IMG/VR virus record: IMGVR_UViG_3300030107_003246
Span: 1 to 57,180 of that record
Reading direction: 5' to 3' (one strand)
DNA: 57,180 nt
DNA from: a virus
Taxonomy: Duplodnaviria; Caudoviricetes
In this document: positions 1-57,180 of the stretch, in pieces
Layout of the letters: every line of letters begins with the position of its first letter
How positions within the stretch are numbered: the first letter of the stretch is position 1
The notes under the pieces: model-generated
Told to the model about the DNA's origin: nothing
Seen by the model: the letters and a program-made list of their open reading frames with translations, nothing else
Databases searched by the model: none
Position numbers and translations under genes: made by a program

Positions 1-1
1 A

Positions 2-3000
2 AAAGGTGTTGATAATTCATCAACCATAACTGCATTACAATTAGATATGTCAGAGGCTGGGAAAGCAATATTTAATTCAGATGTAAGTAGTTCAATAGCT
101 TCAACCTTTAGTGCTGGTACAGGTTCATTTGGACACATTGATGGTACTGGTGTATCTGACCAATTAGCCGCAGCCATAGTAGCAGAAATTGATAATGATG
201 AAATACCAATTGCGAGATTAGCAGAGGATGCAGTTACTGTTACTGCTGGAACTGGTTTGACAGATGGTGGCTCTGTAACATTGGGTGGTTCGGTTACATT
301 GAATGTAGCGGCTGGAAACTTTATAGATGTACAGGCAAACCAAGTTGATGTAGATTTATCTGAAGCTAGTGAAGCCGCTATTGCTGATGGTGACTACGTT
401 CTTTTCTTAGATGGTGGTGCTACTGGTACTTTGAAAAAAGAAGCATTGGCAGATGTAACCACATTATTTGCAGGTGCTGGTATGACTGCCACTAACTCAG
501 TTTTAAATGTTATAGGTGGAACAGGTATAACTGCTAACGCTAATGAAATAACTACTACGGACAGTGAAATCGTACACGATGATTTAAGTGGATTTGTTGC
601 TAATGAACACATAGACCATAGTGGAGTAACAATTACAGCAGGAGATGGTTTAACAGGCGGTGGAACAATAGCCTCAACAAGAACTCTTGCAGTTGGCGCT
701 GGTACAGGTATTGATGTTGCAGCTGATGCTGTTTCAGTAGATGTCTCAGACTTTATGACAAATGGTTCAAACAATAGGGTTCTAACTGCTACTGGTACAG
801 ACGCTATGAACGCTGAAGCTAATCTTACTTTTGATGGAAGTACATTAACTATTACAGGTGATGCAATTGTTGCAAATGAAAAAGCCATATCAACTTCAAC
901 ATTTATATCAGGTATAACTGGAGATGGATTTAGATTAGAAGACCAGGGTTCTGATGGAACATTATTAGAGGTAGACAATGTAGTAGTAAGAAATACACTA
1001 AGAACGCACATATTCCAAAAGGATATTGTTAAAGCAACCAATGGTATTTTATTTATTTCAGATAGTGGTGTTATATCAGGTTCTACTGGAACTACGAGTA
1101 GTGGTACAGTGTCTTTTGACAATACAAAATCAGCTACATTTACTAACAATCAAGAATTATTTTTTAAAGATGTTGCTGATGATGGAACAATAAACTCTGT
1201 ACATTTTACAATAAATGGAAGTAAGTCTACAAGTGGAGATATTGATACATACGATGTGGATAATGTTGTTGGAAACTTATCCAATTTAACAACTGGTGGT
1301 ACAGCAGCTAGAATAACTGGTGGTACATTAACCTTAGATGCTTCGTCACCAAACAGTCCTTATTTAGATGTAAACGCTGCTAGTGGTTCACCTGTAGTAA
1401 GAGTTGGTAATTTAGCTGGAATAACATCTCCTAGATTTGGAGCTTTATCAAACGACCACGCATTTGGAATGTGGGCATCAGGTTCTGTTTACTTAGAGGG
1501 TGCTATAAATGCTAAAACAGGTAATATTGGTACTTGGGGAATCGGTGCTACTGCTATCAGTAGTTCTGGCAATACAGTAAATATAGATGCCGATGCTGAG
1601 AGAATTACTATCTCTAAAGCTGATGGTACTAATATGATTTTCTTAGGTGAGGTTGATGGTGGTAGTGTATATGGATTGAAAATTTTTGATGGAACTGGAA
1701 CAGCTGATGGTGACATTTTAGTTGAGTTAGGTCAAGGTGGAAACACAATAGCAGGTTGGACTGTATCAACTGGTGCTATTACAAGTCCAAGTAGTATCAT
1801 AACTATAAGTTCAGATGCAAAAAGAATTACGATTAACGATGGAAGTAATGATAGAATTTATTTAGGTGAAGTTGATGGTAGCACAACTTACGGATTAAAA
1901 ATATTTGATGGTGGTGGAACTGCTGATGGAAACAGATTAGTAGAACTTGGTGAGGGCGCTAATATGATTGCTGGTTGGGATTTGATGCCAGGAACAATTA
2001 AGAGCGATAATCAAGGTGGAAGTGTTGCTCTAAGTGCATTTAGTCAATCTCTTACAATTTGGACTGGTAGTATAAATTACGGACAACCTAAACTTGTATT
2101 AGGTAAGTTGCCATTACACGATGGAACTGTAGATAGCCCATATGGTTTGGCAGTATTTAGTGGTAGTATAGGAGAGACTGTATCAGGCTCTGAAGAAAAT
2201 GCTTCGGTATTAATAACAGCAAACAAAGCTAGATTAGCTGGTTGGGAACTTATACCTGGTAGATTGAGTAGTGGTACAGTTGCTGATATAAATGGTAATA
2301 ATGCTTCAATCGCACTTGGAACTGGCGCTACCACAGCAACTGGTACACCAACAGACGGATTATTTTTTGTTAGTGCTTCAACATCGCCTGTGTTCTATGT
2401 TGGTTCAACATTCTCTTATGTCGATGATGTTCTTACTGCTGGTGGTTGGAAGATTGGTAAAGGACAAATATCATCTTCTAATGGACAAGCGATATTAAGT
2501 GGTAGTGGTGTTCTTTCTTTAGGAACTGGAACACATAATTATGCTCAATCTAATAGAACTTATATTGATGGACCTGGCAATAGAATGTCTATTGGTAGAT
2601 ACTTTCAGTTTTCTAGTAATGTATTAAATGTTGCTGATTGGGAAATTGGTGATAAAAAAATAATTTACAACGATAGTGGAACTGAGAGATTTAGATTAGA
2701 TGCTCTTACAGGAGATGTTCAGATAGATGGAGATGACGCGCTTGGAATAATTCTTGGAGATGTAGGCGCTGGTATTTCATTAGATTCTGAGACTAGTATA
2801 CCTGTATTTTTTGGTACAAAAGAGGATGGAAGTCAAAGTGTATTTAGAGTAGGTAGTACTAGTGCTTTTATGAAGTTTGACAGTGGTGTTGGTTTTGAAG
2901 TAAGTTCTTCTAAATTTCAGATAAAAACTGATGGGGATGTAGTAGTTAGAAAAGTAGATGCTGTTGCTGGTACAATTGGCGGATTCAGTATTACAAATAG

Positions 3001-3208
3001 TGCAATATCAAGTTCATCAACACCAAAAAGAGGTTTGATACTAAAGCCAGGTGATTCTATTAAGGGATTCGGAACAACTGCTCATACATTAAGAAGTGCA
3101 CAAGGTAAATTTAGTTTTGGTGTTGGTGCAATAGCACCACCAGAAGGTGCTGATGTACAATGGAATTCAGATATGGCTGCCGCACCTGGTGGTGATATTT
3201 CGTTATAA
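2..3208 (+). CDS. Large tail fibre / baseplate-associated virion protein, 5'-truncated
   Basis: Frame is open from base 2 (KGVDNSSTITALQLD-M), so the gene starts upstream of the window. G/S/T-rich, with VTxTAGxGLTxGG and I[AG]GW beta-repeats and a tandem ~77-aa duplication containing LGEVDGxxxYGLKIFDG. Confidence 0.7.
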   Translation, partial: KGVDNSSTITALQLDMSEAGKAIFNSDVSSSIASTFSAGTGSFGHIDGTGVSDQLAAAIVAEIDNDEIPIARLAEDAVTVTAGTGLTDGGSVTLGGSVTLNVAAGNFIDVQANQVDVDLSEASEAAIADGDYVLFLDGGATGTLKKEALADVTTLFAGAGMTATNSVLNVIGGTGITANANEITTTDSEIVHDDLSGFVANEHIDHSGVTITAGDGLTGGGTIASTRTLAVGAGTGIDVAADAVSVDVSDFMTNGSNNRVLTATGTDAMNAEANLTFDGSTLTITGDAIVANEKAISTSTFISGITGDGFRLEDQGSDGTLLEVDNVVVRNTLRTHIFQKDIVKATNGILFISDSGVISGSTGTTSSGTVSFDNTKSATFTNNQELFFKDVADDGTINSVHFTINGSKSTSGDIDTYDVDNVVGNLSNLTTGGTAARITGGTLTLDASSPNSPYLDVNAASGSPVVRVGNLAGITSPRFGALSNDHAFGMWASGSVYLEGAINAKTGNIGTWGIGATAISSSGNTVNIDADAERITISKADGTNMIFLGEVDGGSVYGLKIFDGTGTADGDILVELGQGGNTIAGWTVSTGAITSPSSIITISSDAKRITINDGSNDRIYLGEVDGSTTYGLKIFDGGGTADGNRLVELGEGANMIAGWDLMPGTIKSDNQGGSVALSAFSQSLTIWTGSINYGQPKLVLGKLPLHDGTVDSPYGLAVFSGSIGETVSGSEENASVLITANKARLAGWELIPGRLSSGTVADINGNNASIALGTGATTATGTPTDGLFFVSASTSPVFYVGSTFSYVDDVLTAGGWKIGKGQISSSNGQAILSGSGVLSLGTGTHNYAQSNRTYIDGPGNRMSIGRYFQFSSNVLNVADWEIGDKKIIYNDSGTERFRLDALTGDVQIDGDDALGIILGDVGAGISLDSETSIPVFFGTKEDGSQSVFRVGSTSAFMKFDSGVGFEVSSSKFQIKTDGDVVVRKVDAVAGTIGGFSITNSAISSSSTPKRGLILKPGDSIKGFGTTAHTLRSAQGKFSFGVGAIAPPEGADVQWNSDMAAAPGGDISL

Positions 3209-3223
3209 TAGGAGGAATAAATA

Positions 3224-5530
3224 ATGGCAAATTATCCATTTAAAATAAATATAACAAAAGGAAATGGTGATCAAGTAACTTTTTACACATCTTCCTTTGC
3301 AACAGATGCTGATGCATTAGTAAGTGCTTCAGTTATGGTTGAAAAAATAAATTTAATACCTGCTGGCAACACATATATTGAAAGTATAGAAGCAACTAAT
3401 ATGCATGGCTCAAGAAAATATGGTCAAAGTAATGAGGGTTCAGATTTCCTTTCAGCTTCTTACACAGAACCAAACACAGGTAGTGTAATTTTTACAGATA
3501 CAGAAACAAGTACTAATGATGGTCTTGCTTCATATCAGTTTCACGGAACTAAAGTTTGTTCTGTTTTGGGTATACCAGAGGGTATACCTATAAGACCTGA
3601 AAACTTTAAATTTGATGATAGCGCAGATGGATCGAATTATTTATCTGGAGATGTAGTTGCAGATAGTATACAATTAAAGCAAGGATTAAAAATGTCGTCA
3701 CAAGCAAGAATGAGAAGTAACTTAGTTTGGGATGAAGTTTTTGGAGAAGGAAATATACAGTGGGTTAGTGGAAGTTCTAATCAATTAAGAATTGGTTATG
3801 ATGACCAAAATGATGACTACCAAATTAGAGGAAATGGTGCGACAATCATTGAAGGTTTTAAGCATATCGGAACTACAAGTAATTCTATAAGAAGTGGCAG
3901 TTTTTTAAGATTAGATGCTGCTGATATAGATATGAAGTCTGGTGCTGGTAAACTTACTGTCGGAGAAACAGGCGCTCCGATAATCCAAATAGGTGATGGT
4001 TATGGGATTACAGACGCCGCACCTGGTGCTGGTTTAGGTAATTTAGCTGGTATATATATAGGCTCACAAGCTAAAATAAAGATGACTTCTGGACCAGGAG
4101 ATGGTTCTGATGCAGAAGCAGAATTAACTCCAAGTGGTTTTTATATTGAACTTACCAATACTAGTACTTTTGCCAATACGGCTACGGATAGTGATTTTCA
4201 ACTTGTACTACGAAACAATACCGATACATCAGAAGCTTTTGTCGGTATTGCATTTCAAGCAGAAGCTGGATTTAATGCTGATAGAATAAATGCGGCTATC
4301 TTTGCAGAGAGGGTAGATGCTGGTGCTAGTGATGTTAATAGTGATTTGGTATTTGCAACTAATAATGATGCTGACGATGATTTGTTTGAAAGGATGCGCT
4401 TAGATACTAATGGAAATTTAGGGATCGGTACAGATACTCCTGGTACGGCTGGTGGCACAGTAGGATCAACTGGCGGATTGCTACATCTAGGATCATCCGC
4501 AAGTTCAGGTTCAATTATAAAATTAGAAAATACAAATACAGATGCTTATGCGGGAGCTATTCATTTTATTAAAAATGGGCATGGTGAAGCTGACAATGAT
4601 GTTATAGGTAATATAGAGTTCAGAGGTGACGATAGTGGAAATAATGAAACTATATTTGCTTATATTCGAGCAAGGTCAGGTGATATTACTGATGGTAGTG
4701 AAGATGGAGATTTAGAATTTCATTGTATAGATGGTGGTGTTGATAGAACTATGATGTATCTGAATGGAGATACTGCTGATGTTGTCGTCTATCAAGATTT
4801 ATATGTTACAGGTACTGAACCTGATTTTGGTGCACTTGGCACTAAACATTATAGAATACATAACAATAATTCTCATAACTATCACGATTTTACTGGTGGT
4901 GATTGGATTATTAGAAATAATACTACTACTCTTTGGACTTTAGCTGACTCTACAGATGTTATGGCTATGAGAAAAATAAAGCCAAGTTCAGATAATACCT
5001 ATGATATAGGTGGAAGTAGTGCTAGATGGGATAATATATATGCCACAAATGGAACGATACAAACTTCTGATAGAAATGAAAAAACACAAATAACTAGTTC
5101 TGATTTAGGATTATCTTTTATAAACGATCTTAATCCTGTAAAGTATAAGTGGATAAGTGGTAGTAGAACACATTATGGATTGATAGCGCAAGAAGTATCT
5201 CAATCATTATCAGGTGATTTTGCTGGATATATTGAACCAAAACTTTATCAAAGTGCAAGTTTACAATTAGAAAATTATACATCTGATATGTCAGGCTCTG
5301 CTTTGACTTACAAAGATTATGCTGAAAATACATTACTTACGGAAATTAGTGATTGGGATGAATATACATTTTATGGTACAGGTAGTTTAGGATTGAGGTA
5401 TGATGAATTCATATCACCGATGATAAAAGCTATACAAGAATTATCTGCACAGGTAGAAACTCTAAAAGCACAAATAAGTGGTAGTAGTGACTTTAACGCT
5501 TTAAAAACGACACTTACCAATAATGGATAA
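3224..5530 (+). CDS. Tail fibre/spike with C-terminal peptidase S74-type intramolecular chaperone
   Basis: TSDRNEK cleavage-site motif, LNPVKYKW, HYGLIAQEV, LRYDEFISPMIKAIQEL coiled coil; RMRLDTNGNLGIGT fibre repeat; SD AGGAGG upstream. Confidence 0.85.
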   Translation: MANYPFKINITKGNGDQVTFYTSSFATDADALVSASVMVEKINLIPAGNTYIESIEATNMHGSRKYGQSNEGSDFLSASYTEPNTGSVIFTDTETSTNDGLASYQFHGTKVCSVLGIPEGIPIRPENFKFDDSADGSNYLSGDVVADSIQLKQGLKMSSQARMRSNLVWDEVFGEGNIQWVSGSSNQLRIGYDDQNDDYQIRGNGATIIEGFKHIGTTSNSIRSGSFLRLDAADIDMKSGAGKLTVGETGAPIIQIGDGYGITDAAPGAGLGNLAGIYIGSQAKIKMTSGPGDGSDAEAELTPSGFYIELTNTSTFANTATDSDFQLVLRNNTDTSEAFVGIAFQAEAGFNADRINAAIFAERVDAGASDVNSDLVFATNNDADDDLFERMRLDTNGNLGIGTDTPGTAGGTVGSTGGLLHLGSSASSGSIIKLENTNTDAYAGAIHFIKNGHGEADNDVIGNIEFRGDDSGNNETIFAYIRARSGDITDGSEDGDLEFHCIDGGVDRTMMYLNGDTADVVVYQDLYVTGTEPDFGALGTKHYRIHNNNSHNYHDFTGGDWIIRNNTTTLWTLADSTDVMAMRKIKPSSDNTYDIGGSSARWDNIYATNGTIQTSDRNEKTQITSSDLGLSFINDLNPVKYKWISGSRTHYGLIAQEVSQSLSGDFAGYIEPKLYQSASLQLENYTSDMSGSALTYKDYAENTLLTEISDWDEYTFYGTGSLGLRYDEFISPMIKAIQELSAQVETLKAQISGSSDFNALKTTLTNNG

Positions 5531-5542
5531 TTCACAAACTTT

Positions 5543-5551
5543 ATATTTATA
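5543..5551 (+). promoter_or_regulatory. Putative late promoter ATATTTATA
   Basis: Motif recurs in about 12 intergenic gaps upstream of structural genes. Confidence 0.65.
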
Positions 5552-5574
5552 TATGAATAACTACATAGGAAATT

Positions 5575-8500
5575 ATGGATAAACTCACAGAATTCTTAAC
5601 AAAACCTTTTTTAACTGAGGGAGCTAGAGATCCAGGTATATTTAAAGCTATATTTTTAGCTGGTGGACCTGGAAGTGGTAAATCTTATGTTGCTGGTCAA
5701 TTATTTGGTATACCTGAAAAGATAAATGTATCTAAGTCAGGTTTAAAAATGGTAAACCAAGATTCTGAATTGGAAATGTTACTAAAGAAATACTATGGTA
5801 CTACAGACTTAGATATTATGCCAGATGAACTATTTGCTGATTTGACAGGTGTTGATAGAGATGGAAATAAAGTTGATTACGATACAAGCGGTTTAAGAGC
5901 ATTTGCCAAAACATTAAGTAAAGAAAGATTGAGATTATATACTGAGGGTAGATTGGGTGTAATTATAGATGGAACTGGACACAAATATGGTTCTGTAAAA
6001 GAAAAGAAACAAAAATTAGAAGCATTGGGTTATGATTGTTTTATGGTTTTTGTTAATACATCATTAGAAGTTGCTCTACAAAGAAATGAAGAAAGAGCAA
6101 GGGTTGTGCCAGAAAAAATTGTTAGAAAGAGTTGGCAAGATGTTCAAAACAATTTAGCATTTTTTCAAGGTTTGTTTGGTATGGGTAATTTTATGGTGGT
6201 TGGTAATAATAAGTTTTTAGATGCCAATCAAGCAAAAAGAAAATTTAAAATGTTAGTTAGTAAAGGTATTGATAAGTTTTTAAAACAGAAACCTAAAAAT
6301 AAAATAGCAAAGGCTTGGTTAAGAAAAGAAAAGAAATTTCAAAAAGTATTTAAAGATCCTGGCCAATCTCGTTTCTTTGAGGCTATTAAGATAGATGTTA
6401 ATGTTGGTGATACAATTAAAGTAGGTAGATTCAAAAACAAAAAAGTGTATGTTAAAAGTATTGGAAAAGACAAACACGGAATGCCAACAATAAATGGAAA
6501 GCCAGTTGTAAAATTTAGAATGGGTAAAGATACAGACTTTTTGAAAAGTGTAGATGAAGCACCAAGAGTTCCACGAAAGAAAGGACAACATCGTGGTTCA
6601 AAGTCACATTCAGATTTATACACAGATGAAAATCCAAAAGGAACAATCAAAGGATTAAAGTTCGCTACAGTCGCAGATGCTAAGGCTTCTGTAAGTAAGA
6701 TAAATGGAAGTGGTAAAAAACACGCACACAAAATTCAAGCTGCTGTCGCTATGGAACAAAGAGCTAGAGAGATGGGTAAGGCTTCACAAGCTGCTGTTTA
6801 TAGAGCATACATCAATAAGATGAAAAAGAAAACCAAAAAGAAGAATGAAGAGTTTGGTGCACCTAAAGGATTCTTACCATCACCAAGCCGTAAGATGGTA
6901 AAGAAGATGAAGAAGAAAGGAAACACTTCAGTTCCCTATGGTAGTGGTTATAAAAAAATAAAAAATATAAAAGAAAGTCTTGACTTGTATACTAAAGAAT
7001 TCGTATATTCTATTGTTGAGAATGGGGATAGTGCATCTAATTTGAACGAAAAAAAAAATAAAAAAGTAATCGGTGTATTTGGTGGTAGATTCCAACCATT
7101 TCATTCAGGTCATTTAGCTACTTACAAATGGTTAAGTAAGAGAGTAGATGAGGCTTATATAACCACATCTAATATCAAACAACCACCACGACATCCATTG
7201 AACTTCAAAGAAAAAGTTCAACATATGGTTAAGATGGGCATTCCTAAAAACAGAATCATAGAGGAAAAATCACCTTATGTAGCAAACAATCTTTTGAAAA
7301 AATTTAAAGCCGATGATACAGCAGTTGTCTACACCTTTGGTGCAAAAGACGCTGGTAGGTTAAAAGCTGGCACAAAAAAGAGTGGTGGTAAAACTTACTA
7401 TCAAGACTTTTTAAAAAACAAAAATAATTTAGAGGGATTCGACATACACGGATATTATCTTACAGCACCACAATCAGGTAATGTTAGTGGCACTCAAATG
7501 AGACAATTGTTAGGAGATCCTAATATAGACGAAAAACAAAGACAAAAGTTATTTAAAAGTTCGTTTGGATACTTTGACAAAGCTGTCTATAATATGATGA
7601 CAAAAAGTTTTAAAAAACTATTTGAATCATTGATAATAACAGATGAGTTGATAGAAGAATTTTTGTTAGAAGCTACTTCTAGTCCAGATGGAAATTTAGA
7701 TGATGGTCCTTCTACATTTTATACTGATTATAACACATATAAAAAAACTTCTAAAGAATGGTTAGATTCTTTATATGATAAAGCTGGTTGGAAAGTAGTA
7801 AATTATATATTAGATGATAGAGCAGAGAATGGGATAGAGACAAACTACCATTCAGTACCTTTAACATTTTTAGACCACGGTCAAGCTACTGGCTCTACGA
7901 GAGCAGTCAATAAATACAAAAAATGGATGGGGGAAGTTGTTAGACCATTAGGTTGGGAAATAGTTAATTGGATGGGAAGTTCAGCTGCTATCAATAATAT
8001 TATAGGTAGTTTATTTGCAGCTGGTGCTGACGCTGATTCTTATACAGATGAAGATGGAGATGGTCTGTTTGAAAACATTCAAAGTAAAAGTAAATTAAAA
8101 CAAAGAAGTAAAGAAAAGGAGTTACTGCTTATGGGCGGAGCTTATGGTCATTTAAGTCATCCATTTGATAATAAAAATCTTACATTTTCAGATTTTAAAA
8201 CACTAATTATTAATACGTTACAAGGTAATCTTAGTAGTGAAGGCGCTGTTACAGAAAAAACAGATGGTCAAAATATAATGATAAGTTGGAAGAATGGAAA
8301 ACTTATCGCAGCTCGTAACAAAGGACATATTAAAAATCACGGTGCCAGTGCATTGGATATAAATGGTATTAAAAATATGTTCGCTGGGAGAGGTGAAATC
8401 GAAAAAGCCTTTGTTTATGCTATGAGAGATTTACAGATAGCAGTTGGAAAATTAAGTAAAGCGCAAAAGGACAAAGTATTTGATGAGGGTAAAAAGTTTA

Positions 8501-9366
8501 TGTCTTTAGAAGTGATATATCCAAAGACAGCAAATGTAATACCATATGATAAAGCATTGTTACAATTTCACGGAACAATAGAGTACGATTCTGCTGGATC
8601 TCCAATAGGAGAGGACAGAGGTAGTGCCAGAATGTTAGCTGGTATGATAAAGCAAATAAATCAAGACATACAAAAAGCATTTAAGATTACAAAACCATTT
8701 GTTACTAATTTGCCAAAAGTAAAAGATTTTAGTAAAAGACAAAGTTACTTTTTAGGTAAATTAAACAAATTAAAAAAAGAGTACGGATTGAAAGATACTG
8801 ATACATTAGCTGATTATCACCAAGCCTATTGGTATGAATATATTTTTAACGCAGGAAAACAATTAGATAATCCTAATGTAAAAAATAATGTTATGGCTGG
8901 TCTTTTAAAAAGATGGGCATTTTTTGATAAGTCCTATAAGATTCCGCAGATTAAAAAAGATTTAAAAGACCACCCTAAATTTTTAGAATGGGTATTATCT
9001 ACTGATAAAAACGACCATTCTAAATTACAGAAAAAACACATTAGAGATTGGGAAGTTCTTTTCTTTGAATTGGGTGCCGAAGTATTATCTAATATCAAAG
9101 ATTTTATAGCAGCTAATCCTGATAAAGCTGTACAAAAGATAAAGAATGATTTGACTAAAACAATTTCTCAGGTAAAAAAAGCAAAGGATCCTTCTAAATT
9201 AGAAATGTTAAAAACACAATTAGATAGATTAAATGCTTTAGGTGGTTTCAAAAAGATTATTCCAAGTGAGGGAATAACTTTTGTTTTCAAAGGAAAGGTT
9301 TATAAGTATACAGGAGCATTTGCACCTGTAAATCAAATTTTAGGAATGTTAAAGTTCGTGAGGTAA
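5575..9366 (+). CDS. Multidomain protein: zeta-toxin/AAA_33-like P-loop kinase, small basic domains, HxGH cytidylyltransferase-like domain and KxDG ligase-like nucleotidyltransferase
   Basis: GGPGSGKS Walker A with IIDGTG and ALQRNEER lid; GGRFQPFHSGH and a late SGT motif; TEKTDGQN followed by AARNKG. Confidence 0.7.
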   Translation: MDKLTEFLTKPFLTEGARDPGIFKAIFLAGGPGSGKSYVAGQLFGIPEKINVSKSGLKMVNQDSELEMLLKKYYGTTDLDIMPDELFADLTGVDRDGNKVDYDTSGLRAFAKTLSKERLRLYTEGRLGVIIDGTGHKYGSVKEKKQKLEALGYDCFMVFVNTSLEVALQRNEERARVVPEKIVRKSWQDVQNNLAFFQGLFGMGNFMVVGNNKFLDANQAKRKFKMLVSKGIDKFLKQKPKNKIAKAWLRKEKKFQKVFKDPGQSRFFEAIKIDVNVGDTIKVGRFKNKKVYVKSIGKDKHGMPTINGKPVVKFRMGKDTDFLKSVDEAPRVPRKKGQHRGSKSHSDLYTDENPKGTIKGLKFATVADAKASVSKINGSGKKHAHKIQAAVAMEQRAREMGKASQAAVYRAYINKMKKKTKKKNEEFGAPKGFLPSPSRKMVKKMKKKGNTSVPYGSGYKKIKNIKESLDLYTKEFVYSIVENGDSASNLNEKKNKKVIGVFGGRFQPFHSGHLATYKWLSKRVDEAYITTSNIKQPPRHPLNFKEKVQHMVKMGIPKNRIIEEKSPYVANNLLKKFKADDTAVVYTFGAKDAGRLKAGTKKSGGKTYYQDFLKNKNNLEGFDIHGYYLTAPQSGNVSGTQMRQLLGDPNIDEKQRQKLFKSSFGYFDKAVYNMMTKSFKKLFESLIITDELIEEFLLEATSSPDGNLDDGPSTFYTDYNTYKKTSKEWLDSLYDKAGWKVVNYILDDRAENGIETNYHSVPLTFLDHGQATGSTRAVNKYKKWMGEVVRPLGWEIVNWMGSSAAINNIIGSLFAAGADADSYTDEDGDGLFENIQSKSKLKQRSKEKELLLMGGAYGHLSHPFDNKNLTFSDFKTLIINTLQGNLSSEGAVTEKTDGQNIMISWKNGKLIAARNKGHIKNHGASALDINGIKNMFAGRGEIEKAFVYAMRDLQIAVGKLSKAQKDKVFDEGKKFMSLEVIYPKTANVIPYDKALLQFHGTIEYDSAGSPIGEDRGSARMLAGMIKQINQDIQKAFKITKPFVTNLPKVKDFSKRQSYFLGKLNKLKKEYGLKDTDTLADYHQAYWYEYIFNAGKQLDNPNVKNNVMAGLLKRWAFFDKSYKIPQIKKDLKDHPKFLEWVLSTDKNDHSKLQKKHIRDWEVLFFELGAEVLSNIKDFIAANPDKAVQKIKNDLTKTISQVKKAKDPSKLEMLKTQLDRLNALGGFKKIIPSEGITFVFKGKVYKYTGAFAPVNQILGMLKFVR

Positions 9367-9368
9367 TT

Positions 9369-9896
9369 ATGGGATATAGTAAAGAAACAGAAAGACAAAA
9401 TAAAGCATTAGGGGATTTATTGCAAGGAAGAGCGCCTGAAAAAAGAGTAATGGTTGGCTATGAGGGTAAAGAAAAAGAAAAGGGTGATATTATTCCTAAA
9501 ATGACAGAGATAATGAAAGGGGTTAGAATGCCTTGGTTTTGTCCTGAATGTGATTCTGTTATGAAACAAAAATTAGATGATAAGATGTGGAGATTGTTCG
9601 GACATTGTTTTGATTGTCAAGTTAAGATAGAAAATAAACTTCGTATAGAGGGTAAATATGAAGAATGGGCTGAAGAGAAAATCAGACAAAATAAAATTTC
9701 TTTTTTAAAAGATTCTATACAAAAAATAAATGAATTTAGAAATCAAAAAGCTCCTGAATTTTATAATCAAGTTGGAGTTAATTATCCTGAATTAGAAAAA
9801 GAAAAATGGGATGTTGATATGACGCAAGTAAATGCTATGGCTGATGAGGCTTTAGAAGAATACACAAAAGTTTTAAACGAACTGGAGAAACAATAA
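9369..9896 (+). CDS. Zinc-finger (CxxC...CxxC) hypothetical protein
   Basis: CPEC and CFDC pairs; GAGG SD; coupled to neighbouring genes. Confidence 0.6.
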   Translation: MGYSKETERQNKALGDLLQGRAPEKRVMVGYEGKEKEKGDIIPKMTEIMKGVRMPWFCPECDSVMKQKLDDKMWRLFGHCFDCQVKIENKLRIEGKYEEWAEEKIRQNKISFLKDSIQKINEFRNQKAPEFYNQVGVNYPELEKEKWDVDMTQVNAMADEALEEYTKVLNELEKQ

Positions 9897-10204
9897 TGAA
9901 AATTTGGAAATTAATACTCGGATTTTTTGGTGTAGTAGGCGCACTCTTTGCAGCTAAATCAGTTAAAAGTAAAGAAGTTGAAAAGCTAAAAGAAGTTATT
10001 AAAGAAAACAAAAAAGAAGAGAAAAAAGTTGAAAAAGAAATAAAGTCATTAGAAGAAAATAAAAAAGTTTCTAAAAGAGAGATAGGAAATCTCAAAAGAA
10101 AATTAACTAATAGCAAAAAGAAAACTCAAAAGATGCAAGAGGCTTACGATAATGATGAAGTCGAATCAGCTGAAGATTTTTTGAGAAAATTTGCTAAAAA
10201 ATAG
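9896..10204 (+). CDS. Membrane-anchored coiled-coil protein (inner-spanin-like)
   Basis: N-terminal hydrophobic segment LILGFFGVVGALFA followed by a K/E-rich coiled coil. Confidence 0.45.
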   Translation: MKIWKLILGFFGVVGALFAAKSVKSKEVEKLKEVIKENKKEEKKVEKEIKSLEENKKVSKREIGNLKRKLTNSKKKTQKMQEAYDNDEVESAEDFLRKFAKK

Positions 10205-10215
10205 GGAGAAATAAA

Positions 10216-10512
10216 ATGTCAAGCGATATGCATGAATCACCGTCAACTTATGATGAGTTTAAAAAGAAAGGGCATCCAGGTAAATTTTATGCTACTACAA
10301 CTGTAGCAGATGGAATGACTGCTTATACAGGTTCAAATTATGGGTGGAATGCTGCAATAGTAAAAACTCACGGTAGCGCAGTATTTCATTTATCAGGAGG
10401 TGGAACAATACCAGCTACAAATTTATCTGCAGGAGTAGTATATGAATTTTCTTTACAGAAAATAACTGATGCTTCTAGTGCTGTAATTTACCTTTTAAAA
10501 ACACAAGAGTAA
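10216..10512 (+). CDS. Small beta-rich hypothetical protein, possibly virion-associated
   Basis: GGGAG SD; 98 aa with alternating beta-strand pattern. Confidence 0.5.
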   Translation: MSSDMHESPSTYDEFKKKGHPGKFYATTTVADGMTAYTGSNYGWNAAIVKTHGSAVFHLSGGGTIPATNLSAGVVYEFSLQKITDASSAVIYLLKTQE

Positions 10513-10524
10513 GTGAGGATTAGT

Positions 10525-10923
10525 ATGAAAGTATTAAAATATTTTTTAATATTCTTTTTTGCTTTATCAATGGCAGATGGGCAGGAAATACAAAAAGATG
10601 GAAAGACACCAAAGACATTTACTTATGATGAAGCATTAGAGATGTTAAAGGCTCGTGACGCACAATGGGAAGGCAAAATAGAAAAAGCTGATTCATTAAT
10701 TGCATCACAAAAAGTAGTGATTAGTGATTGTGAAAACTTAGTGGTAAAATTAGAAGAATCTGCTAATGTTGATTCATTATTAATTATTGCCAAAGATTCA
10801 CAGATTAAATTACTTAAAGCTCGTGACGAAGCTAATGAGAAAATGGTAAAGTTGATTGAAACAAAATGGTATGAAAATCAATATCTTTGGTTAGGCATTG
10901 GATTTATTTTAGGAAAAATATAA
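10525..10923 (+). CDS. Signal-peptide, coiled-coil, C-terminal TM protein (spanin-like partner)
   Basis: ATG at 10525 follows GAGG; MKVLKYFLIFFFALSMADG signal; C-terminal WYENQYLWLGIGFILG. Confidence 0.45.
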   Translation: MKVLKYFLIFFFALSMADGQEIQKDGKTPKTFTYDEALEMLKARDAQWEGKIEKADSLIASQKVVISDCENLVVKLEESANVDSLLIIAKDSQIKLLKARDEANEKMVKLIETKWYENQYLWLGIGFILGKI

Positions 10924-12500
10924 TGAAACCAAAGCAGCTAAAAGAGGTAATAAAAAGCGAATATAAAAAATGCGCTCAAGATCCTGCATACTTTATGAAA
11001 AAGTATTGTATGGTTCAGCATCCAATAAAAGGTAAAGTTCCTTTTCATCTTTGGGCTTATCAAGAAGAATCACTTAAAACTTTTGAAGAACATAGGTTTA
11101 ATATAATCTTAAAAGCACGACAGTTAGGTTTATCTACATTATCAGCCGGTTACTCCCTCTGGATGATGACATTTCATCAAGATAAAAATATCTTAGTAAT
11201 TGCAACTAAACAAGATACTGCCAAAAACTTAGTAACAAAAGTAAGAGTAATGCACGCCAATTTACCCTCTTGGCTAAAACAAAAATGTACAGAGGATAAT
11301 AAACTATCTTTACGATATAACAATGGTTCACAAATTAAAGCAGTCTCAAGCGGAGAAGATTCGGGTAGGTCAGAGGCTCTTTCATTATTAATTTTGGATG
11401 AGGCTGCTTTCATTGATAAGATTGAACCAATATGGGCTGCTGCTTCACAGACACTATCTACTGGTGGACAATGTATCGCTTTATCCACACCAAATGGTAT
11501 AGGTAATTGGTTTCATAAGACTTGGGTTGGTGCAGAAGATGGAACTAATGATTGGAACTTTATTAGATTACATTGGAACTTACATCCTGAAAGAGATGAT
11601 GAGTGGAGAGAAGAACAAAATAGACTATTAGGTCCTTCATTAGCTGCTCAAGAATGTGATTGTGACTTTCTAACTTCAGGACAAACTGTTATTGATGGTG
11701 TTATATTAGAAGAGTATAAACAAACACACGTTACAGAACCATTAGAAAAAAGAGGGGTGGATAGTAACCTTTGGATATGGCAACCAGCAAACTATACTAA
11801 AGATTATGTGTTAAGTGCTGATGTTAGTAGAGGTGATGGTTCAGATTATTCTGCATTTCATATTATGGAAATAGAAACAATGGAGCAAGTTGCAGAATAT
11901 AAGGGTAAAATATCAACAAAAGATTTTGGAAACCTATGTGTAAATACAGCAACAGAATATAACAATGCTTTATTAGTGGTTGAGAACAACAACATAGGTT
12001 GGGCTACACTACAACAATGTATTGATAGAGGTTATGAGAATTTATTTTACACAAGTAAAGATTTAAAGTATGTAGATACAGAACACCAAATGTCTAATAG
12101 ATATAGAGTATCGGATAGAAATATGGTGGCTGGATTTAGTATGACAATGAAAACAAGACCATTAGTTATTGCTAAATTAGAAGAATATTTCAGAGAAAAG
12201 TCAGTTATTGTCCGTTCAAATCGATTAATTGATGAGTTGTTTGTATTTATATATAACAACAATAAAGCTGAAGCTATGCAGGGCTATAACGATGATTTAG
12301 TAATGAGTTTTGCTCTTACTCTTTGGGTAAGAGATACTGCATTAAGACTTAGAAATGAGGGAATAGAGCTAACTAAAAGAACTTTAAGTGGTGTAGCATC
12401 GCAGATGTTGCCACAAACACCAACCAATAAAACGAATTCTTGGGAAATGGAAGTAGGACCCAATGGAGAAAAAGAATCGTTAGATTGGTTAATTAACTAA
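10923..12500 (+). CDS. terL: Terminase large subunit (T4 gp17-like)
   Basis: KARQLGLST Walker A, LLILDEAAF Walker B, STPNG motif, RNase-H-like ADVSRGDGSDYS and DDLVMS. Start placed at the TAATG overlap at 10923. Confidence 0.95.
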   Translation: MKPKQLKEVIKSEYKKCAQDPAYFMKKYCMVQHPIKGKVPFHLWAYQEESLKTFEEHRFNIILKARQLGLSTLSAGYSLWMMTFHQDKNILVIATKQDTAKNLVTKVRVMHANLPSWLKQKCTEDNKLSLRYNNGSQIKAVSSGEDSGRSEALSLLILDEAAFIDKIEPIWAAASQTLSTGGQCIALSTPNGIGNWFHKTWVGAEDGTNDWNFIRLHWNLHPERDDEWREEQNRLLGPSLAAQECDCDFLTSGQTVIDGVILEEYKQTHVTEPLEKRGVDSNLWIWQPANYTKDYVLSADVSRGDGSDYSAFHIMEIETMEQVAEYKGKISTKDFGNLCVNTATEYNNALLVVENNNIGWATLQQCIDRGYENLFYTSKDLKYVDTEHQMSNRYRVSDRNMVAGFSMTMKTRPLVIAKLEEYFREKSVIVRSNRLIDELFVFIYNNNKAEAMQGYNDDLVMSFALTLWVRDTALRLRNEGIELTKRTLSGVASQMLPQTPTNKTNSWEMEVGPNGEKESLDWLIN

Positions 12501-12510
12501 GAGGCAAATT

Positions 12511-14316
12511 ATGGCACAACAAGATTTATTTTCAAGACTAAAACGATTGTTTTCAACAAATACCATCGTTAGAAATATAGGTGGTAAGAAATTAAAAATC
12601 GTAGATACAGGACAATTACAATCAAATGTTCAAACTAATTTAGTAGACAGATATACTAAGTTATATTCTAATATGCAACAATATGGTTACAACGACCAAT
12701 TATATGCACAACAATTACGATTAGGATTGTTTAGGGATTACGAATCTATGGATAGTGATTCTATCATCGCTTCTGCTTTAGATATTTATTCAGATGAATC
12801 AACAATGAAAAATGAATATGGTAAAGTATTAGATATTAAAACAGACAATGACCAAATTTATGATGTTTTACATAATCTCTTTTATGATATTATTAATATA
12901 GAATTTAATCTATGGCCTTGGATTCGTAATATGAATAAGTATGGTGATTTCTTTTTACAATTAGAAGTTGCTGAAAATTATGGTATAACAAATGTTACAC
13001 CAATGTCCGCTTATGATGTAGCTCGTTTAGAAGGGCACGATCCTAATAATCCATCTTTGGTACAATTTCAATTAACACCACAAGGTGATGCTAGTAGACA
13101 CTCAGCTAAACAACAAGACCCAAAGACATTTGAGAATTATGAAGTAGCTCACTTCAGACTTTTATCAGATTCTAATTATGTTCCATATGGTAGGTCACAA
13201 TTAGAGGGTGGTAGAAAAGTGTGGAAACAATTAACTCTTATGGAAGATGCTATGTTGATACATCGTATAATGAGAGCGCCAGAAAAGAGAGTATTTAAAT
13301 TAGACATTGGTAATATACCGCCAGCTGAAGTTGATAATTATATGCAACAGGTAGTTAATAAAATGAAGAAGGCTCCTGTTATTGATGAAAAAACAGGTGA
13401 TTACAATCTTCGTTATAATATCCAAAACCTTACAGAAGATTTCTTTTTACCTGTAAGAGGTGGAGATAGTGGAACTTCCATTGATAGTTTGGCTGGATTA
13501 ACTTACGAGGCAGTTGAAGATATTGAATATTTAAAAAATAAATTATTGGCATCTCTAAGAGTTCCAAAGGCTTTCTTAGGATATGAAGAGGGATTGGGTT
13601 CTAAAGCTACATTAGCAGCTGAGGATGTTCGATTTGCCAGAACAATTGAAAGAATACAGAGAATTGTAGTTAGTGAATTGACTAAGATTGCTGTAGTTCA
13701 TTTGTATTCTCAGGGATTTAGAGATCAAGAGCTTGTAAATTTTGATTTAGGTTTGACAAATCCATCTACAATATATGAACAGGAAAAAATTGAGTTGTGG
13801 AATAATAAAGCCTCACTTGCTGATTCTATGTTGAGAGATGGTTTAGTATCATCTGAATGGATTTACAAAAATGTATTTGGTTTTACCGATGAACAAATTA
13901 AAGAAAATGATGACCAAATAATTTTTGATTTTAAAAATAAATTTAGAAGGCAACAAATTGAAGCTGAGGGTAATGATCCTGCTAAAAGTGGTGAGTCACA
14001 AGGAACACCATCTGATTTAGCGATGGGTAGAACAGGTCATGAGTTAGAAGATGAGGGTGGTTCAGAAAGAGGTGGACAACCTGGCGCTGGACGACCTAAA
14101 GAAGCTAATAAATATACTAAGGATAGTGGTGCGAGAGGTAGAGATCCTTTAGGAGCTCACGATAAAAAGATGGCTTATGGTGGAGTAGCTACTAAACATT
14201 ATGAAAATTTGTTTAAACATTTGGGAAGTAATGCAAAAACACTACTTTCAGAAGCAAGTGAGGTAGAAGATGAATATAAAGATGAAGTATCTTCCCTCAA
14301 TACTAAGAAAAATTAA
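12511..14316 (+). CDS. Portal protein (T4 gp20-like)
   Basis: MEDAMLIHRIMRAPEKRVFKLDIGNIPP, EDFFLPVRGG, LRVPKAFL; follows terminase. Confidence 0.93.
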   Translation: MAQQDLFSRLKRLFSTNTIVRNIGGKKLKIVDTGQLQSNVQTNLVDRYTKLYSNMQQYGYNDQLYAQQLRLGLFRDYESMDSDSIIASALDIYSDESTMKNEYGKVLDIKTDNDQIYDVLHNLFYDIINIEFNLWPWIRNMNKYGDFFLQLEVAENYGITNVTPMSAYDVARLEGHDPNNPSLVQFQLTPQGDASRHSAKQQDPKTFENYEVAHFRLLSDSNYVPYGRSQLEGGRKVWKQLTLMEDAMLIHRIMRAPEKRVFKLDIGNIPPAEVDNYMQQVVNKMKKAPVIDEKTGDYNLRYNIQNLTEDFFLPVRGGDSGTSIDSLAGLTYEAVEDIEYLKNKLLASLRVPKAFLGYEEGLGSKATLAAEDVRFARTIERIQRIVVSELTKIAVVHLYSQGFRDQELVNFDLGLTNPSTIYEQEKIELWNNKASLADSMLRDGLVSSEWIYKNVFGFTDEQIKENDDQIIFDFKNKFRRQQIEAEGNDPAKSGESQGTPSDLAMGRTGHELEDEGGSERGGQPGAGRPKEANKYTKDSGARGRDPLGAHDKKMAYGGVATKHYENLFKHLGSNAKTLLSEASEVEDEYKDEVSSLNTKKN

Positions 14317-14324
14317 TTAATCAT

Positions 14325-14333
14325 ATATTTATA
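14325..14333 (+). promoter_or_regulatory. Putative late promoter ATATTTATA
   Basis: Same extended ATATTTATATATGAA as at 5543 and 54167. Confidence 0.65.
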
Positions 14334-14366
14334 TATGAAGAATTGTATAAATGATTGGAGTTCAAT

Positions 14367-15221
14367 ATGAGTTCAAAAACAAAACACTCAAAAATTCGTA
14401 ATACCGGAATTTTATTTGAGTTACTAACTAGACAGATTACGGTTGATGTGTTAAATAACGATAAGAAAGGTTCAGCAGCTAACATATTAAAAGAATTTTT
14501 TAATAAAAATACTCAATTGGGAAAAGAATATGAATTATATAGAGTATTGACTGTTGAAAACTATAAATCAGAAACAAAAGCCAATCATTTAGTAGATGCT
14601 GTGATAAAGGCTAGACAAAAATTAAATGAAAGTTCTTTAAAAAGAGAAAAATATAATTTAATTAAAGAAGTTCGTTCAAATTATGACATAAATGATTTTT
14701 TTATGGCAAGAATTCCAAATTATAAAGTCAATGCTTCAATCTATAAGTTGTTTTCTATAAAAGAACCTACAAATCCTAAAGTAGAAACAGAAAGTCGTTT
14801 TACAATTATAGAAAATATAACTAGAAAGTCAATTTCAGCCAAAAAGAAAGAAGATGTAGTGGTTGAGGGATACAAAAAGCAAGAAAAAGATTTAAGATTA
14901 CTTGCATATGGCATTTTAGTTGAAAAATTTAACAAAAAATATAGTACTCTTAGTAAAACTCAAAGAAATTTACTAAAAGAGTATATAAATAACATTTCTA
15001 ATACAAATTCTCTTAAAGAGTTTATTGAAACCGAAACAATTAAGGTAAAAAAAGAACTCCAATCACATTTACCTAAAGTTTCAGACAAAGTTACAAAGAT
15101 TAAGCTAAAAGAAGCTATAAATCAAGCAGAAACTCTTATGAAAGGTAGAATAGTTGAGGATAAGCAAGTAGTTACACTAATGAGGTATTATCAATTAGTT
15201 AAGGAGCTAAAGAATGTCTAA
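14367..15221 (+). CDS. Helical head-module protein (prohead core-associated)
   Basis: ATG at 14367 after GGAG; KHSKIRNTGILFELL N-terminus; lies between portal and protease. Confidence 0.55.
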   Translation: MSSKTKHSKIRNTGILFELLTRQITVDVLNNDKKGSAANILKEFFNKNTQLGKEYELYRVLTVENYKSETKANHLVDAVIKARQKLNESSLKREKYNLIKEVRSNYDINDFFMARIPNYKVNASIYKLFSIKEPTNPKVETESRFTIIENITRKSISAKKKEDVVVEGYKKQEKDLRLLAYGILVEKFNKKYSTLSKTQRNLLKEYINNISNTNSLKEFIETETIKVKKELQSHLPKVSDKVTKIKLKEAINQAETLMKGRIVEDKQVVTLMRYYQLVKELKNV

Positions 15222-15642
15222 AATGGACAAACTCAAAGAAATTATTCGTGAGTTAATTAGAAAAGAACTTTCGGAAGCATCTGTAACTGGTGATATAGCT
15301 GGCTATCAAACGCCGTACGCTTTTACTGGCAAATCTGCTAAAGGTAAGAAAAAGAAAAAGAAAATTTCTACCAATTCAACAGGATATAATGTAGTAAAAG
15401 AGGGAAAGTATCACGATTATAGAAATGATGAAAGTTTAACACCAAAACAAAAGATTGGTCGTTCAATGAGAGAGATTAGGGATTCTCTTAATGAATTAAA
15501 TAAATTAGTAAAGATGAATGTTCGTCTTAAAAATGAATTGAATGTCGATTCAAGGTCATATTGGAAAAATACCCATAAGGCTTTAAACAAAATAAGTGAG
15601 AGGTTAGTAAAACTAGCAAACAAAGTTGGTCAGTTACAGTAG
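15214..15642 (+). CDS. Head-module hypothetical protein
   Basis: KLKEIIRELIRKELSE N-terminus, GYQTPYAF motif, C-terminal coiled coil; AAGGAG SD. Confidence 0.6.
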   Translation: MSKMDKLKEIIRELIRKELSEASVTGDIAGYQTPYAFTGKSAKGKKKKKKISTNSTGYNVVKEGKYHDYRNDESLTPKQKIGRSMREIRDSLNELNKLVKMNVRLKNELNVDSRSYWKNTHKALNKISERLVKLANKVGQLQ

Positions 15643-15649
15643 GTTCACT

Positions 15650-15835
15650 ATGGCGTTTGAGGATAAGAAGAAGTCCTATATGGACACTCTTTTTAGTATT
15701 TCAACTCTGTTAAAGAGATGGCAGGTAGAGATACAGAAAAAAGATGTAGATAAGAATTATATGTTAAGGAGACTTGGCCAATGGATAGAACAATTGGAAA
15801 GTCTTAGACACGAAATAATGATGGAGAAAGACTAA
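15650..15835 (+). CDS. Small helical hypothetical protein
   Basis: ATG at 15650 after TAGGT; stop overlaps next start (TAATG). Confidence 0.5.
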   Translation: MAFEDKKKSYMDTLFSISTLLKRWQVEIQKKDVDKNYMLRRLGQWIEQLESLRHEIMMEKD

Positions 15836-16698
15836 TGATTTCACTATTAGAAATTGCAACAAATATGAATGAGGCTGATGTCGATGATGATAAAATCGTC
15901 AAGTATAAAGACAAAGAGGGTGAGTCTCAAGAAATGACTGCTGGTGCTGCTAAAAAGCAACCAGATGACCATCCAGCAAAAGTTGCTTATAATAAAATGT
16001 CAGGTGATGATGGCGATGATAGTGAAAAGGATTCTGGTGGTAAATTAGGTAGTGGTGATTTTGATAGAGATAGTGATGATGATGCCAAACCTGATACAGA
16101 TGATGGTGATGCTGACGATGATGCTGGAGATGACGATACTGATGTGTCTAAAATAGATCCTGAAATGTTAGCCGATGTAGGAGATATTGAAAGTGGTACT
16201 GATTTAGATAGATTTATAAATGATAATGGTGATAAATTATCAGACCAACAAGAAGATGATTTGTATAAAGTTCAAGAAAAATTAGATGATGATAGTATAT
16301 CTTCATTAGCAGCAAAAAATGAAATTAAAGGAATTTTATATCACGGTAGTAAAACTAATGCTACTCAGATTTCTGATGATAATTATGGTATGATTGATGC
16401 AGGTGATATACAAAAAACAATAATGGATGATCCTGAAATATCAAAAATATTAGGCGATGAAGATGATGTATATTTTGATGGGGATGAATTAGTTAGTTCA
16501 AAATATGATGATGAAACAGTTACAAGAGTTACTGGTTTTATGACTATCGGAGATTTAAAAAAGAAAATTAAAGATTTTGCAAAAACTAAAAAAGAATCAG
16601 TTAGAGTAATCAACGGAAAAAAATATAAAGCAGTAAAAGAATCAAAGAACCATCCTCTAAAACAAATTTATGACAGAACATTTAGGAGCTTAAAATGA
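15835..16698 (+). CDS. Asp-rich acidic protein, probable internal head protein
   Basis: MISLLEIATNMNE leader; long D-rich disordered tract. Confidence 0.55.
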   Translation: MISLLEIATNMNEADVDDDKIVKYKDKEGESQEMTAGAAKKQPDDHPAKVAYNKMSGDDGDDSEKDSGGKLGSGDFDRDSDDDAKPDTDDGDADDDAGDDDTDVSKIDPEMLADVGDIESGTDLDRFINDNGDKLSDQQEDDLYKVQEKLDDDSISSLAAKNEIKGILYHGSKTNATQISDDNYGMIDAGDIQKTIMDDPEISKILGDEDDVYFDGDELVSSKYDDETVTRVTGFMTIGDLKKKIKDFAKTKKESVRVINGKKYKAVKESKNHPLKQIYDRTFRSLK

Positions 16699-17294
16699 GA
16701 CAATTAATAGTAGATTACTTACCATTTGAAATACAAGCCGATCAAATCAATGAGGCTATGAAAGAAAACAACGGAAAGCTCGTTGTTAAAGGTGTTCTTC
16801 AAAGAGCAGACACCAAAAATCAAAATGGTAGAGTATATCCAAAAGAAATTTTAGTAAGAGAAGCGAAGAAGTATTCTGCTAATTTCGTAAAACAAAAAAG
16901 AGCTATGGGTGAATTAGACCATCCTGAATCATCTGTTGTTAATTTACAGAATGTATCTCATAATGTAACAGATATGAATTTTAATGGAGATGATTTAGTT
17001 GGTACAGTAGAAGTCTTAACTACACCAAGTGGAAACATTTTAAGAGAATTATTTAAGAATGGTATTAAGTTAGGTATATCTTCTCGTGGTATGGGTTCTG
17101 TTGAAACTATGAATGAAAATGGTGCACAAGAGGTGCAAGATGATTTTGAATTAATTGCTTTTGACTTCGTTTCTAATCCATCTACGCATGGTGCTTTTCT
17201 TCATCCAATGAATGAGAGTGTGGAAAATATTGCTGTCCGTGATACTAAGTATGGTAGAGTCGAAGCAGTAATTAATGATATAATGAGAGGCTAA
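16695..17294 (+). CDS. Prohead core protease (T4 gp21-like)
   Basis: NQNGRVYPKEIL, GELDHP, GISSRGMGS, FDFVSNPS. Confidence 0.93.
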   Translation: MRQLIVDYLPFEIQADQINEAMKENNGKLVVKGVLQRADTKNQNGRVYPKEILVREAKKYSANFVKQKRAMGELDHPESSVVNLQNVSHNVTDMNFNGDDLVGTVEVLTTPSGNILRELFKNGIKLGISSRGMGSVETMNENGAQEVQDDFELIAFDFVSNPSTHGAFLHPMNESVENIAVRDTKYGRVEAVINDIMRG

Positions 17295-18434
17295 ATGCCA
17301 GCTAAATCCAAACAACAACAAAAGTTTATGGGTATAGTTAGGGCGATACAAAAGGGTGAAGCGCCCGCTGGAAAATTTTCAAAAGCAGCTCAGAAAGCTG
17401 CTAAGTCTATGAAGAAAGGTAGTGTAAGGAAGTATGCTAAAACAAAGCACGATGACTTACCAAAAAAAGTAAAGGAAGAAAAGAAAAGGGATTACAAAGC
17501 TGAGTATAAGAAATTTCAATCTTCTACGAAAGCTAAGAAATACAGAGCTGAATTAAATAAGTATAATCGTAAGAAAGGTACTTATGGAAATGGTGATGGT
17601 AAAGACGCATCACATAAGGGAGGAAAGATAGTGGGATTTGAATCACAATCTAAAAACAGAGGAAGAGCTGAAAAAAGTCGATTGAAGAAAGAGGCTGTCA
17701 TTACCGAAAATCCTGCAGTTATAGCTACAGCAGCTAGAATGGCAATACAAAACGCACAAGGTAAAAAAGTATCTGTAAATACTGCACGCCAAACATCTTA
17801 TGCTAAGAAAGATCCTTCTGCTCATAAAAAAGCTAAAAGTATTTTTCAAAGAATTAAAGACAAATTTAAGAAAAAAGATAAGCCAGCTCCGAAAAAACAA
17901 TCTAAATCAGATGTAGATTTTTACAAAAGACAATACACAGGTGAATCCGTAGTTGAAAAAGTAACATATCACGATGGTGGTAGAACTGTTGGTATAGATG
18001 TTAGAGATTTATATAATTATCTGTTGGCTTTAAAGAAAGCCAATCCTGCTAAATTTAAAAAAGATATGCAAAATAGACATATTAAAGCTATATTTAAAAG
18101 ATATTCTAAAGGTGGAGAAATGTATCAAGAAGGTTTTGGTGGGGAATTAAAAGGAAAAGCTAAACAAAAATTTGAAAAAGCAAGAAAAGAAAATGCTGAA
18201 GTATTGGGATATAAACTTACTGGCAAAAGTGATATAAATGAAGTTAATATAAAAGATATACAATCAGTTCTTAAAAAAAAACAAGCCAAAAAGATTAATG
18301 GTATGTATATGGATATGACAACTGCTAATGCTATTATGACAGTTTATAAAGCACTTAACAAATCTAATCAAAAAAAATTCACTAAATTACCATTAAGGAA
18401 AATGGTAGATGTAACTTGGAAGTTAGTAAAGTGA
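17295..18434 (+). CDS. Very basic mosaic head protein with DUF3008-like N-terminus, HNH-like segment and further small domains
   Basis: MPAKSKQQQKFMG...TKHDDLP; KRDYKAEY...KDASHKGG...SKNRGR; segments bounded by xxE motifs. Confidence 0.55.
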   Translation: MPAKSKQQQKFMGIVRAIQKGEAPAGKFSKAAQKAAKSMKKGSVRKYAKTKHDDLPKKVKEEKKRDYKAEYKKFQSSTKAKKYRAELNKYNRKKGTYGNGDGKDASHKGGKIVGFESQSKNRGRAEKSRLKKEAVITENPAVIATAARMAIQNAQGKKVSVNTARQTSYAKKDPSAHKKAKSIFQRIKDKFKKKDKPAPKKQSKSDVDFYKRQYTGESVVEKVTYHDGGRTVGIDVRDLYNYLLALKKANPAKFKKDMQNRHIKAIFKRYSKGGEMYQEGFGGELKGKAKQKFEKARKENAEVLGYKLTGKSDINEVNIKDIQSVLKKKQAKKINGMYMDMTTANAIMTVYKALNKSNQKKFTKLPLRKMVDVTWKLVK

Positions 18435-18455
18435 TAAGAAAAATTAATAAATTAG

Positions 18456-18464
18456 ATATTTATA
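18456..18464 (+). promoter_or_regulatory. Putative late promoter ATATTTATA
   Basis: Immediately upstream of the TAAGGAG SD of 18481. Confidence 0.6.
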
Positions 18465-18480
18465 TCTAAGGAGAAAAACT

Positions 18481-19113
18481 ATGTCAAATATTAAACTAAA
18501 AGATTTATTGAATGAAGTGGGATTGAGTGGAGTAGTTTCACGAAGTCCGTGGGCTAAAAACGAAGAAAAAAAACCACAAATAAATGTAAAAGAATTAGTT
18601 AATTCTATTAACAATTATAGTTCTTTAGGTGAAAATATTTATGGTAATGGCAATTTAAAACAAGTAGCAGAAACACTTTCAAAAATGGCTGAGGGTGCTG
18701 CACAACATACACTTTCTGAAACAGAAGATATGTTTGACAAAGTTACTGTTAGTCGTAATATGAAAGAACTCACAGGTTTATCTAAACAATTTGGCAAAGT
18801 AGCTATGGAAGCTAACTCTCTTCAAGAAAGAATGACAGGTCTTTATGAGGATATGGGAAATATTTTAGGAAGATATTATAAGATAAACGAAAAGCACGTT
18901 CGAGGTCACGATGACGATGATAGAGATATGAGAGATGATATGGATGAAGCTGATAAAATGATGTTCAGAGAAGAAGATGATTATAAGGCATTCTTTAAAA
19001 AAGCTATGAAAAAATTTAATGTATCTGATATTGAAGATATGAATGATGAAGAGAAAAAAGACTTCTTCAATTATGTAGATAGAAATTATAAGGCGAAAAA
19101 AGAAACAGATTAG
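18481..19113 (+). CDS. Helical head-module protein
   Basis: MSNIKLKDLLNE leader; YEDMGNILGRYY; C-terminal EEKKDFFNYVD mini-domain. Confidence 0.6.
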   Translation: MSNIKLKDLLNEVGLSGVVSRSPWAKNEEKKPQINVKELVNSINNYSSLGENIYGNGNLKQVAETLSKMAEGAAQHTLSETEDMFDKVTVSRNMKELTGLSKQFGKVAMEANSLQERMTGLYEDMGNILGRYYKINEKHVRGHDDDDRDMRDDMDEADKMMFREEDDYKAFFKKAMKKFNVSDIEDMNDEEKKDFFNYVDRNYKAKKETD

Positions 19114-19121
19114 AGGTAAAT

Positions 19122-19349
19122 ATGGCAATAAAGGTTGTTGTAAAAAATAATAATTACGAAAAAGCTCTTAGTATATTTAAGAGAAAAGTAAAAGATTCCA
19201 ATTTAATGTATGATTTAAGAGAGCGTGAGTTCTACAAAAAACCATCTGATATTAAAAAAGAAAAGAAAAGTAAGGCAAAAGCTCGTAATTATTGGAAAAA
19301 AGTTAAACTATTAGAAGAAGATAGTCGTAAAAGAGGAAGAAAATTTTAA
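19122..19349 (+). CDS. rpsU: Phage-encoded 30S ribosomal protein bS21
   Basis: IKVVVKNNNYEKALSIFKRKVKDSNLMYDLREREFYKKPS matches the S21 pattern (V.V....E.AL..FKR......L......FY.KPS); 75 aa, basic; GAGGT SD. Confidence 0.9.
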   Translation: MAIKVVVKNNNYEKALSIFKRKVKDSNLMYDLREREFYKKPSDIKKEKKSKAKARNYWKKVKLLEEDSRKRGRKF

Positions 19350-19355
19350 TTTTTT

Positions 19356-19471
19356 ATATTTATATATATAAAAACTAAACACACCGTTCCTATCATATAC
19401 GGTGTAACCGAAATATAATAATTCTATTATAGTTCCCAATAACTATACTAAATCCAAACAGGAGAATAACA
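19356..19471 (+). promoter_or_regulatory. Late promoter plus structured 5' leader of the scaffold-capsid operon
   Basis: ATATTTATA at 19356. Stems ACACCGT/ACGGTGT (19381-19405), TATAATA/TATTATA (19414-19431), TATAGTT/AACTATA (19428-19447). AGGAG SD. Confidence 0.55.
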
Positions 19472-20536
19472 ATGGATGATCTCTTAAAAGAGGCAATTGC
19501 TGACGCTAAAGCAGTTCGTGAAACAGCTTTAGAAAATGCAAAGATGGCTTTAGAAGAGGCTTTCACTCCAAGATTGCAGAATATGCTTTCTCAAAAGATT
19601 CAGACAGAAATGGAAGATGAAGATGAGGAAAAGCAAGATGAAATCTCATACAAAGAAGATGACGAAGATCCTTCAGACGAAGAAGCGCCAGAAGAAATGG
19701 CGATGAAAGATGCTGACGAAGATCCTTCTGACGAAGATTCTGATGAGATGGATGAATCTGAAATAATCGAAATCGATGGTGTTAAATATGCACCAGTAGT
19801 CGCTGAAGAAGAAGATGAAGAAGATGAAATGGAAGAAGGCGAAGATAAAGAAGATGACGATATGGAAGAAGATCTTGATTTAGAAGCTGTAATTAAAGAG
19901 CTGGAGTCTGAAATCGATGAAATCGCTAAAGATGATGATGATGAAAAGAATGAGGAAATCGAAGAAGGTGAAGAAATTGAAGAAAATGATGTATCTTCTG
20001 GCATAGGCAAAGGAACAGGAGTCAATAAAAAGGCTAATGATTCCTCTGGTGTCGGAAGTGACGGAAAAGCTAAACTCAAAGAGAATGAAGAAGTTGATGA
20101 AGATGTAGATCTTGATGAAGTTCTTAAAGCTCTTTCTGAGGAAGAAGATGAAGATGAGAAAAAGGATGAAGTTGCAGAACTTAAATCCGATCTTGAAGAA
20201 CATCGTTCCGTAATCGAAACTCTTCGTGGAAAGCTAAATGAAGTCAATTTGCTAAATGCTAAACTTTTATTCACAAACAAACTGTTCAGAAAGCACGGTT
20301 TGTCTAACGAACAGAAGATGAAAGTCGTTGAGCAATTCGATAGAGCATCAAACCTTAGAGAAGTTAAGTTAGTGTATTCTACACTTGGCGAATCTTTTGG
20401 TGCTAGGAAAAATGAAATTAATGAATCTAAGGGAAGCGCTTCCAAACCAGTAGCGTCTACCAAACCTGAAAAAGAAGTAATAACTGAAAGTTCAGATTTG
20501 AGAGACAGGTTTAAGAAGTTAGCTAACCTTATTTAA
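19472..20536 (+). CDS. Prohead scaffolding/core protein
   Basis: LLKEAIADAKAVRETALENAK N-terminus, E/D-rich middle, coiled coil LNEVNLLNAKLLFTNKLF, C-terminal RFKKLA; directly upstream of major capsid gene. Confidence 0.8.
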   Translation: MDDLLKEAIADAKAVRETALENAKMALEEAFTPRLQNMLSQKIQTEMEDEDEEKQDEISYKEDDEDPSDEEAPEEMAMKDADEDPSDEDSDEMDESEIIEIDGVKYAPVVAEEEDEEDEMEEGEDKEDDDMEEDLDLEAVIKELESEIDEIAKDDDDEKNEEIEEGEEIEENDVSSGIGKGTGVNKKANDSSGVGSDGKAKLKENEEVDEDVDLDEVLKALSEEEDEDEKKDEVAELKSDLEEHRSVIETLRGKLNEVNLLNAKLLFTNKLFRKHGLSNEQKMKVVEQFDRASNLREVKLVYSTLGESFGARKNEINESKGSASKPVASTKPEKEVITESSDLRDRFKKLANLI

Positions 20537-20550
20537 TTGGGAGACATATA

Positions 20551-22173
20551 ATGTCAAACTTTGATAATCTGAACTCTTTGATGACTGGGCATAACCCACA
20601 CAAAGAGCTTCTCAAACAGACTAGGAAACTGGTCGATAAATGGGAACCGACCGGATTGTTAGACGAAATCGATGACTCCACTAAGAAAACAGGAATGGCT
20701 GTTCTTTTAGAAAACCAGGCAACTCAGCTTATTAAAGAAGCTTCGGGTACAGGTACTGGCGGTTCTAAAGAAGAATGGTCTGGTGTTGCTTTACCACTGG
20801 TTCGTAGAATCTTTGGTGAACTTTCAGCACAAGAGTTTGTTAGTGTACAACCGATGAATCTTCCATCAGGTCTGATTTTCTTTTTAGACTTCAAATATGG
20901 ATCTGCCGGATCACAAATCGATCAAAACTCTGATGTATTTGGTAATACTTCAGGTTCTGGCGATGCTAGTGGTGGTCTTTATGGTGCAGGTAAATTTGGA
21001 TATTCAATCAACGATAAGAAAGCTGAAGGTATTACTCCACTTGGAATGACTACTGGTTCTGCTACTTGGAAAGAAGTTGATTTTGAACCTGATCTAAGTG
21101 CTTCTGTTGCTGATGGAACACTTTTAAAAGTTCAACTTGGTGCTGGTTTATTTACTAGACCTGACTACAATGGCATACGTGCTTGGGAACTTAGTGGTTC
21201 TGGTGTAACAGCTGTTTATCCAGCTTATAGTGTTGTCGATGATGTAAACAATGTAACAACTGCGAGTTTCTTTGCTAAGATTACTCCTGCTGATGGTATG
21301 TTGTTCGGTGTTCGCTATCACGAATCTCCAACTGCTGAGAATCGTGGTGATTTTGAACAGAGTTCATTTACTACACCTGGTCCTTCTTCTGCTGATGATC
21401 TTGAGATTCCAGAAGTAGACATCCAGTTAAGAAGTGAAGCTATCGTTGCTAAAACAAGAAAGTTGAAAGCTGTATGGACACCTGAACTTGCTCAGGATCT
21501 TAACGCTTATCACTCTGTTGATGCCGAAGCTGAACTTACAGCGATGCTATCTGAGTATATCGCTATGGAAATCGATTTGGAAATCGTTGATATGTTAAAA
21601 GCTAATGCTTCTGCTAAGACAGCATACTGGTCAGCTAAAGTTGGCTATGAGTATGATGGTTCTGGCACAGGTGATGATGCTTTTTCACAGATTAGTGGTG
21701 CTTCAAACGCATACACAAAGTCATCCTGGTTCCAAACACTTGGAATTAGAATCCAATCTGTTTCTAATGCAATTCATCAGAAAACACTACGTGGTGGTGC
21801 TAACTTTGTAATCGTTTCACCTGAAACTGCTACAATCTTAGAGTCTGTAAGTGGATATGTTGCTAATACTGGTGACGCTTCTGCTAAGACATACGCTATG
21901 GGTGTTGAAGCAATTGGTTCAATCAATAACAGATATACTGTCTATAAGAATCCTTATATGCTAGACAATACAATACTATGTGGTTTCAGAGGAAGTAACT
22001 TCCTTGAAACAGGTGCTGTATATGCTCCGTATGTACCGATGATTATGACTCCGTTAGTATACGATCCTCAAAACTTTACTCCACGTAAAGGTGTGATGAC
22101 TCGTTACGCTAAGAAGATGGTTCGTCCTGAATTCTACGGAAAAGTTATTGTAACTGACATCGATCAAGTTTAA
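20551..22173 (+). CDS. Major capsid protein (T4 gp23-like)
   Basis: LLENQ, VQPMNLPSGLIF, RKLKAVWTPELAQDLNAYH, YAPYVP, KGVMTRY. Confidence 0.96.
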   Translation: MSNFDNLNSLMTGHNPHKELLKQTRKLVDKWEPTGLLDEIDDSTKKTGMAVLLENQATQLIKEASGTGTGGSKEEWSGVALPLVRRIFGELSAQEFVSVQPMNLPSGLIFFLDFKYGSAGSQIDQNSDVFGNTSGSGDASGGLYGAGKFGYSINDKKAEGITPLGMTTGSATWKEVDFEPDLSASVADGTLLKVQLGAGLFTRPDYNGIRAWELSGSGVTAVYPAYSVVDDVNNVTTASFFAKITPADGMLFGVRYHESPTAENRGDFEQSSFTTPGPSSADDLEIPEVDIQLRSEAIVAKTRKLKAVWTPELAQDLNAYHSVDAEAELTAMLSEYIAMEIDLEIVDMLKANASAKTAYWSAKVGYEYDGSGTGDDAFSQISGASNAYTKSSWFQTLGIRIQSVSNAIHQKTLRGGANFVIVSPETATILESVSGYVANTGDASAKTYAMGVEAIGSINNRYTVYKNPYMLDNTILCGFRGSNFLETGAVYAPYVPMIMTPLVYDPQNFTPRKGVMTRYAKKMVRPEFYGKVIVTDIDQV

Positions 22174-22195
22174 TTGAATATCAATTAATCTACTT

Positions 22196-22227
22196 AAAAA
22201 GGGTGGGAGTTTTCTCACCCTTTTTTT
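22196..22227 (+). terminator. Rho-independent terminator after major capsid gene
   Basis: AAAAA-GGGTGGGA-GTTT-TCTCACCC-TTTTTTT. Confidence 0.9.
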
Positions 22228-22236
22228 GTGCCTTGT

Positions 22237-22244
22237 ATATTTAT
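22237..22244 (+). promoter_or_regulatory. Putative late promoter ATATTTAT
   Basis: Directly after the terminator, restarting transcription for the neck genes. Confidence 0.65.
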
Positions 22245-22277
22245 TAATGAATAAATACATCTTTTTAGGAGAATATA

Positions 22278-23444
22278 ATGGAAGCAATTTGGCCAGGTAG
22301 TAGTTCATTTTCGACTGGTGATACTCCATATGGATTTTACGATGCAGATACAGACTTTTCGGGATCTAGTAATCATAATGTGGATAAATTTTCAGATTGG
22401 GCAGCTAAAAGATTAGGCTATCCTATAGTAGCAGTGGAATTACAGAAAGAACAATTTTATGCTTGTTACGAAGAAGCTATCACAGAATATAGCGCACAGG
22501 TTAATCAATTTAATATAAGAGATAATATGTTAGCATTACAAGGACAAAATACAGGTTCTGGTGCTACAAAAACAGATTTAACACATAGAAAATTGACGCC
22601 AACAATAGGTAGAAATATACAACTTGCTGAACAATATGGAACAGAAGCAGGTGTTGGTGGCACAGTAGATTTTAAAAGTGGTTCTATAGAAATCACAAGT
22701 GGTTCGCAAGTTTATGATTTGAATGCTTTAATATCAGAAGTATCTGAAAGTGGTAATGCCATAGAAGTTAGAAAGATATTTTATGAGGCTTCGCCCGCAG
22801 TTACTAGATATTTCGATCCCTATGCTGGTACAGGTGATGGTTCGTATAATATGTTAGATTCATTTGGGTGGGGTAATAATTCGCCAGCTGTTCAATTTAT
22901 GATGATGCCGATGTACGCTGATTTATTAAAAGTTCAAGCGATTGAGTTTAATGACCAAATAAGAAAGTCTGCATATTCCTTTGAGTTAGTCAATAACAAA
23001 TTGAGAATATTTCCAAATCCAACAAGTAACTATAACTTACATCTTAGATATTTAGTAAAGCAAGATAGAGATAGTACACTACAAGGAACTACAGATGGTG
23101 TAATTACAGATTTTTCAAATGCACCTTTTGATAATATGACATTTGCTAATATAAATGAAGTTGGTAAACAATGGATTAAAAAATATGGATTAGCTCTCTG
23201 TAAAGAATTATTAGGAACAATACGAAGTAAATATGCTTCATTACCAATACCTGGCGCTGAAACTACATTAGATGGAGACACTTTACGAACAGAGGCGTCT
23301 ACTGAAAAAGAAACATTAGTAGAACAACTTAGGGAAATGTTAGACCAAACAAGTAGAAAAGCTCTATTAGAAGCTGACAAAGATGAGGCTGAATTTCTAC
23401 AAGAAAAATTGGCTAAAGTACCCTATCCAATATACATAGGATAA
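22278..23444 (+). CDS. Neck protein (T4 gp13-like head-tail adaptor)
   Basis: KRLGYPIVAVEL, WIKKYGLALCKELLGTIRSKY, LPIPGAETTLDG, C-terminal PIYIG. Confidence 0.8.
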   Translation: MEAIWPGSSSFSTGDTPYGFYDADTDFSGSSNHNVDKFSDWAAKRLGYPIVAVELQKEQFYACYEEAITEYSAQVNQFNIRDNMLALQGQNTGSGATKTDLTHRKLTPTIGRNIQLAEQYGTEAGVGGTVDFKSGSIEITSGSQVYDLNALISEVSESGNAIEVRKIFYEASPAVTRYFDPYAGTGDGSYNMLDSFGWGNNSPAVQFMMMPMYADLLKVQAIEFNDQIRKSAYSFELVNNKLRIFPNPTSNYNLHLRYLVKQDRDSTLQGTTDGVITDFSNAPFDNMTFANINEVGKQWIKKYGLALCKELLGTIRSKYASLPIPGAETTLDGDTLRTEASTEKETLVEQLREMLDQTSRKALLEADKDEAEFLQEKLAKVPYPIYIG

Positions 23445-23448
23445 TCAT

Positions 23449-23937
23449 ATGGCTGGTAGATTTTTACCTCAATCTGATGTAAACTTAATTACAAGAGTTA
23501 CGCGCGAATTAGTTGGGGATAAACAAAATAACAAAGATGGTATTATAAATCAGGAGTGTGTTGTATACAAACCATCACTTCAAGAATCTGTAACCAATAT
23601 GTATGGTGAAGCAGCTGGTGGTAAAAAAGTATATAAAGATGGTGTTCAGATGAACGCACTAATAGACGCAGAAGATTTTGATTTTAATCAAGAAGAATTT
23701 GGACCTGATGCTGGACAAACAGCAACATTTTCATTTCTAAGACAATCTTTTATAGATGCCAGTATGGTATTAGAAATAGGTGATTTGATAGATTGGAACT
23801 ATGGATATTTTGAAGTTGGTTCTATAAATGAAAATCAATTAATAGGTGGACAATTTGACCAAAACTATTCGGTTATAGCAAACACTTTCTTAATCAGAAA
23901 GAGTTCTATACAGATAGAGAGAATTAGGAGTATCTAA
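23449..23937 (+). CDS. Neck/head-closure protein (gp14-like)
   Basis: NMYGE motif, LEIGDLIDWNYGYFEV; position after gp13-like gene. Confidence 0.65.
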   Translation: MAGRFLPQSDVNLITRVTRELVGDKQNNKDGIINQECVVYKPSLQESVTNMYGEAAGGKKVYKDGVQMNALIDAEDFDFNQEEFGPDAGQTATFSFLRQSFIDASMVLEIGDLIDWNYGYFEVGSINENQLIGGQFDQNYSVIANTFLIRKSSIQIERIRSI

Positions 23938-25475
23938 TGGCTCGTAAAAAACCAATACCTCGTTCTGCTAGAAAAGAATTAAATCGAGGCAGAATAAGGT
24001 CGAGAGATGACGACACAGTAAAAAATATATCAGTTGGATTGATGGACATCGATGCAGCTATTATGTTCTATTTTAATAATACAATTCAACCAGAAGTTGA
24101 AGAGAATGGTGAAACTGTCAAAGTTCCACTTATGTATTCTAATCCCGAAAGATGGGCTATAGTACAAAAGAATGGATATTTAGTTGATAATAAAAAACAA
24201 CTTATCATACCACTAATAGCTTTTAAAAGAACTTCTATAGAAAAAGATGATACGATGAGTGTGGATAAATTAGATCCTAAAGATCCTAAATTATTTTACA
24301 CTTTTCAAAGAAAATATTCAGAAAAAAATCGTTATGATAAATTTGCTGTACAGCAAGGATTAAATAAAGTCAATGAACTTTATACTGTGGGTGTTCCAGA
24401 TTATGTAAGTGTAAGTTATGATTTTGTTATTTGGACATCTTATACCGAACAGATGAACAAAATTGTTGAAAAAATTATTTGGAGTGAGGGTTCTTATTGG
24501 GGCGAAGATGGTAAGTTTAAATTTAGAACAACAATAGATAGTTATACAGATGCCAGCGAAGTATCTGTTAATTCAGAAAGATTAATTAGAACTAATTTTA
24601 CAGTAACATTAAAAGGTTATTTAATACCTGAACAATTTAATAAAGTTCTTACAACTCAAAAAACATTAACACCAAAAAGAATTTTAATTGGAGATGATGT
24701 AAGCGTAAATCTAACTAACTTAGTTGGAGATAGTAAAACTAAAGATGTAAAAATATCTGTACAACAAGGTGCTGCTGGTGGTACTTTGGATAAATCATTT
24801 CAGATAATAGCTGGAACTGGTGTAAGTATCGGTGGTGAGGGAACATTTGACGGAACAGAGGAAAAGGATTTTACTTTTTCTATTGGACAAGAAGTAGGAA
24901 CTACGAGTACAGTTCAATTTAATGCTGTTAGTGCTTCAAACGCTTTACATATCGGACCAACATCTTTTACCATATCACAAAATGATAGAGGTATAGCTGA
25001 AATAAGCACAGATTTACAGGTTAAAGGTGATATTTTTGCAGAAAACTATGTGGTTTCATCATCTATAGTATCGATGTCTGTACAACAAGCAAGTGGTTCA
25101 ACGAGGTTTGGTGATACAATTGATGATACACACCAATTTACAGGAAGTTTAAATGTTTCAGGATCTTTATCGGTGGATGGAGTCACTACAGGTGATACTA
25201 ATACATATTTAAGAAAATCGTTTGTTCATAAATCTAATGCTATAACAGCAACAACTGCCAGCTTTACTGCAGTAACCGCTTCCGCTCCAACAGGACTAAC
25301 TGCTACATCAGAAAACGATTTTATATTCTTTCTAAACGGACAATATATGGAACACGATGCTTTAAAAATACATCAAGCTGGCGCTACATTTCAATTGCAC
25401 GTGGATACTGATAGTATTGGATATGAGTTAGAAGATGACGATGAAATTATGGCTATGGGTAAATTTAATTCATAG
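23937..25475 (+). CDS. Tail terminator (gp15-like) with C-terminal fibre-like extension
   Basis: KVPLMYSNPERW, PDYVSVSYDFVIWTSYTEQMNKIVE, RTNFTVTLKGYLIP; extension with SGSTRFGDTIDDTHQFTGSLNVSGS and FFLNGQ. Confidence 0.7.
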   Translation: MARKKPIPRSARKELNRGRIRSRDDDTVKNISVGLMDIDAAIMFYFNNTIQPEVEENGETVKVPLMYSNPERWAIVQKNGYLVDNKKQLIIPLIAFKRTSIEKDDTMSVDKLDPKDPKLFYTFQRKYSEKNRYDKFAVQQGLNKVNELYTVGVPDYVSVSYDFVIWTSYTEQMNKIVEKIIWSEGSYWGEDGKFKFRTTIDSYTDASEVSVNSERLIRTNFTVTLKGYLIPEQFNKVLTTQKTLTPKRILIGDDVSVNLTNLVGDSKTKDVKISVQQGAAGGTLDKSFQIIAGTGVSIGGEGTFDGTEEKDFTFSIGQEVGTTSTVQFNAVSASNALHIGPTSFTISQNDRGIAEISTDLQVKGDIFAENYVVSSSIVSMSVQQASGSTRFGDTIDDTHQFTGSLNVSGSLSVDGVTTGDTNTYLRKSFVHKSNAITATTASFTAVTASAPTGLTATSENDFIFFLNGQYMEHDALKIHQAGATFQLHVDTDSIGYELEDDDEIMAMGKFNS

Positions 25476-25501
25476 TTCCACCTTTCTTTTACTATTTCTT
25501 T

Positions 25502-25509
25502 ATATTTAT
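25502..25509 (+). promoter_or_regulatory. Late promoter driving a probably leaderless gene
   Basis: ATATTTAT; the ATG at 25514 is 12 nt from the motif start and has no SD. Confidence 0.55.
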
Positions 25510-25513
25510 TACT

Positions 25514-25792
25514 ATGAGAAAAAGGCATTGGAAAGATAGAAAAAATAGAAAATGTCCATCTTGTAGTAAGATGCTGACATATTCGAGAAAAGATGCTTTT
25601 GATAGAGCAGTCGGTAATAATAGTGTATGTAAGTCGTGCGCACAGATGGATAGAAAAGTAACTGTAGCTACGATTGAAAAGATGAAACAACCGAAATCTA
25701 TAGAGCATAAAAGAAAAATTTCAAAGTCAATGAGAGTTCATTGGCAAAGTAGAAGAGAAGATGTATGGCTTTACAAAAAAGTAAACAATTAA
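25514..25792 (+). CDS. Small zinc-ribbon plus NUMOD3-like DNA-binding protein
   Basis: CPSC...CKSC; KSIEHKRKISKSM NUMOD3-like motif; no nuclease domain seen. Confidence 0.6.
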   Translation: MRKRHWKDRKNRKCPSCSKMLTYSRKDAFDRAVGNNSVCKSCAQMDRKVTVATIEKMKQPKSIEHKRKISKSMRVHWQSRREDVWLYKKVNN

Positions 25793-26667
25793 ATCCTAGA
25801 CTTACAGGTTCATTTACCCTTTCTGGTAGTCTTGTTGGTTCAACTGCTGAATTCACAGATTATGGTGGTAATGTAAGTGGCTCAGCAACCTCAACTGGTT
25901 CGTTTGGTAAGGTTATAACTGGTGAGCTTACTGCAAGTGGTATACAAGTAAATGGTAATGTAAGTGTGTTTGATGATTTAATTGTTGGAGAATACATTAA
26001 ACATAAGGGTGATGTAAATACACGAATCTACTTTACCGATGATAGGATTAGATTTCAAGCTGGTGGTCTTGATTTCGTGGGGATGCATAATAAGAGTTCA
26101 ACACCACACCTTGTCACCATTAATAATGGTTCTAACAACATAGACTTTCAAATTAAGGATAATTCTAATAATACACTTTTTAGAACTGATGCTGATGAAC
26201 AATTAGTAAAATTTCCAGACGCGCTACAAATAAGTGGCTCAGCAACTTCAACTGGTTCATTTGGTAGAGCAGAAATTAATGATAATGTATCAATAGGTGG
26301 TGATATTTTATTAGATGAAGACCAAAGAATATATTTTGAAGAAGATAAACAAACTTGGATAGAATCTAATGGTGCAAATTTAATTAGGATAGTTACTAAT
26401 AATAGTCAAATGTTGCTATTAGACCACGAGACTGGTAATAGAGCAGTATTTGGTAATGGAACTAAAGTTTTTATAGGTGCTAATAATAATGAATTACCAT
26501 CTAATGAGTTAGAAGTTGTTGGAACTATAAGTGGTTCAGGAATTTTATCCATTGAGGGAAATATAACAGGTAGTGGTAATATAAACACTACAGGTGGTAG
26601 AGTATTTGAACAAGGAACATCAGTAATAGACCACGCTACGGCGATGGCAATAGTATTTGGAGGATAA
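25765..26667 (+). CDS. Fibre/collar protein
   Basis: Two SGSATSTGSFG repeats; C-terminal ATAMAIVFGG. Confidence 0.6.
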   Translation: MALQKSKQLNPRLTGSFTLSGSLVGSTAEFTDYGGNVSGSATSTGSFGKVITGELTASGIQVNGNVSVFDDLIVGEYIKHKGDVNTRIYFTDDRIRFQAGGLDFVGMHNKSSTPHLVTINNGSNNIDFQIKDNSNNTLFRTDADEQLVKFPDALQISGSATSTGSFGRAEINDNVSIGGDILLDEDQRIYFEEDKQTWIESNGANLIRIVTNNSQMLLLDHETGNRAVFGNGTKVFIGANNNELPSNELEVVGTISGSGILSIEGNITGSGNINTTGGRVFEQGTSVIDHATAMAIVFGG

Positions 26668-26668
26668 T

Positions 26669-26995
26669 ATGGCTAATACATTTAAAAGTGCAGCAAGCGG
26701 TTCAACAACGAGTATACAAACATTGTATACTTGTCCTGCTGCTACTACTGCTGTAGTTCACGCAGTATATTTAAGTAACATTGATGGTACAAATGATGCT
26801 ACTATTGATTTATCTATTAGTGGTAGTGCTAATTTTGATGATAGAAGATACATACTAAAGACTGTAGATGTACCAGCAGACTCGACAGTAGTAATTGAGA
26901 AACCTATTAATTTAGGTGCTGGTGATTTATTAGAAACAGCAGCTTCTGCAAATGGTGATATAGATGTTTTTGCAAGTATATTGGAAATGACATAA
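26669..26995 (+). CDS. Small beta-sandwich virion adaptor (MANTFK type)
   Basis: ATG at 26669 after GGAGG; MANTFK...LYTCPA...VPADST...LGAGD...SILE pattern I recognise from aquatic phage fibre modules. Confidence 0.6.
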   Translation: MANTFKSAASGSTTSIQTLYTCPAATTAVVHAVYLSNIDGTNDATIDLSISGSANFDDRRYILKTVDVPADSTVVIEKPINLGAGDLLETAASANGDIDVFASILEMT

Positions 26996-26996
26996 T

Positions 26997-28304
26997 ATGT
27001 CTAACCTTAAATATATAGGTAAAAATATATTAAAACACGACCTCGAAGTTCGTAGAGGTAATGTAAGTGGTTCGTCTGCCTCGACTGGCTCATTTGGATT
27101 ATCTCAGATAGATGGTATTGATTTAAGAACAACTGGAGTTTCTCGTGATGAAGTTTTAAAATTTAATGGAACAAGGTTTGTTCCAGCAGCGCATGATGCT
27201 ACTTTTGTATTTTCAATAGCAGATTTTGATATGAATTATTCAACCTCACCAACATTAATTGGTTCAGGTTCTTGGAAAGCCGCAGGTACTATCACATTTA
27301 CTGCAACTTATAATAACGGTCCGCCTGATGGATTTGAGGGAAGTTCTGCAGGAGCGCCAAAAATTCAAGGTTATGTCAATAGTTCAATAAGTAGTTCATA
27401 TGATATGTTTCCATTGAGTTCAAGCTTTACATCAGGAACAAATCCTATGGCTATAACTTTTCCATTAACGAGTGGACACGATATAAGATTTAGATTATTT
27501 GCTTCAGCTGGAAGTGATACTAGTAATAGTTATACAGACCAAAGAATATATTTTAGAAATCAATTTGTTTATGGTGAAATAAGTAAGAACAATGGATTTG
27601 CTCAAGCAGATATAAGAACATTAGCAGCTGCCAATACAGTTACTACTAATGATACAACAAGAACACTTACAGTATCAGTTGGTGGTTCTAATTATTTGGC
27701 ATTTGCACATAGAAGTGGTGATACTAATGTAGCACAAGTAAGAGCTGGTAGTGGTGCTAATTTATTAACTGTTGCTATGGACAGAACAGATGCTACTGCA
27801 CTAACACCATTAAAGGAAACAGTAAGTTATTTAAATACTGCTGGATTTACAGAAAACTTTCTTGTGTACGCTAGTGCAATAGCTAATGTAGATGCACACT
27901 CAACAACTTTTACTACAGTAACATCTACACAAAAGAAAAATTATTTTATTTGGGGATTCGATGCACAAGCAGATAGTTATGATGAAAGTTTCTTAGAAAC
28001 TTCAGGTGATTGGGATTCCTACAATGCAAACTCTTCATATGATGATGGAAATATCATAAGCCAAACATTAAGTGTTGGTTCTTTTACAGACAAATATGTT
28101 ATAATAGCTTTTCCAGATAGGTATGGAGATAATGCATCAGAATTTCAATTTAAAGATAATGGTACAGGTTTACCTTTTGATGTAACAGCACAGAGTGATG
28201 TCACAGTAACAAATGTAGTTGGTTTTCAAGAAACGTATCACGTTTGGAGATCGACAAATTTATTAACAATGAGTAATCTAACGATTCTCATAGATTCGGT
28301 ATAG
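26997..28304 (+). CDS. Virion structural protein with two related C-terminal beta domains
   Basis: NVSGSSASTGSFG; repeated unit YLAFAH...NTAGFTENFLVY and YVIIAFP...NVVGFQETYHVW. Confidence 0.6.
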   Translation: MSNLKYIGKNILKHDLEVRRGNVSGSSASTGSFGLSQIDGIDLRTTGVSRDEVLKFNGTRFVPAAHDATFVFSIADFDMNYSTSPTLIGSGSWKAAGTITFTATYNNGPPDGFEGSSAGAPKIQGYVNSSISSSYDMFPLSSSFTSGTNPMAITFPLTSGHDIRFRLFASAGSDTSNSYTDQRIYFRNQFVYGEISKNNGFAQADIRTLAAANTVTTNDTTRTLTVSVGGSNYLAFAHRSGDTNVAQVRAGSGANLLTVAMDRTDATALTPLKETVSYLNTAGFTENFLVYASAIANVDAHSTTFTTVTSTQKKNYFIWGFDAQADSYDESFLETSGDWDSYNANSSYDDGNIISQTLSVGSFTDKYVIIAFPDRYGDNASEFQFKDNGTGLPFDVTAQSDVTVTNVVGFQETYHVWRSTNLLTMSNLTILIDSV

Positions 28305-28313
28305 GAACATAGA

Positions 28314-31300
28314 ATGGGCGTAAAAGTAACAGGACAATTTGAACCCGCAGGTGATTTTTCTATAGTAGATGGCGCAGATGTATCTGGAGCTATCACTGGT
28401 AGTCACTTTAGTGGTTCAGCTGCTTCAACAGGCTCATTCGGGCGTTTATTTGTTTCTTCATCTATGGAGCTTGGTGGTGGAATATTCACATCTGCTTCGA
28501 TAGCATCAGGTGGTGCTACTGGTGGAACTGGTGGTACTGGAACTGGTGGAACTGGTGGTACAGGTCAAACAGGCGGAACAGGTGGTACTGGTCAAACAGG
28601 CGCTACAGGTGGCACTGGTGGTACTGGCGGAACTGGTCACACAGGTGGTACTGGTGGTACTGGGCAAACAGGTGGTACTGGCGGAACTGGACAAACAGGT
28701 GGTACTGGTGGTACAGGAGAAACTGGAGCAACTGGTGGCACAGGCGGAACTGGTGGAACTGGTACTGGTGGTACGGGCGGAACTGGTCAAACTGGCGGAA
28801 CTGGTGGCACAGGTGAAACTGGCGGAACTGGTGGAACTGGTCACACAGGAGGAACTGGTGGTGTAGGTGCTACTGGCGGAACTGGTGGTACTGGTGGCAC
28901 AGGTGAAACAGGCGCTACAGGCGGAACTGGCGGAACTGGTGGAACAGGTACTGGTGGTACTGGCGGAACAGGTCAAACTGGCGGAACTGGTGGTACAGGT
29001 GAAACTGGCGGAACAGGAGGAACTGGAGCAACTGGTGGAACAGGTGGAACTGGTACTGGTGGTACTGGTGGAGATGGTGCTACGGGCGGAACTGGTGGTA
29101 CTGGTGGTGCTGGTACTGGTGGTACTGGTGGAACTGGGCAAACAGGTGGTACTGGTGGCACAGGTCAAACTGGTGGTACTGGTGGCACAGGTCACACAGG
29201 TGGAACAGGCGGAACTGGAACTGGTGGTACTGGTGGAACAGGCGCTACAGGTGGCACAGGTGGAACTGGTGGACAAGGTACTGGTGGTACTGGTGGAACT
29301 GGACATACAGGTGGAACAGGTGGAGATGGAGCAACAGGCGGAACTGGCGGAACTGGTGGCACAGGAGAAACTGGTGCAACTGGTGGAACTGGCGGAACTG
29401 GTGGAACAGGCACTGGTGGAACTGGTGGTACTGGACATACAGGTGGAACAGGTGGTACTGGACAAACAGGCGGAACTGGCGGAGATGGTGCTACGGGCGG
29501 AACTGGCGGAACTGGTGGAACAGGCACTGGTGGTACTGGTGGCACAGGTCAAACTGGTGGAACAGGCGGAACTGGTCAAACTGGCGGAACTGGCGGAACT
29601 GGGCATACTGGTGGTACTGGTGGAACGGGCACTGGTGGAACAGGTGGTACTGGAGCAACTGGTGGCACAGGTGGAACTGGTGGACAAGGAACTGGTGGTA
29701 CTGGTGGTACTGGTCACACAGGTGGAACTGGTGGAACTGGAACTGGTGGAACAGGTGGAGATGGTGCTACAGGTGGTACTGGTGGAACTGGACAAACTGG
29801 AGCAACAGGTGGAACTGGTGGTACTGGTGGACAAGGAACAGGCGGAACAGGTGGAACTGGACATACTGGTGGTACTGGTGGCACAGGTGGAACTGGAGAA
29901 ACGGGCGCTACTGGTGGTACTGGTGGAACTGGTGGAACAGGCACTGGTGGAACTGGCGGAACTGGGCAGACAGGTGGAACTGGTGGTACAGGTCAAACTG
30001 GCGGAACAGGTGGAACTGGAGAAACAGGCGGAACTGGTGGCACAGGTCACACAGGTGGAACAGGTGGAGATGGAGCAACAGGCGGAACTGGTGGAACAGG
30101 TGGAACTGGAACTGGTGGAACTGGTGGTACAGGCGCTGCGTCTACCGCTACTGGGGGTACTGGAGGAACTGGTGAAACAGGTGCAACGGGAGGCACAGGT
30201 GGAACTGGTGGAACAGGTACTGGCGGTACTGGTGGAACAGGCGCTACAGGTGGAACTGGCGGAACTGGTGGACAAGGAACTGGTGGAACTGGTGGTACTG
30301 GTCACACAGGAGGAACTGGCGGAACTGGACAGACAGGCGGAACTGGTGGAACAGGCGCTACAGGTGGTACTGGTGGAACTGGTACTGGTGGAACAGGTGG
30401 AGATGGAGCAACTGGTGGCACTGGTGGTACAGGTGGAACTGGGGAAACAGGCGCTACAGGTGGAACTGGTGGAACAGGCGGAACAGGCACTGGTGGAACT
30501 GGTGGTCAAGGTGCAACTGGTGGTACTGGTGGTACAGGTCACACAGGCGGAACTGGTGGAACTGGAGCAGCTAGCACAGCAACTGGTGGTACTGGTGGAA
30601 CTGGAGAAACAGGTGCCACAGGCGGTACTGGTGGTACTGGCGGAACTGGTACTGGTGGTACTGGTGGTGTAGGTGCTACTGGCGGAACTGGTGGCACAGG
30701 TCACACAGGCGGAACAGGCGGAACTGGACATACTGGTGGTACAGGTGGAACTGGAACTGGTGGAACAGGAGGAACTGGAGCAGCTAGCACAGCAACTGGT
30801 GGTACTGGTGGTACTGGTCAAACAGGCGCTACTGGTGGTACAGGTGGAACAGGCGGAACTGGCACTGGTGGAACTGGTGGTACTGGTGAAACAGGTGGAA
30901 CTGGTGGCACAGGTCAAACTGGTGGAACTGGTGGAACTGGAGCGACTGGTGGAACTGGCGGAACTGGAACTGGTGGAACAGGTGGAGATGGAGCAACTGG
31001 TGGAACTGGGGGAACTGGTGGTACAGGTGAAACTGGAGCAACTGGTGGTACTGGTGGTACTGGTGGAACAGGCACTGGTGGTACTGGTGGTGTAGGTGCT
31101 ACAGGAGGAACTGGCGGAACTGGACATACAGGTGGAACTGGTGGAACTGGAGCAGCTAGTACAGCAACAGGAGGAACTGGTGGTACTGGACAGACAGGCG
31201 CTACAGGTGGAACTGGTGGTACTGGTGGAACTGGTACTGGTGGTACTGGTGGTGTAGGAGCAACTGGCGGAACTGGTGGAACTGGGCATACTGGTGGCAC

Positions 31301-34300
31301 TGGTGGAACAGGTCATACTGGTGGAACAGGTGGAACTGGAACTGGTGGTACAGGCGGAACTGGCGCTGCGTCTACAGCAACTGGCGGAACTGGTGGTACT
31401 GGAGAAACAGGTGGAACAGGCGGAACTGGTCAAACTGGCGGAACTGGTGGTACTGGACAAACAGGTGCTACAGGCGGAACTGGTGGAACAGGTGGAACTG
31501 GTACTGGTGGTACTGGTGGAGATGGTGCTACTGGCGGAACTGGCGGCACAGGTCAAACTGGCGGTACTGGTGGCACTGGACATACAGGCGGAACTGGCGG
31601 AACTGGTACTGGTGGTACTGGTGGTGTAGGAGCAACTGGCGGAACTGGTGGCACAGGTGGAACTGGAGAAACAGGCGCTACTGGCGGTACTGGTGGTACT
31701 GGTGGAACTGGCACAGGTGGAACTGGTGGAACTGGAGCAGCTAGCACAGCAACTGGTGGTACTGGTGGAACTGGACAAACTGGAGCAACTGGTGGAACAG
31801 GAGGAACTGGACAAACAGGTGGTACTGGTGGTACTGGACATACTGGCGGAACTGGTGGAACTGGTACTGGTGGAACTGGTGGTGTAGGTGCTACTGGTGG
31901 AACAGGCGGAACTGGCGGCACAGGAGAAACTGGAGCAACTGGTGGTACAGGTGGAACAGGCGGAACTGGCACTGGTGGTACTGGTGGTCAAGGTGCTACG
32001 GGCGGAACTGGTGGTACAGGTCACACAGGTGGAACTGGCGGTCAAGGAGCAACTGGTGGAACTGGTGGAACTGGTACAGGAGGAACTGGTGGTGTAGGTG
32101 CTACTGGTGGAACTGGCGGAACAGGTGGAACTGGAGAAACAGGCGCAACTGGCGGAACTGGTGGTACTGGTGGAACAGGAACTGGCGGAACTGGTGGTCA
32201 AGGTGCTACGGGCGGAACTGGTGGTACTGGACATACAGGTGGAACAGGTGGAACTGGAGCAGCTAGTACAGCAACTGGTGGAACAGGTGGAACTGGACAG
32301 ACAGGCGCAACTGGCGGAACTGGTGGTACTGGTGGAACAGGCACTGGTGGTACTGGTGGTACAGGTCACACAGGTGGTACTGGTGGAACTGGAGCGCAAG
32401 GAGCGCAAGGTGCAACTGGTGGTACTGGTGGAACAGGCGGAACTGGTACTGGTGGTACTGGTGGTGTAGGTGCTACAGGTGGTACTGGTGGAACTGGCGG
32501 TACAGGTGAAACTGGAGCAACTGGCGGAACTGGTGGTACTGGTGGAACTGGTACTGGTGGAACAGGTGGTCAAGGTGCTACAGGTGGTACTGGTGGAACT
32601 GGAGCAACTGGTGGAACAGGTGGAACTGGAGCAACTGGTGGAACAGGTGGAACTGGAACTGGTGGAACAGGTGGTACTGGAGCAGCTAGTACAGCGACTG
32701 GTGGTACTGGTGGAACTGGTCAAACTGGCGGAACAGGCGGAACTGGAGCGCAAGGAGCGCAAGGTGCAACTGGAGGAACTGGTGGTACTGGACATACAGG
32801 TGGAACAGGCGGAACTGGTACTGGTGGTACAGGCGGAACTGGAGCGCAAGGAGCGCAAGGTGCAACTGGTGGAACAGGTGGTACTGGACAAACTGGAGCA
32901 ACAGGTGGAACTGGTGGAACAGGTACTGGTGGAACTGGCGGAACTGGGGCGCAAGGAGCGCAAGGTGCAACTGGTGGAACTGGTGGCACAGGTCAAACTG
33001 GAGCAACTGGCGGAACTGGTGGAACTGGAACTGGTGGAACAGGTGGTCAAGGTGCGACTGGTGGAACTGGTGGTCAAGGTGCTACAGGCGGAACTGGTGG
33101 TACTGGAGCGCAGGGAGCGCAAGGTGCGACTGGTGGTACTGGTGGCACAGGTCAAACTGGAGCAACTGGTGGTACTGGTGGTACTGGTACTGGTGGTACA
33201 GGCGGAACTGGAGCGCAGGGAGCGCAAGGTGTAACTGGTGGTACAGGCGGAACTGGAGCGCAGGGAGCGCAAGGTGCAACTGGTGGAACAGGTGGTACTG
33301 GTCAAACAGGTGCTACGGGCGGAACTGGTGGAACAGGTACTGGTGGAACTGGTGGTACTGGAGCGCAAGGAGCGCAAGGTGTAACTGGCGGAACAGGTGG
33401 TACTGGAGCGCAGGGAGCGCAAGGTGTAACTGGCGGAACAGGTGGAACTGGAGAAACAGGTGGAACAGGCGGAACTGGAGCAGCTAGTACAGCAACTGGT
33501 GGAACAGGCGGAACTGGAGCAACTGGTGGTACTGGTGGAACTGGTACAGGAGGAACTGGTGGTACTGGAGCAGCTAGCACAGCAACTGGTGGAACAGGTG
33601 GTACTGGACAAACTGGAGCAACTGGTGGAACAGGTGGAACTGGTCAAACTGGCGGAACTGGTGGTACTGGAGCAGCTAGTACAGCAACTGGTGGAACAGG
33701 CGGAACTGGAGCGCAAGGTGCAACTGGTGGAACTGGTGGAACAGGTACTGGTGGAACAGGTGGAACTGGAGCAGCTAGCACAGCAACAGGCGGAACTGGT
33801 GGAACTGGTGGTACAGGTGCTGCGTCTACAGCAACTGGTGGAACTGGTGGTACTGGTGGTACTGGAGCAGCTAGTACAGCGACAGGCGGAACTGGTGGCA
33901 CTGGACAAACAGGTGCTACGGGCGGAACTGGTGGAACTGGTACTGGTGGAACTGGTGGTACTGGAGCAGCTAGTACAGAAACAGGTGGAACTGGTGGTAC
34001 TGGTGGAACTGGAGCAGCTAGTACAGAAACAGGTGGTACTGGTGGTACTGGTGGCACAGGCGGAACTGGTGGAACTGGAACTGGTGGAACTGGCGGTCAA
34101 GGAGCAGCTGGTTCAGATGGTGATGATGGAGCGCAAGGTGATCAAGGTGCTCAAGGTGCTCAAGGTGCTCAGGGTGCTCAAGGTGCTCAAGGTCCTCAAG
34201 GTAATCAAGGTCCTCAAGGTGGTACTGGTGGAACAGGCGCTACAGGTGGTACTGGAGCTACTGGAGCAACTGGTGGTACTGGTGGTACTGGTGGAACTGG

Positions 34301-34844
34301 AGCAGCTAGTACAGCGACTGGTGGAACAGGTGGAACTGGAGCAGCTAGCACAGCAACAGGTGGAACTGGTGGAACTGGTGGAACAGGTGGTGCTGGTACA
34401 TCCGATGGTGGTACTTTTGACTTAGGTGCTACTCAATGTGATGGATTATATGTAGGTAATGGTGCAACCAATTCATCAGCGGCTACAGATACTGTTAGAT
34501 GTGAGGGTGATGTTATTGCTTTCTACTCATCAGATGTAACCTTAAAAGAAAATATTATTCAAATTGAAGATCCTTTAGAAAAGCTGAAAAAGATAGGTGG
34601 TTATACTTATGATTGGAAGGATAGTTATATTGAATCACAAGGTGGTTTAGATGATAAATTTATGAGAAAAAGTGATGTTGGTGTTTTGGCTCACGAAATA
34701 AAAGAAATTATGCCAGAGGTTGTTGGTGAAAATAAAAGAACAGGAATATTGGGTGTTAAATATGAAAAAATAGTTCCGTTGTTAATTGAGTCTATCAAAA
34801 AATTAACAGAAGAATTAGAGGAGTTAAAAAATGGCAGTTCCTAG
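28314..34844 (+). CDS. Giant Gly-Gly-Thr repeat (collagen/polyglycine-like) fibre with C-terminal S74-type chaperone
   Basis: 2176 aa; G-X-T triplets; C-terminal [50 protein letters not shown]. Confidence 0.85.
28509..34394 (+). repeat. About 5.9-kb coding tandem repeat, basic unit GGN-GGN-ACW, with higher-order blocks
   Basis: Degenerate 9-mers ggtggaact/ggtggtact/ggcggaact/ggtggaaca with variant triplets [21 protein letters not shown] and interruptions GT and AASTAT. Confidence 0.97.
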
Positions 34845-35880
34845 CACAGGCACTCTTAGTATGGTGGGAATCTTTTCAGAAAAAAATGAAGATGATTATA
34901 GTGCATTTAATGAAGATGGTGAATCTAATATAAGTTTACTTGGTTTATCTAGAGATGGTACTGATGATAGCAGTGGCGGAGATTTAACTATAAATACAGC
35001 TGGTGGTCAAGGGGGAGATGGAGTGGCGCCATACGCTATGAGTGAGTTTTATGGTTACGATCACGATTTAAGTATATCATATGCAGCTTTTATTCTTGAT
35101 GATTGGAATGAGGGAACAATAAATGCTGGTAATGATGTCAATATGGATACAAGAGCAACATTCAATACAACCGATTTTGAAGATGGTGACCTATATGTAG
35201 ACCACGGAACTAATCAAACTACAAACACTCAAACTGATAGACCTTTATGGACAACATATGGTACACCATCAATAGTTTCAGATGAAATGAGATTTACTAA
35301 TACTGATGAGACATATGGTATGTTTTGTAAGACAACAGACCAAAATAATCCTGGTATTAATAATGTACCTACAACTCAATGTGTTGCGTGGAGATTTAGA
35401 TTTTTTATGAATACTACTAATAATAAAGATTCGAATTTGCACATAAATATGAATACCACCAGTCATACTAATCCAGCAGTAACTACAAATTCTTATCAAT
35501 TTAGAATTAGGGATAATTCAGACCCTGCTACTGGAAGAATAGATTTTTATAAAAGAATTTCTACAACATCAAATACTTTATTGGCTAGTAGTACTTCAGG
35601 TGCTTACACTTTGGGAACAACTCAAGATTTTATTTTATCTTGGCATAGAGCTGGTACTGGTCGTTCAGCTACATATACTTGGAAGGTTGGTATGGCACCA
35701 ACCACAACACCTAGTGCTAATATAATAAAACATAATAATGAACTTACTGTAAATGATGGCACATATTTTATTGCTAGAGGAATTTCAATGAGAGCAGCTA
35801 AAGCTATGAGTGTGCCAACATCAACTCATTATCACTCTTATGATATGCTTTCTTGTGTACAGATGGATGACCCATCATAA
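34831..35880 (+). CDS. Putative fibre-tip adhesin / receptor-binding protein
   Basis: [11 protein letters not shown]...[12 protein letters not shown]-terminal attachment-type motif, then a lectin-like beta domain; overlaps the end of the S74 fibre gene. Confidence 0.55.
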
Positions 35881-36218
35881 TGGCTACATATTTTTCAGGA
35901 AGTGATGGTAATATTTATGTAGAACCATATGATAATCAATTTACAGCTTCATTATACAAAACTCAATATATTCAAATTGTTGAAGATGCAGATGATGATG
36001 ATGGTGTATCTACTATGCCTGGTATATTATACGATACAAGTAATAATATGTATCAAGAATATAAGTGGAGTGCTGCTACTCTTATAGATGGTAGTGGCAG
36101 TTTTGATGAATCAAATTTACAAGGGTGTATATGGGTTTATAATTTAACTGATTCTCAAAAAAACACAATAGAAAATGATGCTCAATACATAGCTACTTAT
36201 GTCACATCAAGTTTATAA
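35880..36218 (+). CDS. Small acidic hypothetical protein, likely fibre-associated
   Basis: TAATG coupling to the upstream gene; carries FSGS, FTAS, GSGS and VTSS motifs. Confidence 0.5.
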   Translation: MATYFSGSDGNIYVEPYDNQFTASLYKTQYIQIVEDADDDDGVSTMPGILYDTSNNMYQEYKWSAATLIDGSGSFDESNLQGCIWVYNLTDSQKNTIENDAQYIATYVTSSL

Positions 36219-36246
36219 AAATAATTGTTTTTTATATTTTTAGTTT

Positions 36247-36255
36247 ATACTTATA
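36247..36255 (+). promoter_or_regulatory. Late promoter variant ATACTTATA heading the modification operon
   Basis: One mismatch to consensus; ATG at 36259 is at the same +12 offset as 25514; no SD. Confidence 0.5.
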
Positions 36256-36258
36256 TAT

Positions 36259-37011
36259 ATGGGTTATAGTAATAGAGTAGAAAAAATAAAATACGATTTT
36301 GTATCACCATTCGGACCTAGCATAATGGTAGGAACTATTCCTGACAGCATATACGATGAGTTTAGTGAAATAATTCACAGAGTTATTGAAGAAAAACAAA
36401 GAAGTCACACAAAACAATTGTCAGGTAGATTAGATGAAGAATGGACTGTAGAGAGACAAGAATTATTTGAAACTAGAACTGAAGAGTTTATGACCTCTAT
36501 AGTTAATAAATATTGTACAGATTTATTGGAAAGACTTTATTCAGTTAAACATTTGTCTGAAGAAAATGACCGAAGTATTAAAGAACAAACAAATATTCCT
36601 ATAGAGGTTTTGAATACAGGTGGTTGGGTAAATAATATGGGAAGTTATGAATATAATCCAGTTCACTACCATCCGTTTTGTAATATAACGACTGTATTTT
36701 ATTTTAATAGTATTGATGGTGATTTTATAGACGAAATTATAGCACCTACAAATACGGAGAGAAATCATAATGCTCCACCATCAGAACCAGGAAATACAGA
36801 TGATGGTATGCTTGAAATAATTTACAACTCTTCACACTATTTTGAGTTGGGTACTATGAGGATAAAGCCAAAAGAAAAACAATTTTTAATTTTTCCAGCA
36901 CATTTATTACATCAGGTATATCCATTTATATCTAATAAAAAAAGAATTAGCGCTTCATTTAACTTTACAGTAAATGCTGATTCGCAAATTATAAATTATG
37001 GGGCGAGGTAA
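36259..37011 (+). CDS. 2OG-Fe(II) oxygenase (TIGR02466-like)
   Basis: GWVN...YNPVHYH, FPAHLLHQVYP, RISASFN. Confidence 0.85.
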   Translation: MGYSNRVEKIKYDFVSPFGPSIMVGTIPDSIYDEFSEIIHRVIEEKQRSHTKQLSGRLDEEWTVERQELFETRTEEFMTSIVNKYCTDLLERLYSVKHLSEENDRSIKEQTNIPIEVLNTGGWVNNMGSYEYNPVHYHPFCNITTVFYFNSIDGDFIDEIIAPTNTERNHNAPPSEPGNTDDGMLEIIYNSSHYFELGTMRIKPKEKQFLIFPAHLLHQVYPFISNKKRISASFNFTVNADSQIINYGAR

Positions 37012-38489
37012 TGAACGATTCTTTATATAAAAATGGTTATGTTGTATTAGAAAACTTCTTTACACAAAGACAAATAGATTTTTTTATGAATCAAGTAGTT
37101 GAGGCAAAATTAAATAATGATTTGACTTTAGGAAAAGATGCTGATGAAAATACTGATTTACATCCTATGAGTTGGAATGTAAATTCACATCCTGTTTGGC
37201 AAAATACTTTATATAGCGTCTTACCTCAAGTTTCTAAAGTAACCGATGAGATATTAATTCCTACATATTCTTACCAAAGAACATACATAAAAGGTGCTGA
37301 AATGTCACATCATACAGATTGGCCTTGGTGTCAAATATCAATTACTGTAAATATTGGACAATCACATCCTTATCCATTATATATAACAGACTTTCAAACT
37401 AAAAAATATGTGAAGATAAATCAAAAACCAGGTGATGCTTTATTGTATATGGGATATAATACATCTCATCATAGAAAGAAATTTGAGGGAGATTTTTATT
37501 CTCAATTATTTCTACATTATATAATAGATAATAATGAGATGCAACAATATAAAAGATTTGATGAAGAAATTTTTAATTTTGAATTGAAAGAAAATATGGA
37601 AAAGGTTTTCTATACTGATGGTGTTAAGAAAATTAAAAATGAAAAATTTTCATATAATATGAAAGAGGAAGATAAAAATAAAATTGTTCCATATCAAGCA
37701 AAAATGATGAGAAGTACTAATAGAAATCCTAGAATAGATATAAATGATTTTGGTACTGATATTAGTCTAAGAGGTGGGCAATATAAAACTAAACAACTTT
37801 ATCATTTTATGGATAGTATACATCAGACTAAAAATTCTTTAGAACCTAAATTTTGTAATGACCTTATAGATTTATATGAGGATTATGCTGAAAGAGGTGA
37901 TGTGTTTCACGGAATGACTCATAGAGGACTTGACAACGATTACAAAAACACAGGTGAAATGAATTTAATGGATGTGCCAGAGGGTAAAGACTTTACAAAA
38001 ACATTACAGAGTGTATCAGATCATTGTATAATGATGTATATTAGAAAGTTTGGACTAATGGAACACTACGACCCATTTGAAATAACTGCTGGTGGTGCTT
38101 ACTATCCAATGTGGGAAGTACATAAATACGAAAAAGGTATAGGACATTATGAAGCTTGGCATACTGAGGGTGCTAATCTTTATGAATATGGAAATAGAAT
38201 TTTTGTTAGTATGTTTTATTTAAATGATGTAGAAGAGGGTGGTAGAACTGTATTTCCTTTTACAGGTAATGGTATAAAATGTGAAGAAGGAAAACATTTA
38301 GCTTTTCCTTGTTACTGGCCTTATGTACATTATGCACAAACACCATTATCTTCTGATAAATACATAATCACTACTTGGCTTCAGAGTGTATGGCCAGAAG
38401 AATATCAAGAAAATTTTGTAAGAACTGAGGGGCACGATAAAGACAAAGACATTAGAAAGACAAAATTTATTTGGGATAAGGGTGGATAA
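37011..38489 (+). CDS. Tandem two-domain 2OG-Fe(II) oxygenase
   Basis: Domain 1: PTYSYQRTY...HHTD...HHRKKF...QLFLHY. Domain 2: WHTE...MFYLNDVEEGGRT...YVHYA...KYIITTW. Confidence 0.85.
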   Translation: MNDSLYKNGYVVLENFFTQRQIDFFMNQVVEAKLNNDLTLGKDADENTDLHPMSWNVNSHPVWQNTLYSVLPQVSKVTDEILIPTYSYQRTYIKGAEMSHHTDWPWCQISITVNIGQSHPYPLYITDFQTKKYVKINQKPGDALLYMGYNTSHHRKKFEGDFYSQLFLHYIIDNNEMQQYKRFDEEIFNFELKENMEKVFYTDGVKKIKNEKFSYNMKEEDKNKIVPYQAKMMRSTNRNPRIDINDFGTDISLRGGQYKTKQLYHFMDSIHQTKNSLEPKFCNDLIDLYEDYAERGDVFHGMTHRGLDNDYKNTGEMNLMDVPEGKDFTKTLQSVSDHCIMMYIRKFGLMEHYDPFEITAGGAYYPMWEVHKYEKGIGHYEAWHTEGANLYEYGNRIFVSMFYLNDVEEGGRTVFPFTGNGIKCEEGKHLAFPCYWPYVHYAQTPLSSDKYIITTWLQSVWPEEYQENFVRTEGHDKDKDIRKTKFIWDKGG

Positions 38490-39042
38490 AAAATATAAAT
38501 TTACTGATGAATCTATATTAAAAGATAAAAGGATAGTAATGCACTCGTGGGAAACACCTGTGATGAAACAGATGGTTAGGTGGGTATGTGCTAATGGTGG
38601 TAATATTTTAGAAGTTGGTTTTGGTATGGGTATAGCATCTGATTTTATACAACAATATAATATAAGTTCTCATACTATCTGTGAAAACAATCCTGATGTT
38701 ATTGAGAGATTAAAAATTTGGGCTAAAGATAAACAAAATGTAAAAATTGTAGAGGGTGATTGGCATCGACACAGAGATAATTTTAAAAAATATGATGGTA
38801 TATTGTTTGATACATTTGACGATATGTATATAGAAAAATTTAAAAAGGAAACAGTTTACAAATTGTCAAAAGAAAAGACTAATTTTTGTATATGGGATAA
38901 TATGGAGAGTGAAACAGCGCCATATGAAAAATATCAAACGATGAAAATTAAAGTAAATAAATCATTTGAAGATAGTTGGAACTACCATCCAACAGATATT
39001 GTTTATGTACATAAAATTACTATAAATGGAGAAAGTAATTGA
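38482..39042 (+). CDS. Class I SAM-dependent methyltransferase, GAMT/Rmt2-like
   Basis: VMHSWETPVM, ILEVGFGMGI, HTICE, EGDW, YDGILFDTF; GTG start. Confidence 0.85.
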   Translation: MDKKYKFTDESILKDKRIVMHSWETPVMKQMVRWVCANGGNILEVGFGMGIASDFIQQYNISSHTICENNPDVIERLKIWAKDKQNVKIVEGDWHRHRDNFKKYDGILFDTFDDMYIEKFKKETVYKLSKEKTNFCIWDNMESETAPYEKYQTMKIKVNKSFEDSWNYHPTDIVYVHKITINGESN

Positions 39043-42000
39043 TAGAGGTTGTAAAGGACATAGAAATAGAAGTAAAATTTGATGCAGGTCCCTTTGTACA
39101 AATTACTTCTAAAGCTAAAAAAGATACTGAATATAATGTAGAGTTTTGGGATTCGGATAGTGATTACTTAGTATTTGATTCTATGATAAAAATTAATACG
39201 TGGACAGCTTTTTCTAGAAAGTGGTATACTAATTGGCGAATAGTGGTGTATGAAGATTCTAAATTAATTTATCAATATCAATTAGATTTAAAAGGTAAAG
39301 ATGTTTTTATAAGATTAGCTTCAAATATGTTAGGAGATAATTTTGCTTGGATTTCATATGTAGAAGAATTTAGAAAAAAACACAATTGTAATATATTTTG
39401 TGGAACATTATTTCCAGAAATATTTGAAGAAACTTATGATTTTACTTTTTGGAAAGAAGGTTCAGAATGGCCATCAAAAGAATTTTACGCTACATATGAA
39501 GTTGGGGTTTTTGGTTATAAAAATGAAGAACCATTTTATGAATTTGATAATTCTTGTAACAAACAAAGTTTATCTGATATTTCTATGCAACAAGCGGCTA
39601 CTGATATATTAGGACTACCATATAAAGAAATTAAACCAAAACTCAACTTAGAAAAATTTGAAAGTAAAAATAAAATTGAAGGTAAATATGTTTGTATAGG
39701 AATACACGCTAGCGCACAACTTAAATATTGGAATTACGAAAATGGTTGGCAAAAAATAGTTGATTATTTTTTGAATATTGGATATAAAGTTATATATTTA
39801 TCTAGAGAGAAGTCAGGTTTTATGGGAAATAAAATTCCAACTGGCGTTATTGATAAATCAGGTGACTTGCCGTTAGAAGATAGAATTGGTGATTTAAAGA
39901 ACGCCGAACTATTTATAGGTACAAGTTCAGGATTAAGTTGGTTGGCTTGGGCTGTAGATATTCCAGTGGTTTTAATTCACGGACACAATCATTCTTGGTA
40001 TAATTTTGCTGATAAAACAAAACATATCAACTTAGAAAATGATGATAGTGTTTGTACAGGTTGTTGGCATACCGATGGATTTGCACCAGGAGATTGGTAT
40101 TTTTGTCCAAAACACAAAGATACAGATAGACAATTTGAATGTACTAAAAAAATAACACCTGAAATGGTAATAGAGGGAATAGAAGTTATGCTAAATGATA
40201 AACAAAAATCGATTAAAACTTTACAAAGTGCTATAAATTTAACAATGGATGTAACATCAGAAGTAGGAAAGATGTGGTTTTACAATACTACTAAATCTGA
40301 GTTTTACGTTAGAGTGGTAGATCCTTATTCTGATTTAACTTTATATACTTCAAAAATAACTTTTGAAGATAATACTGCTTTTTGGCTTCCATTTAAATAT
40401 GTTACTCCTTGGGAAAATTATTATTTAGATAAATTAAACGTTGAAGTTTATACAACCGACCAAACAAAAATTAAAACATTTGATGTCAAATTAAATGACA
40501 ATGTTGTTAATAATAAAGATGAATTTAAATATGTAACCAATAAATTTGATGTAAGTTGGGCAAACCACAAAGAGATATTTTATGCAGATGAGTATAAAGG
40601 TTTATTTGATTTAAACGAAGATTCTGTGGTTTTAGATTTAGGTGCACATATAGGAGTTTTTACGAGATGGGTTTCAAAACAAAATGTTAAAGTTTGTTAT
40701 TCATTAGAACCAAATCCAACTTTATGGAATGGACTTAATAAAACATTTGAAAATTCAGATAATGTTAAACTTTTAAATAATGCATTAGGAGAACTTACTG
40801 AAGATAGATGGTTAAAGTATCCACAATATTCTACATCAAATGGTTCTTTTTATATCAATGATTGGCCTGAAATAGAAGATTGGGTTAATCCTACTAATTA
40901 TAATAATCCATTTACATACGAAAGAGATATAGTGGTTTCTAATATCAAATGCCTGTCATTTGATGATTTTATTGAACAAAATAAAATAGAAAAAATAGAT
41001 GTTATAAAATGTGATGTAGAAGGCGCTGAGTATGAAATATTTCGTAATGCAAGTGAAGATTATTTAAAAGAAAATGTTAGTACAATTTTATTAGAATTTC
41101 ATCACAATAAAGATAGATTAAAACCCATATTAGATAAATTAATAAAATGTGGATTTTTAGTTAAATATTTAAAAGGTGATGCTGACGCATATGATGGAAC
41201 TATTTTATTTACAAAAAAGAAATCAAAACCTGTAAAGGTTGGTGAAGATAGATGGGTTATGGGTGCAAATATTGGACACGACTCTGGCGCTACATTGGTT
41301 AAAAATGGTAAAATATTCGTTTCAGTAAATTCAGAAAGAATTACTAGAATAAAGCACGATGAAGCTAATGATGATTTTCCTTGGAAAGCTATGGACTATT
41401 GTTTAGATTATGCTGGGATAAAGAAAGATGATTTAGAAAGAATTGTTTGGAATGGTATAGGATTACCTCCCGAATTAGCTATAGATCCAAATGGACTTTG
41501 GGCTAGTAGATTAAAAGAGAATGGTTATAATTTTTCTGAAGATAGATTAAATTATTGTACACATCATTTAGCACACGCTTATTCAGCACATTACTCAAGT
41601 GGATTTGAAGAATCAGTTTCAATCGTAGTCGATGCTGGTGGAGAAACTAATTATAGAGAAGTAATTGATAAATTTTTTACTAATAAAATAGCACATATGA
41701 AAAAATATCCAATAGAAAAATGTGTGGAAGCTAGTAGTATTTATGAAATTAAAAAGGGTGTATTCACTAAAATATATTCTGCTTTCAAACCTTTTCCCGA
41801 AGCTGATTTATGGCCGACATTAGGACAATCAATTGGAGAATTTTATGCTTTAGGTTGTAACTATATAGGTATGGATGGTTTATATGATGCTGGAAAACTT
41901 ATGGGATTAGCTTCATATGGTAGACCTGAAGAATCTAAAAAAAGATTTGATGAACCAGTTGTGTATTTAGATCCAGATCCTAAATCAGGAGATTACTTTA

Positions 42001-43034
42001 TAAGAGTGCATCACGCTGTTCCGAGAGAAGAACAAACTTCAGAAACTCTTATGTATATAGATACACCGAGACCAATATATTGGAATTCTAATATATCAGG
42101 TGAAGATTTTCAATCGAAAGCCGATTGGGCTTGGATGGTTCAACATCAATTCGAAAAAATGATATTGTTTTTAGCTAAGAAAGCTTCAATGAATTCTAAT
42201 GTTAAATACTTAACAGGTTCTGGTGGTTGCTTTCTTAATTCAATTGCTAATCAAAAAATAGTTGATTTAGGTTTATTTGATGACCACTTTTATGTACCAG
42301 CATCGGATGATGGTGGCATATCAATTGGAACTGCCTTTTATGGATATTATAATTTTCATCCTGATAAAGGTAAGGTAAATTTAAATAATAAAGAAGAGAC
42401 TGTTTTTATGGGTAAGGATTACTCTGAGGAGGAAATAATGAGTGATATAGAAAATTTTGATAAAATAATTTATGAAAAAATTGAGGATGAAGAGGAGTTA
42501 GCTAAAAAAGTTGCTTCTTTTGTACACGATGGAAAGGTTGTTGGTTTCTTTCAAGGTGGTAGTGAAATGGGGCCTAGAGCATTAGGACATCGTAGTATAT
42601 TAGGAGACCCAACTCATCCCGATATGCAAGATATAATCAATAATAGGGTAAAACATAGAGAGTGGTACAGACCTTTTGCTCCTGCTTGTACTGTAGAAGA
42701 TGCTCATAAATATTTCACACATACTACAGAAAGCCCTTATATGTTGTTAATAGCTCAAGTAAAAGAAGAATTCAAAGAGAAGTTGCCATCTATAACACAC
42801 GTAGATGGAACTGCTCGATTACAAACTGTAAGGAGAGAAACTAATCAGAGGTACTATGATGTGATAAAAGAGTTTGGAAAACTATCGGGTATTCCAGTAG
42901 TTTTGAATACTTCTTTTAATGAAGCTGGTGAACCTATAGTAGAAACTCCTGCTGATGCTATAAGATGTTTTCTTAAAAATGATATTGATTATTTAGTTGT
43001 AGAAAATTATTTAATAACACCAATCAGAGACTAA
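39039..43034 (+). CDS. Trifunctional fusion: TibC/Aah-like protein O-heptosyltransferase, FkbM methyltransferase and NodU/CmcH carbamoyltransferase
   Basis: LGDNFAW, FIGTSSGLSWLAWA, VCTGCW...CPKH...QFECTKKI; VLDLGAHIGVF, KCDVEGAEY, LLEFHH; HHLAHAYSA, GKLMGLASYG, GPRALGHRS, KHREWYRPFAP, LNTSFN. TTG start after GGAG. Confidence 0.88.
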   Translation: MIEVVKDIEIEVKFDAGPFVQITSKAKKDTEYNVEFWDSDSDYLVFDSMIKINTWTAFSRKWYTNWRIVVYEDSKLIYQYQLDLKGKDVFIRLASNMLGDNFAWISYVEEFRKKHNCNIFCGTLFPEIFEETYDFTFWKEGSEWPSKEFYATYEVGVFGYKNEEPFYEFDNSCNKQSLSDISMQQAATDILGLPYKEIKPKLNLEKFESKNKIEGKYVCIGIHASAQLKYWNYENGWQKIVDYFLNIGYKVIYLSREKSGFMGNKIPTGVIDKSGDLPLEDRIGDLKNAELFIGTSSGLSWLAWAVDIPVVLIHGHNHSWYNFADKTKHINLENDDSVCTGCWHTDGFAPGDWYFCPKHKDTDRQFECTKKITPEMVIEGIEVMLNDKQKSIKTLQSAINLTMDVTSEVGKMWFYNTTKSEFYVRVVDPYSDLTLYTSKITFEDNTAFWLPFKYVTPWENYYLDKLNVEVYTTDQTKIKTFDVKLNDNVVNNKDEFKYVTNKFDVSWANHKEIFYADEYKGLFDLNEDSVVLDLGAHIGVFTRWVSKQNVKVCYSLEPNPTLWNGLNKTFENSDNVKLLNNALGELTEDRWLKYPQYSTSNGSFYINDWPEIEDWVNPTNYNNPFTYERDIVVSNIKCLSFDDFIEQNKIEKIDVIKCDVEGAEYEIFRNASEDYLKENVSTILLEFHHNKDRLKPILDKLIKCGFLVKYLKGDADAYDGTILFTKKKSKPVKVGEDRWVMGANIGHDSGATLVKNGKIFVSVNSERITRIKHDEANDDFPWKAMDYCLDYAGIKKDDLERIVWNGIGLPPELAIDPNGLWASRLKENGYNFSEDRLNYCTHHLAHAYSAHYSSGFEESVSIVVDAGGETNYREVIDKFFTNKIAHMKKYPIEKCVEASSIYEIKKGVFTKIYSAFKPFPEADLWPTLGQSIGEFYALGCNYIGMDGLYDAGKLMGLASYGRPEESKKRFDEPVVYLDPDPKSGDYFIRVHHAVPREEQTSETLMYIDTPRPIYWNSNISGEDFQSKADWAWMVQHQFEKMILFLAKKASMNSNVKYLTGSGGCFLNSIANQKIVDLGLFDDHFYVPASDDGGISIGTAFYGYYNFHPDKGKVNLNNKEETVFMGKDYSEEEIMSDIENFDKIIYEKIEDEEELAKKVASFVHDGKVVGFFQGGSEMGPRALGHRSILGDPTHPDMQDIINNRVKHREWYRPFAPACTVEDAHKYFTHTTESPYMLLIAQVKEEFKEKLPSITHVDGTARLQTVRRETNQRYYDVIKEFGKLSGIPVVLNTSFNEAGEPIVETPADAIRCFLKNDIDYLVVENYLITPIRD

Positions 43035-43037
43035 TAA

Positions 43038-44327
43038 ATGACTTGGGTTTTAGGTGTAAACATAGGGCATCAATCTGGCGCTACTTTAGTAAGAAGTGGT
43101 AAGGTATTTGTTTCTATAAATTTAGAAAGAATTACTAGAATTAAAAATGACAATGGCTATCCACCGCCAGAAGAAAATAATTGGGATTATTCATTAATAG
43201 AATTTCCTTGGAAAGCTATGGACTATTGTTTAGATTATGCTAACATACAGAAAACGGATTTAGATAGAATTGTTTGGAATGGTATTGGTTTAACACCAGA
43301 CCAACAAATAAGTGTAGATGGATTTTTAGTTCAGAAGTTGAAAAAAAATGGATACGATTTGCCAAATGATAGATTAAATTATTGTACACATCATTTAGCA
43401 CACGCATACTCAACTCATTACTCAAGTGGTTTTGATGAATCTATTATTTTAGTAGCTGACAATGCTGGTGAAATGAATTACAAACAAACAGTAGATGATT
43501 TTGTAGAAAATAAAATAGCACATATCCAAAAAACAAGACTTGGTGAGTGTGTTGAAGCTACTAGTATTTACGAAGTTAAGAAAGGTGTATTTAAAAGAAT
43601 ATACTCTCGCTACAAAGCAGCTTACTCATATTTTAATACAGTAGGAAAACACAAAGATGGGTCTGGTTTTAGCACTAGATATAGGTTAGGAAAGTCACTT
43701 GGAGAGTGGTATTATGATAATTGTATTCACATAGGTTTGACTGGAGATGATGCTGGAAAACTTATGGGATTAGCTCCTTTTGGAGATGAAGAAAAAGTTA
43801 GAGAAAAGTATAAAGAACCAATGGTATACATTGATAAAGATCCTAAAGCTGGTGAATACTTAATAAGAGCTCACGAATATCTTCCATATGAAGAGCAAGA
43901 AGAATTGGATGAAATGTATATAAATACACCAATACCATCTTATATGAGTGATACTATATATGAAAATGATTTTCAATCTAAAGCAGATCATGCTTGGTTT
44001 GTACAAAATCAATTTGAAAGAGTTGTTGAATTTTTAGCTAAAAAGTGTTCAATGATTTCAGATGTCAAAAACTTTTGTGCTGCAGGTGGCAGTTTCTTAA
44101 ATTCTGTGGCAAATCAAAAAATAATAGATTTGGATATTTTTGATAATCACTTTTTTGTTCCAGCAGCTGATGATGGTGGTATAAGTTTAGGATGTGCTTT
44201 TTATGGTTACTTTAACTTTCATAGTAAAAAAGGAATTTTCAACTTATCTAATAGAGAGGATAGTGCTTTTATGGGAAAAAAATATAATGAAAAAGAAATA
44301 TTAGGAGCTCTTAATGAATATAGCTAA
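43038..44327 (+). CDS. Carbamoyltransferase N-terminal (Kae1-like) domain only, paralog of the preceding gene
   Basis: ERITRIK, HHLAHAYS, AGKLMGLAPFG, GGSFLNSVAN, PAADDGGISLG; ends before the GPRALG domain. Confidence 0.85.
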   Translation: MTWVLGVNIGHQSGATLVRSGKVFVSINLERITRIKNDNGYPPPEENNWDYSLIEFPWKAMDYCLDYANIQKTDLDRIVWNGIGLTPDQQISVDGFLVQKLKKNGYDLPNDRLNYCTHHLAHAYSTHYSSGFDESIILVADNAGEMNYKQTVDDFVENKIAHIQKTRLGECVEATSIYEVKKGVFKRIYSRYKAAYSYFNTVGKHKDGSGFSTRYRLGKSLGEWYYDNCIHIGLTGDDAGKLMGLAPFGDEEKVREKYKEPMVYIDKDPKAGEYLIRAHEYLPYEEQEELDEMYINTPIPSYMSDTIYENDFQSKADHAWFVQNQFERVVEFLAKKCSMISDVKNFCAAGGSFLNSVANQKIIDLDIFDNHFFVPAADDGGISLGCAFYGYFNFHSKKGIFNLSNREDSAFMGKKYNEKEILGALNEYS

Positions 44328-46260
44328 AAAGCCACAAACCGATGTGGATATTCTTCATTATATTAATCAGACAAAAGAATTTTGGAAAGTAACAGATTTT
44401 CAAAAAGAGATATTAGATTTTGAGGGTTTCACACCACATATTCCTGATGACCTTAATTTTTACATAGGACATCCTGAAATGGCAGTAGATTACAGATCTG
44501 ATCGTGGTACTTCTTTTGGAGATATTATTCCATATACTAGATTGCCTGAGTTATTAAAAATATATTATAGAGGGTGTAAAGTATTTATACCAAAATGGTT
44601 CATTGATGTTTTTCAGCACAATCCATATATTGATGGAACACACGACTTTGATTATAAGTGGGGTTCTATGGGAACTTTTGGAACAACGATTCAGCGATGT
44701 ACTAATGTTTGGGGATTGAGAACAGAAGATTACACACCAAAATTATTTGCTTCACCGAATATTAAAAAAAGAAAAAACACTATATTGTTTACATTAAATA
44801 GTAAAACTGGTGGAAGATTTGGAGATAATGATTTATTAGAAGAAGTAGTTGAACATTTAGGAAAAAAATATCACTGTGTACAATTAGGTTTGTCAGATGA
44901 CTATTTAGTCAAATCAGCACATAAACACGTTTTAAATATTTCTAGAAATAAATTAATTGACTTTGTTGCAGAATTTCCTATATACATAGGCGCACAGAGT
45001 AGTATATATCATATAGCAAAGGGTTTGGGTTTAAAGACAATTGGGATATTGCCAGAAAAACAAAGACTAAAAGAAGCAGGTAGTGTACAAACTATATTTG
45101 GTGGATTTCATCCAGACTATGTACAATTACCTTTGCTTACAGTAACCAATACTATGGAAGTTGTACCTTGTGGAGAAGAACATTTTGAAAGAGCTAAATA
45201 TTTTCAACCAATGTTTCCCAATCAACCGCCAAATGGGGGCGCAGGTGAAAACTCTATAGCAGGATATAATGACACTATAGCACATTTAGGTTGGTTATAT
45301 CCCGATACACCACATTTAACTATGAGCCCTTTGGGAACTGAAAGATGCCCTACGCTATCTAAAGAAACTATTGATATGGCTTTAAATGATGAGATATATC
45401 CATTCAATGATGATAGATTGTGGGATTATTACAAACATAAAGAGTTGTGGACTGCACCAAATACTGATCCTCTAAATATTGCAAAAGGCTTTTCAACAGT
45501 GCTTAAAAAAGAAAAACCTAAAATAATATCATCTCATATACCTAGAACAGGTGGAAATTTATTTAGAAATGTTTTATACGATTTATATGGTGTTCGTGAT
45601 TGTTTAGAAAATGTAAAAGATAAAATATATTATGATGAAAAGTATTTTACACGTAAAGGTGATATGGTTATGTACGAAGATTATGGAGATAAGCCAGAAT
45701 ATAATTATTATGAAGTCAATCCCACAGTGGATGTTCCACAATACGAATGTATACACGGGCATTTTAGATTAGGTAAATATAAACAATTATTTAATTCTCA
45801 TAAATTAATTGTTTGGCTTAGAAATCCTATAGATAGATTAATATCACACTATTACTTTTTAAAAAATTCACCACTACATATCGATCCTATACAAAACAAA
45901 CTGATAGCAGAAGAATTAGACTTATATCAATTTTGTGAGTTAGAAACTTCTAAAAATATCTATAAAAAGTATTTTCAAAAATATTCTAAAAATATAGACT
46001 TCATAGGAATTACTGAAAGTTATAATGATAGTTTGAGAAAGTTTGAAAAAATGTTTGATGTTGAAGTAGGAGATACATATCCATATTTTGATATAGAATC
46101 AGGCGATTCAGATTTTAAAAACAATATACAAAATTCAAAGTGGGCTGTATATAAAAAAGAATATGATAAAATAGATAGAAACTTTATAAAAAAATTAAAT
46201 CAAGATGACATAGAAATATACAATCAATCAGTAAGAATAAATTCGGAATATAAATTATGA
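44314..46260 (+). CDS. GT9-like glycosyltransferase fused to a sulfotransferase-family domain
   Basis: SFGDII and YIGAQSSIYHIAKGLG (GT9-like); HIPRTGG and LRNPIDRLISHY (PAPS-binding motifs); FIGITE. Confidence 0.7.
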   Translation: MNIAKKPQTDVDILHYINQTKEFWKVTDFQKEILDFEGFTPHIPDDLNFYIGHPEMAVDYRSDRGTSFGDIIPYTRLPELLKIYYRGCKVFIPKWFIDVFQHNPYIDGTHDFDYKWGSMGTFGTTIQRCTNVWGLRTEDYTPKLFASPNIKKRKNTILFTLNSKTGGRFGDNDLLEEVVEHLGKKYHCVQLGLSDDYLVKSAHKHVLNISRNKLIDFVAEFPIYIGAQSSIYHIAKGLGLKTIGILPEKQRLKEAGSVQTIFGGFHPDYVQLPLLTVTNTMEVVPCGEEHFERAKYFQPMFPNQPPNGGAGENSIAGYNDTIAHLGWLYPDTPHLTMSPLGTERCPTLSKETIDMALNDEIYPFNDDRLWDYYKHKELWTAPNTDPLNIAKGFSTVLKKEKPKIISSHIPRTGGNLFRNVLYDLYGVRDCLENVKDKIYYDEKYFTRKGDMVMYEDYGDKPEYNYYEVNPTVDVPQYECIHGHFRLGKYKQLFNSHKLIVWLRNPIDRLISHYYFLKNSPLHIDPIQNKLIAEELDLYQFCELETSKNIYKKYFQKYSKNIDFIGITESYNDSLRKFEKMFDVEVGDTYPYFDIESGDSDFKNNIQNSKWAVYKKEYDKIDRNFIKKLNQDDIEIYNQSVRINSEYKL

Positions 46261-47870
46261 GTAAGGTATTTGGTATAATAGGTCACGCTCACGATTCTAC
46301 AGTTGCTTATATAGAAGATGGTGAAATAAAAGTGGTTATAGAAGAGGAGAGAATTCGTAAGATTAAATCTTGGGCACTTAGTGGGGTTTATCCGTGGTTT
46401 GCTATGGATACAATAGAAAATGATATGGGATATAAATTAGAGGATTCGGACTATATTTGTATAGCAGAAGTAGCAGAGCCAGATTTAGATAGATATAAAT
46501 CAGAAGAGATGAGAAGAAAGGTGGTTACATATCCACATCATTTACTTCACGCAGTTGGCGCATATTATACATCAGGTTTTAAAGAAAAGACTTTAGTTAT
46601 TACTCACGATGGAAGTGGTTTTAAAACTGTTGGTAGGGTTTATTTAGGTTATGATGATAAATTACATTTAGTACATAAACAACCAAAAGAAAAATCAGCG
46701 TCTATTGGACAATATTTTGGTCGTTGTACAACTCAGTTTGCACCAAAAGGAGCTGTGTGGCATTCTCTTAAAGATGAGGGAAAGCTTATGGGTATGGCTG
46801 GTCACGGAAAATATAATGAAGAGATGTATAATAAATTAAAACAATTATTACACTACACCAATGATTTGAATTTTGGTCCTTGTGGAAATTGGAATAGAGT
46901 AGAAACATTTTTTGAATCACTTCGTGAAGAGGAATCTGATTGGAGTGATAATTTCGAACTAAGAGCCGAGTGGGCTTTCAATGTACAAAAGTTATTAGAA
47001 GATGTTTTTTTAGAATATTTAGAAGATTTACATAAATTTTATCCTGAATATAAAAGGGTGGCAGTTGCTGGTGGCATTTTTGCTAATGTAAAATTAAATC
47101 AAAAAATAAATGAATTGGATTGGGTTGATGAAGTTTATGTGTATCCTGCTATGAGTGATTCTGGACTAGCATTAGCAGCTGCTATAATGAAATCAGTAGA
47201 ATTAGGTGAGTGGGAAAATAAAAGATTTGAAAATGTATTTTTAGGAAACGATTATACAAAAGACGAAATAAAAAAAGAAGAAAAAGAATGGAATTTCAAT
47301 AAAGAAAAATTTGACTCTAAAAAAGTTGCTAAACTATTAAATGATGGAAATATTATTGGTTGCTTTCAAGGAAAAATGGAATATGGACCTAGAGCATTGG
47401 GTTCAAGAAGTATTTTAGTTAGAGCTACCGATAAAGAGATGCACGAAACTTTAAATAATAGATTAGAAAGACACGAAATAATGCCATTTGCTCCAATTAT
47501 TTTAGGAGAGAAAGTAGATGATGTTTGTAAAAATACAAAATCAAAAATGACTGCAGAGTTTATGACAATGTGTTATACAGTAAAAGATGAGTGGGTTGAT
47601 AAAATACCAGCAGTAGTTCATAGAGTGGATAATACACTAAGACCTCAATTAGTTTTTAAAGAAAGAAATAAATTCTTTCATAGTATTTTAAATGAATATT
47701 ACAAAATATCTAAAATACCAGTTCTCTTAAACACATCTTTTAATGGTCACGGACAACCGATTATATATGATTTGAATCAGCCATTTGAACATTTAGAAAA
47801 AGGAACTGTTGATTATTTAGTTTTGGAAGATAATTTATATTGGAGTAAAAATGAGAAGAAGGCCGATTAG
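46257..47870 (+). CDS. Full-length NodU/CmcH carbamoyltransferase
   Basis: HDS, EEERIRKIK, HHLLHA, HDGSG, EGKLMGMA, GPRALGSRS, MPFAP, LNTSFNGHG. Confidence 0.92.
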   Translation: MSKVFGIIGHAHDSTVAYIEDGEIKVVIEEERIRKIKSWALSGVYPWFAMDTIENDMGYKLEDSDYICIAEVAEPDLDRYKSEEMRRKVVTYPHHLLHAVGAYYTSGFKEKTLVITHDGSGFKTVGRVYLGYDDKLHLVHKQPKEKSASIGQYFGRCTTQFAPKGAVWHSLKDEGKLMGMAGHGKYNEEMYNKLKQLLHYTNDLNFGPCGNWNRVETFFESLREEESDWSDNFELRAEWAFNVQKLLEDVFLEYLEDLHKFYPEYKRVAVAGGIFANVKLNQKINELDWVDEVYVYPAMSDSGLALAAAIMKSVELGEWENKRFENVFLGNDYTKDEIKKEEKEWNFNKEKFDSKKVAKLLNDGNIIGCFQGKMEYGPRALGSRSILVRATDKEMHETLNNRLERHEIMPFAPIILGEKVDDVCKNTKSKMTAEFMTMCYTVKDEWVDKIPAVVHRVDNTLRPQLVFKERNKFFHSILNEYYKISKIPVLLNTSFNGHGQPIIYDLNQPFEHLEKGTVDYLVLEDNLYWSKNEKKAD

Positions 47871-50295
47871 AGCTCCTTGGGAGGGCGAATTTATGAAACA
47901 GAGACAAGACCATATTAAAATAATTAAAGATCCTATTATTAGATGTATACACACTAATGATGAATATTTTACCTTATATGTAGAACAATATATAAAGAAT
48001 CAAAAAGGACAATTGTGTTTTTGGAATTCATATAGTCTAAATGGTATGAATGCATGGCATGGAAATTGGGTTCAATGGCACGCTGATTGGGTTTTTAAAG
48101 TGTATGGGTTAAATAAAGGTAAATATACTTTTTTAAAAAGATATGATTATGATTTAAAAGGTAAAAATGTACAAATAGTTTTAGATACAAAAGATTGGGA
48201 AGAAGCTGGTGAGTGGTTAGGTTATTGTAAGAAATTTCAAAAAGAAACTGGTTGTAAATTATTCATCGCATCAGATGAGTTTAATAGAGGACATTTTTCC
48301 AATCAAAATACAGACCAGATTATAAAATTTACAGAAACTTATAATAAAGGTGTAGAGACAATTGATGGCATAGGTGTACCACCTGATGAATATAGCAATT
48401 CACCGATACACGATTTATATGCTAGGTATGATATAGGTAGGTTTCCTTTGACTACTAGAAAGAAGTATGGATTTGAAAGAGACCAATGGAGAGTTGATGA
48501 TAAAGATAAAGAAAGTTCACATAACTCTATTACTTTTAAACAACAGAATAAATTACCTTTAGGTTTAATTGAAATGATGAATTTTACATTCGATGGTTGG
48601 AAAAATCCTGTGACTATTTCACAATCACAATTAGATGAATATTATGGTATAGTTGATAAAGATGTAGAAATAGAGGAAGCAACATCAGCTGACATAGTAA
48701 AACAAATACTTGGATTCAAAACAAAATATTGGGATGGTGTAGATTTAAAAAAAGAAGGACATAGAAAAATAAAAGGAGAATTTACTCAACACGAATTCTT
48801 TTCAGGTGGATTTCATAGTTGGGGTAAAGGAGAAAATGCCACACGAGTTGCTATACAAATATTGAGTTACAATAAACCTTACTATTTAAAAAGAACTTTA
48901 GATTCTTTAATGGAAGTTATAGAACACAATGATAAAATTTGTGTATTGGAACAATCTGATAAACCTGATTTGAAAGAACAAGCAATTGCTGTTTGTAAAG
49001 AATATGATAATATAACTATAATTTCTATTGATGAAAATTTAGGACAAAGAGGTGCAACAAATAAAGTTTGGGAAAGTGGATTTTTTGATAATTGCCAATA
49101 CATTATGTTTTCAGACCACGATAATGAATATCACGAACCATTAACTATACTTTGTGATAAATTAGATGAAGAAAATAATGTGACGATAGCAACATTTTAT
49201 AATTCACCCGAACACGACATTACACACAAAGATGGTAATTGGTTATACAAACAGACTGCTAGAGCTGGTAATATGATGATGAGGCGTGATGAATTAATTC
49301 AAATGCTACCAATTGATGTAGACTTATATTCAGAGACAAAAACAGATGAGGATTACTGTGCTTGGTTTGCAGGTTTAGATTGGTGGGTACAGTGGTGGCA
49401 CGATGAAAGTGGTGGTAAACAAAATAGAGATAATTTTGTAGCTTGTTATATGGGTGGTTGTACACATTTTGGAGTAGAATCAACTTGGCAAGGTAAATAT
49501 GATGATGAAATTCCACGACACGAATCACTTTTGATGAAAGATAAAACTATGGAACAGATAGTAAAAAAATATCCACCGAGAAGAGAGTATAATCACGGAA
49601 AAGAGTGGTGGTATGAAAAAGAAAAGCTTGATTTAAAAGATGTTACATTGGTAATAGTGGATTGTATAGATTATGAAAGAGCTTTAAGAGCTGTCAATAT
49701 TTCTACTATATATGCCAAATTTGGAGATGTTAAATTTTTTACATCTATGGATAAAGATAATGATGATATAGTAAAAATACCACATTGTCAATCTAATTTT
49801 GATGTTATACATTTTATGTGGAAGAAAATGAATTCATATATCAAAACTAAGTATATTTTACATATAGAATTTGATGGTTTTATTTTAAATCCAAAAGCTT
49901 GGAAAGATGAGTTTTTAAATTATGATTATATAGGTGCACCGTGGTGGTATGAAGAAAATAATGTTGGAAATGCTGGATTTAGTTTAATAAGTAAAAAAAT
50001 GTTAGACTTTATACAAAAAGATGATGTTATGGACTTATATCCATCAGATGATGACGCTATATGTAGAATTAATAGAAAATATTTAGAGGAAAACGGAATA
50101 AAATTTGCACCTGAAGAGTTAGCAGCTGATTTCTCTTTTGAGGCTAATGAAAAGCGTGGTGATAAGTGGGATGGACAGTTTGGATTTCACAGTCCATCAA
50201 TGGAAAATGAAAGACACCCTAATAAATTTAGAGGTGGTATAACAAATATTGATAATTGGCCTGATAAAGATAAGATTAGATGGCCGAATGGTTAA
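47851..50295 (+). CDS. Fusion: degenerate heptosyltransferase-like N-terminus, GT2 glycosyltransferase and DUF5672-like GT-A domain
   Basis: YDLKGKNVQI...CKLF resembles LDLKGKDVFI...CNIF of 39039; ILSYNKPYYLKRTLDSL and FSDHD (DxD); FDGFILNPKAW...YDYIGAPW...VGNAGFSL. Confidence 0.7.
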   Translation: MRRRPIRAPWEGEFMKQRQDHIKIIKDPIIRCIHTNDEYFTLYVEQYIKNQKGQLCFWNSYSLNGMNAWHGNWVQWHADWVFKVYGLNKGKYTFLKRYDYDLKGKNVQIVLDTKDWEEAGEWLGYCKKFQKETGCKLFIASDEFNRGHFSNQNTDQIIKFTETYNKGVETIDGIGVPPDEYSNSPIHDLYARYDIGRFPLTTRKKYGFERDQWRVDDKDKESSHNSITFKQQNKLPLGLIEMMNFTFDGWKNPVTISQSQLDEYYGIVDKDVEIEEATSADIVKQILGFKTKYWDGVDLKKEGHRKIKGEFTQHEFFSGGFHSWGKGENATRVAIQILSYNKPYYLKRTLDSLMEVIEHNDKICVLEQSDKPDLKEQAIAVCKEYDNITIISIDENLGQRGATNKVWESGFFDNCQYIMFSDHDNEYHEPLTILCDKLDEENNVTIATFYNSPEHDITHKDGNWLYKQTARAGNMMMRRDELIQMLPIDVDLYSETKTDEDYCAWFAGLDWWVQWWHDESGGKQNRDNFVACYMGGCTHFGVESTWQGKYDDEIPRHESLLMKDKTMEQIVKKYPPRREYNHGKEWWYEKEKLDLKDVTLVIVDCIDYERALRAVNISTIYAKFGDVKFFTSMDKDNDDIVKIPHCQSNFDVIHFMWKKMNSYIKTKYILHIEFDGFILNPKAWKDEFLNYDYIGAPWWYEENNVGNAGFSLISKKMLDFIQKDDVMDLYPSDDDAICRINRKYLEENGIKFAPEELAADFSFEANEKRGDKWDGQFGFHSPSMENERHPNKFRGGITNIDNWPDKDKIRWPNG

Positions 50296-50356
50296 AAAAA
50301 TAGATTTTCAGATATTTATCTGATATATATTAATATGAAAGTAATAGGAGTAAATA

Positions 50357-50662
50357 ATGAGTGAAATTAAGTTTACAGAGGAAGAGTTACAATCTCTTAG
50401 TGATTTAAGTAAAAAATACCAAGACATTCAACTTTTAATGGGGCAGGTTTCAGTACAGAAGCTTGTAAATACCCAACGAGCAGAAAAGATTGAAGAAAAT
50501 GAATTACAATTGCAAGCCGATTATGTTGAAGCTCAAGAAAAAGAACGTGAGTTAGTAGCACAATTGAATGAAAAATATGGAGCTGGTCAATTGAATCCAC
50601 AAACAGGTGTTTTTACGCCATCGCCTCCTCAAGAAACTCAAGAAATAAAAGCCGAAGAGTAA
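50357..50662 (+). CDS. Small coiled-coil protein upstream of tail sheath
   Basis: TAGGAG SD; KFTEEEL...KYGAGQLNPQTGVF; ATATTTAT at 50312. Confidence 0.65.
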   Translation: MSEIKFTEEELQSLSDLSKKYQDIQLLMGQVSVQKLVNTQRAEKIEENELQLQADYVEAQEKERELVAQLNEKYGAGQLNPQTGVFTPSPPQETQEIKAEE

Positions 50663-50702
50663 AAAAACTTACCAATCGGTTGTGTTTTGAGATTTTTAGC
50701 TT

Positions 50703-50711
50703 ATATTTATA
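50703..50711 (+). promoter_or_regulatory. Putative late promoter ATATTTATA
   Basis: Upstream of the sheath gene. Confidence 0.65.
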
Positions 50712-50756
50712 TATAATAAATTTCAATAATTTTTAAACCCTTTAAGGAGAAAACAC

Positions 50757-53264
50757 ATGGCAGAGAGAATAGTCAGTCCTGGTGTATTTACTCGTGAGAA
50801 AGATTTATCTTTTCTACCGCAAGGGATTTCTGAGATTGGAGCTGCTATTGTCGGACCTACTGCAAAAGGTCCTTCATTTGTACCTACAATAGTTAGAAGT
50901 TTTGAGCAATTTGAACAGGTATTTGGATCTTATAATAGTGATTACTATACACCTTATACTGTAAAAGAATATTTACGTTCCGCAGGAACTGTAACAATAG
51001 TAAGAGTTGGATATATCGGCGGTTATTCCGTAGGTGGATTCAATCTACTTATTAGTGGTTCGTCAGCGAACTATGGTGAGAATGGAAAATTAGTTGTAGC
51101 TTCATTTTTACCAGCAATCAATAATAGTAATGGAACGGGTGCTCTAAGTGGTTCTATCAAAGGTGCTACAAGCGCTAGTAATTTTACATTAGAATTAGCT
51201 GGTGCTAACGCAACTGCCAGTTTAACAAATCTTTCAATAATAACTAAAGGTTCTGCTACTGGAGAGAACGATGCTGTATCTGGTGATTACATTTTAAGGC
51301 AAGTTCCTTCAGATCCTAAAGCACAATCAATTGGTAGTACAGAAGCTCCAGGATATATGTATAAGTTTTTTGAAAGCTCTGTAAGTGCTTCATTTGCCGC
51401 AGGTATGATAGCTTCTGAGGGTATAACTGCAGGTAGATTGTTTACTGAAGATGCAACCTTTAATTTTGCTGGTGGAACAGAAACAGTTGATACATCTAAT
51501 GGTAATTATATTACTACAATTACAGGTAATTCAGACGCTTCTTCAGCTAGAACACCTTTTATTAATTCACAATTAATCGGTGGTAGTGGTACAAATCTGT
51601 TTAGAATTTATACAAGAGCAGATGGAAATGATACTAATCAGTTTTATGTTGTGATTAGAGATGTTAAGAGACCGCAAGGTTCTAATTCAAGTCCAAGTTA
51701 TGCACAATTTGGTTTGGCTGTATATCGAACAGGTGATGCCGCACCAATAGAAAGCTATACTGGACTTAATATGGATCCTGATTCATCTAATTACATAGTA
51801 AAAGTAATTGGTGATATGTTTCAAACTGTAAATAACAATGGTGAGATTACCACATATGGTGATTATCCTAATATGTCTCAATATATCAGAGTTGGTGATT
51901 ACAAAGAGGATGTATTTAGAAGTAATACTAACTTACAACCTATGGGTCACGCTGCTGTATTAGATCCTATTGTTTCTACAAACGTTGTACCAACAGCTTC
52001 ATTTGGATTAACACAAACCAGTGATGGTGATAATAGTAATACTGGAACATACAAAGAGTATCTTCCTTATGGTATTAAATTACATCCTGATTATCCTAAT
52101 AGTGAAATAACTACAAACTATGCTTATTTAGCACCAATTTCAAGTGGTGAAACGGCTGGTAGTAATGTTGATTTCGCTTTGGAGAATATGTTTGGATATG
52201 GTGATACTACATCATTTGAATACTCAAATAAAACCAATTTTGCTATAAACACACAAACTTTGACAATATCACAATCAGTTGAACAGTTAAAGTTTTCTGT
52301 TCCAATGCAACACGGTTTTGATGGTATTAATCCAGCTGCTTCAAAAGCTACAGGAACATCAATCTCATCTACAAATAGTATGGGATTTGATATGTCATCA
52401 ACAACTGCTAGTGGTTCAATTGCTTTCAAAAGAGCGATAAATGCCATATCTAATCCTGATGATTACGATATTAATATGCTCGTAACTCCAGGTGTGATAC
52501 ATAAACACCATTCAGTAGTTACTAATCACGCAATTGATAAAGTTGAAGAAAGAGCTGATGCTTTTTATGTATTAGATAGTGCTGACATAGACGATAATGT
52601 TGCTACAGCCGTTGATAATGTTGTATCTTTAGATACTAACTATGTAGCTACTTATTATCCGTGGGTTAAGATTGAAGATCCCGCTGGTCAAGGTCAAGTT
52701 TGGGTGCCACCATCAGTAGTAATACCTGGTGTGATTGCTTTCACAGATAGTGTAGCTCACGAATGGTTTGCTCCTGCTGGATTGAATAGAGGTGGATTAT
52801 CTAATGTTAGGATGACTAAGAAGAAACTTACTCATACTGATAGAGATACACTTTATGAGGGTAGAGTTAATCCGATTGCTTCATTTCCTGGTCAAGGAGT
52901 TGTGGTATTTGGACAAAAGACACTACAAGCTAAACCATCTGCACTTGATAGAATCAATGTTCGTAGACTATTAATTAGATTGAAGAAATTTATTGCTTCT
53001 TCAAGCAGATTCTTAGTATTTGAACAAAACGATTCATCTACAAGAGCTAGATTCTTAAATATAGTAAATCCGTTCTTAGAATCAGTACAATCCAATAGTG
53101 GATTAAGTGCTTTCAAAGTTGTGATGGATGATACAAACAATACACCTGATGTCGTTGATAGAAATCAGTTGATTGGACAGATATTCATACAACCTACGAG
53201 AACGGCAGAGTTTATTGTTTTGGACTTCTCAGTATTGCCAACAGGCGCTGCATTTCCAGAGTAA
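50757..53264 (+). CDS. Tail sheath protein
   Basis: SPGVFTREKDLS, YYPWV, WFAPAGLNRG, FGQKTLQ, LDRINVRRLL, FEQND, PTRTAEFI. Confidence 0.96.
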   Translation: MAERIVSPGVFTREKDLSFLPQGISEIGAAIVGPTAKGPSFVPTIVRSFEQFEQVFGSYNSDYYTPYTVKEYLRSAGTVTIVRVGYIGGYSVGGFNLLISGSSANYGENGKLVVASFLPAINNSNGTGALSGSIKGATSASNFTLELAGANATASLTNLSIITKGSATGENDAVSGDYILRQVPSDPKAQSIGSTEAPGYMYKFFESSVSASFAAGMIASEGITAGRLFTEDATFNFAGGTETVDTSNGNYITTITGNSDASSARTPFINSQLIGGSGTNLFRIYTRADGNDTNQFYVVIRDVKRPQGSNSSPSYAQFGLAVYRTGDAAPIESYTGLNMDPDSSNYIVKVIGDMFQTVNNNGEITTYGDYPNMSQYIRVGDYKEDVFRSNTNLQPMGHAAVLDPIVSTNVVPTASFGLTQTSDGDNSNTGTYKEYLPYGIKLHPDYPNSEITTNYAYLAPISSGETAGSNVDFALENMFGYGDTTSFEYSNKTNFAINTQTLTISQSVEQLKFSVPMQHGFDGINPAASKATGTSISSTNSMGFDMSSTTASGSIAFKRAINAISNPDDYDINMLVTPGVIHKHHSVVTNHAIDKVEERADAFYVLDSADIDDNVATAVDNVVSLDTNYVATYYPWVKIEDPAGQGQVWVPPSVVIPGVIAFTDSVAHEWFAPAGLNRGGLSNVRMTKKKLTHTDRDTLYEGRVNPIASFPGQGVVVFGQKTLQAKPSALDRINVRRLLIRLKKFIASSSRFLVFEQNDSSTRARFLNIVNPFLESVQSNSGLSAFKVVMDDTNNTPDVVDRNQLIGQIFIQPTRTAEFIVLDFSVLPTGAAFPE

Positions 53265-53287
53265 TTTTTAAACTCAATTATAATACG

Positions 53288-53314
53288 AAAAGCCCCACAT
53301 TAGTGGGGTTTTTT
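53288..53314 (+). terminator. Rho-independent terminator after sheath gene
   Basis: AAAAGCCCCAC-ATTA-GTGGGGTTTTTT. Confidence 0.9.
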
Positions 53315-53325
53315 GTTTTTGCTTG

Positions 53326-53460
53326 ATATTTATATAAGATGAATGGAAATTTGAATCGTCAATGACAGTAGTTCATCAATGTATTGGCATAAAAAAAGAT
53401 TCAATAAATAATAAACATATCTAATTTAAGTAGGACTTAAATTAAATTAGGAGAAACATA
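53326..53460 (+). promoter_or_regulatory. Late promoter plus structured leader RNA (possible pseudoknot)
   Basis: ATATTTATA at 53326. Stems TTGAATC/GATTCAA, GTCAAT/ATTGGC, GATGAAT/GTTCATC, and a perfect 10-bp TAATTTAAGT/ACTTAAATTA just before the SD. Confidence 0.5.
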
Positions 53461-54042
53461 ATGGGAACAAGAGGAAGTTTAGCCAAACTCAGTAGAGAGC
53501 TATATCCTGGTTTAGATGCAATCGATCAAAACTTAGTATCGTTAGATAATGCAAACACCTTTAGTAATAGTCAGACTGGTGGACAAGCGAGACCAATATC
53601 AGGTTCTTTAGCCATAGCTGCTGCTATGAATTTAGAAGCTAATAGACGCTATCACGTAACTGATACAGATGGTGCAACTTATCAATTGCCACATTCTAGT
53701 GGTTCACTAAATACAGGCGATGTAATAGAAGTATTCTACAACGCCATATTAGGTGACAGTGAAGTTCATAAGTTCGCTGCAGGTGGAGGTGAATTATTTG
53801 CGCCTTCGTCTAATGTATACAAATCAGGTAATGCAGCTGCTGGTAATGTTTTTGCATTAGTAGCTAAGCCCGATGGTGATTCAAATGACTTTTTGAACTT
53901 AACTGGTGCTTCAAATGGTGGTATTGGAATAGGTACTTATTTAAAGTGTCTGTTTGATGGTGCTAAATGGCACGTTGAGGGTCATATTATGAATAGCGGT
54001 AATGGTGGAGTTGCTGTAACAGCGGCTTTTGCTGATAGTTAA
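53461..54042 (+). CDS. Beta-rich virion decoration/fibre-like protein in its own transcription unit
   Basis: YQLP...GDVIEVF...FDGAKWHV beta-domain pattern; flanked by its own promoter and terminator. Confidence 0.5.
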   Translation: MGTRGSLAKLSRELYPGLDAIDQNLVSLDNANTFSNSQTGGQARPISGSLAIAAAMNLEANRRYHVTDTDGATYQLPHSSGSLNTGDVIEVFYNAILGDSEVHKFAAGGGELFAPSSNVYKSGNAAAGNVFALVAKPDGDSNDFLNLTGASNGGIGIGTYLKCLFDGAKWHVEGHIMNSGNGGVAVTAAFADS

Positions 54043-54065
54043 GGCAGTTAATCATAAAACAACTG

Positions 54066-54095
54066 AAAAGGGTGAGATTTTTCTCACCCTTTTTT
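54066..54095 (+). terminator. Rho-independent terminator
   Basis: AAAAGGGTGAGA-TTTT-TCTCACCCTTTTTT; nearly identical to the capsid terminator. Confidence 0.9.
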
Positions 54096-54166
54096 GTTTT
54101 CTATAAAACTATTAAAAAACTATGAAATATTTGACTAATATCCTGTATCGATTTTTTATTTTTTGA

Positions 54167-54175
54167 ATATTTATA
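54167..54175 (+). promoter_or_regulatory. Putative late promoter ATATTTATA
   Basis: Upstream of the tail tube gene. Confidence 0.65.
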
Positions 54176-54210
54176 TATGAAAGAATTAAACTTTAATTAG
54201 GAGAACTGTA

Positions 54211-54699
54211 ATGGCAGACTTAATAGATCCTTCAGAAATTATGTTCACTCCGTTTGAACCGAAAACGAAAAATCGGTTCATAATGTACATAGAAGGTGTT
54301 CCAGCATATTTGATTAAAACAGCAAACCGCCCTACTATAACTTTTGAAGAAATAGAATTAGATCACATAAACGTTAAACGATATGTGAAAGGAAAGGGAG
54401 CTTGGGAAACTTTAGAGGTTACTCTATACGATCCGATTGTACCATCAGGTGCACAAGCAGTTATGGAATGGGTTCGTTTACATAAAGAGTCTGTTACTGG
54501 TAGAGATGGATATTCCGATTTTTATAAAAAAGATATTACATTTAATGTATTAGGACCTGTTGGAGACAAAGTGGAAGAGTGGACACTTAAAGGTGCTATG
54601 ATACAATCAGCCAATTTTGGTGATTTAGATTGGTCAGTTAGTGAACCAGCAGAAATTACATTAACACTAAGATACGATTACGCTATCTTACAATTCTAA
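54211..54699 (+). CDS. Tail tube protein (gp19-like)
   Basis: FEPKTKNRFI, TLYDPIVPSGAQAVMEW, YKKDI, VEEWTLKGA, LTLRYDYA. Confidence 0.9.
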   Translation: MADLIDPSEIMFTPFEPKTKNRFIMYIEGVPAYLIKTANRPTITFEEIELDHINVKRYVKGKGAWETLEVTLYDPIVPSGAQAVMEWVRLHKESVTGRDGYSDFYKKDITFNVLGPVGDKVEEWTLKGAMIQSANFGDLDWSVSEPAEITLTLRYDYAILQF

Positions 54700-54711
54700 G
54701 AGGAGTTAAAT

Positions 54712-54921
54712 ATGGGTTTTATTCAAGAAATGCTCTCTAGCGATGCAAAAATATCTTCAAAACGAACAGTCGGTTTTGCCGCTTTCATTATGTTGATTGC
54801 AAGTTGGGGGGCTGATACTTTTTCATCTTTTGAAGTCAAAGATAAAATACTAGAATGTTTTATGTACATTTCAGTAGTTGGATTAGGAGTTACAGCCGCC
54901 GAAAAATTTGGTAAAAAATAG
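54712..54921 (+). CDS. Small two-TM protein, holin-like
   Basis: SSKR followed by two hydrophobic helices and a basic C-terminus; GAGGAG SD. Confidence 0.5.
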   Translation: MGFIQEMLSSDAKISSKRTVGFAAFIMLIASWGADTFSSFEVKDKILECFMYISVVGLGVTAAEKFGKK

Positions 54922-54952
54922 TTATAGTTTTAAAAAATCATAGGAGTCAATT

Positions 54953-55699
54953 ATGGCAGAATATAAATTCCCTACAGAAGTAGTGGATCTGCCGTCAAAA
55001 GGATTATTATATCCAAAAGATAGCCCGCTATCTTCTGGTCAAATAGAAATCAAATATATGACGGCTAAAGAAGAGGATATTCTTACATCCGCTAATCTTA
55101 TTAAAAAGGGTATAGTTGTTGAGAAGTTAATAGAGGCTTTGATAGTAGATAAGTCAATTAAATCAAATGAATTGTTAATTGGAGATAAAAATGCTGTTCT
55201 CATCGCATCTCGTATTCTTGCGTATGGTAAAGAGTATGAAGTAGAAATAGCTGGTCAAAGAGTAGAGGTTGATTTAACACAATTAAGCGATAATAAATTA
55301 GATGAGAGTTTAGTCGTAGATGGTAAAAATGAATTTGAATTTGAATTGCCAGCAACCAAAAGAAAGCTAACATTTAAATTACTTACATCAGGTGATGAAA
55401 AAGAGATAGAAAAAGAAATTGAGGGGTATAGAAAAGTTGGAGATGGCATTGGTTATGATTTAACTACACGACTGAAAAGTCAAATAATTTCAGTTGATGG
55501 TGACGATAAAAAAACTACAATAAATAATTTTGTAGATAATGAATTTTTATCGAGAGATTCAATAGCTTTTAGAGAATATTTAAATAAAATATCGCCAGAT
55601 GTGGATATGACATCTACATACATAGATTCAGATGGAATTGAGAAGGAGTTTACGGTCCCTATGACCGTTACGTTTCTTTGGCCTGCCGCCGGAGTATAA
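54953..55699 (+). CDS. Baseplate hub / tail assembly chaperone (gp26-like)
   Basis: VDLPSKG, YMTAKEEDIL, DKNAVLIASRILAYG, FELP, C-terminal FLWP. Confidence 0.8.
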   Translation: MAEYKFPTEVVDLPSKGLLYPKDSPLSSGQIEIKYMTAKEEDILTSANLIKKGIVVEKLIEALIVDKSIKSNELLIGDKNAVLIASRILAYGKEYEVEIAGQRVEVDLTQLSDNKLDESLVVDGKNEFEFELPATKRKLTFKLLTSGDEKEIEKEIEGYRKVGDGIGYDLTTRLKSQIISVDGDDKKTTINNFVDNEFLSRDSIAFREYLNKISPDVDMTSTYIDSDGIEKEFTVPMTVTFLWPAAGV

Positions 55700-55898
55700 A
55701 CCACAACTACACGAAGAAATATTTCAAATAAGCTTTAACTCACAGAGTATGTTCTCATTTTCTGAGGTATACAACATGCCTATATATCTTAGAAAGTTTT
55801 ACTTTAAAAGGTTACAAAAACATTACAAAGAACAAGCTGAAGAGATAAAAAAAGCTAACCAAAAAAATAAAAGTAAGCACCCAAATTTCAGAAAATAA
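55674..55898 (+). CDS. Unannotated +1-frame extension of the chaperone (gp51-like / GT-type segment)
   Basis: Open from 55665 to TAA at 55898: FFGLPPEYKPQLHEEIFQISFNSQSMFSFSEVYNMPIYLRKFYFKRLQKHYKEQAEEIKK; no SD-led start at its 5' end. Confidence 0.7.
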   Translation, partial: FFGLPPEYKPQLHEEIFQISFNSQSMFSFSEVYNMPIYLRKFYFKRLQKHYKEQAEEIKKANQKNKSKHPNFRK

Positions 55899-55956
55899 CA
55901 TAGTTTGATATTTATTATTGAACCAATCCACACAAAAAACCTTATGGAGAATCGAA

Positions 55957-56148
55957 ATGGGTTTATTAGATAAACTTGTAGATAAAATTATCGACAGTGC
56001 TAAAAAGAAAAAACAAAGCGCTTCTGTAAAGAGGGCTATTAAAAATAATCCTGCATTAAAAAAAGCTATGGACAATCATCAAAAAGCAGTTGATGTATTA
56101 AAAGTCAAAGTAGCTCAAATGGCAAAAGAAAAAGGTATAAAACTCTAA
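55957..56148 (+). CDS. Small basic helical protein before tape measure
   Basis: ATG at 55957 after GGAG; promoter motif ATATTTAT at 55908. Confidence 0.6.
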   Translation: MGLLDKLVDKIIDSAKKKKQSASVKRAIKNNPALKKAMDNHQKAVDVLKVKVAQMAKEKGIKL

Positions 56149-56149
56149 A

Positions 56150-57180
56150 ATGGCTACCAAAAAAGATGTAGATAATGCAAAAGCGATAGCAGCTGCTAAT
56201 AAGGCTGCAGCACAAACAGCCAAAGAACAAGCGGCTCACGAAAAAGACATCGCTAATTATAAAGATAAAACTCTAAGAGCTTCTCTTTCCGCTCGTGGTA
56301 TTTCCAAAGAAGAATATCTAAATGCACAAAAAAGAGCTAGAGATGAAGCACTAGTAACCAAACAAAAACAAGACCAAGCTAAGATTGGAAAGACTACAGC
56401 AAGTTTAACTCAAAAAATAAATAAGTTATTAGATTCTGGTGCTGGTGCTATATTAAAATCATATAATTTAACTGAACAATTAGAACAATCGCAACAAGCT
56501 GCAGTTCTATCTACAGGAGATCTTCAAAAAGGTTACAATTTAGTTAATGACGCACAACTAGCAGCTGTTGATGCAATAAAAGCTGGAACATTTGATGCTA
56601 ATGGTTTTATGGAGGATTTGGAAGAACAATTTGAAGGTATGAGTGATGAAGCAAAAGAAGCTTTAGATACTATGAGAGATAGCTTAAAAAGTTTTTCTAA
56701 AACAGCAGAAGAGGCTGGAAAGGGTTTAGAAAATGCTCTAAACATAGACGCAAAAACATTAGATGGTTTAGAGGGTGCAAGGGATAAATTAAAAGAATAT
56801 TCTGCTATAGCATCAAGCCCAAAATTAATGGGCGCTTTTGCTATTGGACTAGCAGTAAAATTTATGACAGATTTTGTTGGGAAAGCCTTAGAGGTTAAAC
56901 AAAGTTTAGGTGTATCTGCAGTAGAATCTGCAAGAATAGCTACCAACCTTAAAGCTGCTAGTGTTTCAGCTAAATTATTTGGTGGTAGTGCTGAACAAGC
57001 AGAAGCTGCTGTATTCAGTTTAGAAGAAAATTTTGGTTCACTTGATAATATATCATTAGGTGTATCTACTAAGGTTGGTGCTTTAACAGGACAATTTGGA
57101 TTGGCTGGTGATAGCGCTGGTAAACTTTTAAAATCTTTAGAGGGTGTAAGTGGTGCTTCTTTAGAAACAAATATTGAATT
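56150..57180 (+). CDS. Tape measure protein, 3'-truncated (absent from the ORF track)
   Basis: ATG at 56150 (MATKKDVDNAKAIAAANKAAAQTAKEQ...); Ala/Lys/Glu-rich helical frame open to the window end; position after tube and chaperone. Confidence 0.8.
   Translation, partial: MATKKDVDNAKAIAAANKAAAQTAKEQAAHEKDIANYKDKTLRASLSARGISKEEYLNAQKRARDEALVTKQKQDQAKIGKTTASLTQKINKLLDSGAGAILKSYNLTEQLEQSQQAAVLSTGDLQKGYNLVNDAQLAAVDAIKAGTFDANGFMEDLEEQFEGMSDEAKEALDTMRDSLKSFSKTAEEAGKGLENALNIDAKTLDGLEGARDKLKEYSAIASSPKLMGAFAIGLAVKFMTDFVGKALEVKQSLGVSAVESARIATNLKAASVSAKLFGGSAEQAEAAVFSLEENFGSLDNISLGVSTKVGALTGQFGLAGDSAGKLLKSLEGVSGASLETNIE

Follow-up and report, generated by a model that had tools for sequence, protein, structure and literature searches.

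The window, that is, the whole 57,180-nt stretch of viral DNA examined here (positions 1 to 57,180 of IMG/VR record IMGVR_UViG_3300030107_003246), derives from a marine T4-like phage. Between a giant Thr-rich fibre gene and the tail sheath gene it carries eight enzyme genes, one of which encodes a domain of the TibC/Aah family, and in many viral contigs genes for this type of domain are paired with fibres built of G-X-S/T repeats. The cassette is putatively, and in our judgement probably, a phage-encoded system for O-glycosylation of the fibre and tailoring of the attached glycan.

Organization of the fibre-cassette region

By capsid and sheath similarity, the closest relatives of the phage are LR756508, Microcystis phage Mel-JY01 and Flavobacterium phage immuto, and the window is not close to the pelagimyophage or cyanomyovirus groups. 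Runs from three named studies contain near-identical DNA. The features of the region are the following.

26997-28304, +, fibre-like protein, 435 aa, with an N-terminal 'SSASTGSFG' motif (sequence comparison)
28314-34844, +, giant fibre gene, 2176 aa (ORF list, composition, domain search)
28512-34403, +, G-X-T collagen-like repeat region of the fibre, aa 67-2030 (composition, TRF)
34530-34724, +, Peptidase_S74 intramolecular chaperone domain of the fibre, aa 2073-2137 (E 2.9e-11; PHROG 33119)
34831-35880, +, 349-aa ORF, N-terminus conserved 3' of the fibre gene in relatives
35880-36218, +, 112-aa ORF with no family match in domain searches
36247-36258, +, ATACTTATATAT, one-mismatch copy of ATATTTATATAT, putative late promoter (motif scan)
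36259-37011, +, 2OG-Fe(II) oxygenase, Oxy_5 (PF13759, E 3.6e-13)
37011-38489, +, two-domain protein: N-terminus (aa 5-185) PHROG 2954, C-terminus (aa 370-457) P4H-like 2OG oxygenase
38482-39042, +, putative class I SAM methyltransferase, 186 aa, 'ILEVGFGMG' motif (weak matches, below Pfam cut-offs)
39069-40184, +, TibC/Aah-family (BAHT) protein O-heptosyltransferase-like domain, aa 11-382 of ORF 39039-43034 (TIGR04414, 4rap)
40626-41159, +, FkbM-family methyltransferase domain, aa 530-707 of ORF 39039 (E 1.5e-15)
41259-43016, +, complete NodU/CmcH-type O-carbamoyltransferase (N and C domains), aa 741-1326 of ORF 39039
43038-44327, +, carbamoyltransferase N (Kae1-like) domain alone (domain search)
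44314-46260, +, 648-aa protein with Sulfotransfer_2 at aa 399-637 (PF03567, E 5.9e-10)
46257-47870, +, complete O-carbamoyltransferase (N and C domains; domain search)
47851-50295, +, 814-aa protein: TibC-like module, GT2 (aa 337-454), DUF5672 (aa 656-769)
50357-50662, +, conserved 101-aa ORF, directly 5' of the sheath in nearly all relatives compared
50757-53264, +, tail sheath gene (domain searches)

The eight enzyme ORFs span positions 36259-50295 with junctions of -1, -8, -4, +3, -14, -4 and -20 nt, as expected from the tight coupling claimed in the preliminary description of this DNA. That description had also placed them within the structural module, from fibre to sheath, behind a variant of a recurrent, putative late-promoter motif, and both points hold. 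No strong terminator-like hairpin was detected between 22278 and 53264, the first one (53285-53316) lying 3' of the sheath gene. The motif occurs exactly at five intergenic sites on the + strand and with one mismatch at four more, including the copy at 36247-36258, which directly abuts the ATG of ORF 36259 (0 nt, versus 13-123 nt for the other copies). A variant of the motif also precedes the cassette in contigs L002 and L216. ORF 50357-50662, conserved before the sheath, delimits the insertion site on its 3' side. None of the eight cassette proteins has a membrane-span-like segment (maximum KD19 1.38), which suggests that the enzymes are soluble. Relative to L002, dN/dS is 0.10-0.28 for the five shared genes and 0.13 for the sheath.

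The giant fibre contains 1081 Gly, 615 Thr and 162 Ala residues among its 2176. Over aa 67-2030 Gly occupies every third position in 53 runs of 5-24 triplets each, with mostly Gly, Ala, Gln, Glu or His at X. Thr accounts for 602 of the 1964 residues of this region (31%), in keeping with the earlier statement that about every third residue over ~1960 aa is Thr; Pro occurs only twice, and the composition count found no Lys. The repeats are broken by a two-residue 'GT' slip, roughly one per 11 triplets, and by 19 'AAST' inserts. The repeat periods in the gene are 9 and 105 nt (TRF), and its GC content is 0.52-0.58, compared with 0.28-0.38 elsewhere in the window. The Peptidase_S74 domain at the C-terminus suggests that the fibre is trimeric and self-processing. 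The 'SSASTGSFG' motif of ORF 26997-28304 is common to ORFs 2-3208 and 25765-26667 and to the giant fibre, and in L002 an N-terminus of the ORF 26997-28304 type is fused onto the G-X-T fibre. The N-terminus of ORF 34831-35880 is kept after the fibre gene with or without the cassette (L002, L028, L038 and L046).

The enzyme inventory given in the preliminary description stood in large part. The sulfotransferase domain of ORF 44314 was recovered. Two of the three proposed 2OG oxygenase domains were recognized by Pfam (ORF 36259 and the C-terminus of ORF 37011; the latter Oxy_3, E 3.8e-6, nearest solved structure the B. anthracis prolyl 4-hydroxylase, E 5e-4), whereas the third, the N-terminus of ORF 37011, was recognized only by an HxD...H motif and PHROG 2954. 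The FkbM domain is a solid methyltransferase assignment and ORF 38482 a weak one. The three carbamoyltransferases are reduced to two complete enzymes (the C-terminus of ORF 39039, and ORF 46257) and half an enzyme, ORF 43038, which is 57% identical to the corresponding part of ORF 39039. Instead of at least four glycosyltransferase domains, we count two solid ones (the TibC-like domain of ORF 39039 and the GT2 domain of ORF 47851), one partial (aa 40-200 of ORF 47851, a TibC-like beta-barrel plus N-lobe, i.e., part of the TibC N-module; hhalign 96%) and one GT9-like lead (the N-terminal 398 aa of ORF 44314; Atlas 0.95, hhalign 1.6%).

ORF 39039 carries a TibC/Aah-like domain

The NCBIfam model TIGR04414, named 'autotransporter strand-loop-strand O-heptosyltransferase', matched aa 11-382 of ORF 39039 with 278 bits (E 9.8e-83; curated cutoff 200), and the N-terminus of the protein matched the solved TibC structure 4rap (E 7e-53). 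Residues D110, K230, R286, W305, T226 and C339/342/358/370 are given as essential in TibC (cited sections of PMC4358343). The first four, the catalytic Asp among them, correspond to D100, K229, R282 and W301 of ORF 39039, T226 to S225, and all four iron-finger cysteines are kept, as C339/342/356/368. D100, K229, W301 and the four cysteines are invariant among eight phage homologues. The match and the conservation of the named residues strongly bear out the proposed TibC/Aah type; by family, this N-terminal domain would be a protein O-heptosyltransferase.

Co-occurrence of the enzymes with repeat fibres

The preliminary description had proposed to look for co-occurrence of the operon with G-X-T fibres, and this gave a positive result in the window's lineage as well as among unrelated viral contigs. 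A homologue of the cassette lies directly 5' of the sheath gene in all four contigs with at least 77% sheath identity and visible upstream DNA, and in none of the 49 loci with at most 73% sheath identity and at least 500 b upstream. The fibre region can be seen in three of the cassette contigs, and all three have a GGT/G-X-T fibre: the window; L002, with a fibre of 2704 aa (G.42, T.25); and G001/L216, which begins within GGT repeats. No such fibre was found in 21 cassette-less relatives with at least 3 kb upstream. This association is confined to one clade, and hence counts as a single evolutionary event involving neighbouring genes. L002 and G001 retain the fibre and the remaining cassette but lack the three genes at 36259-39042; the trio is an add-on and does not belong to the core.

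On the enzyme side, 80 viral loci were chosen solely for a TibC-like domain, and an ORF of at least 150 aa dense in G-X-[S/T] was taken as a partner. Such an ORF was present in 34 loci, always within 6.6 kb and in 23 cases on the same strand. Dereplicated at 70% identity, the loci form 36 clusters, 23 of which have such an ORF. It was present at 1 of 75 control sheath loci (Fisher p between about 1e-11 and 1e-13), the controls coming from a single phage group with shorter DNA (730 kb versus 1379 kb in total). No partner was found in the examined DNA of the other 46 loci (13 of the 36 clusters). The partners have mainly G-S-S/G-T-S repeats; TibC modifies Ser. By tblastn, the carbamoyltransferase and sulfotransferase genes of the window were matched in 1 of the 80 loci (L220, the L002 contig itself); the wide pairing with repeat fibres is a property of the TibC-like gene only, not of the other cassette enzymes.

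On the fibre side, a glycosyltransferase or carbamoyltransferase gene lay within 6 kb in 5 of 14 contigs with a G-X-T-rich ORF, versus 1 of 26 control loci out of the same scan (p 0.014; 4/12, p 0.027, with related contigs collapsed). No glycosyltransferase was found near the G-X-T ORF in 9 of the 14. Upstream of its G-S-T/G-G-T fibre, L160 encodes a GT4-TibC-like fusion (241 bits) together with an HldE-domain-I-like heptose-7-P kinase (E 5e-32, below cutoff); the 2293-aa G-S-S fibre of L148 is preceded by genes for a NodU-like carbamoyltransferase and a TibC-like fragment. These layouts are a second arrangement of such enzymes with a repeat fibre. In L158 a GT4 gene directly follows G-P-T repeats.

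A model for fibre glycosylation and its alternatives

Because the TibC-like gene adjoins Ser/Thr-rich fibres in many phages, such phages probably sugar-coat their own fibres. The gene content, the family of the key enzyme and its genomic pairing with G-X-S/T fibres are observed; for the window we infer an acceptor, a sugar, an order of steps, roles for the tailoring enzymes and a biological role. In the host cytoplasm, the TibC/Aah-like domain of gp39039 would move a sugar from a nucleotide donor, which the family suggests to be ADP-heptose, to Thr/Ser hydroxyls of the giant G-X-T fibre. The glycan may then be extended and decorated by the FkbM methyltransferase and carbamoyltransferase fused to this domain, by the products of the other two carbamoyltransferase genes, by the sulfotransferase domain of ORF 44314 and by the GT2/DUF5672 protein, whose TibC-like N-module possibly serves to dock it on the same substrate or on the same ring of enzymes. 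The window-specific oxygenase/methyltransferase trio could add further, optional modifications. If so, the product would be a trimeric, nearly Pro-less, collagen-like or mucin-like fibre, which as a fully stretched collagen helix would reach up to ~0.5 µm. A single glycan bearing carbamoyl, methyl and sulfate groups, a coat over the whole virion, and a role in stability, adhesion or shielding, all put forward in the preliminary description, would be further, hypothetical features.

The main rival, and the published reading of similar phage islands, is remodelling of the host O-antigen: an accessory island at a hyperplastic site would alter LPS, O-antigen or capsule, e.g., to block superinfection, and would adjoin the fibre merely because such islands insert there. 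In the cited sections, pelagimyophage glycosyltransferases and rfaE lie among tail-fibre genes, with O-chain modification favoured (PMC7029224), cyanophage sugar-gene clusters are interpreted as LPS genes, and the gp17-gp18 region is hypervariable, with sporadic carbamoyltransferases and 2OG oxygenases (PMC1079782, PMC3037559); in cyanomyoviruses the site directly 5' of the sheath gene is such a hypervariable accessory-gene region (PMC3037559). Confinement of the cassette to one clade among relatives points the same way, as does contig G002, which carries a complete dTDP-rhamnose-like set of the kind usual in O-antigen pathways. However, the glycosyltransferases of the key enzyme's family work on proteins in the cytoplasm and not on lipid-linked glycans; the cassette lacks a membrane protein, and no polyprenol-phosphate glycosyltransferase, flippase, polymerase or exporter was found in it. 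Nor does envelope remodelling predict the strong enrichment of G-X-S/T ORFs at TibC-like loci, and we consider it rather unlikely.

It is quite improbable, in our view, that the cassette acts directly on protein side chains and that a glycan is made by just a part of it or by none of it. In this reading oxygenases would hydroxylate residues of the collagen-like fibre, and protein hydroxyls would next be used by the sulfotransferase, the methyltransferases and the carbamoyltransferases. Hydroxylation followed by sulfation has been predicted for co-encoded collagen-like/tail-collar proteins (PMC2938197, cited sections). Collagen prolyl 4-hydroxylases are closest to the C-terminus of ORF 37011, and P4H-like genes adjoin Gly-rich or giant ORFs at 3 of 26 control loci (L114, L128 and L154). 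Yet L002 and G001 lack the oxygenases and have the fibre, sulfotransferase and carbamoyltransferases, the fibre repeats hold two Pro and no Lys, and the cassette encodes at least three glycosyltransferase-type domains. Moreover, the known acceptors of NodU/CmcH-type carbamoyltransferases and Sulfotransfer_2 enzymes are carbohydrates or small molecules. Very improbable is a target unrelated to the fibre: the enzymes would hypermodify phage DNA with glycosyl or carbamoyl groups, or would make a small secondary metabolite. DNA glucosylation is the classic role of phage glycosyltransferases (PMC9614988, PMC12619734), and metabolite synthesis has been proposed for cyanophage dioxygenase arrays (PMC2938197), in the sections cited. 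Such a target would leave the pairing with repeat fibres unexplained; the substrates of the TibC family are proteins, the cassette lies between fibre and sheath genes behind a structural-gene motif, and no nucleotide-metabolism or base-modifying gene was found in or beside it.

Comparison with known systems

Fibre glycosylation, the reading that we prefer, has its nearest parallel in TibC/AAH and their substrates TibA/AIDA-I. The family is the same by curated model and by the named catalytic, sugar-binding and iron-finger residues; TibC/AAH, too, are cytoplasmic and soluble, and their genes lie near that of the surface protein which they hyperglycosylate, a long and repetitive one rich in hydroxy amino acids (PMC4358343, cited sections). 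Their known action is on Ser of beta-helical autotransporter repeats, not on Thr of G-X-T (same source). The window enzyme, in contrast, is viral and fused to a methyltransferase and a carbamoyltransferase, and is presumed to act on a collagen-like fibre with G-X-T repeats (G-S-S/G-T-S elsewhere); Pro-300 of TibC is replaced by Ser, as in AAH.

Like the window fibre, BclA of the Bacillus anthracis exosporium has a Thr-rich G-X-T collagen-like region; that of BclA is trimeric, and its Thr residues carry O-linked oligosaccharides with methylated unusual sugars. Its glycosylation uses rhamnose/anthrose pathways and other glycosyltransferase families, and its repeats are short and Pro-rich, whereas the window fibre has ~600 triplets, Gly at X and almost no Pro.

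Mimivirus likewise combines collagen-like G-X-Y proteins, an oxygenase and a glycosyltransferase; its L230 hydroxylates Lys and glucosylates the hydroxylysine on these proteins (PMC9614988, cited sections), whereas the window repeats contain no Lys and relatives do without the oxygenases. The cited sections of Iyer et al. 2010 describe predicted bacterial operons in which 2OG dioxygenases, methyltransferases and sulfotransferases are encoded together with their proposed substrates, proteins that have Gly-rich tripeptide repeats or resemble phage tails (PMC2938197); there, the operons are cellular and without a TibC-type glycosyltransferase, and the protein itself is proposed to be hydroxylated and then sulfated. 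The pelagimyophage 'host recognition cluster' and the cyanomyovirus LPS clusters are also T4-like and marine, with glycosyltransferase/sugar-nucleotide genes among tail-fibre genes, and collagen-repeat fibre proteins are noted in these genomes; in the cited sections the enzymes are interpreted as host O-antigen/LPS modifiers, with no link drawn to repeat fibres (PMC7029224, PMC1079782, PMC3037559). In mycobacteriophage virions (Freeman et al. 2023), the C-termini of the capsid subunits and of those of the tail tube reportedly bear glycans (PMC12619734, PMC12801897, cited sections). There, as we propose for the window, phage-encoded glycosyltransferases modify the phage's own structural proteins; the window differs in its presumed repeat-fibre target, its glycosyltransferase family and its carbamoyl, methyl and sulfate tailoring genes.

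A cassette of eight enzyme genes within a T4-like structural module

The window record is linear (57,180 b), with an estimated completeness of about 32%. All of its long ORFs are on the + strand, and together they make up a T4-like structural module, with the enzyme cassette placed between the fibre genes and the sheath:

10887-12500, + strand, large terminase
12511-14316, + strand, portal
16695-17294, + strand, prohead protease
20551-22173, + strand, major capsid protein
22278-25475, + strand, gp13-like and gp15-like neck/terminator proteins
between the neck/terminator genes and the sheath, + strand, fibre genes, then the enzyme cassette
50757-53264, + strand, sheath
54211-54699, + strand, tube
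after the tube, + strand, baseplate hub-like protein

No nucleotide-level match to the window was found among 50,697 phage records, and the cassette had no megablast match in the same set. At the protein level, the nearest records are an uncultured 484-kb phage (54% identity in the capsid, 39% in the sheath), Microcystis phage Mel-JY01 (51% and 48%) and Flavobacterium phage immuto (49% and 47%). DNA nearly identical to that of the window occurs in 19 metagenome runs of marine origin, belonging to three named studies and others, and contigs of two further studies cover the cassette with few differences. In one metatranscriptome run (X20), 5% of the sampled words were present, and its contigs span 39991-40479 and 41319-41479 with 2 differences each; since contigs of an RNA library do not reveal whether, when or from which strand a region is transcribed, they were not counted as evidence. 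A search of the window for tRNA genes found none. Within the gap between scaffold-like genes, a 75-aa ORF (19122-19349, + strand) matches ribosomal protein S21 (PF01165, E 6.5e-15), and in Mel-JY01 RpsU is annotated at the equivalent place, between the protease and capsid genes.

The motif ATATTTATATAT occurs on the + strand upstream of structural genes, exactly at five intergenic sites (5543, 14325, 19356, 50703 and 54167) and with one mismatch at four more. One such one-mismatch copy ends at the ATG of ORF 36259, the first gene of the cassette, and in two cassette-bearing relatives, L002 and L216, the TibC-like gene likewise has a related variant in front of it. We infer that the motif serves as a late promoter. 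On the coding strand it does not correspond to the T4 consensus; it includes the reverse complement of the T4 late-promoter octamer. The T4 late promoter itself, TATAAATA, was rejected as a candidate: 13 copies were found vs 9.3 expected, which is not an enrichment, and most of them were the reverse strand of the ATATTTATATAT motif. Sigma-70-like sites were not enriched in the window, and strong terminator-like hairpins lie only after the capsid gene, the sheath gene and ORF 53461.

The eight cassette ORFs follow one another with almost no gap and mostly overlap (junctions of -1, -8, -4, +3, -14, -4 and -20 nt). Their annotation with Pfam, NCBIfam and PHROGs is as follows (ORFs are named by their start coordinate):

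ORF 36259, + strand, 2OG-Fe(II) oxygenase
ORF 37011, + strand, N-terminus with HxD...H motifs, matching a PHROG labelled 'ferrochelatase'; P4H-like C-terminus, closest in the PDB to the Bacillus anthracis prolyl 4-hydroxylase (E 5e-4)
ORF 38482, + strand, small methyltransferase, weak match
ORF 39039, + strand, 1331-aa fusion of a TibC-like glycosyltransferase (GT), an FkbM methyltransferase and a complete O-carbamoyltransferase
ORF 43038, + strand, half carbamoyltransferase, Kae1-like domain only
ORF 44314, + strand, 398-aa N-terminus without a family, then a Sulfotransfer_2 domain
ORF 46257, + strand, second complete carbamoyltransferase
ORF 47851, + strand, GT2 and DUF5672 with an N-terminal copy of the TibC beta-barrel/N-lobe

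The preliminary description had counted three 2OG oxygenase domains, two methyltransferase domains, at least four GT-like domains, three carbamoyltransferases and a sulfotransferase domain. This inventory is essentially right, except that the GT-like domains comprise two firm ones, one partial and one lead, the methyltransferase of ORF 38482 is weak and one of the carbamoyltransferases is only half: ORF 43038 has the Carbam_trans N domain and no C domain. Both domains are present in ORF 39039 (aa 837-1326; C domain E 1.1e-71) and in ORF 46257 (E 2.4e-51). These two scored 152 and 138 bits against the NodU equivalog model, whose cutoff is 1000 bits, and are hence members of the family rather than NodU orthologues. 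The N-terminus of ORF 37011 had no significant BLASTP match to ORF 36259. The N-module of ORF 47851 lacks the nucleotide-sugar lobe of TibC, as judged by profile-profile comparison (96%, E 4e-9); it had no PDB match, and an Atlas score of 0.83 was too low for use. For aa 1-398 of ORF 44314 there was no match to Pfam or to PDB sequences, an hhalign comparison with the phage TibC profile gave a probability of 1.6%, and an AlphaFold model built on three aligned sequences was of no use (pLDDT 30.5); a resemblance to GT9-like clusters, purely an Atlas feature, provides a lead. The eight proteins have no hydrophobic spans. Neither transport, flippase or polymerase families, nor lipid-linked glycan machinery (polyprenol-P GT, flippase, polymerase, ligase), nor GT8/LPS-core enzymes were found among them.

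The N-terminus of ORF 39039 resembles the autotransporter heptosyltransferases

TIGR04414 is the NCBIfam equivalog model for the Aah/TibC autotransporter O-heptosyltransferases. Residues 11-382 of gp39039, the product of ORF 39039, scored 278.1 bits against it (cutoff 200), covering model positions 13-372 of 374, and this N-terminus also matched the solved TibC structure 4rap (E 7e-53). In TibC, PMC4358343 names Asp-110 as the catalytic base, Thr-226, Lys-230, Arg-286 and Trp-305 as sugar-binding residues, four Cys (339, 342, 358 and 370) as the iron-finger, and Phe-265/Val-266 as thumb residues. The counterparts of the catalytic and sugar-binding residues in gp39039 are D100, S225 (Thr to Ser), K229, R282 and W301, the iron-finger Cys are C339, C342, C356 and C368, and the thumb residues align with F261/M262. 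D100, K229, W301 and the four Cys are invariant in 8 phage homologues. Position 296 of gp39039 is Ser; AAH has Ser at that position, where it is said to set the heptose stereoselectivity (PMC4358343). For the N-terminal beta-barrel, the Pfam model TibC_1st stayed below its cutoff (E 0.0025, 18 bits; cutoff 27), and the region is covered by the NCBIfam alignment. From the TIGR04414 score and the retained residues and cysteines, we assign the N-terminus of gp39039 to the BAHT (TibC/Aah) family at the level of sequence. No gene for an autotransporter substrate was found in the window; the neighbour is a phage fibre.

The neighbouring fibre is a giant G-X-T repeat protein

The fibre encoded just upstream of the cassette (28314-34844, + strand) has 2176 aa, with Gly at 1081 positions and Thr at 615. 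Between aa 67 and 2030, Gly occupies each third position in 53 runs of 5-24 triplets; Thr predominates at Y, and X is Gly, Ala, Gln, Glu, His, Val or Asp. The repeat has only 2 Pro and no Lys. A 'GT' slip shifts the register by one residue about every 11 triplets, and there are 19 'AAST' inserts. The repeat DNA has periodicities of 9 nt and 105 nt and a GC content of 0.52-0.58, vs 0.28-0.38 in the genome. A 1864-aa antisense ORF over the repeats (28506-34100, - strand) is not a gene, and is explained by the GGN/ACN codon periodicity.

Peptidase_S74 intramolecular chaperones are a hallmark of trimeric, self-cleaving phage fibres and spikes, and such a domain is found at the C-terminus of the giant fibre (E 2.9e-11), a trimerisation module flanking the repeats. 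The Pfam Collagen model (PF01391) did not match the giant fibre, so 'collagen-like' is used here as a description of the repeat and not as a claim of membership; the model does match the fibres of three other viral loci (L093, L136 and L160). With the rise of a collagen-type helix, 0.286 nm per residue, the repeat would be ∼560 nm long if such an extended helix formed. Four ORFs of the window (2-3208, 25765-26667, 26997-28304 and 28314-34844) have N-termini with a common '(S/A)(A/T)STGSFG' motif, which is probably a common attachment module; in L002, an N-terminus of the 26997 type is joined directly to G-X-T repeats.

Cassette and fibre occur together in one lineage

Relatives were collected by a search of viral loci with the sheath protein, from which the best 80 of at least 604 confirmed matches were kept. 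In all 4 contigs that combine a sheath at least 77% identical with visible upstream DNA, the sheath is directly preceded by a homologue of the last cassette gene. At sheath identities of 73% or less, 49 loci showed at least 500 b upstream, and none of them had a cassette homologue in this position; in these loci, a fibre gene with an S74-type end is followed by a small conserved ORF and then by the sheath. A GGT/G-X-T repeat fibre is present in all 3 cassette contigs with a visible fibre region: the window, L002 (2704 aa; G 0.42, T 0.25) and the contig behind L009, which starts inside the fibre repeats and has a different C-terminal domain. No such fibre ORF was found in the 21 cassette-less contigs with at least 3 kb upstream. 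Because a single clade and a single block of adjacent genes are involved, this association counts as one event. The three genes at 36259-39042 are missing from both relatives in which the fibre region is visible. Purifying selection acts on the five genes that are shared (dN/dS 0.10-0.28 vs 0.13 for the sheath).

TibC-like genes lie close to G-X-S/T repeat ORFs in many viral loci

An alignment of eight phage TibC-like domains was used as a query against the viral collection (IMG/VR). At least 532 stretches were confirmed, and the best 80 of these were retained with up to 10 kb on each side; one of them, L220, is the L002 contig. A partner was defined as an ORF of at least 150 aa in which Gly makes up at least 15% and G-X-[S/T] occurs at least 18 times per 100 aa. 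Such an ORF was present in 34 of the best 80 loci, in every one at most 6.6 kb from the TibC-like gene; 20 lay within 3 kb and 23 on the strand of that gene. After clustering of the enzymes at 70% identity, 23/36 clusters of the best 80 loci had a partner, vs 1/75 sheath control loci in an identical scan, the controls being one phage group with about half as much DNA. The remaining 13 clusters had no G-X-S/T partner in the DNA examined. The partner ORFs are mainly G-S-S/G-T-S repeats, from hundreds of residues to 2695 aa; that of L245 (51% Ser) ends in a chaperone of the same type as the window fibre.

Among the best 80 loci, only L220 matched the carbamoyltransferase or sulfotransferase genes of the window by tblastn, and FkbM-like matches were obtained in 26. 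The TibC-like domain was found in 4 of 50,697 cultured or deposited phage records, three of huge phages and that of Mel-JY01. In the latter it forms the end of a 1226-aa GT4-containing fusion annotated 'methyltransferase FkbM', whose gene directly follows that of an 18%-Ser 'structural protein'. A GT4-TibC fusion is also present in L160, and L005 carries sulfotransferase-TibC and GT4-MT-FkbM fusions beside a T4-type portal gene. TibC-like genes are common in viral contigs and lie also on contigs of 238-548 kb, so that genomes of large and huge phages frequently include a member of the family.

The preliminary description had asked for co-occurrence of the operon with G-X-T fibres, and this was borne out both within the lineage and across the TibC-like clusters. 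The enzyme-fibre pair appears to be common in large aquatic phages, a wider reach than had been proposed.

Two further features of these loci were observed. In L005, the portal gene (9952-12378), which lies directly downstream of the sulfotransferase-TibC-like fusion, contains an intein (Intein_splicing, E 4.9e-24). The window encodes a 1263-aa protein (5575-9366, + strand) with a P-loop kinase (AAA_33/Zeta_toxin-like, aa 26-199) and a cytidylyltransferase-like nucleotidyltransferase (aa 501-585); in 16 of the best 80 loci a homologue of it is no more than 10 kb away from the TibC-like gene, and in Mel-JY01 the distance is 3 kb. It could be a sugar-activating enzyme or an NAD-salvage enzyme, or reflect mere synteny with the terminase.

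GT and carbamoyltransferase genes near G-X-T-dense ORFs

The reverse approach was to scan the viral collection for DNA encoding four GGT triplets, which gave at least 130 stretches. Among the matches listed, 16 distinct contigs with flanks had G-X-T-dense ORFs, and 14 were Pfam-scanned; L120, with an ORF cut at the locus end, was left out, as was L132, in which a fibre of the L105/L148 family runs to the locus end. A GT or carbamoyltransferase lay within 6 kb of the G-X-T-dense ORF in 5 of these 14 contigs, among the matches listed:

L099, DUF707 and GT4 immediately after a GGT-repeat ORF
L158, GT4, 2 nt after a G-P-T-repeat ORF
L116, GT4 within 6 kb of the G-X-T-dense ORF
L148, NodU-like carbamoyltransferase and TibC-like fragment upstream of a 2293-aa G-S-S fibre
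L160, GT4-TibC-like fusion (241 bits, TIGR04414) upstream of a G-S-T/G-G-T fibre

For the gene adjoining the fibre in the arrangement shared by L105, L148 and L160, the best match is to HldE domain I, the heptose-7-phosphate kinase (E 5e-32, below the cut-off). Control loci of the same scan without a G-X-T-dense ORF had a GT in 1 of 26 (186 ORFs scanned). The enrichment (one-sided Fisher p 0.014; 0.027 with related contigs collapsed, 4/12) is suggestive only, and the enzyme-side test is the stronger of the two. The controls are not all phages, since they include a herpesvirus-like locus (L157; BILF1, UL25, assemblin) and a giant-virus-like contig (L109; DUF5899 minor capsid, TET/JBP plus TAGT).

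In 3 of the 26 control loci, genes for P4H-like 2OG-Fe(II) oxygenases (L114:7007-7702, L128:14098-14712 and L154:7674-8930) adjoin Gly-rich or giant ORFs of up to 2040 aa; prolyl-hydroxylase-like enzymes are possibly paired separately with phage collagen-like proteins. The 37-kb viral contig behind L160, L218 and L219 is a dense glyco-island around a fibre gene: besides the G-S-T/G-G-T fibre and the GT4-TibC-like fusion, it has a heptose-kinase-like gene, RmlA/B/C/D-like, transketolase-like and GT2 genes, and several methyltransferases.

Discussion

The cassette is probably a fibre glycosylation and glycan-tailoring system, and this is the best-supported explanation of the data. Its enzymes would glycosylate the phage's own fibre in the cytoplasm and then tailor the glycan. 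The presence of a GT, a methyltransferase and a carbamoyltransferase in one polypeptide argues for sequential action on one substrate, as does the TibC-like N-module on the GT2 protein of ORF 47851. The cassette lies within or beside the structural operon, as would be expected of a virion glycosylation system of the mycobacteriophage type, which is further defined by glycans on virion proteins.

The main rival is the published view, as put forward in PMC7029224, PMC1079782 and PMC3037559, that similar islands modify the O-antigen or LPS of the host. The cassette does have the island-like distribution among relatives that such host-directed islands have. A role in host O-antigen or LPS modification leaves unexplained both the TibC-like enzyme family and the absence of a membrane or export component, and it does not account for the pairing with repeat ORFs. 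A further alternative, after Iyer et al. 2010 (PMC2938197), is direct hydroxylation and sulfation of a collagen-like protein. This may hold for the oxygenases specific to the window, but it does not hold for the conserved core of the cassette.

That O-glycosylated Thr at Y is able to stabilise collagen helices poor in proline would plausibly account for such chemistry. Going beyond the window, we incline, if only slightly, to the view that TibC-family iron-finger protein GTs and giant collagen-like G-X-S/T fibres constitute a widespread, undescribed class of phage self-glycosylation systems. These would provide large aquatic phages with mucin-like, sugar-coated fibres reaching roughly half a micrometre in length; among these systems the window, with its carbamoyl, methyl and sulfate additions, would be the most elaborate, and Thr/Ser glycosylation may allow a proline-free G-X-T helix to fold at all. 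If this is true, a family of protein heptosyltransferases that glycosylate adhesins of Gram-negative bacteria is also a common tool of large aquatic phages, and the many 'LPS genes' among the tail-fibre genes of marine T4-like phages would need re-reading, because at least some of them would dress the virion and not the host. Glycan-coated fibres would then be relevant to adsorption and host range, and to the stickiness of the particles and their decay in seawater.

To our knowledge, phage-encoded glycosylation of the particle has so far been known only from mycobacteriophages (capsid and tail-tube ends), and TibC-type enzymes only from bacteria, in the glycosylation of Gram-negative adhesins. 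In the literature searched, mainly outside the subscription journals, no link of TibC-like enzymes to phages or to phage collagen-like fibres was found. Collagen-modifying enzymes are known from Mimivirus, according to a review (PMC9614988). The residue heptosylated by TibC and AAH is Ser (PMC4358343). BAHT enzymes are characterised by a dodecameric ring and by the use of ADP-heptose as donor. Their usual partner is an autotransporter; the neighbour here is a phage fibre.

What the first reader, a model, noticed from the sequence alone, without database searches (positions are those of the whole stretch)
28509..34394. About 1960-residue, nearly proline-free Gly-Gly-Thr fibre: neither canonical collagen nor a typical tail fibre
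Seen: the dominant triplet is GGT and Pro occurs only in two GPQ triplets at the far end. The Gly-X-Y register is broken regularly by GT dipeptides and AASTAT inserts. An S74-type chaperone follows; these are established as trimerising and self-cleaving. Inference: either a trimeric collagen-like filament, about 0.55 micron long if extended at ~0.29 nm per residue and probably needing Thr glycosylation for stability, or a folded polyglycine-II bundle in which the interruptions are turns. A PGII bundle would show flat Thr arrays like those of ice- or polysaccharide-binding proteins.
Basis: partly seen in the sequence, partly recalled or inferred. Interest (0 to 1): 0.8.

Follow-up and report, generated by a model that had tools for sequence, protein, structure and literature searches.

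The report
Giant proline-free collagen-like phage fibre
A marine T4-like phage encodes a 2176-residue fibre protein whose shaft is about 600 Gly-X-Y triplets, mostly Gly-Gly-Thr with almost no proline, most likely an unusual interrupted collagen-type thread about half a micron long.

Summary
One ORF (28314-34844, +, 2176 aa) has a 65-aa N-terminal anchor, then 1966 residues that parse as 600 Gly-X-Y triplets. GGT makes up 376 of them, X is Gly in about 68%, Y is Thr in about 86%, Y is never Gly, and there are 2 Pro. The triplets are broken by 46 Gly-Thr (G1G) and 18 AAST(A/E)T interruptions. A 42-aa neck and a Peptidase_S74 chaperone follow.

It is not a lone artefact. The longest exact DNA repeat is 57 bp, and an independent metagenome contig matches 1.7 kb of the interior at 99%. 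GGT shafts with the same interruptions occur in other phage contigs, between various fibre anchors and tips.

A relative carries the same neck, chaperone and two downstream genes behind a canonical Pro-containing collagen of at least 2319 aa. The GGT array therefore stands where a collagen rod stands.

Best reading: a flexible, trimeric, collagen-type thread in the host-recognition cluster, nucleated and then released by the chaperone. It may be O-glycosylated by an adjacent transferase island and tipped by a lectin-like protein; both are inferred.

Pfam's Collagen model does not match it, and no fold prediction succeeded, so the structure is unproven. It is a new variant of a known kind.

The parts
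28314..34844 (+). Whole fibre gene, 2176 aa plus stop
   Evidence: Codon usage for Gly/Thr/Gln matches the other genes of the window. The 52-58% GC peak follows from the GGN/ACN/GCN codons.
28314..28508 (+). N-terminal anchor, aa 1-65 ([20 protein letters not shown]... with one [11 protein letters not shown] motif)
   Evidence: Shared with the positional fibre genes of relatives: 33 of 49 aligned residues identical to L004 and to L007, 36 of 54 to L005, 35 of 62 to L006.
28509..34406 (+). Gly-X-Y array, aa 66-2031: 600 triplets, 46 G1G (Gly-Thr) and 18 AAST(A/E)T interruptions
   Evidence: The commonest uninterrupted run is 11 triplets (20 of 69 runs). TRF periods are 9, 105 and 372 nt.
34101..34229 (+). 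Canonical collagen tract inside the array, aa 1930-1972 ([15 protein letters not shown](GAQ)5GPQGNQGPQ), in register with the GGT triplets on both sides
34407..34532 (+). Neck, aa 2032-2073, with Cys2042 and Cys2063, ending ...[13 protein letters not shown]
   Evidence: Within a C-terminal alignment that is 99 of 188 identical overall, the stretch [32 protein letters not shown] is nearly identical to the neck behind the canonical collagen of L014.
34533..34841 (+). Peptidase_S74 intramolecular chaperone, aa 2074-2176. Predicted self-cleavage after Ser2073 (S-D-V-T-L-K, Lys2078).
   Evidence: PF13884 at E 2.9e-11. PDB 6f45_A (long tail fiber distal subunit) at E 5.8e-5. Pelagibacter phage HTVC008M fibre C-terminus 49% identical. 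The position of the cleavage site is inferred from the conserved SD...K motif; its role is recalled.
34831..35880 (+). 349-aa protein overlapping the fibre's stop by 14 nt: conserved N-terminal module of about 80 aa plus a concanavalin-A-like/LamG beta-sandwich. Candidate tip adhesin (inferred).
   Evidence: AF2 with a 30-sequence alignment: pLDDT 74.5, residues 80-349 mostly 76-95 by 10-residue block (two blocks 61-67). Foldseek against PDB: legume lectins at E about 1e-7, CBM66 4b1m_C with TMt 0.65. BFVD: LamG/ConA-like proteins and minor tail proteins. Homologue downstream of the L014 collagen fibre (40% over 304 aa) and of the G001 GGT fibre (44% over 81 aa).
35880..36218 (+). 112-aa protein of unknown role, part of the conserved cassette
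   Evidence: 49% identical homologue at the same place in L014. No PHROG match.
26997..28304 (+). 435-aa protein with the second fibre anchor type (MSNLKYIGKNILNH...)
   Evidence: In G001, L099, L154, L155 and L175 this anchor is fused directly to GGT arrays. 88% identical orthologues lie in L004 and L007.
36259..39042 (+). Two 2OG-Fe(II) oxygenases and a small methyltransferase
   Evidence: No DNA match of 300 bp or more to G001 over this stretch. A link to the fibre is unshown; the array has almost no Pro and no Lys.
39039..50295 (+). Modification island: GT9 + FkbM methyltransferase + carbamoyltransferase (1331 aa), carbamoyltransferase-N (429 aa), sulfotransferase (648 aa), carbamoyltransferase (537 aa), GT2 + DUF5672 (814 aa)
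   Evidence: Conserved at 87% nt in G001 directly downstream of its GGT fibre. Absent from G003, G004 and G005, which have the sheath gene but no GGT fibre.
28506..34100 (-). Spurious 1864-aa antisense ORF

Best explanation
The gene encodes a virion fibre of the host-recognition cluster of a marine far-T4-type myovirus.

Three parallel chains are held at the N-terminus by a short anchor shared with ordinary fibres of sister phages. At the C-terminus a Peptidase_S74 intramolecular chaperone trimerises them. It nucleates folding of the shaft from C to N and then cuts itself off after Ser2073, much as a procollagen C-propeptide does.

The shaft is a collagen-type, three-stranded polyproline-II helix built from about 600 Gly-X-Y triplets in which only the first Gly is invariant. 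X is mostly Gly and Y mostly Thr. The 46 Gly-Thr-Gly (G1G) and 18 AAST(A/E)T breaks are local register shifts, spaced mostly 11 triplets apart or fewer. They would act as hinges, making a flexible thread rather than a stiff rod. Fully extended it would be up to about 0.56 micron long.

The triplets lack imino acids, so stability probably depends on three things: the end clamps, hydration of the roughly 600 Thr hydroxyls per chain and, plausibly, O-glycosylation by the adjacent glycosyl-, carbamoyl-, sulfo- and methyl-transferase island.

The mature chain ends in a neck of only 42 residues. Receptor binding is therefore probably supplied by the lectin-like protein encoded next, whose start overlaps the fibre's stop.

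Shown: gene anatomy, family membership of the C-terminus, positional and cassette homology, recurrence in other phages.
Inferred: triple helix, cleavage, hinges, glycosylation, adhesin docking, function as a long capture thread.
For: 1. The gene is real and sits in a virion-fibre context. It lies between the major head (20551-22173), adaptor and gp15-like (23937-25475) genes and the sheath, tube and baseplate genes (50757-55699). Its codon usage is native. Its N-terminal anchor is shared with the 2000-2500-aa fibres at the same position in L004, L005 and L007. The L004 fibre hits 'tail spike protein' and 'virion structural protein' PHROGs.

2. The collagen rule holds. Position 1 is always Gly. 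Position 2 is Gly 68%, A 19%, Q 5%, H 4%, E 3%. Position 3 is Thr 86% and never Gly. The register passes unbroken through GAQ/GPQ/GNQ triplets. Lag-3 Gly periodicity is far above shuffles.

3. Cassette equivalence. L014 encodes at least 2319 aa of uninterrupted GPQ/GAQ/GAT collagen (PF01391, 240.8 bits). This is followed by a near-identical neck and chaperone (99 of 188 identical) and by homologues of both downstream genes.

4. Shaft behaviour. GGT arrays of 839-1379 aa with the same GT breaks lie between different N-anchors and different C-terminal tips in G001 (2706 aa), L175 (2606 aa), L099 and L197. The AASTAT breaks recur in G001 and in some metagenome fragments, but not in L175 or L099. 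The L197 tip is the one used by the non-GGT fibres L004 and L005.

5. Collagen plus S74 is a recurrent architecture. 115 of the 120 listed homologues carry PF01391 and 17 of 120 also carry PF13884.

6. PDB sequence matches are collagens and BclA. Thr as the predominant Y residue is the norm in bacterial collagen-like proteins (PMC8968730, passages read).

7. The assembly is sound. The longest exact repeat is 57 bp and there is none of 77 bp or more. The independent contig L137 is 99.0% identical over 1734 nt (window 31729-33462). Short contigs of three DNA studies cover 29-30 of 30 bins.

8. The island co-occurs with GGT fibres: present in 2 of 2 records where the downstream DNA is held (window, G001), and absent in 3 of 3 records with other fibres and a sheath gene.
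Against: - Pfam's Collagen model does not match the protein (E <= 0.01). It also does not match two of its segments at E <= 10, including the one with the canonical tract.
- There is no imino acid in 598 of 600 triplets, and Gly at X is, from recall of host-guest peptide work, among the least stabilising residues. Intrinsic triple-helix stability should therefore be low.
- No structure prediction supports any fold (AF2 monomer pLDDT 31.6).
- L175 and L197 show that GGT arrays also exist without an S74 domain, so the chaperone is not obligatory for them.
- The island association rests on five incomplete contigs. Glycosyltransferases in such clusters have been read instead as host-surface modifiers (PMC7029224, passages read).
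- Docking of the lectin-like protein is untested.
- No piece of any run spans the whole repeat, so the total length rests on one assembly, on the absence of long exact repeats, and on similar lengths in relatives.
Confidence: 0.6

Rival explanations
1. The array folds back on itself into a polyglycine-II/PPII helical bundle or solenoid, like the snow-flea antifreeze protein or the Gly-rich domain of the phage S16 adhesin. The GT and AASTAT breaks would be turns, and Thr would form flat arrays on the surface.
For: Two of three positions are Gly in 68% of triplets, and the third is a small hydroxyl residue, which suits close PPII packing. The breaks are quasi-periodic (35-aa period; 11-triplet runs are commonest). 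PPII bundles do occur in phage fibre adhesins (PMC12227593, passages read).
Against: Position 2 takes Q, H, E, A or V in about 32% of triplets, while only position 1 is invariant. Runs between breaks vary from 1 to 25 triplets in the window and reach 143 in L175, which is not a fixed-size unit. The array is interchangeable with a canonical collagen in the same cassette. It links parallel trimeric modules at both ends in relatives. The AF2 monomer gives no bundle (pLDDT 31.6; weak, single sequence). No PGII protein appears among 40 PDB sequence matches at E <= 10.
Confidence: 0.1
2. The array has no stable structure. It is a disordered or transiently 3(1)-helical elastic tether, comparable to the Gly-Gly-X regions of spider dragline silk. 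Three chains are joined only at the anchor and the neck.
For: There are no imino acids and Gly is 54% of residues. AF2 gives pLDDT about 31 throughout. Poly(Gly-Gly-X) in silk is reported as disordered and non-beta (PMC5187823, abstract read).
Against: A disordered linker need not keep Gly at every third residue. Yet this holds over 600 triplets, with only two stereotyped kinds of break (GT in all four, AASTAT in the window and G001), and is conserved in proteins only 72-75% identical at the DNA level. Y is never Gly. The array replaces a canonical collagen.
Confidence: 0.2
3. The length or the very existence of the array is an assembly artefact of short-read metagenomics.
For: The window is a metagenome-assembled viral contig estimated 32% complete. 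k=31 contigs of public runs break up inside the repeat and none spans it. There are 399 repeated 31-mers.
Against: There are only three repeated 55-mers and none of 77 bp or more; the longest exact repeat is 57 bp. L137 confirms 1734 nt of the interior at 99.0%. 12 of 24 listed runs hold at least half of the sampled words. Relatives from other records carry arrays of 839-1379 aa. The reading frame stays open for 2176 codons and joins two conserved end domains.
Confidence: 0.05

Closest known systems
Prokaryotic and phage collagen-like proteins (Pfam PF01391; e.g. Bacillus BclA, streptococcal Scl, prophage collagens of E. coli O157, Gly-X-Y fibre candidates of cyanophage P-SSM2 and rhizophage PhiM9)
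   Same: Gly at every third residue. Thr is the main Y residue, as in bacterial collagens (PMC8968730). It is flanked by a trimerising non-collagen domain and used as the shaft of a phage fibre (PMC1079782; PMC4621102). BclA (1wck_A) is among the PDB matches.
   Different: X is Gly in about 68% of triplets and Pro is virtually absent (2 of 1966 residues), whereas Pro fills 19-31% of X in bacterial collagens (PMC8968730). There are 64 stereotyped interruptions. At about 600 triplets it is very long. It is not detected by PF01391. Among 120 listed homologues of 1196-3808 aa, none is GGT-dominated.
The canonical giant collagen fibre of a related phage contig (L014, at least 2319 aa)
   Same: Same neck, S74 chaperone and two downstream genes. 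Same place upstream of the sheath gene.
   Different: L014 has uninterrupted GPQ/GAQ/GAT triplets with 8.9% Pro and scores 240.8 bits with PF01391. No transferase island was found in its record.
Fibres and spikes with a C-terminal Peptidase_S74 intramolecular chaperone (endosialidase of K1F, T5 L-shaped fibre, S16/T4-type gp37)
   Same: PF13884 above the cut-off, a conserved S-D-x-x-x-K at the junction, and a C-terminal position.
   Different: In the solved cases, as I recall them, the chaperone folds a triple beta-helix or beta-structured tip. Here it follows a Gly-X-Y array and a neck of only 42 aa.
Non-fibrillar animal collagens and collectins with G1G interruptions (type IV collagen; the Gly-Gln-Gly kink of mannose-binding lectin) - recalled, no call
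   Same: A one-residue-short Gly-X-Gly break within a triple helix, thought to give a kink or flexibility.
   Different: Here the break is always Gly-Thr-Gly, recurs 46 times, most often 11 triplets apart, and occurs in a homotrimer with no Pro/Hyp around it.
Polyglycine-II / PPII helical bundles (snow-flea AFP 3BOG, S16 gp38 6F45, Obg, ALK Gly-rich domain)
   Same: Gly-rich triplet repeats forming PPII helices. One example is a phage fibre adhesin (PMC12227593).
   Different: Those are compact domains of 6-14 short helices, whereas this array has about 2000 residues. No sequence match and no predicted bundle.
Host-recognition clusters of marine T4-like phages (pelagimyophages, cyanomyophages)
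   Same: Tail-fibre genes are mixed with glycosyltransferases inside the structural region, and proteins with collagen repeats and concanavalin-A domains are noted there (PMC7029224).
   Different: That paper reads the transferases as host-surface modifiers and does not describe GGT-type shafts (passages read only; its supplements were not seen).

Membership tests
Collagen triple-helix repeat proteins (PF01391 / bacterial collagen-like proteins) | Gly at every third residue over long runs | tested here: met
   600 triplets in runs of up to 25, in register with canonical GAQ/GPQ triplets.
Collagen triple-helix repeat proteins (PF01391 / bacterial collagen-like proteins) | Match to the curated Pfam model | tested here: not met
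   No PF01391 hit for the whole protein at E <= 0.01. None for 2 of 2 segments at E <= 10. The control L014 scores 240.8 bits. HMMER's composition filters may contribute.
Collagen triple-helix repeat proteins (PF01391 / bacterial collagen-like proteins) | Imino acids or other known stabilisers in X/Y | tested here: inconclusive
   Pro is 2 of 1966 residues, so this is not met for Pro. Thr at Y is 86%, the usual Y residue of bacterial collagens (PMC8968730).
Collagen triple-helix repeat proteins (PF01391 / bacterial collagen-like proteins) | Adjacent trimerisation domain | tested here: met
   Peptidase_S74 at the C-terminus. 17 of 120 listed homologues combine PF01391 with PF13884.
Collagen triple-helix repeat proteins (PF01391 / bacterial collagen-like proteins) | Forms a triple helix (CD, melting, protease resistance, EM) | not testable with these tools
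   Needs experiment. See Tried and rejected for the prediction jobs.
Peptidase_S74 intramolecular chaperone domain | Match to PF13884 above the gathering score, at the C-terminus | tested here: met
   43.9 bits against 22, residues 2073-2137 of 2176. 6f45_A at E 5.8e-5.
Peptidase_S74 intramolecular chaperone domain | Conserved Ser and Lys at the cleavage junction | tested here: met
   S2073-D-V-T-L-K2078. The same S-D-x-x-L/I-K is in L014, G001, HTVC008M and S16 gp37. The catalytic role is recalled from the endosialidase literature.
Peptidase_S74 intramolecular chaperone domain | Autoproteolytic release after trimer folding | not testable with these tools
   Needs expression and mass spectrometry.
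Polyglycine-II / PPII helical bundle domains | Compact bundle of short PPII helices joined by turns | tested here: inconclusive
   AF2 monomer of residues 560-860: pLDDT 31.6, no elements (single sequence, weak test). Run lengths are irregular, 1-25 triplets.
Polyglycine-II / PPII helical bundle domains | Sequence relation to a solved member | tested here: not met
   None of the 40 PDB matches at E <= 10 is a PPII-bundle protein. All strong ones are collagens.
Long fibres of T4-type phages | Encoded in the structural / host-recognition region and sharing attachment modules with other fibres | tested here: met
Long fibres of T4-type phages | Present on virions and mediating adsorption | not testable with these tools
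   Uncultured phage. Only contigs of a metatranscriptome library touch the gene, which does not show expression.

The most novel reading that the evidence does not exclude
A collagen-type triple helix can be built with essentially no imino acids from (Gly-Gly-Thr)n. A clade of marine phages makes half-micron threads of it. These are stabilised by dense phage-encoded O-glycosylation of Thr, with glycans further carbamoylated, sulfated or methylated by the adjacent island. The regularly spaced Gly-Thr-Gly hinges give a flexible 'fishing line' that carries a separately encoded lectin at its tip. Alternatively, the three strands pack as an untwisted polyglycine-II-like trimer, which would be a new fibrous fold.
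Probability: 0.3. Interest if true: 0.8.

Novelty: new variant of a known kind. Interest (0 to 1): 0.6.

Why it matters
Collagen-like shafts in phage fibres are known, and so is the S74 chaperone. What is new is a family whose shaft is about two-thirds Gly-Gly-Thr, lacks proline, carries two stereotyped kinds of register break, and reaches about 2000 residues.

If it is triple-helical, it tests the minimal sequence rules for collagen folding and the role of Thr hydration or glycosylation. It would also offer a natural, repetitive, Pro-free scaffold for biomaterials.

For phage biology it points to very long, flexible capture threads in marine T4-like phages. It also suggests that transferase islands in host-recognition clusters may modify the virion's own fibres rather than the host surface. 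The co-occurrence found here makes that idea testable.

Tried and rejected
- Trimer prediction of residues 1830-2031 in 3 copies: no verdict, score 0.13 against a mark of 0.32, controls not run. I do not use it either way.
- AF2 monomer of residues 560-860 without an alignment: pLDDT 31.6, no fold. A weak test only.
- ESM Atlas look-up: the first call exceeded the length limit. I did not pursue it.
- Megablast of the flanking genes against deposited phages: no match. The closest major capsid proteins by tblastn are 49-54% identical (an uncultured phage, Microcystis phage Mel-JY01, Flavobacterium phage immuto), so the host is unknown.
- tRNA scan of the window: 0 genes.
- T4 late-promoter motif TATAAATA: 13 matches against 9.3 expected, and 15 of 100 shuffles reach 13. 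No signal.
- Earlier findings of this scan: nothing for this genome or for the key words.
- Read laying joints inside the repeat nearly all have sides of 20-23 letters (two of 34-41), each from a single contig. I treat them as repeat or k-mer artefacts. Bins without cover, and the small shares in the RNA runs X18-X20, are not used as evidence of absence, expression or habitat.
- Motif scan of 185,579 species' genomes: the 80 listed stretches have only 1-2 matches each, consistent with chance hits in GC-rich DNA.
- Reverse test of the island: only 5 loci. L118 is cut inside the 1331-aa gene and L119-L121 are distant (35-43%), so it adds no count.
- The 2OG-Fe(II) oxygenases as collagen hydroxylases: considered and set aside, because the array has 2 Pro and no Lys and the stretch has no DNA match to G001.
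- Ice binding: nothing bears on it.
- Literature searches found no description of a Gly-Gly-Thr or proline-free phage collagen: collagen-like + bacteriophage + tail fiber + triple helix + threonine; polyglycine II + phage; collagen + myovirus + virion + Gly-X-Y + marine; collagen-like + intramolecular chaperone + phage; Gly-Gly-Thr / GGT repeat / proline-free collagen / Gly-Gly-X. Subscription journals and supplements were not searched.


Full report
**The object.** The window is a 57,180-bp viral contig estimated 32% complete. It is AT-rich (28-39% GC) except for 28-34 kb, which reaches 52-58%. All long ORFs are on the plus strand. One ORF, 28314-34844, encodes 2176 aa.

Residues 66-2031 contain G 1053, T 602, A 149, Q 73, H 22, E 20, S 20, D 13, V 11, P 2 and N 1. 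Read from left to right, they parse into 600 Gly-X-Y triplets (GGT 376, GAT 67, GQT 32, GAQ 25, GHT 22, GAA 19, GET 18, GGQ 12, GGV 8, GGD 8, and others). These are interrupted by 46 Gly-Thr dipeptides, that is Gly-Thr-Gly or 'G1G' breaks. There are also 18 four-residue inserts within GAA-ST(A/E)T-GG.

Position 1 is always Gly. Position 2 is Gly 68%, Ala 19%, Gln 5%, His 4% and Glu 3%. Position 3 is Thr 86% and never Gly.

The Gly periodicity is far above chance. P(G at i+3 | G at i) is 0.808, against at most 0.572 in 200 shuffles. The longest triplet run is 25, against at most 8.

**The coding strand and native origin.** The antisense 1864-aa ORF is a composition artefact. Gly, Thr and Gln codon choice in the array matches the phage's other genes: GGT/GGA, ACT/ACA, CAA. 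The GC peak therefore reflects amino-acid composition, not foreign DNA. The first Gly of GGT prefers GGT/GGC and the second prefers GGA, a trace of growth from a 9-nt unit (TRF period 9).

**Assembly.** The repeat is degenerate at the DNA level.
- The longest exact repeat is 57 bp. There are three repeated 55-mers and none of 77 bp or more.
- A metagenome contig from another record (L137) is 99.0% identical over its whole 1734 nt to window 31729-33462.
- Of 24 listed public runs, 12 hold at least half of the sampled words, and the holders come from 11 studies.
- Short contigs of three DNA studies cover 30, 29 and 30 of 30 bins at 95-100% identity.
- No single piece spans the array, so the full length is not independently confirmed.

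**Context.** The neighbours are:
- terminase, portal, major head protein (20551-22173), a head-tail adaptor and a gp15-like protein (23937-25475);
- three small or unknown genes and a 435-aa protein (26997-28304);
- the fibre;
- a 349-aa and a 112-aa protein;
- two 2OG-Fe(II) oxygenases and a methyltransferase;
- an 11-kb island of GT9/FkbM-methyltransferase/carbamoyltransferase, carbamoyltransferases, a sulfotransferase and a GT2/DUF5672 protein (39039-50295);
- sheath, tube and baseplate genes.

The major capsid protein is 49-54% identical to those of an uncultured phage, Microcystis phage Mel-JY01 and Flavobacterium phage immuto. This is a distant T4-type myovirus of unknown host.

The layout resembles the 'host recognition cluster' of marine T4-like phages, where fibres and glycosyltransferases are mixed (PMC7029224, passages read).

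**The ends of the protein.**
- *N-terminus.* The first ~50 residues are shared with the gene at the same position in sister contigs L004, L005 and L007. There they head 2000-2500-aa fibres of ordinary composition, punctuated by ISGSxTSTGSFG motifs. The L004 fibre hits tail-spike and virion-protein PHROGs.
- *C-terminus.* It matches Peptidase_S74 at 43.9 bits and the S16 long-tail-fibre distal subunit 6f45_A at E 5.8e-5. It is also 49% identical to a fibre of Pelagibacter phage HTVC008M.
- *Junction.* It reads [10 protein letters not shown] (Ser2073, Lys2078), which matches the conserved SD...K of this domain family. By analogy (recalled), the chaperone would be released after Ser2073.

**Relatives of the array.** A word-based search with residues 300-800 found 122 proteins, of which 120 are listed. 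Of those, 115 carry PF01391 and 17 also carry PF13884. None is GGT-dominated. The nearest in Gly at X are short linkers in large, apparently giant-virus-like proteins.

A DNA pattern for the signature GGTGGTGTGGTGG gave these results:
- In IMG/VR it found two other phage records with 49 and 38 matches.
- Among the 80 listed metagenome stretches, 18 have at least 6 matches.
- The 80 listed stretches from cellular genomes have only 1-2 matches each.

G001 is a close relative of the window's phage, 85-87% identical in nucleotides in the flanks but only 72-75% in the arrays. Its 2706-aa fibre reads: NPKYIGKN-type anchor, GGT array of 1138 aa, a domain of about 280 aa, GGT array of 839 aa, a head of about 250 aa, then S74.

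L175 (2606 aa) and L197 end in other tips without S74. The L197 tip is the one used by the non-GGT fibres of L004 and L005. The GT break recurs in all of these proteins; the AASTAT break recurs in G001 and in several metagenome fragments, but L175 and L099 carry shorter AST/SAT/SST inserts instead.

The GGT array is therefore a portable shaft module of this phage clade, placed between trimeric modules.

**The key comparison.** L014, the best match to the C-terminal 148 residues, encodes at least 2319 aa of uninterrupted GPQ/GAQ/GAT collagen (8.9% Pro; PF01391 at 240.8 bits).
- It is followed by a neck almost identical to ours ([32 protein letters not shown]; 99 of 188 C-terminal residues identical).
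- It also carries homologues of both downstream genes, 40% and 49% identical.
- It lies upstream of the sheath gene, as ours does.

In the same cassette, then, a canonical collagen and the GGT array are alternatives. Our array also turns into GAQ/GPQ triplets, in register, just before the neck.

Three things together support a parallel, three-stranded collagen-type helix: this equivalence, the rule that only one residue in three must be Gly, and the position between trimeric domains.

**What speaks against it.**
- PF01391 does not match the protein or its segments.
- Imino acids are missing.
- From recall of host-guest and (Gly-Pro-Thr)n peptide studies, Gly at X is destabilising and unglycosylated Thr at Y is a poor stabiliser.
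- No prediction gave a fold.
- PDB sequence matches to collagens are largely compositional.
- Some GGT fibres lack S74.

**Rivals.**
- *PPII/PGII bundle.* It is disfavoured by the tolerance of Q/H/E at position 2, by irregular run lengths (1-25 triplets here, up to 143 in L175), by the cassette equivalence, and by the lack of any sequence or predicted-fold support. It is not excluded.
- *Disordered silk-like tether* (PMC5187823, abstract read). It does not explain the strict register, conserved between proteins that differ by about 27% in DNA.
- *Assembly artefact.* It is unlikely for the reasons given above.

**How it probably works (inferred).**
1. The S74 domains trimerise and nucleate the helix from the C-terminus, then cleave.
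2. The shaft is a thread with a hinge at each break, most often 11 triplets (about 10 nm) apart.
3. The 349-aa protein starts 14 nt before the fibre's stop. It has an N-terminal module of about 80 aa shared by many proteins with other C-termini: 92 of 120 listed homologues cover only 22-33% of it. The invariant columns of alignment A1 lie at residues 71-77.
4. Its C-terminal domain is a concanavalin-A-like sandwich. It is a candidate adhesin that docks on the bare neck, as gp38-type adhesins do on gp37 (recalled analogy).

**Glycosylation.** The transferase island is present directly downstream of the GGT fibre in the window and in G001. It is absent from three related records (G003, G004, G005) that hold the sheath gene but other fibres. 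That is 2 of 2 against 0 of 3, all in incomplete contigs. This fits Thr O-glycosylation of a Pro-free collagen but does not show it. The published reading of such transferases as host-surface modifiers remains open.

**Verdict.** The feature is real. It is a new variant (GGT-type, Pro-free, regularly interrupted, about 2000 residues) of the known collagen-like phage fibre with an S74 chaperone, and it belongs to a small family in marine phages. The structure is unproven. Confidence in the collagen-type thread is 0.6.

Noticed in passing
L120:1-1100: Another Pro-free collagen-like array, (Gly-Ser-Ser / Gly-Thr-Ser)n of at least about 330 aa, with an apparent frameshift. It ends ...VVVYISSDPPSGGNNGDIWYQYDT and lies just upstream of a glycosyltransferase-rich cluster that includes a 35%-identical relative of the 1331-aa island protein. 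It hints that hydroxyl-rich, Pro-free collagen-like proteins and transferase clusters go together.
   Followed up: partly
L014:2-6958: A canonical collagen-like phage fibre of at least 2319 aa, open at the contig end, with no interruption visible. If triple-helical it would be longer than 0.6 micron.
   Followed up: partly
window 34831-35880 and its homologues P0154-P0245: The first ~80 residues (MAVPS.G.LS..GI...; invariant S71, F73, Y74, Y76, D77) form a module joined to many different C-terminal domains. Five listed proteins of about 297 aa carry Peptidase_S74. It looks like a widespread docking module of marine phage tail proteins.
   Followed up: partly
window 28509-34406: Position-specific synonymous codon use inside GGT. 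The first Gly is GGT 274 / GGC 89 / GGA 12 / GGG 2. The second Gly is GGA 240 / GGT 112 / GGC 25. It is either a footprint of the ancestral 9-nt unit or selection against exact DNA repeats.
   Followed up: no
L002:5190-8396 (Pelagibacter phage HTVC008M, NC_020484.1): A 1068-aa repetitive fibre-like protein with an S74-type C-terminus 49% identical to ours is annotated 'baseplate wedge initiator', as are its two upstream neighbours. It is followed by a 301-aa Gly-rich ORF (33% Gly). The annotation is probably transferred wrongly.
   Followed up: no
window 5575-9366: A 1263-aa protein combining ATPase-like, cytidylyltransferase-like and polynucleotide-kinase-like PHROG matches, upstream of the terminase.
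   Followed up: no
window 36259-38489: Two adjacent 2OG-Fe(II) oxygenase genes lie between the fibre cassette and the transferase island. That stretch has no DNA match of 300 bp or more to the close relative G001. The substrate is unknown.
   Followed up: no
PDB chain 8zxl_X (also 9ius): A solved 780-aa chain named 'spindlefibril | axialfibril' is the third-best PDB sequence match. Its aligned part is a GAP/GSQ/GLQ collagen-like repeat. No paper on it was found.
   Followed up: partly
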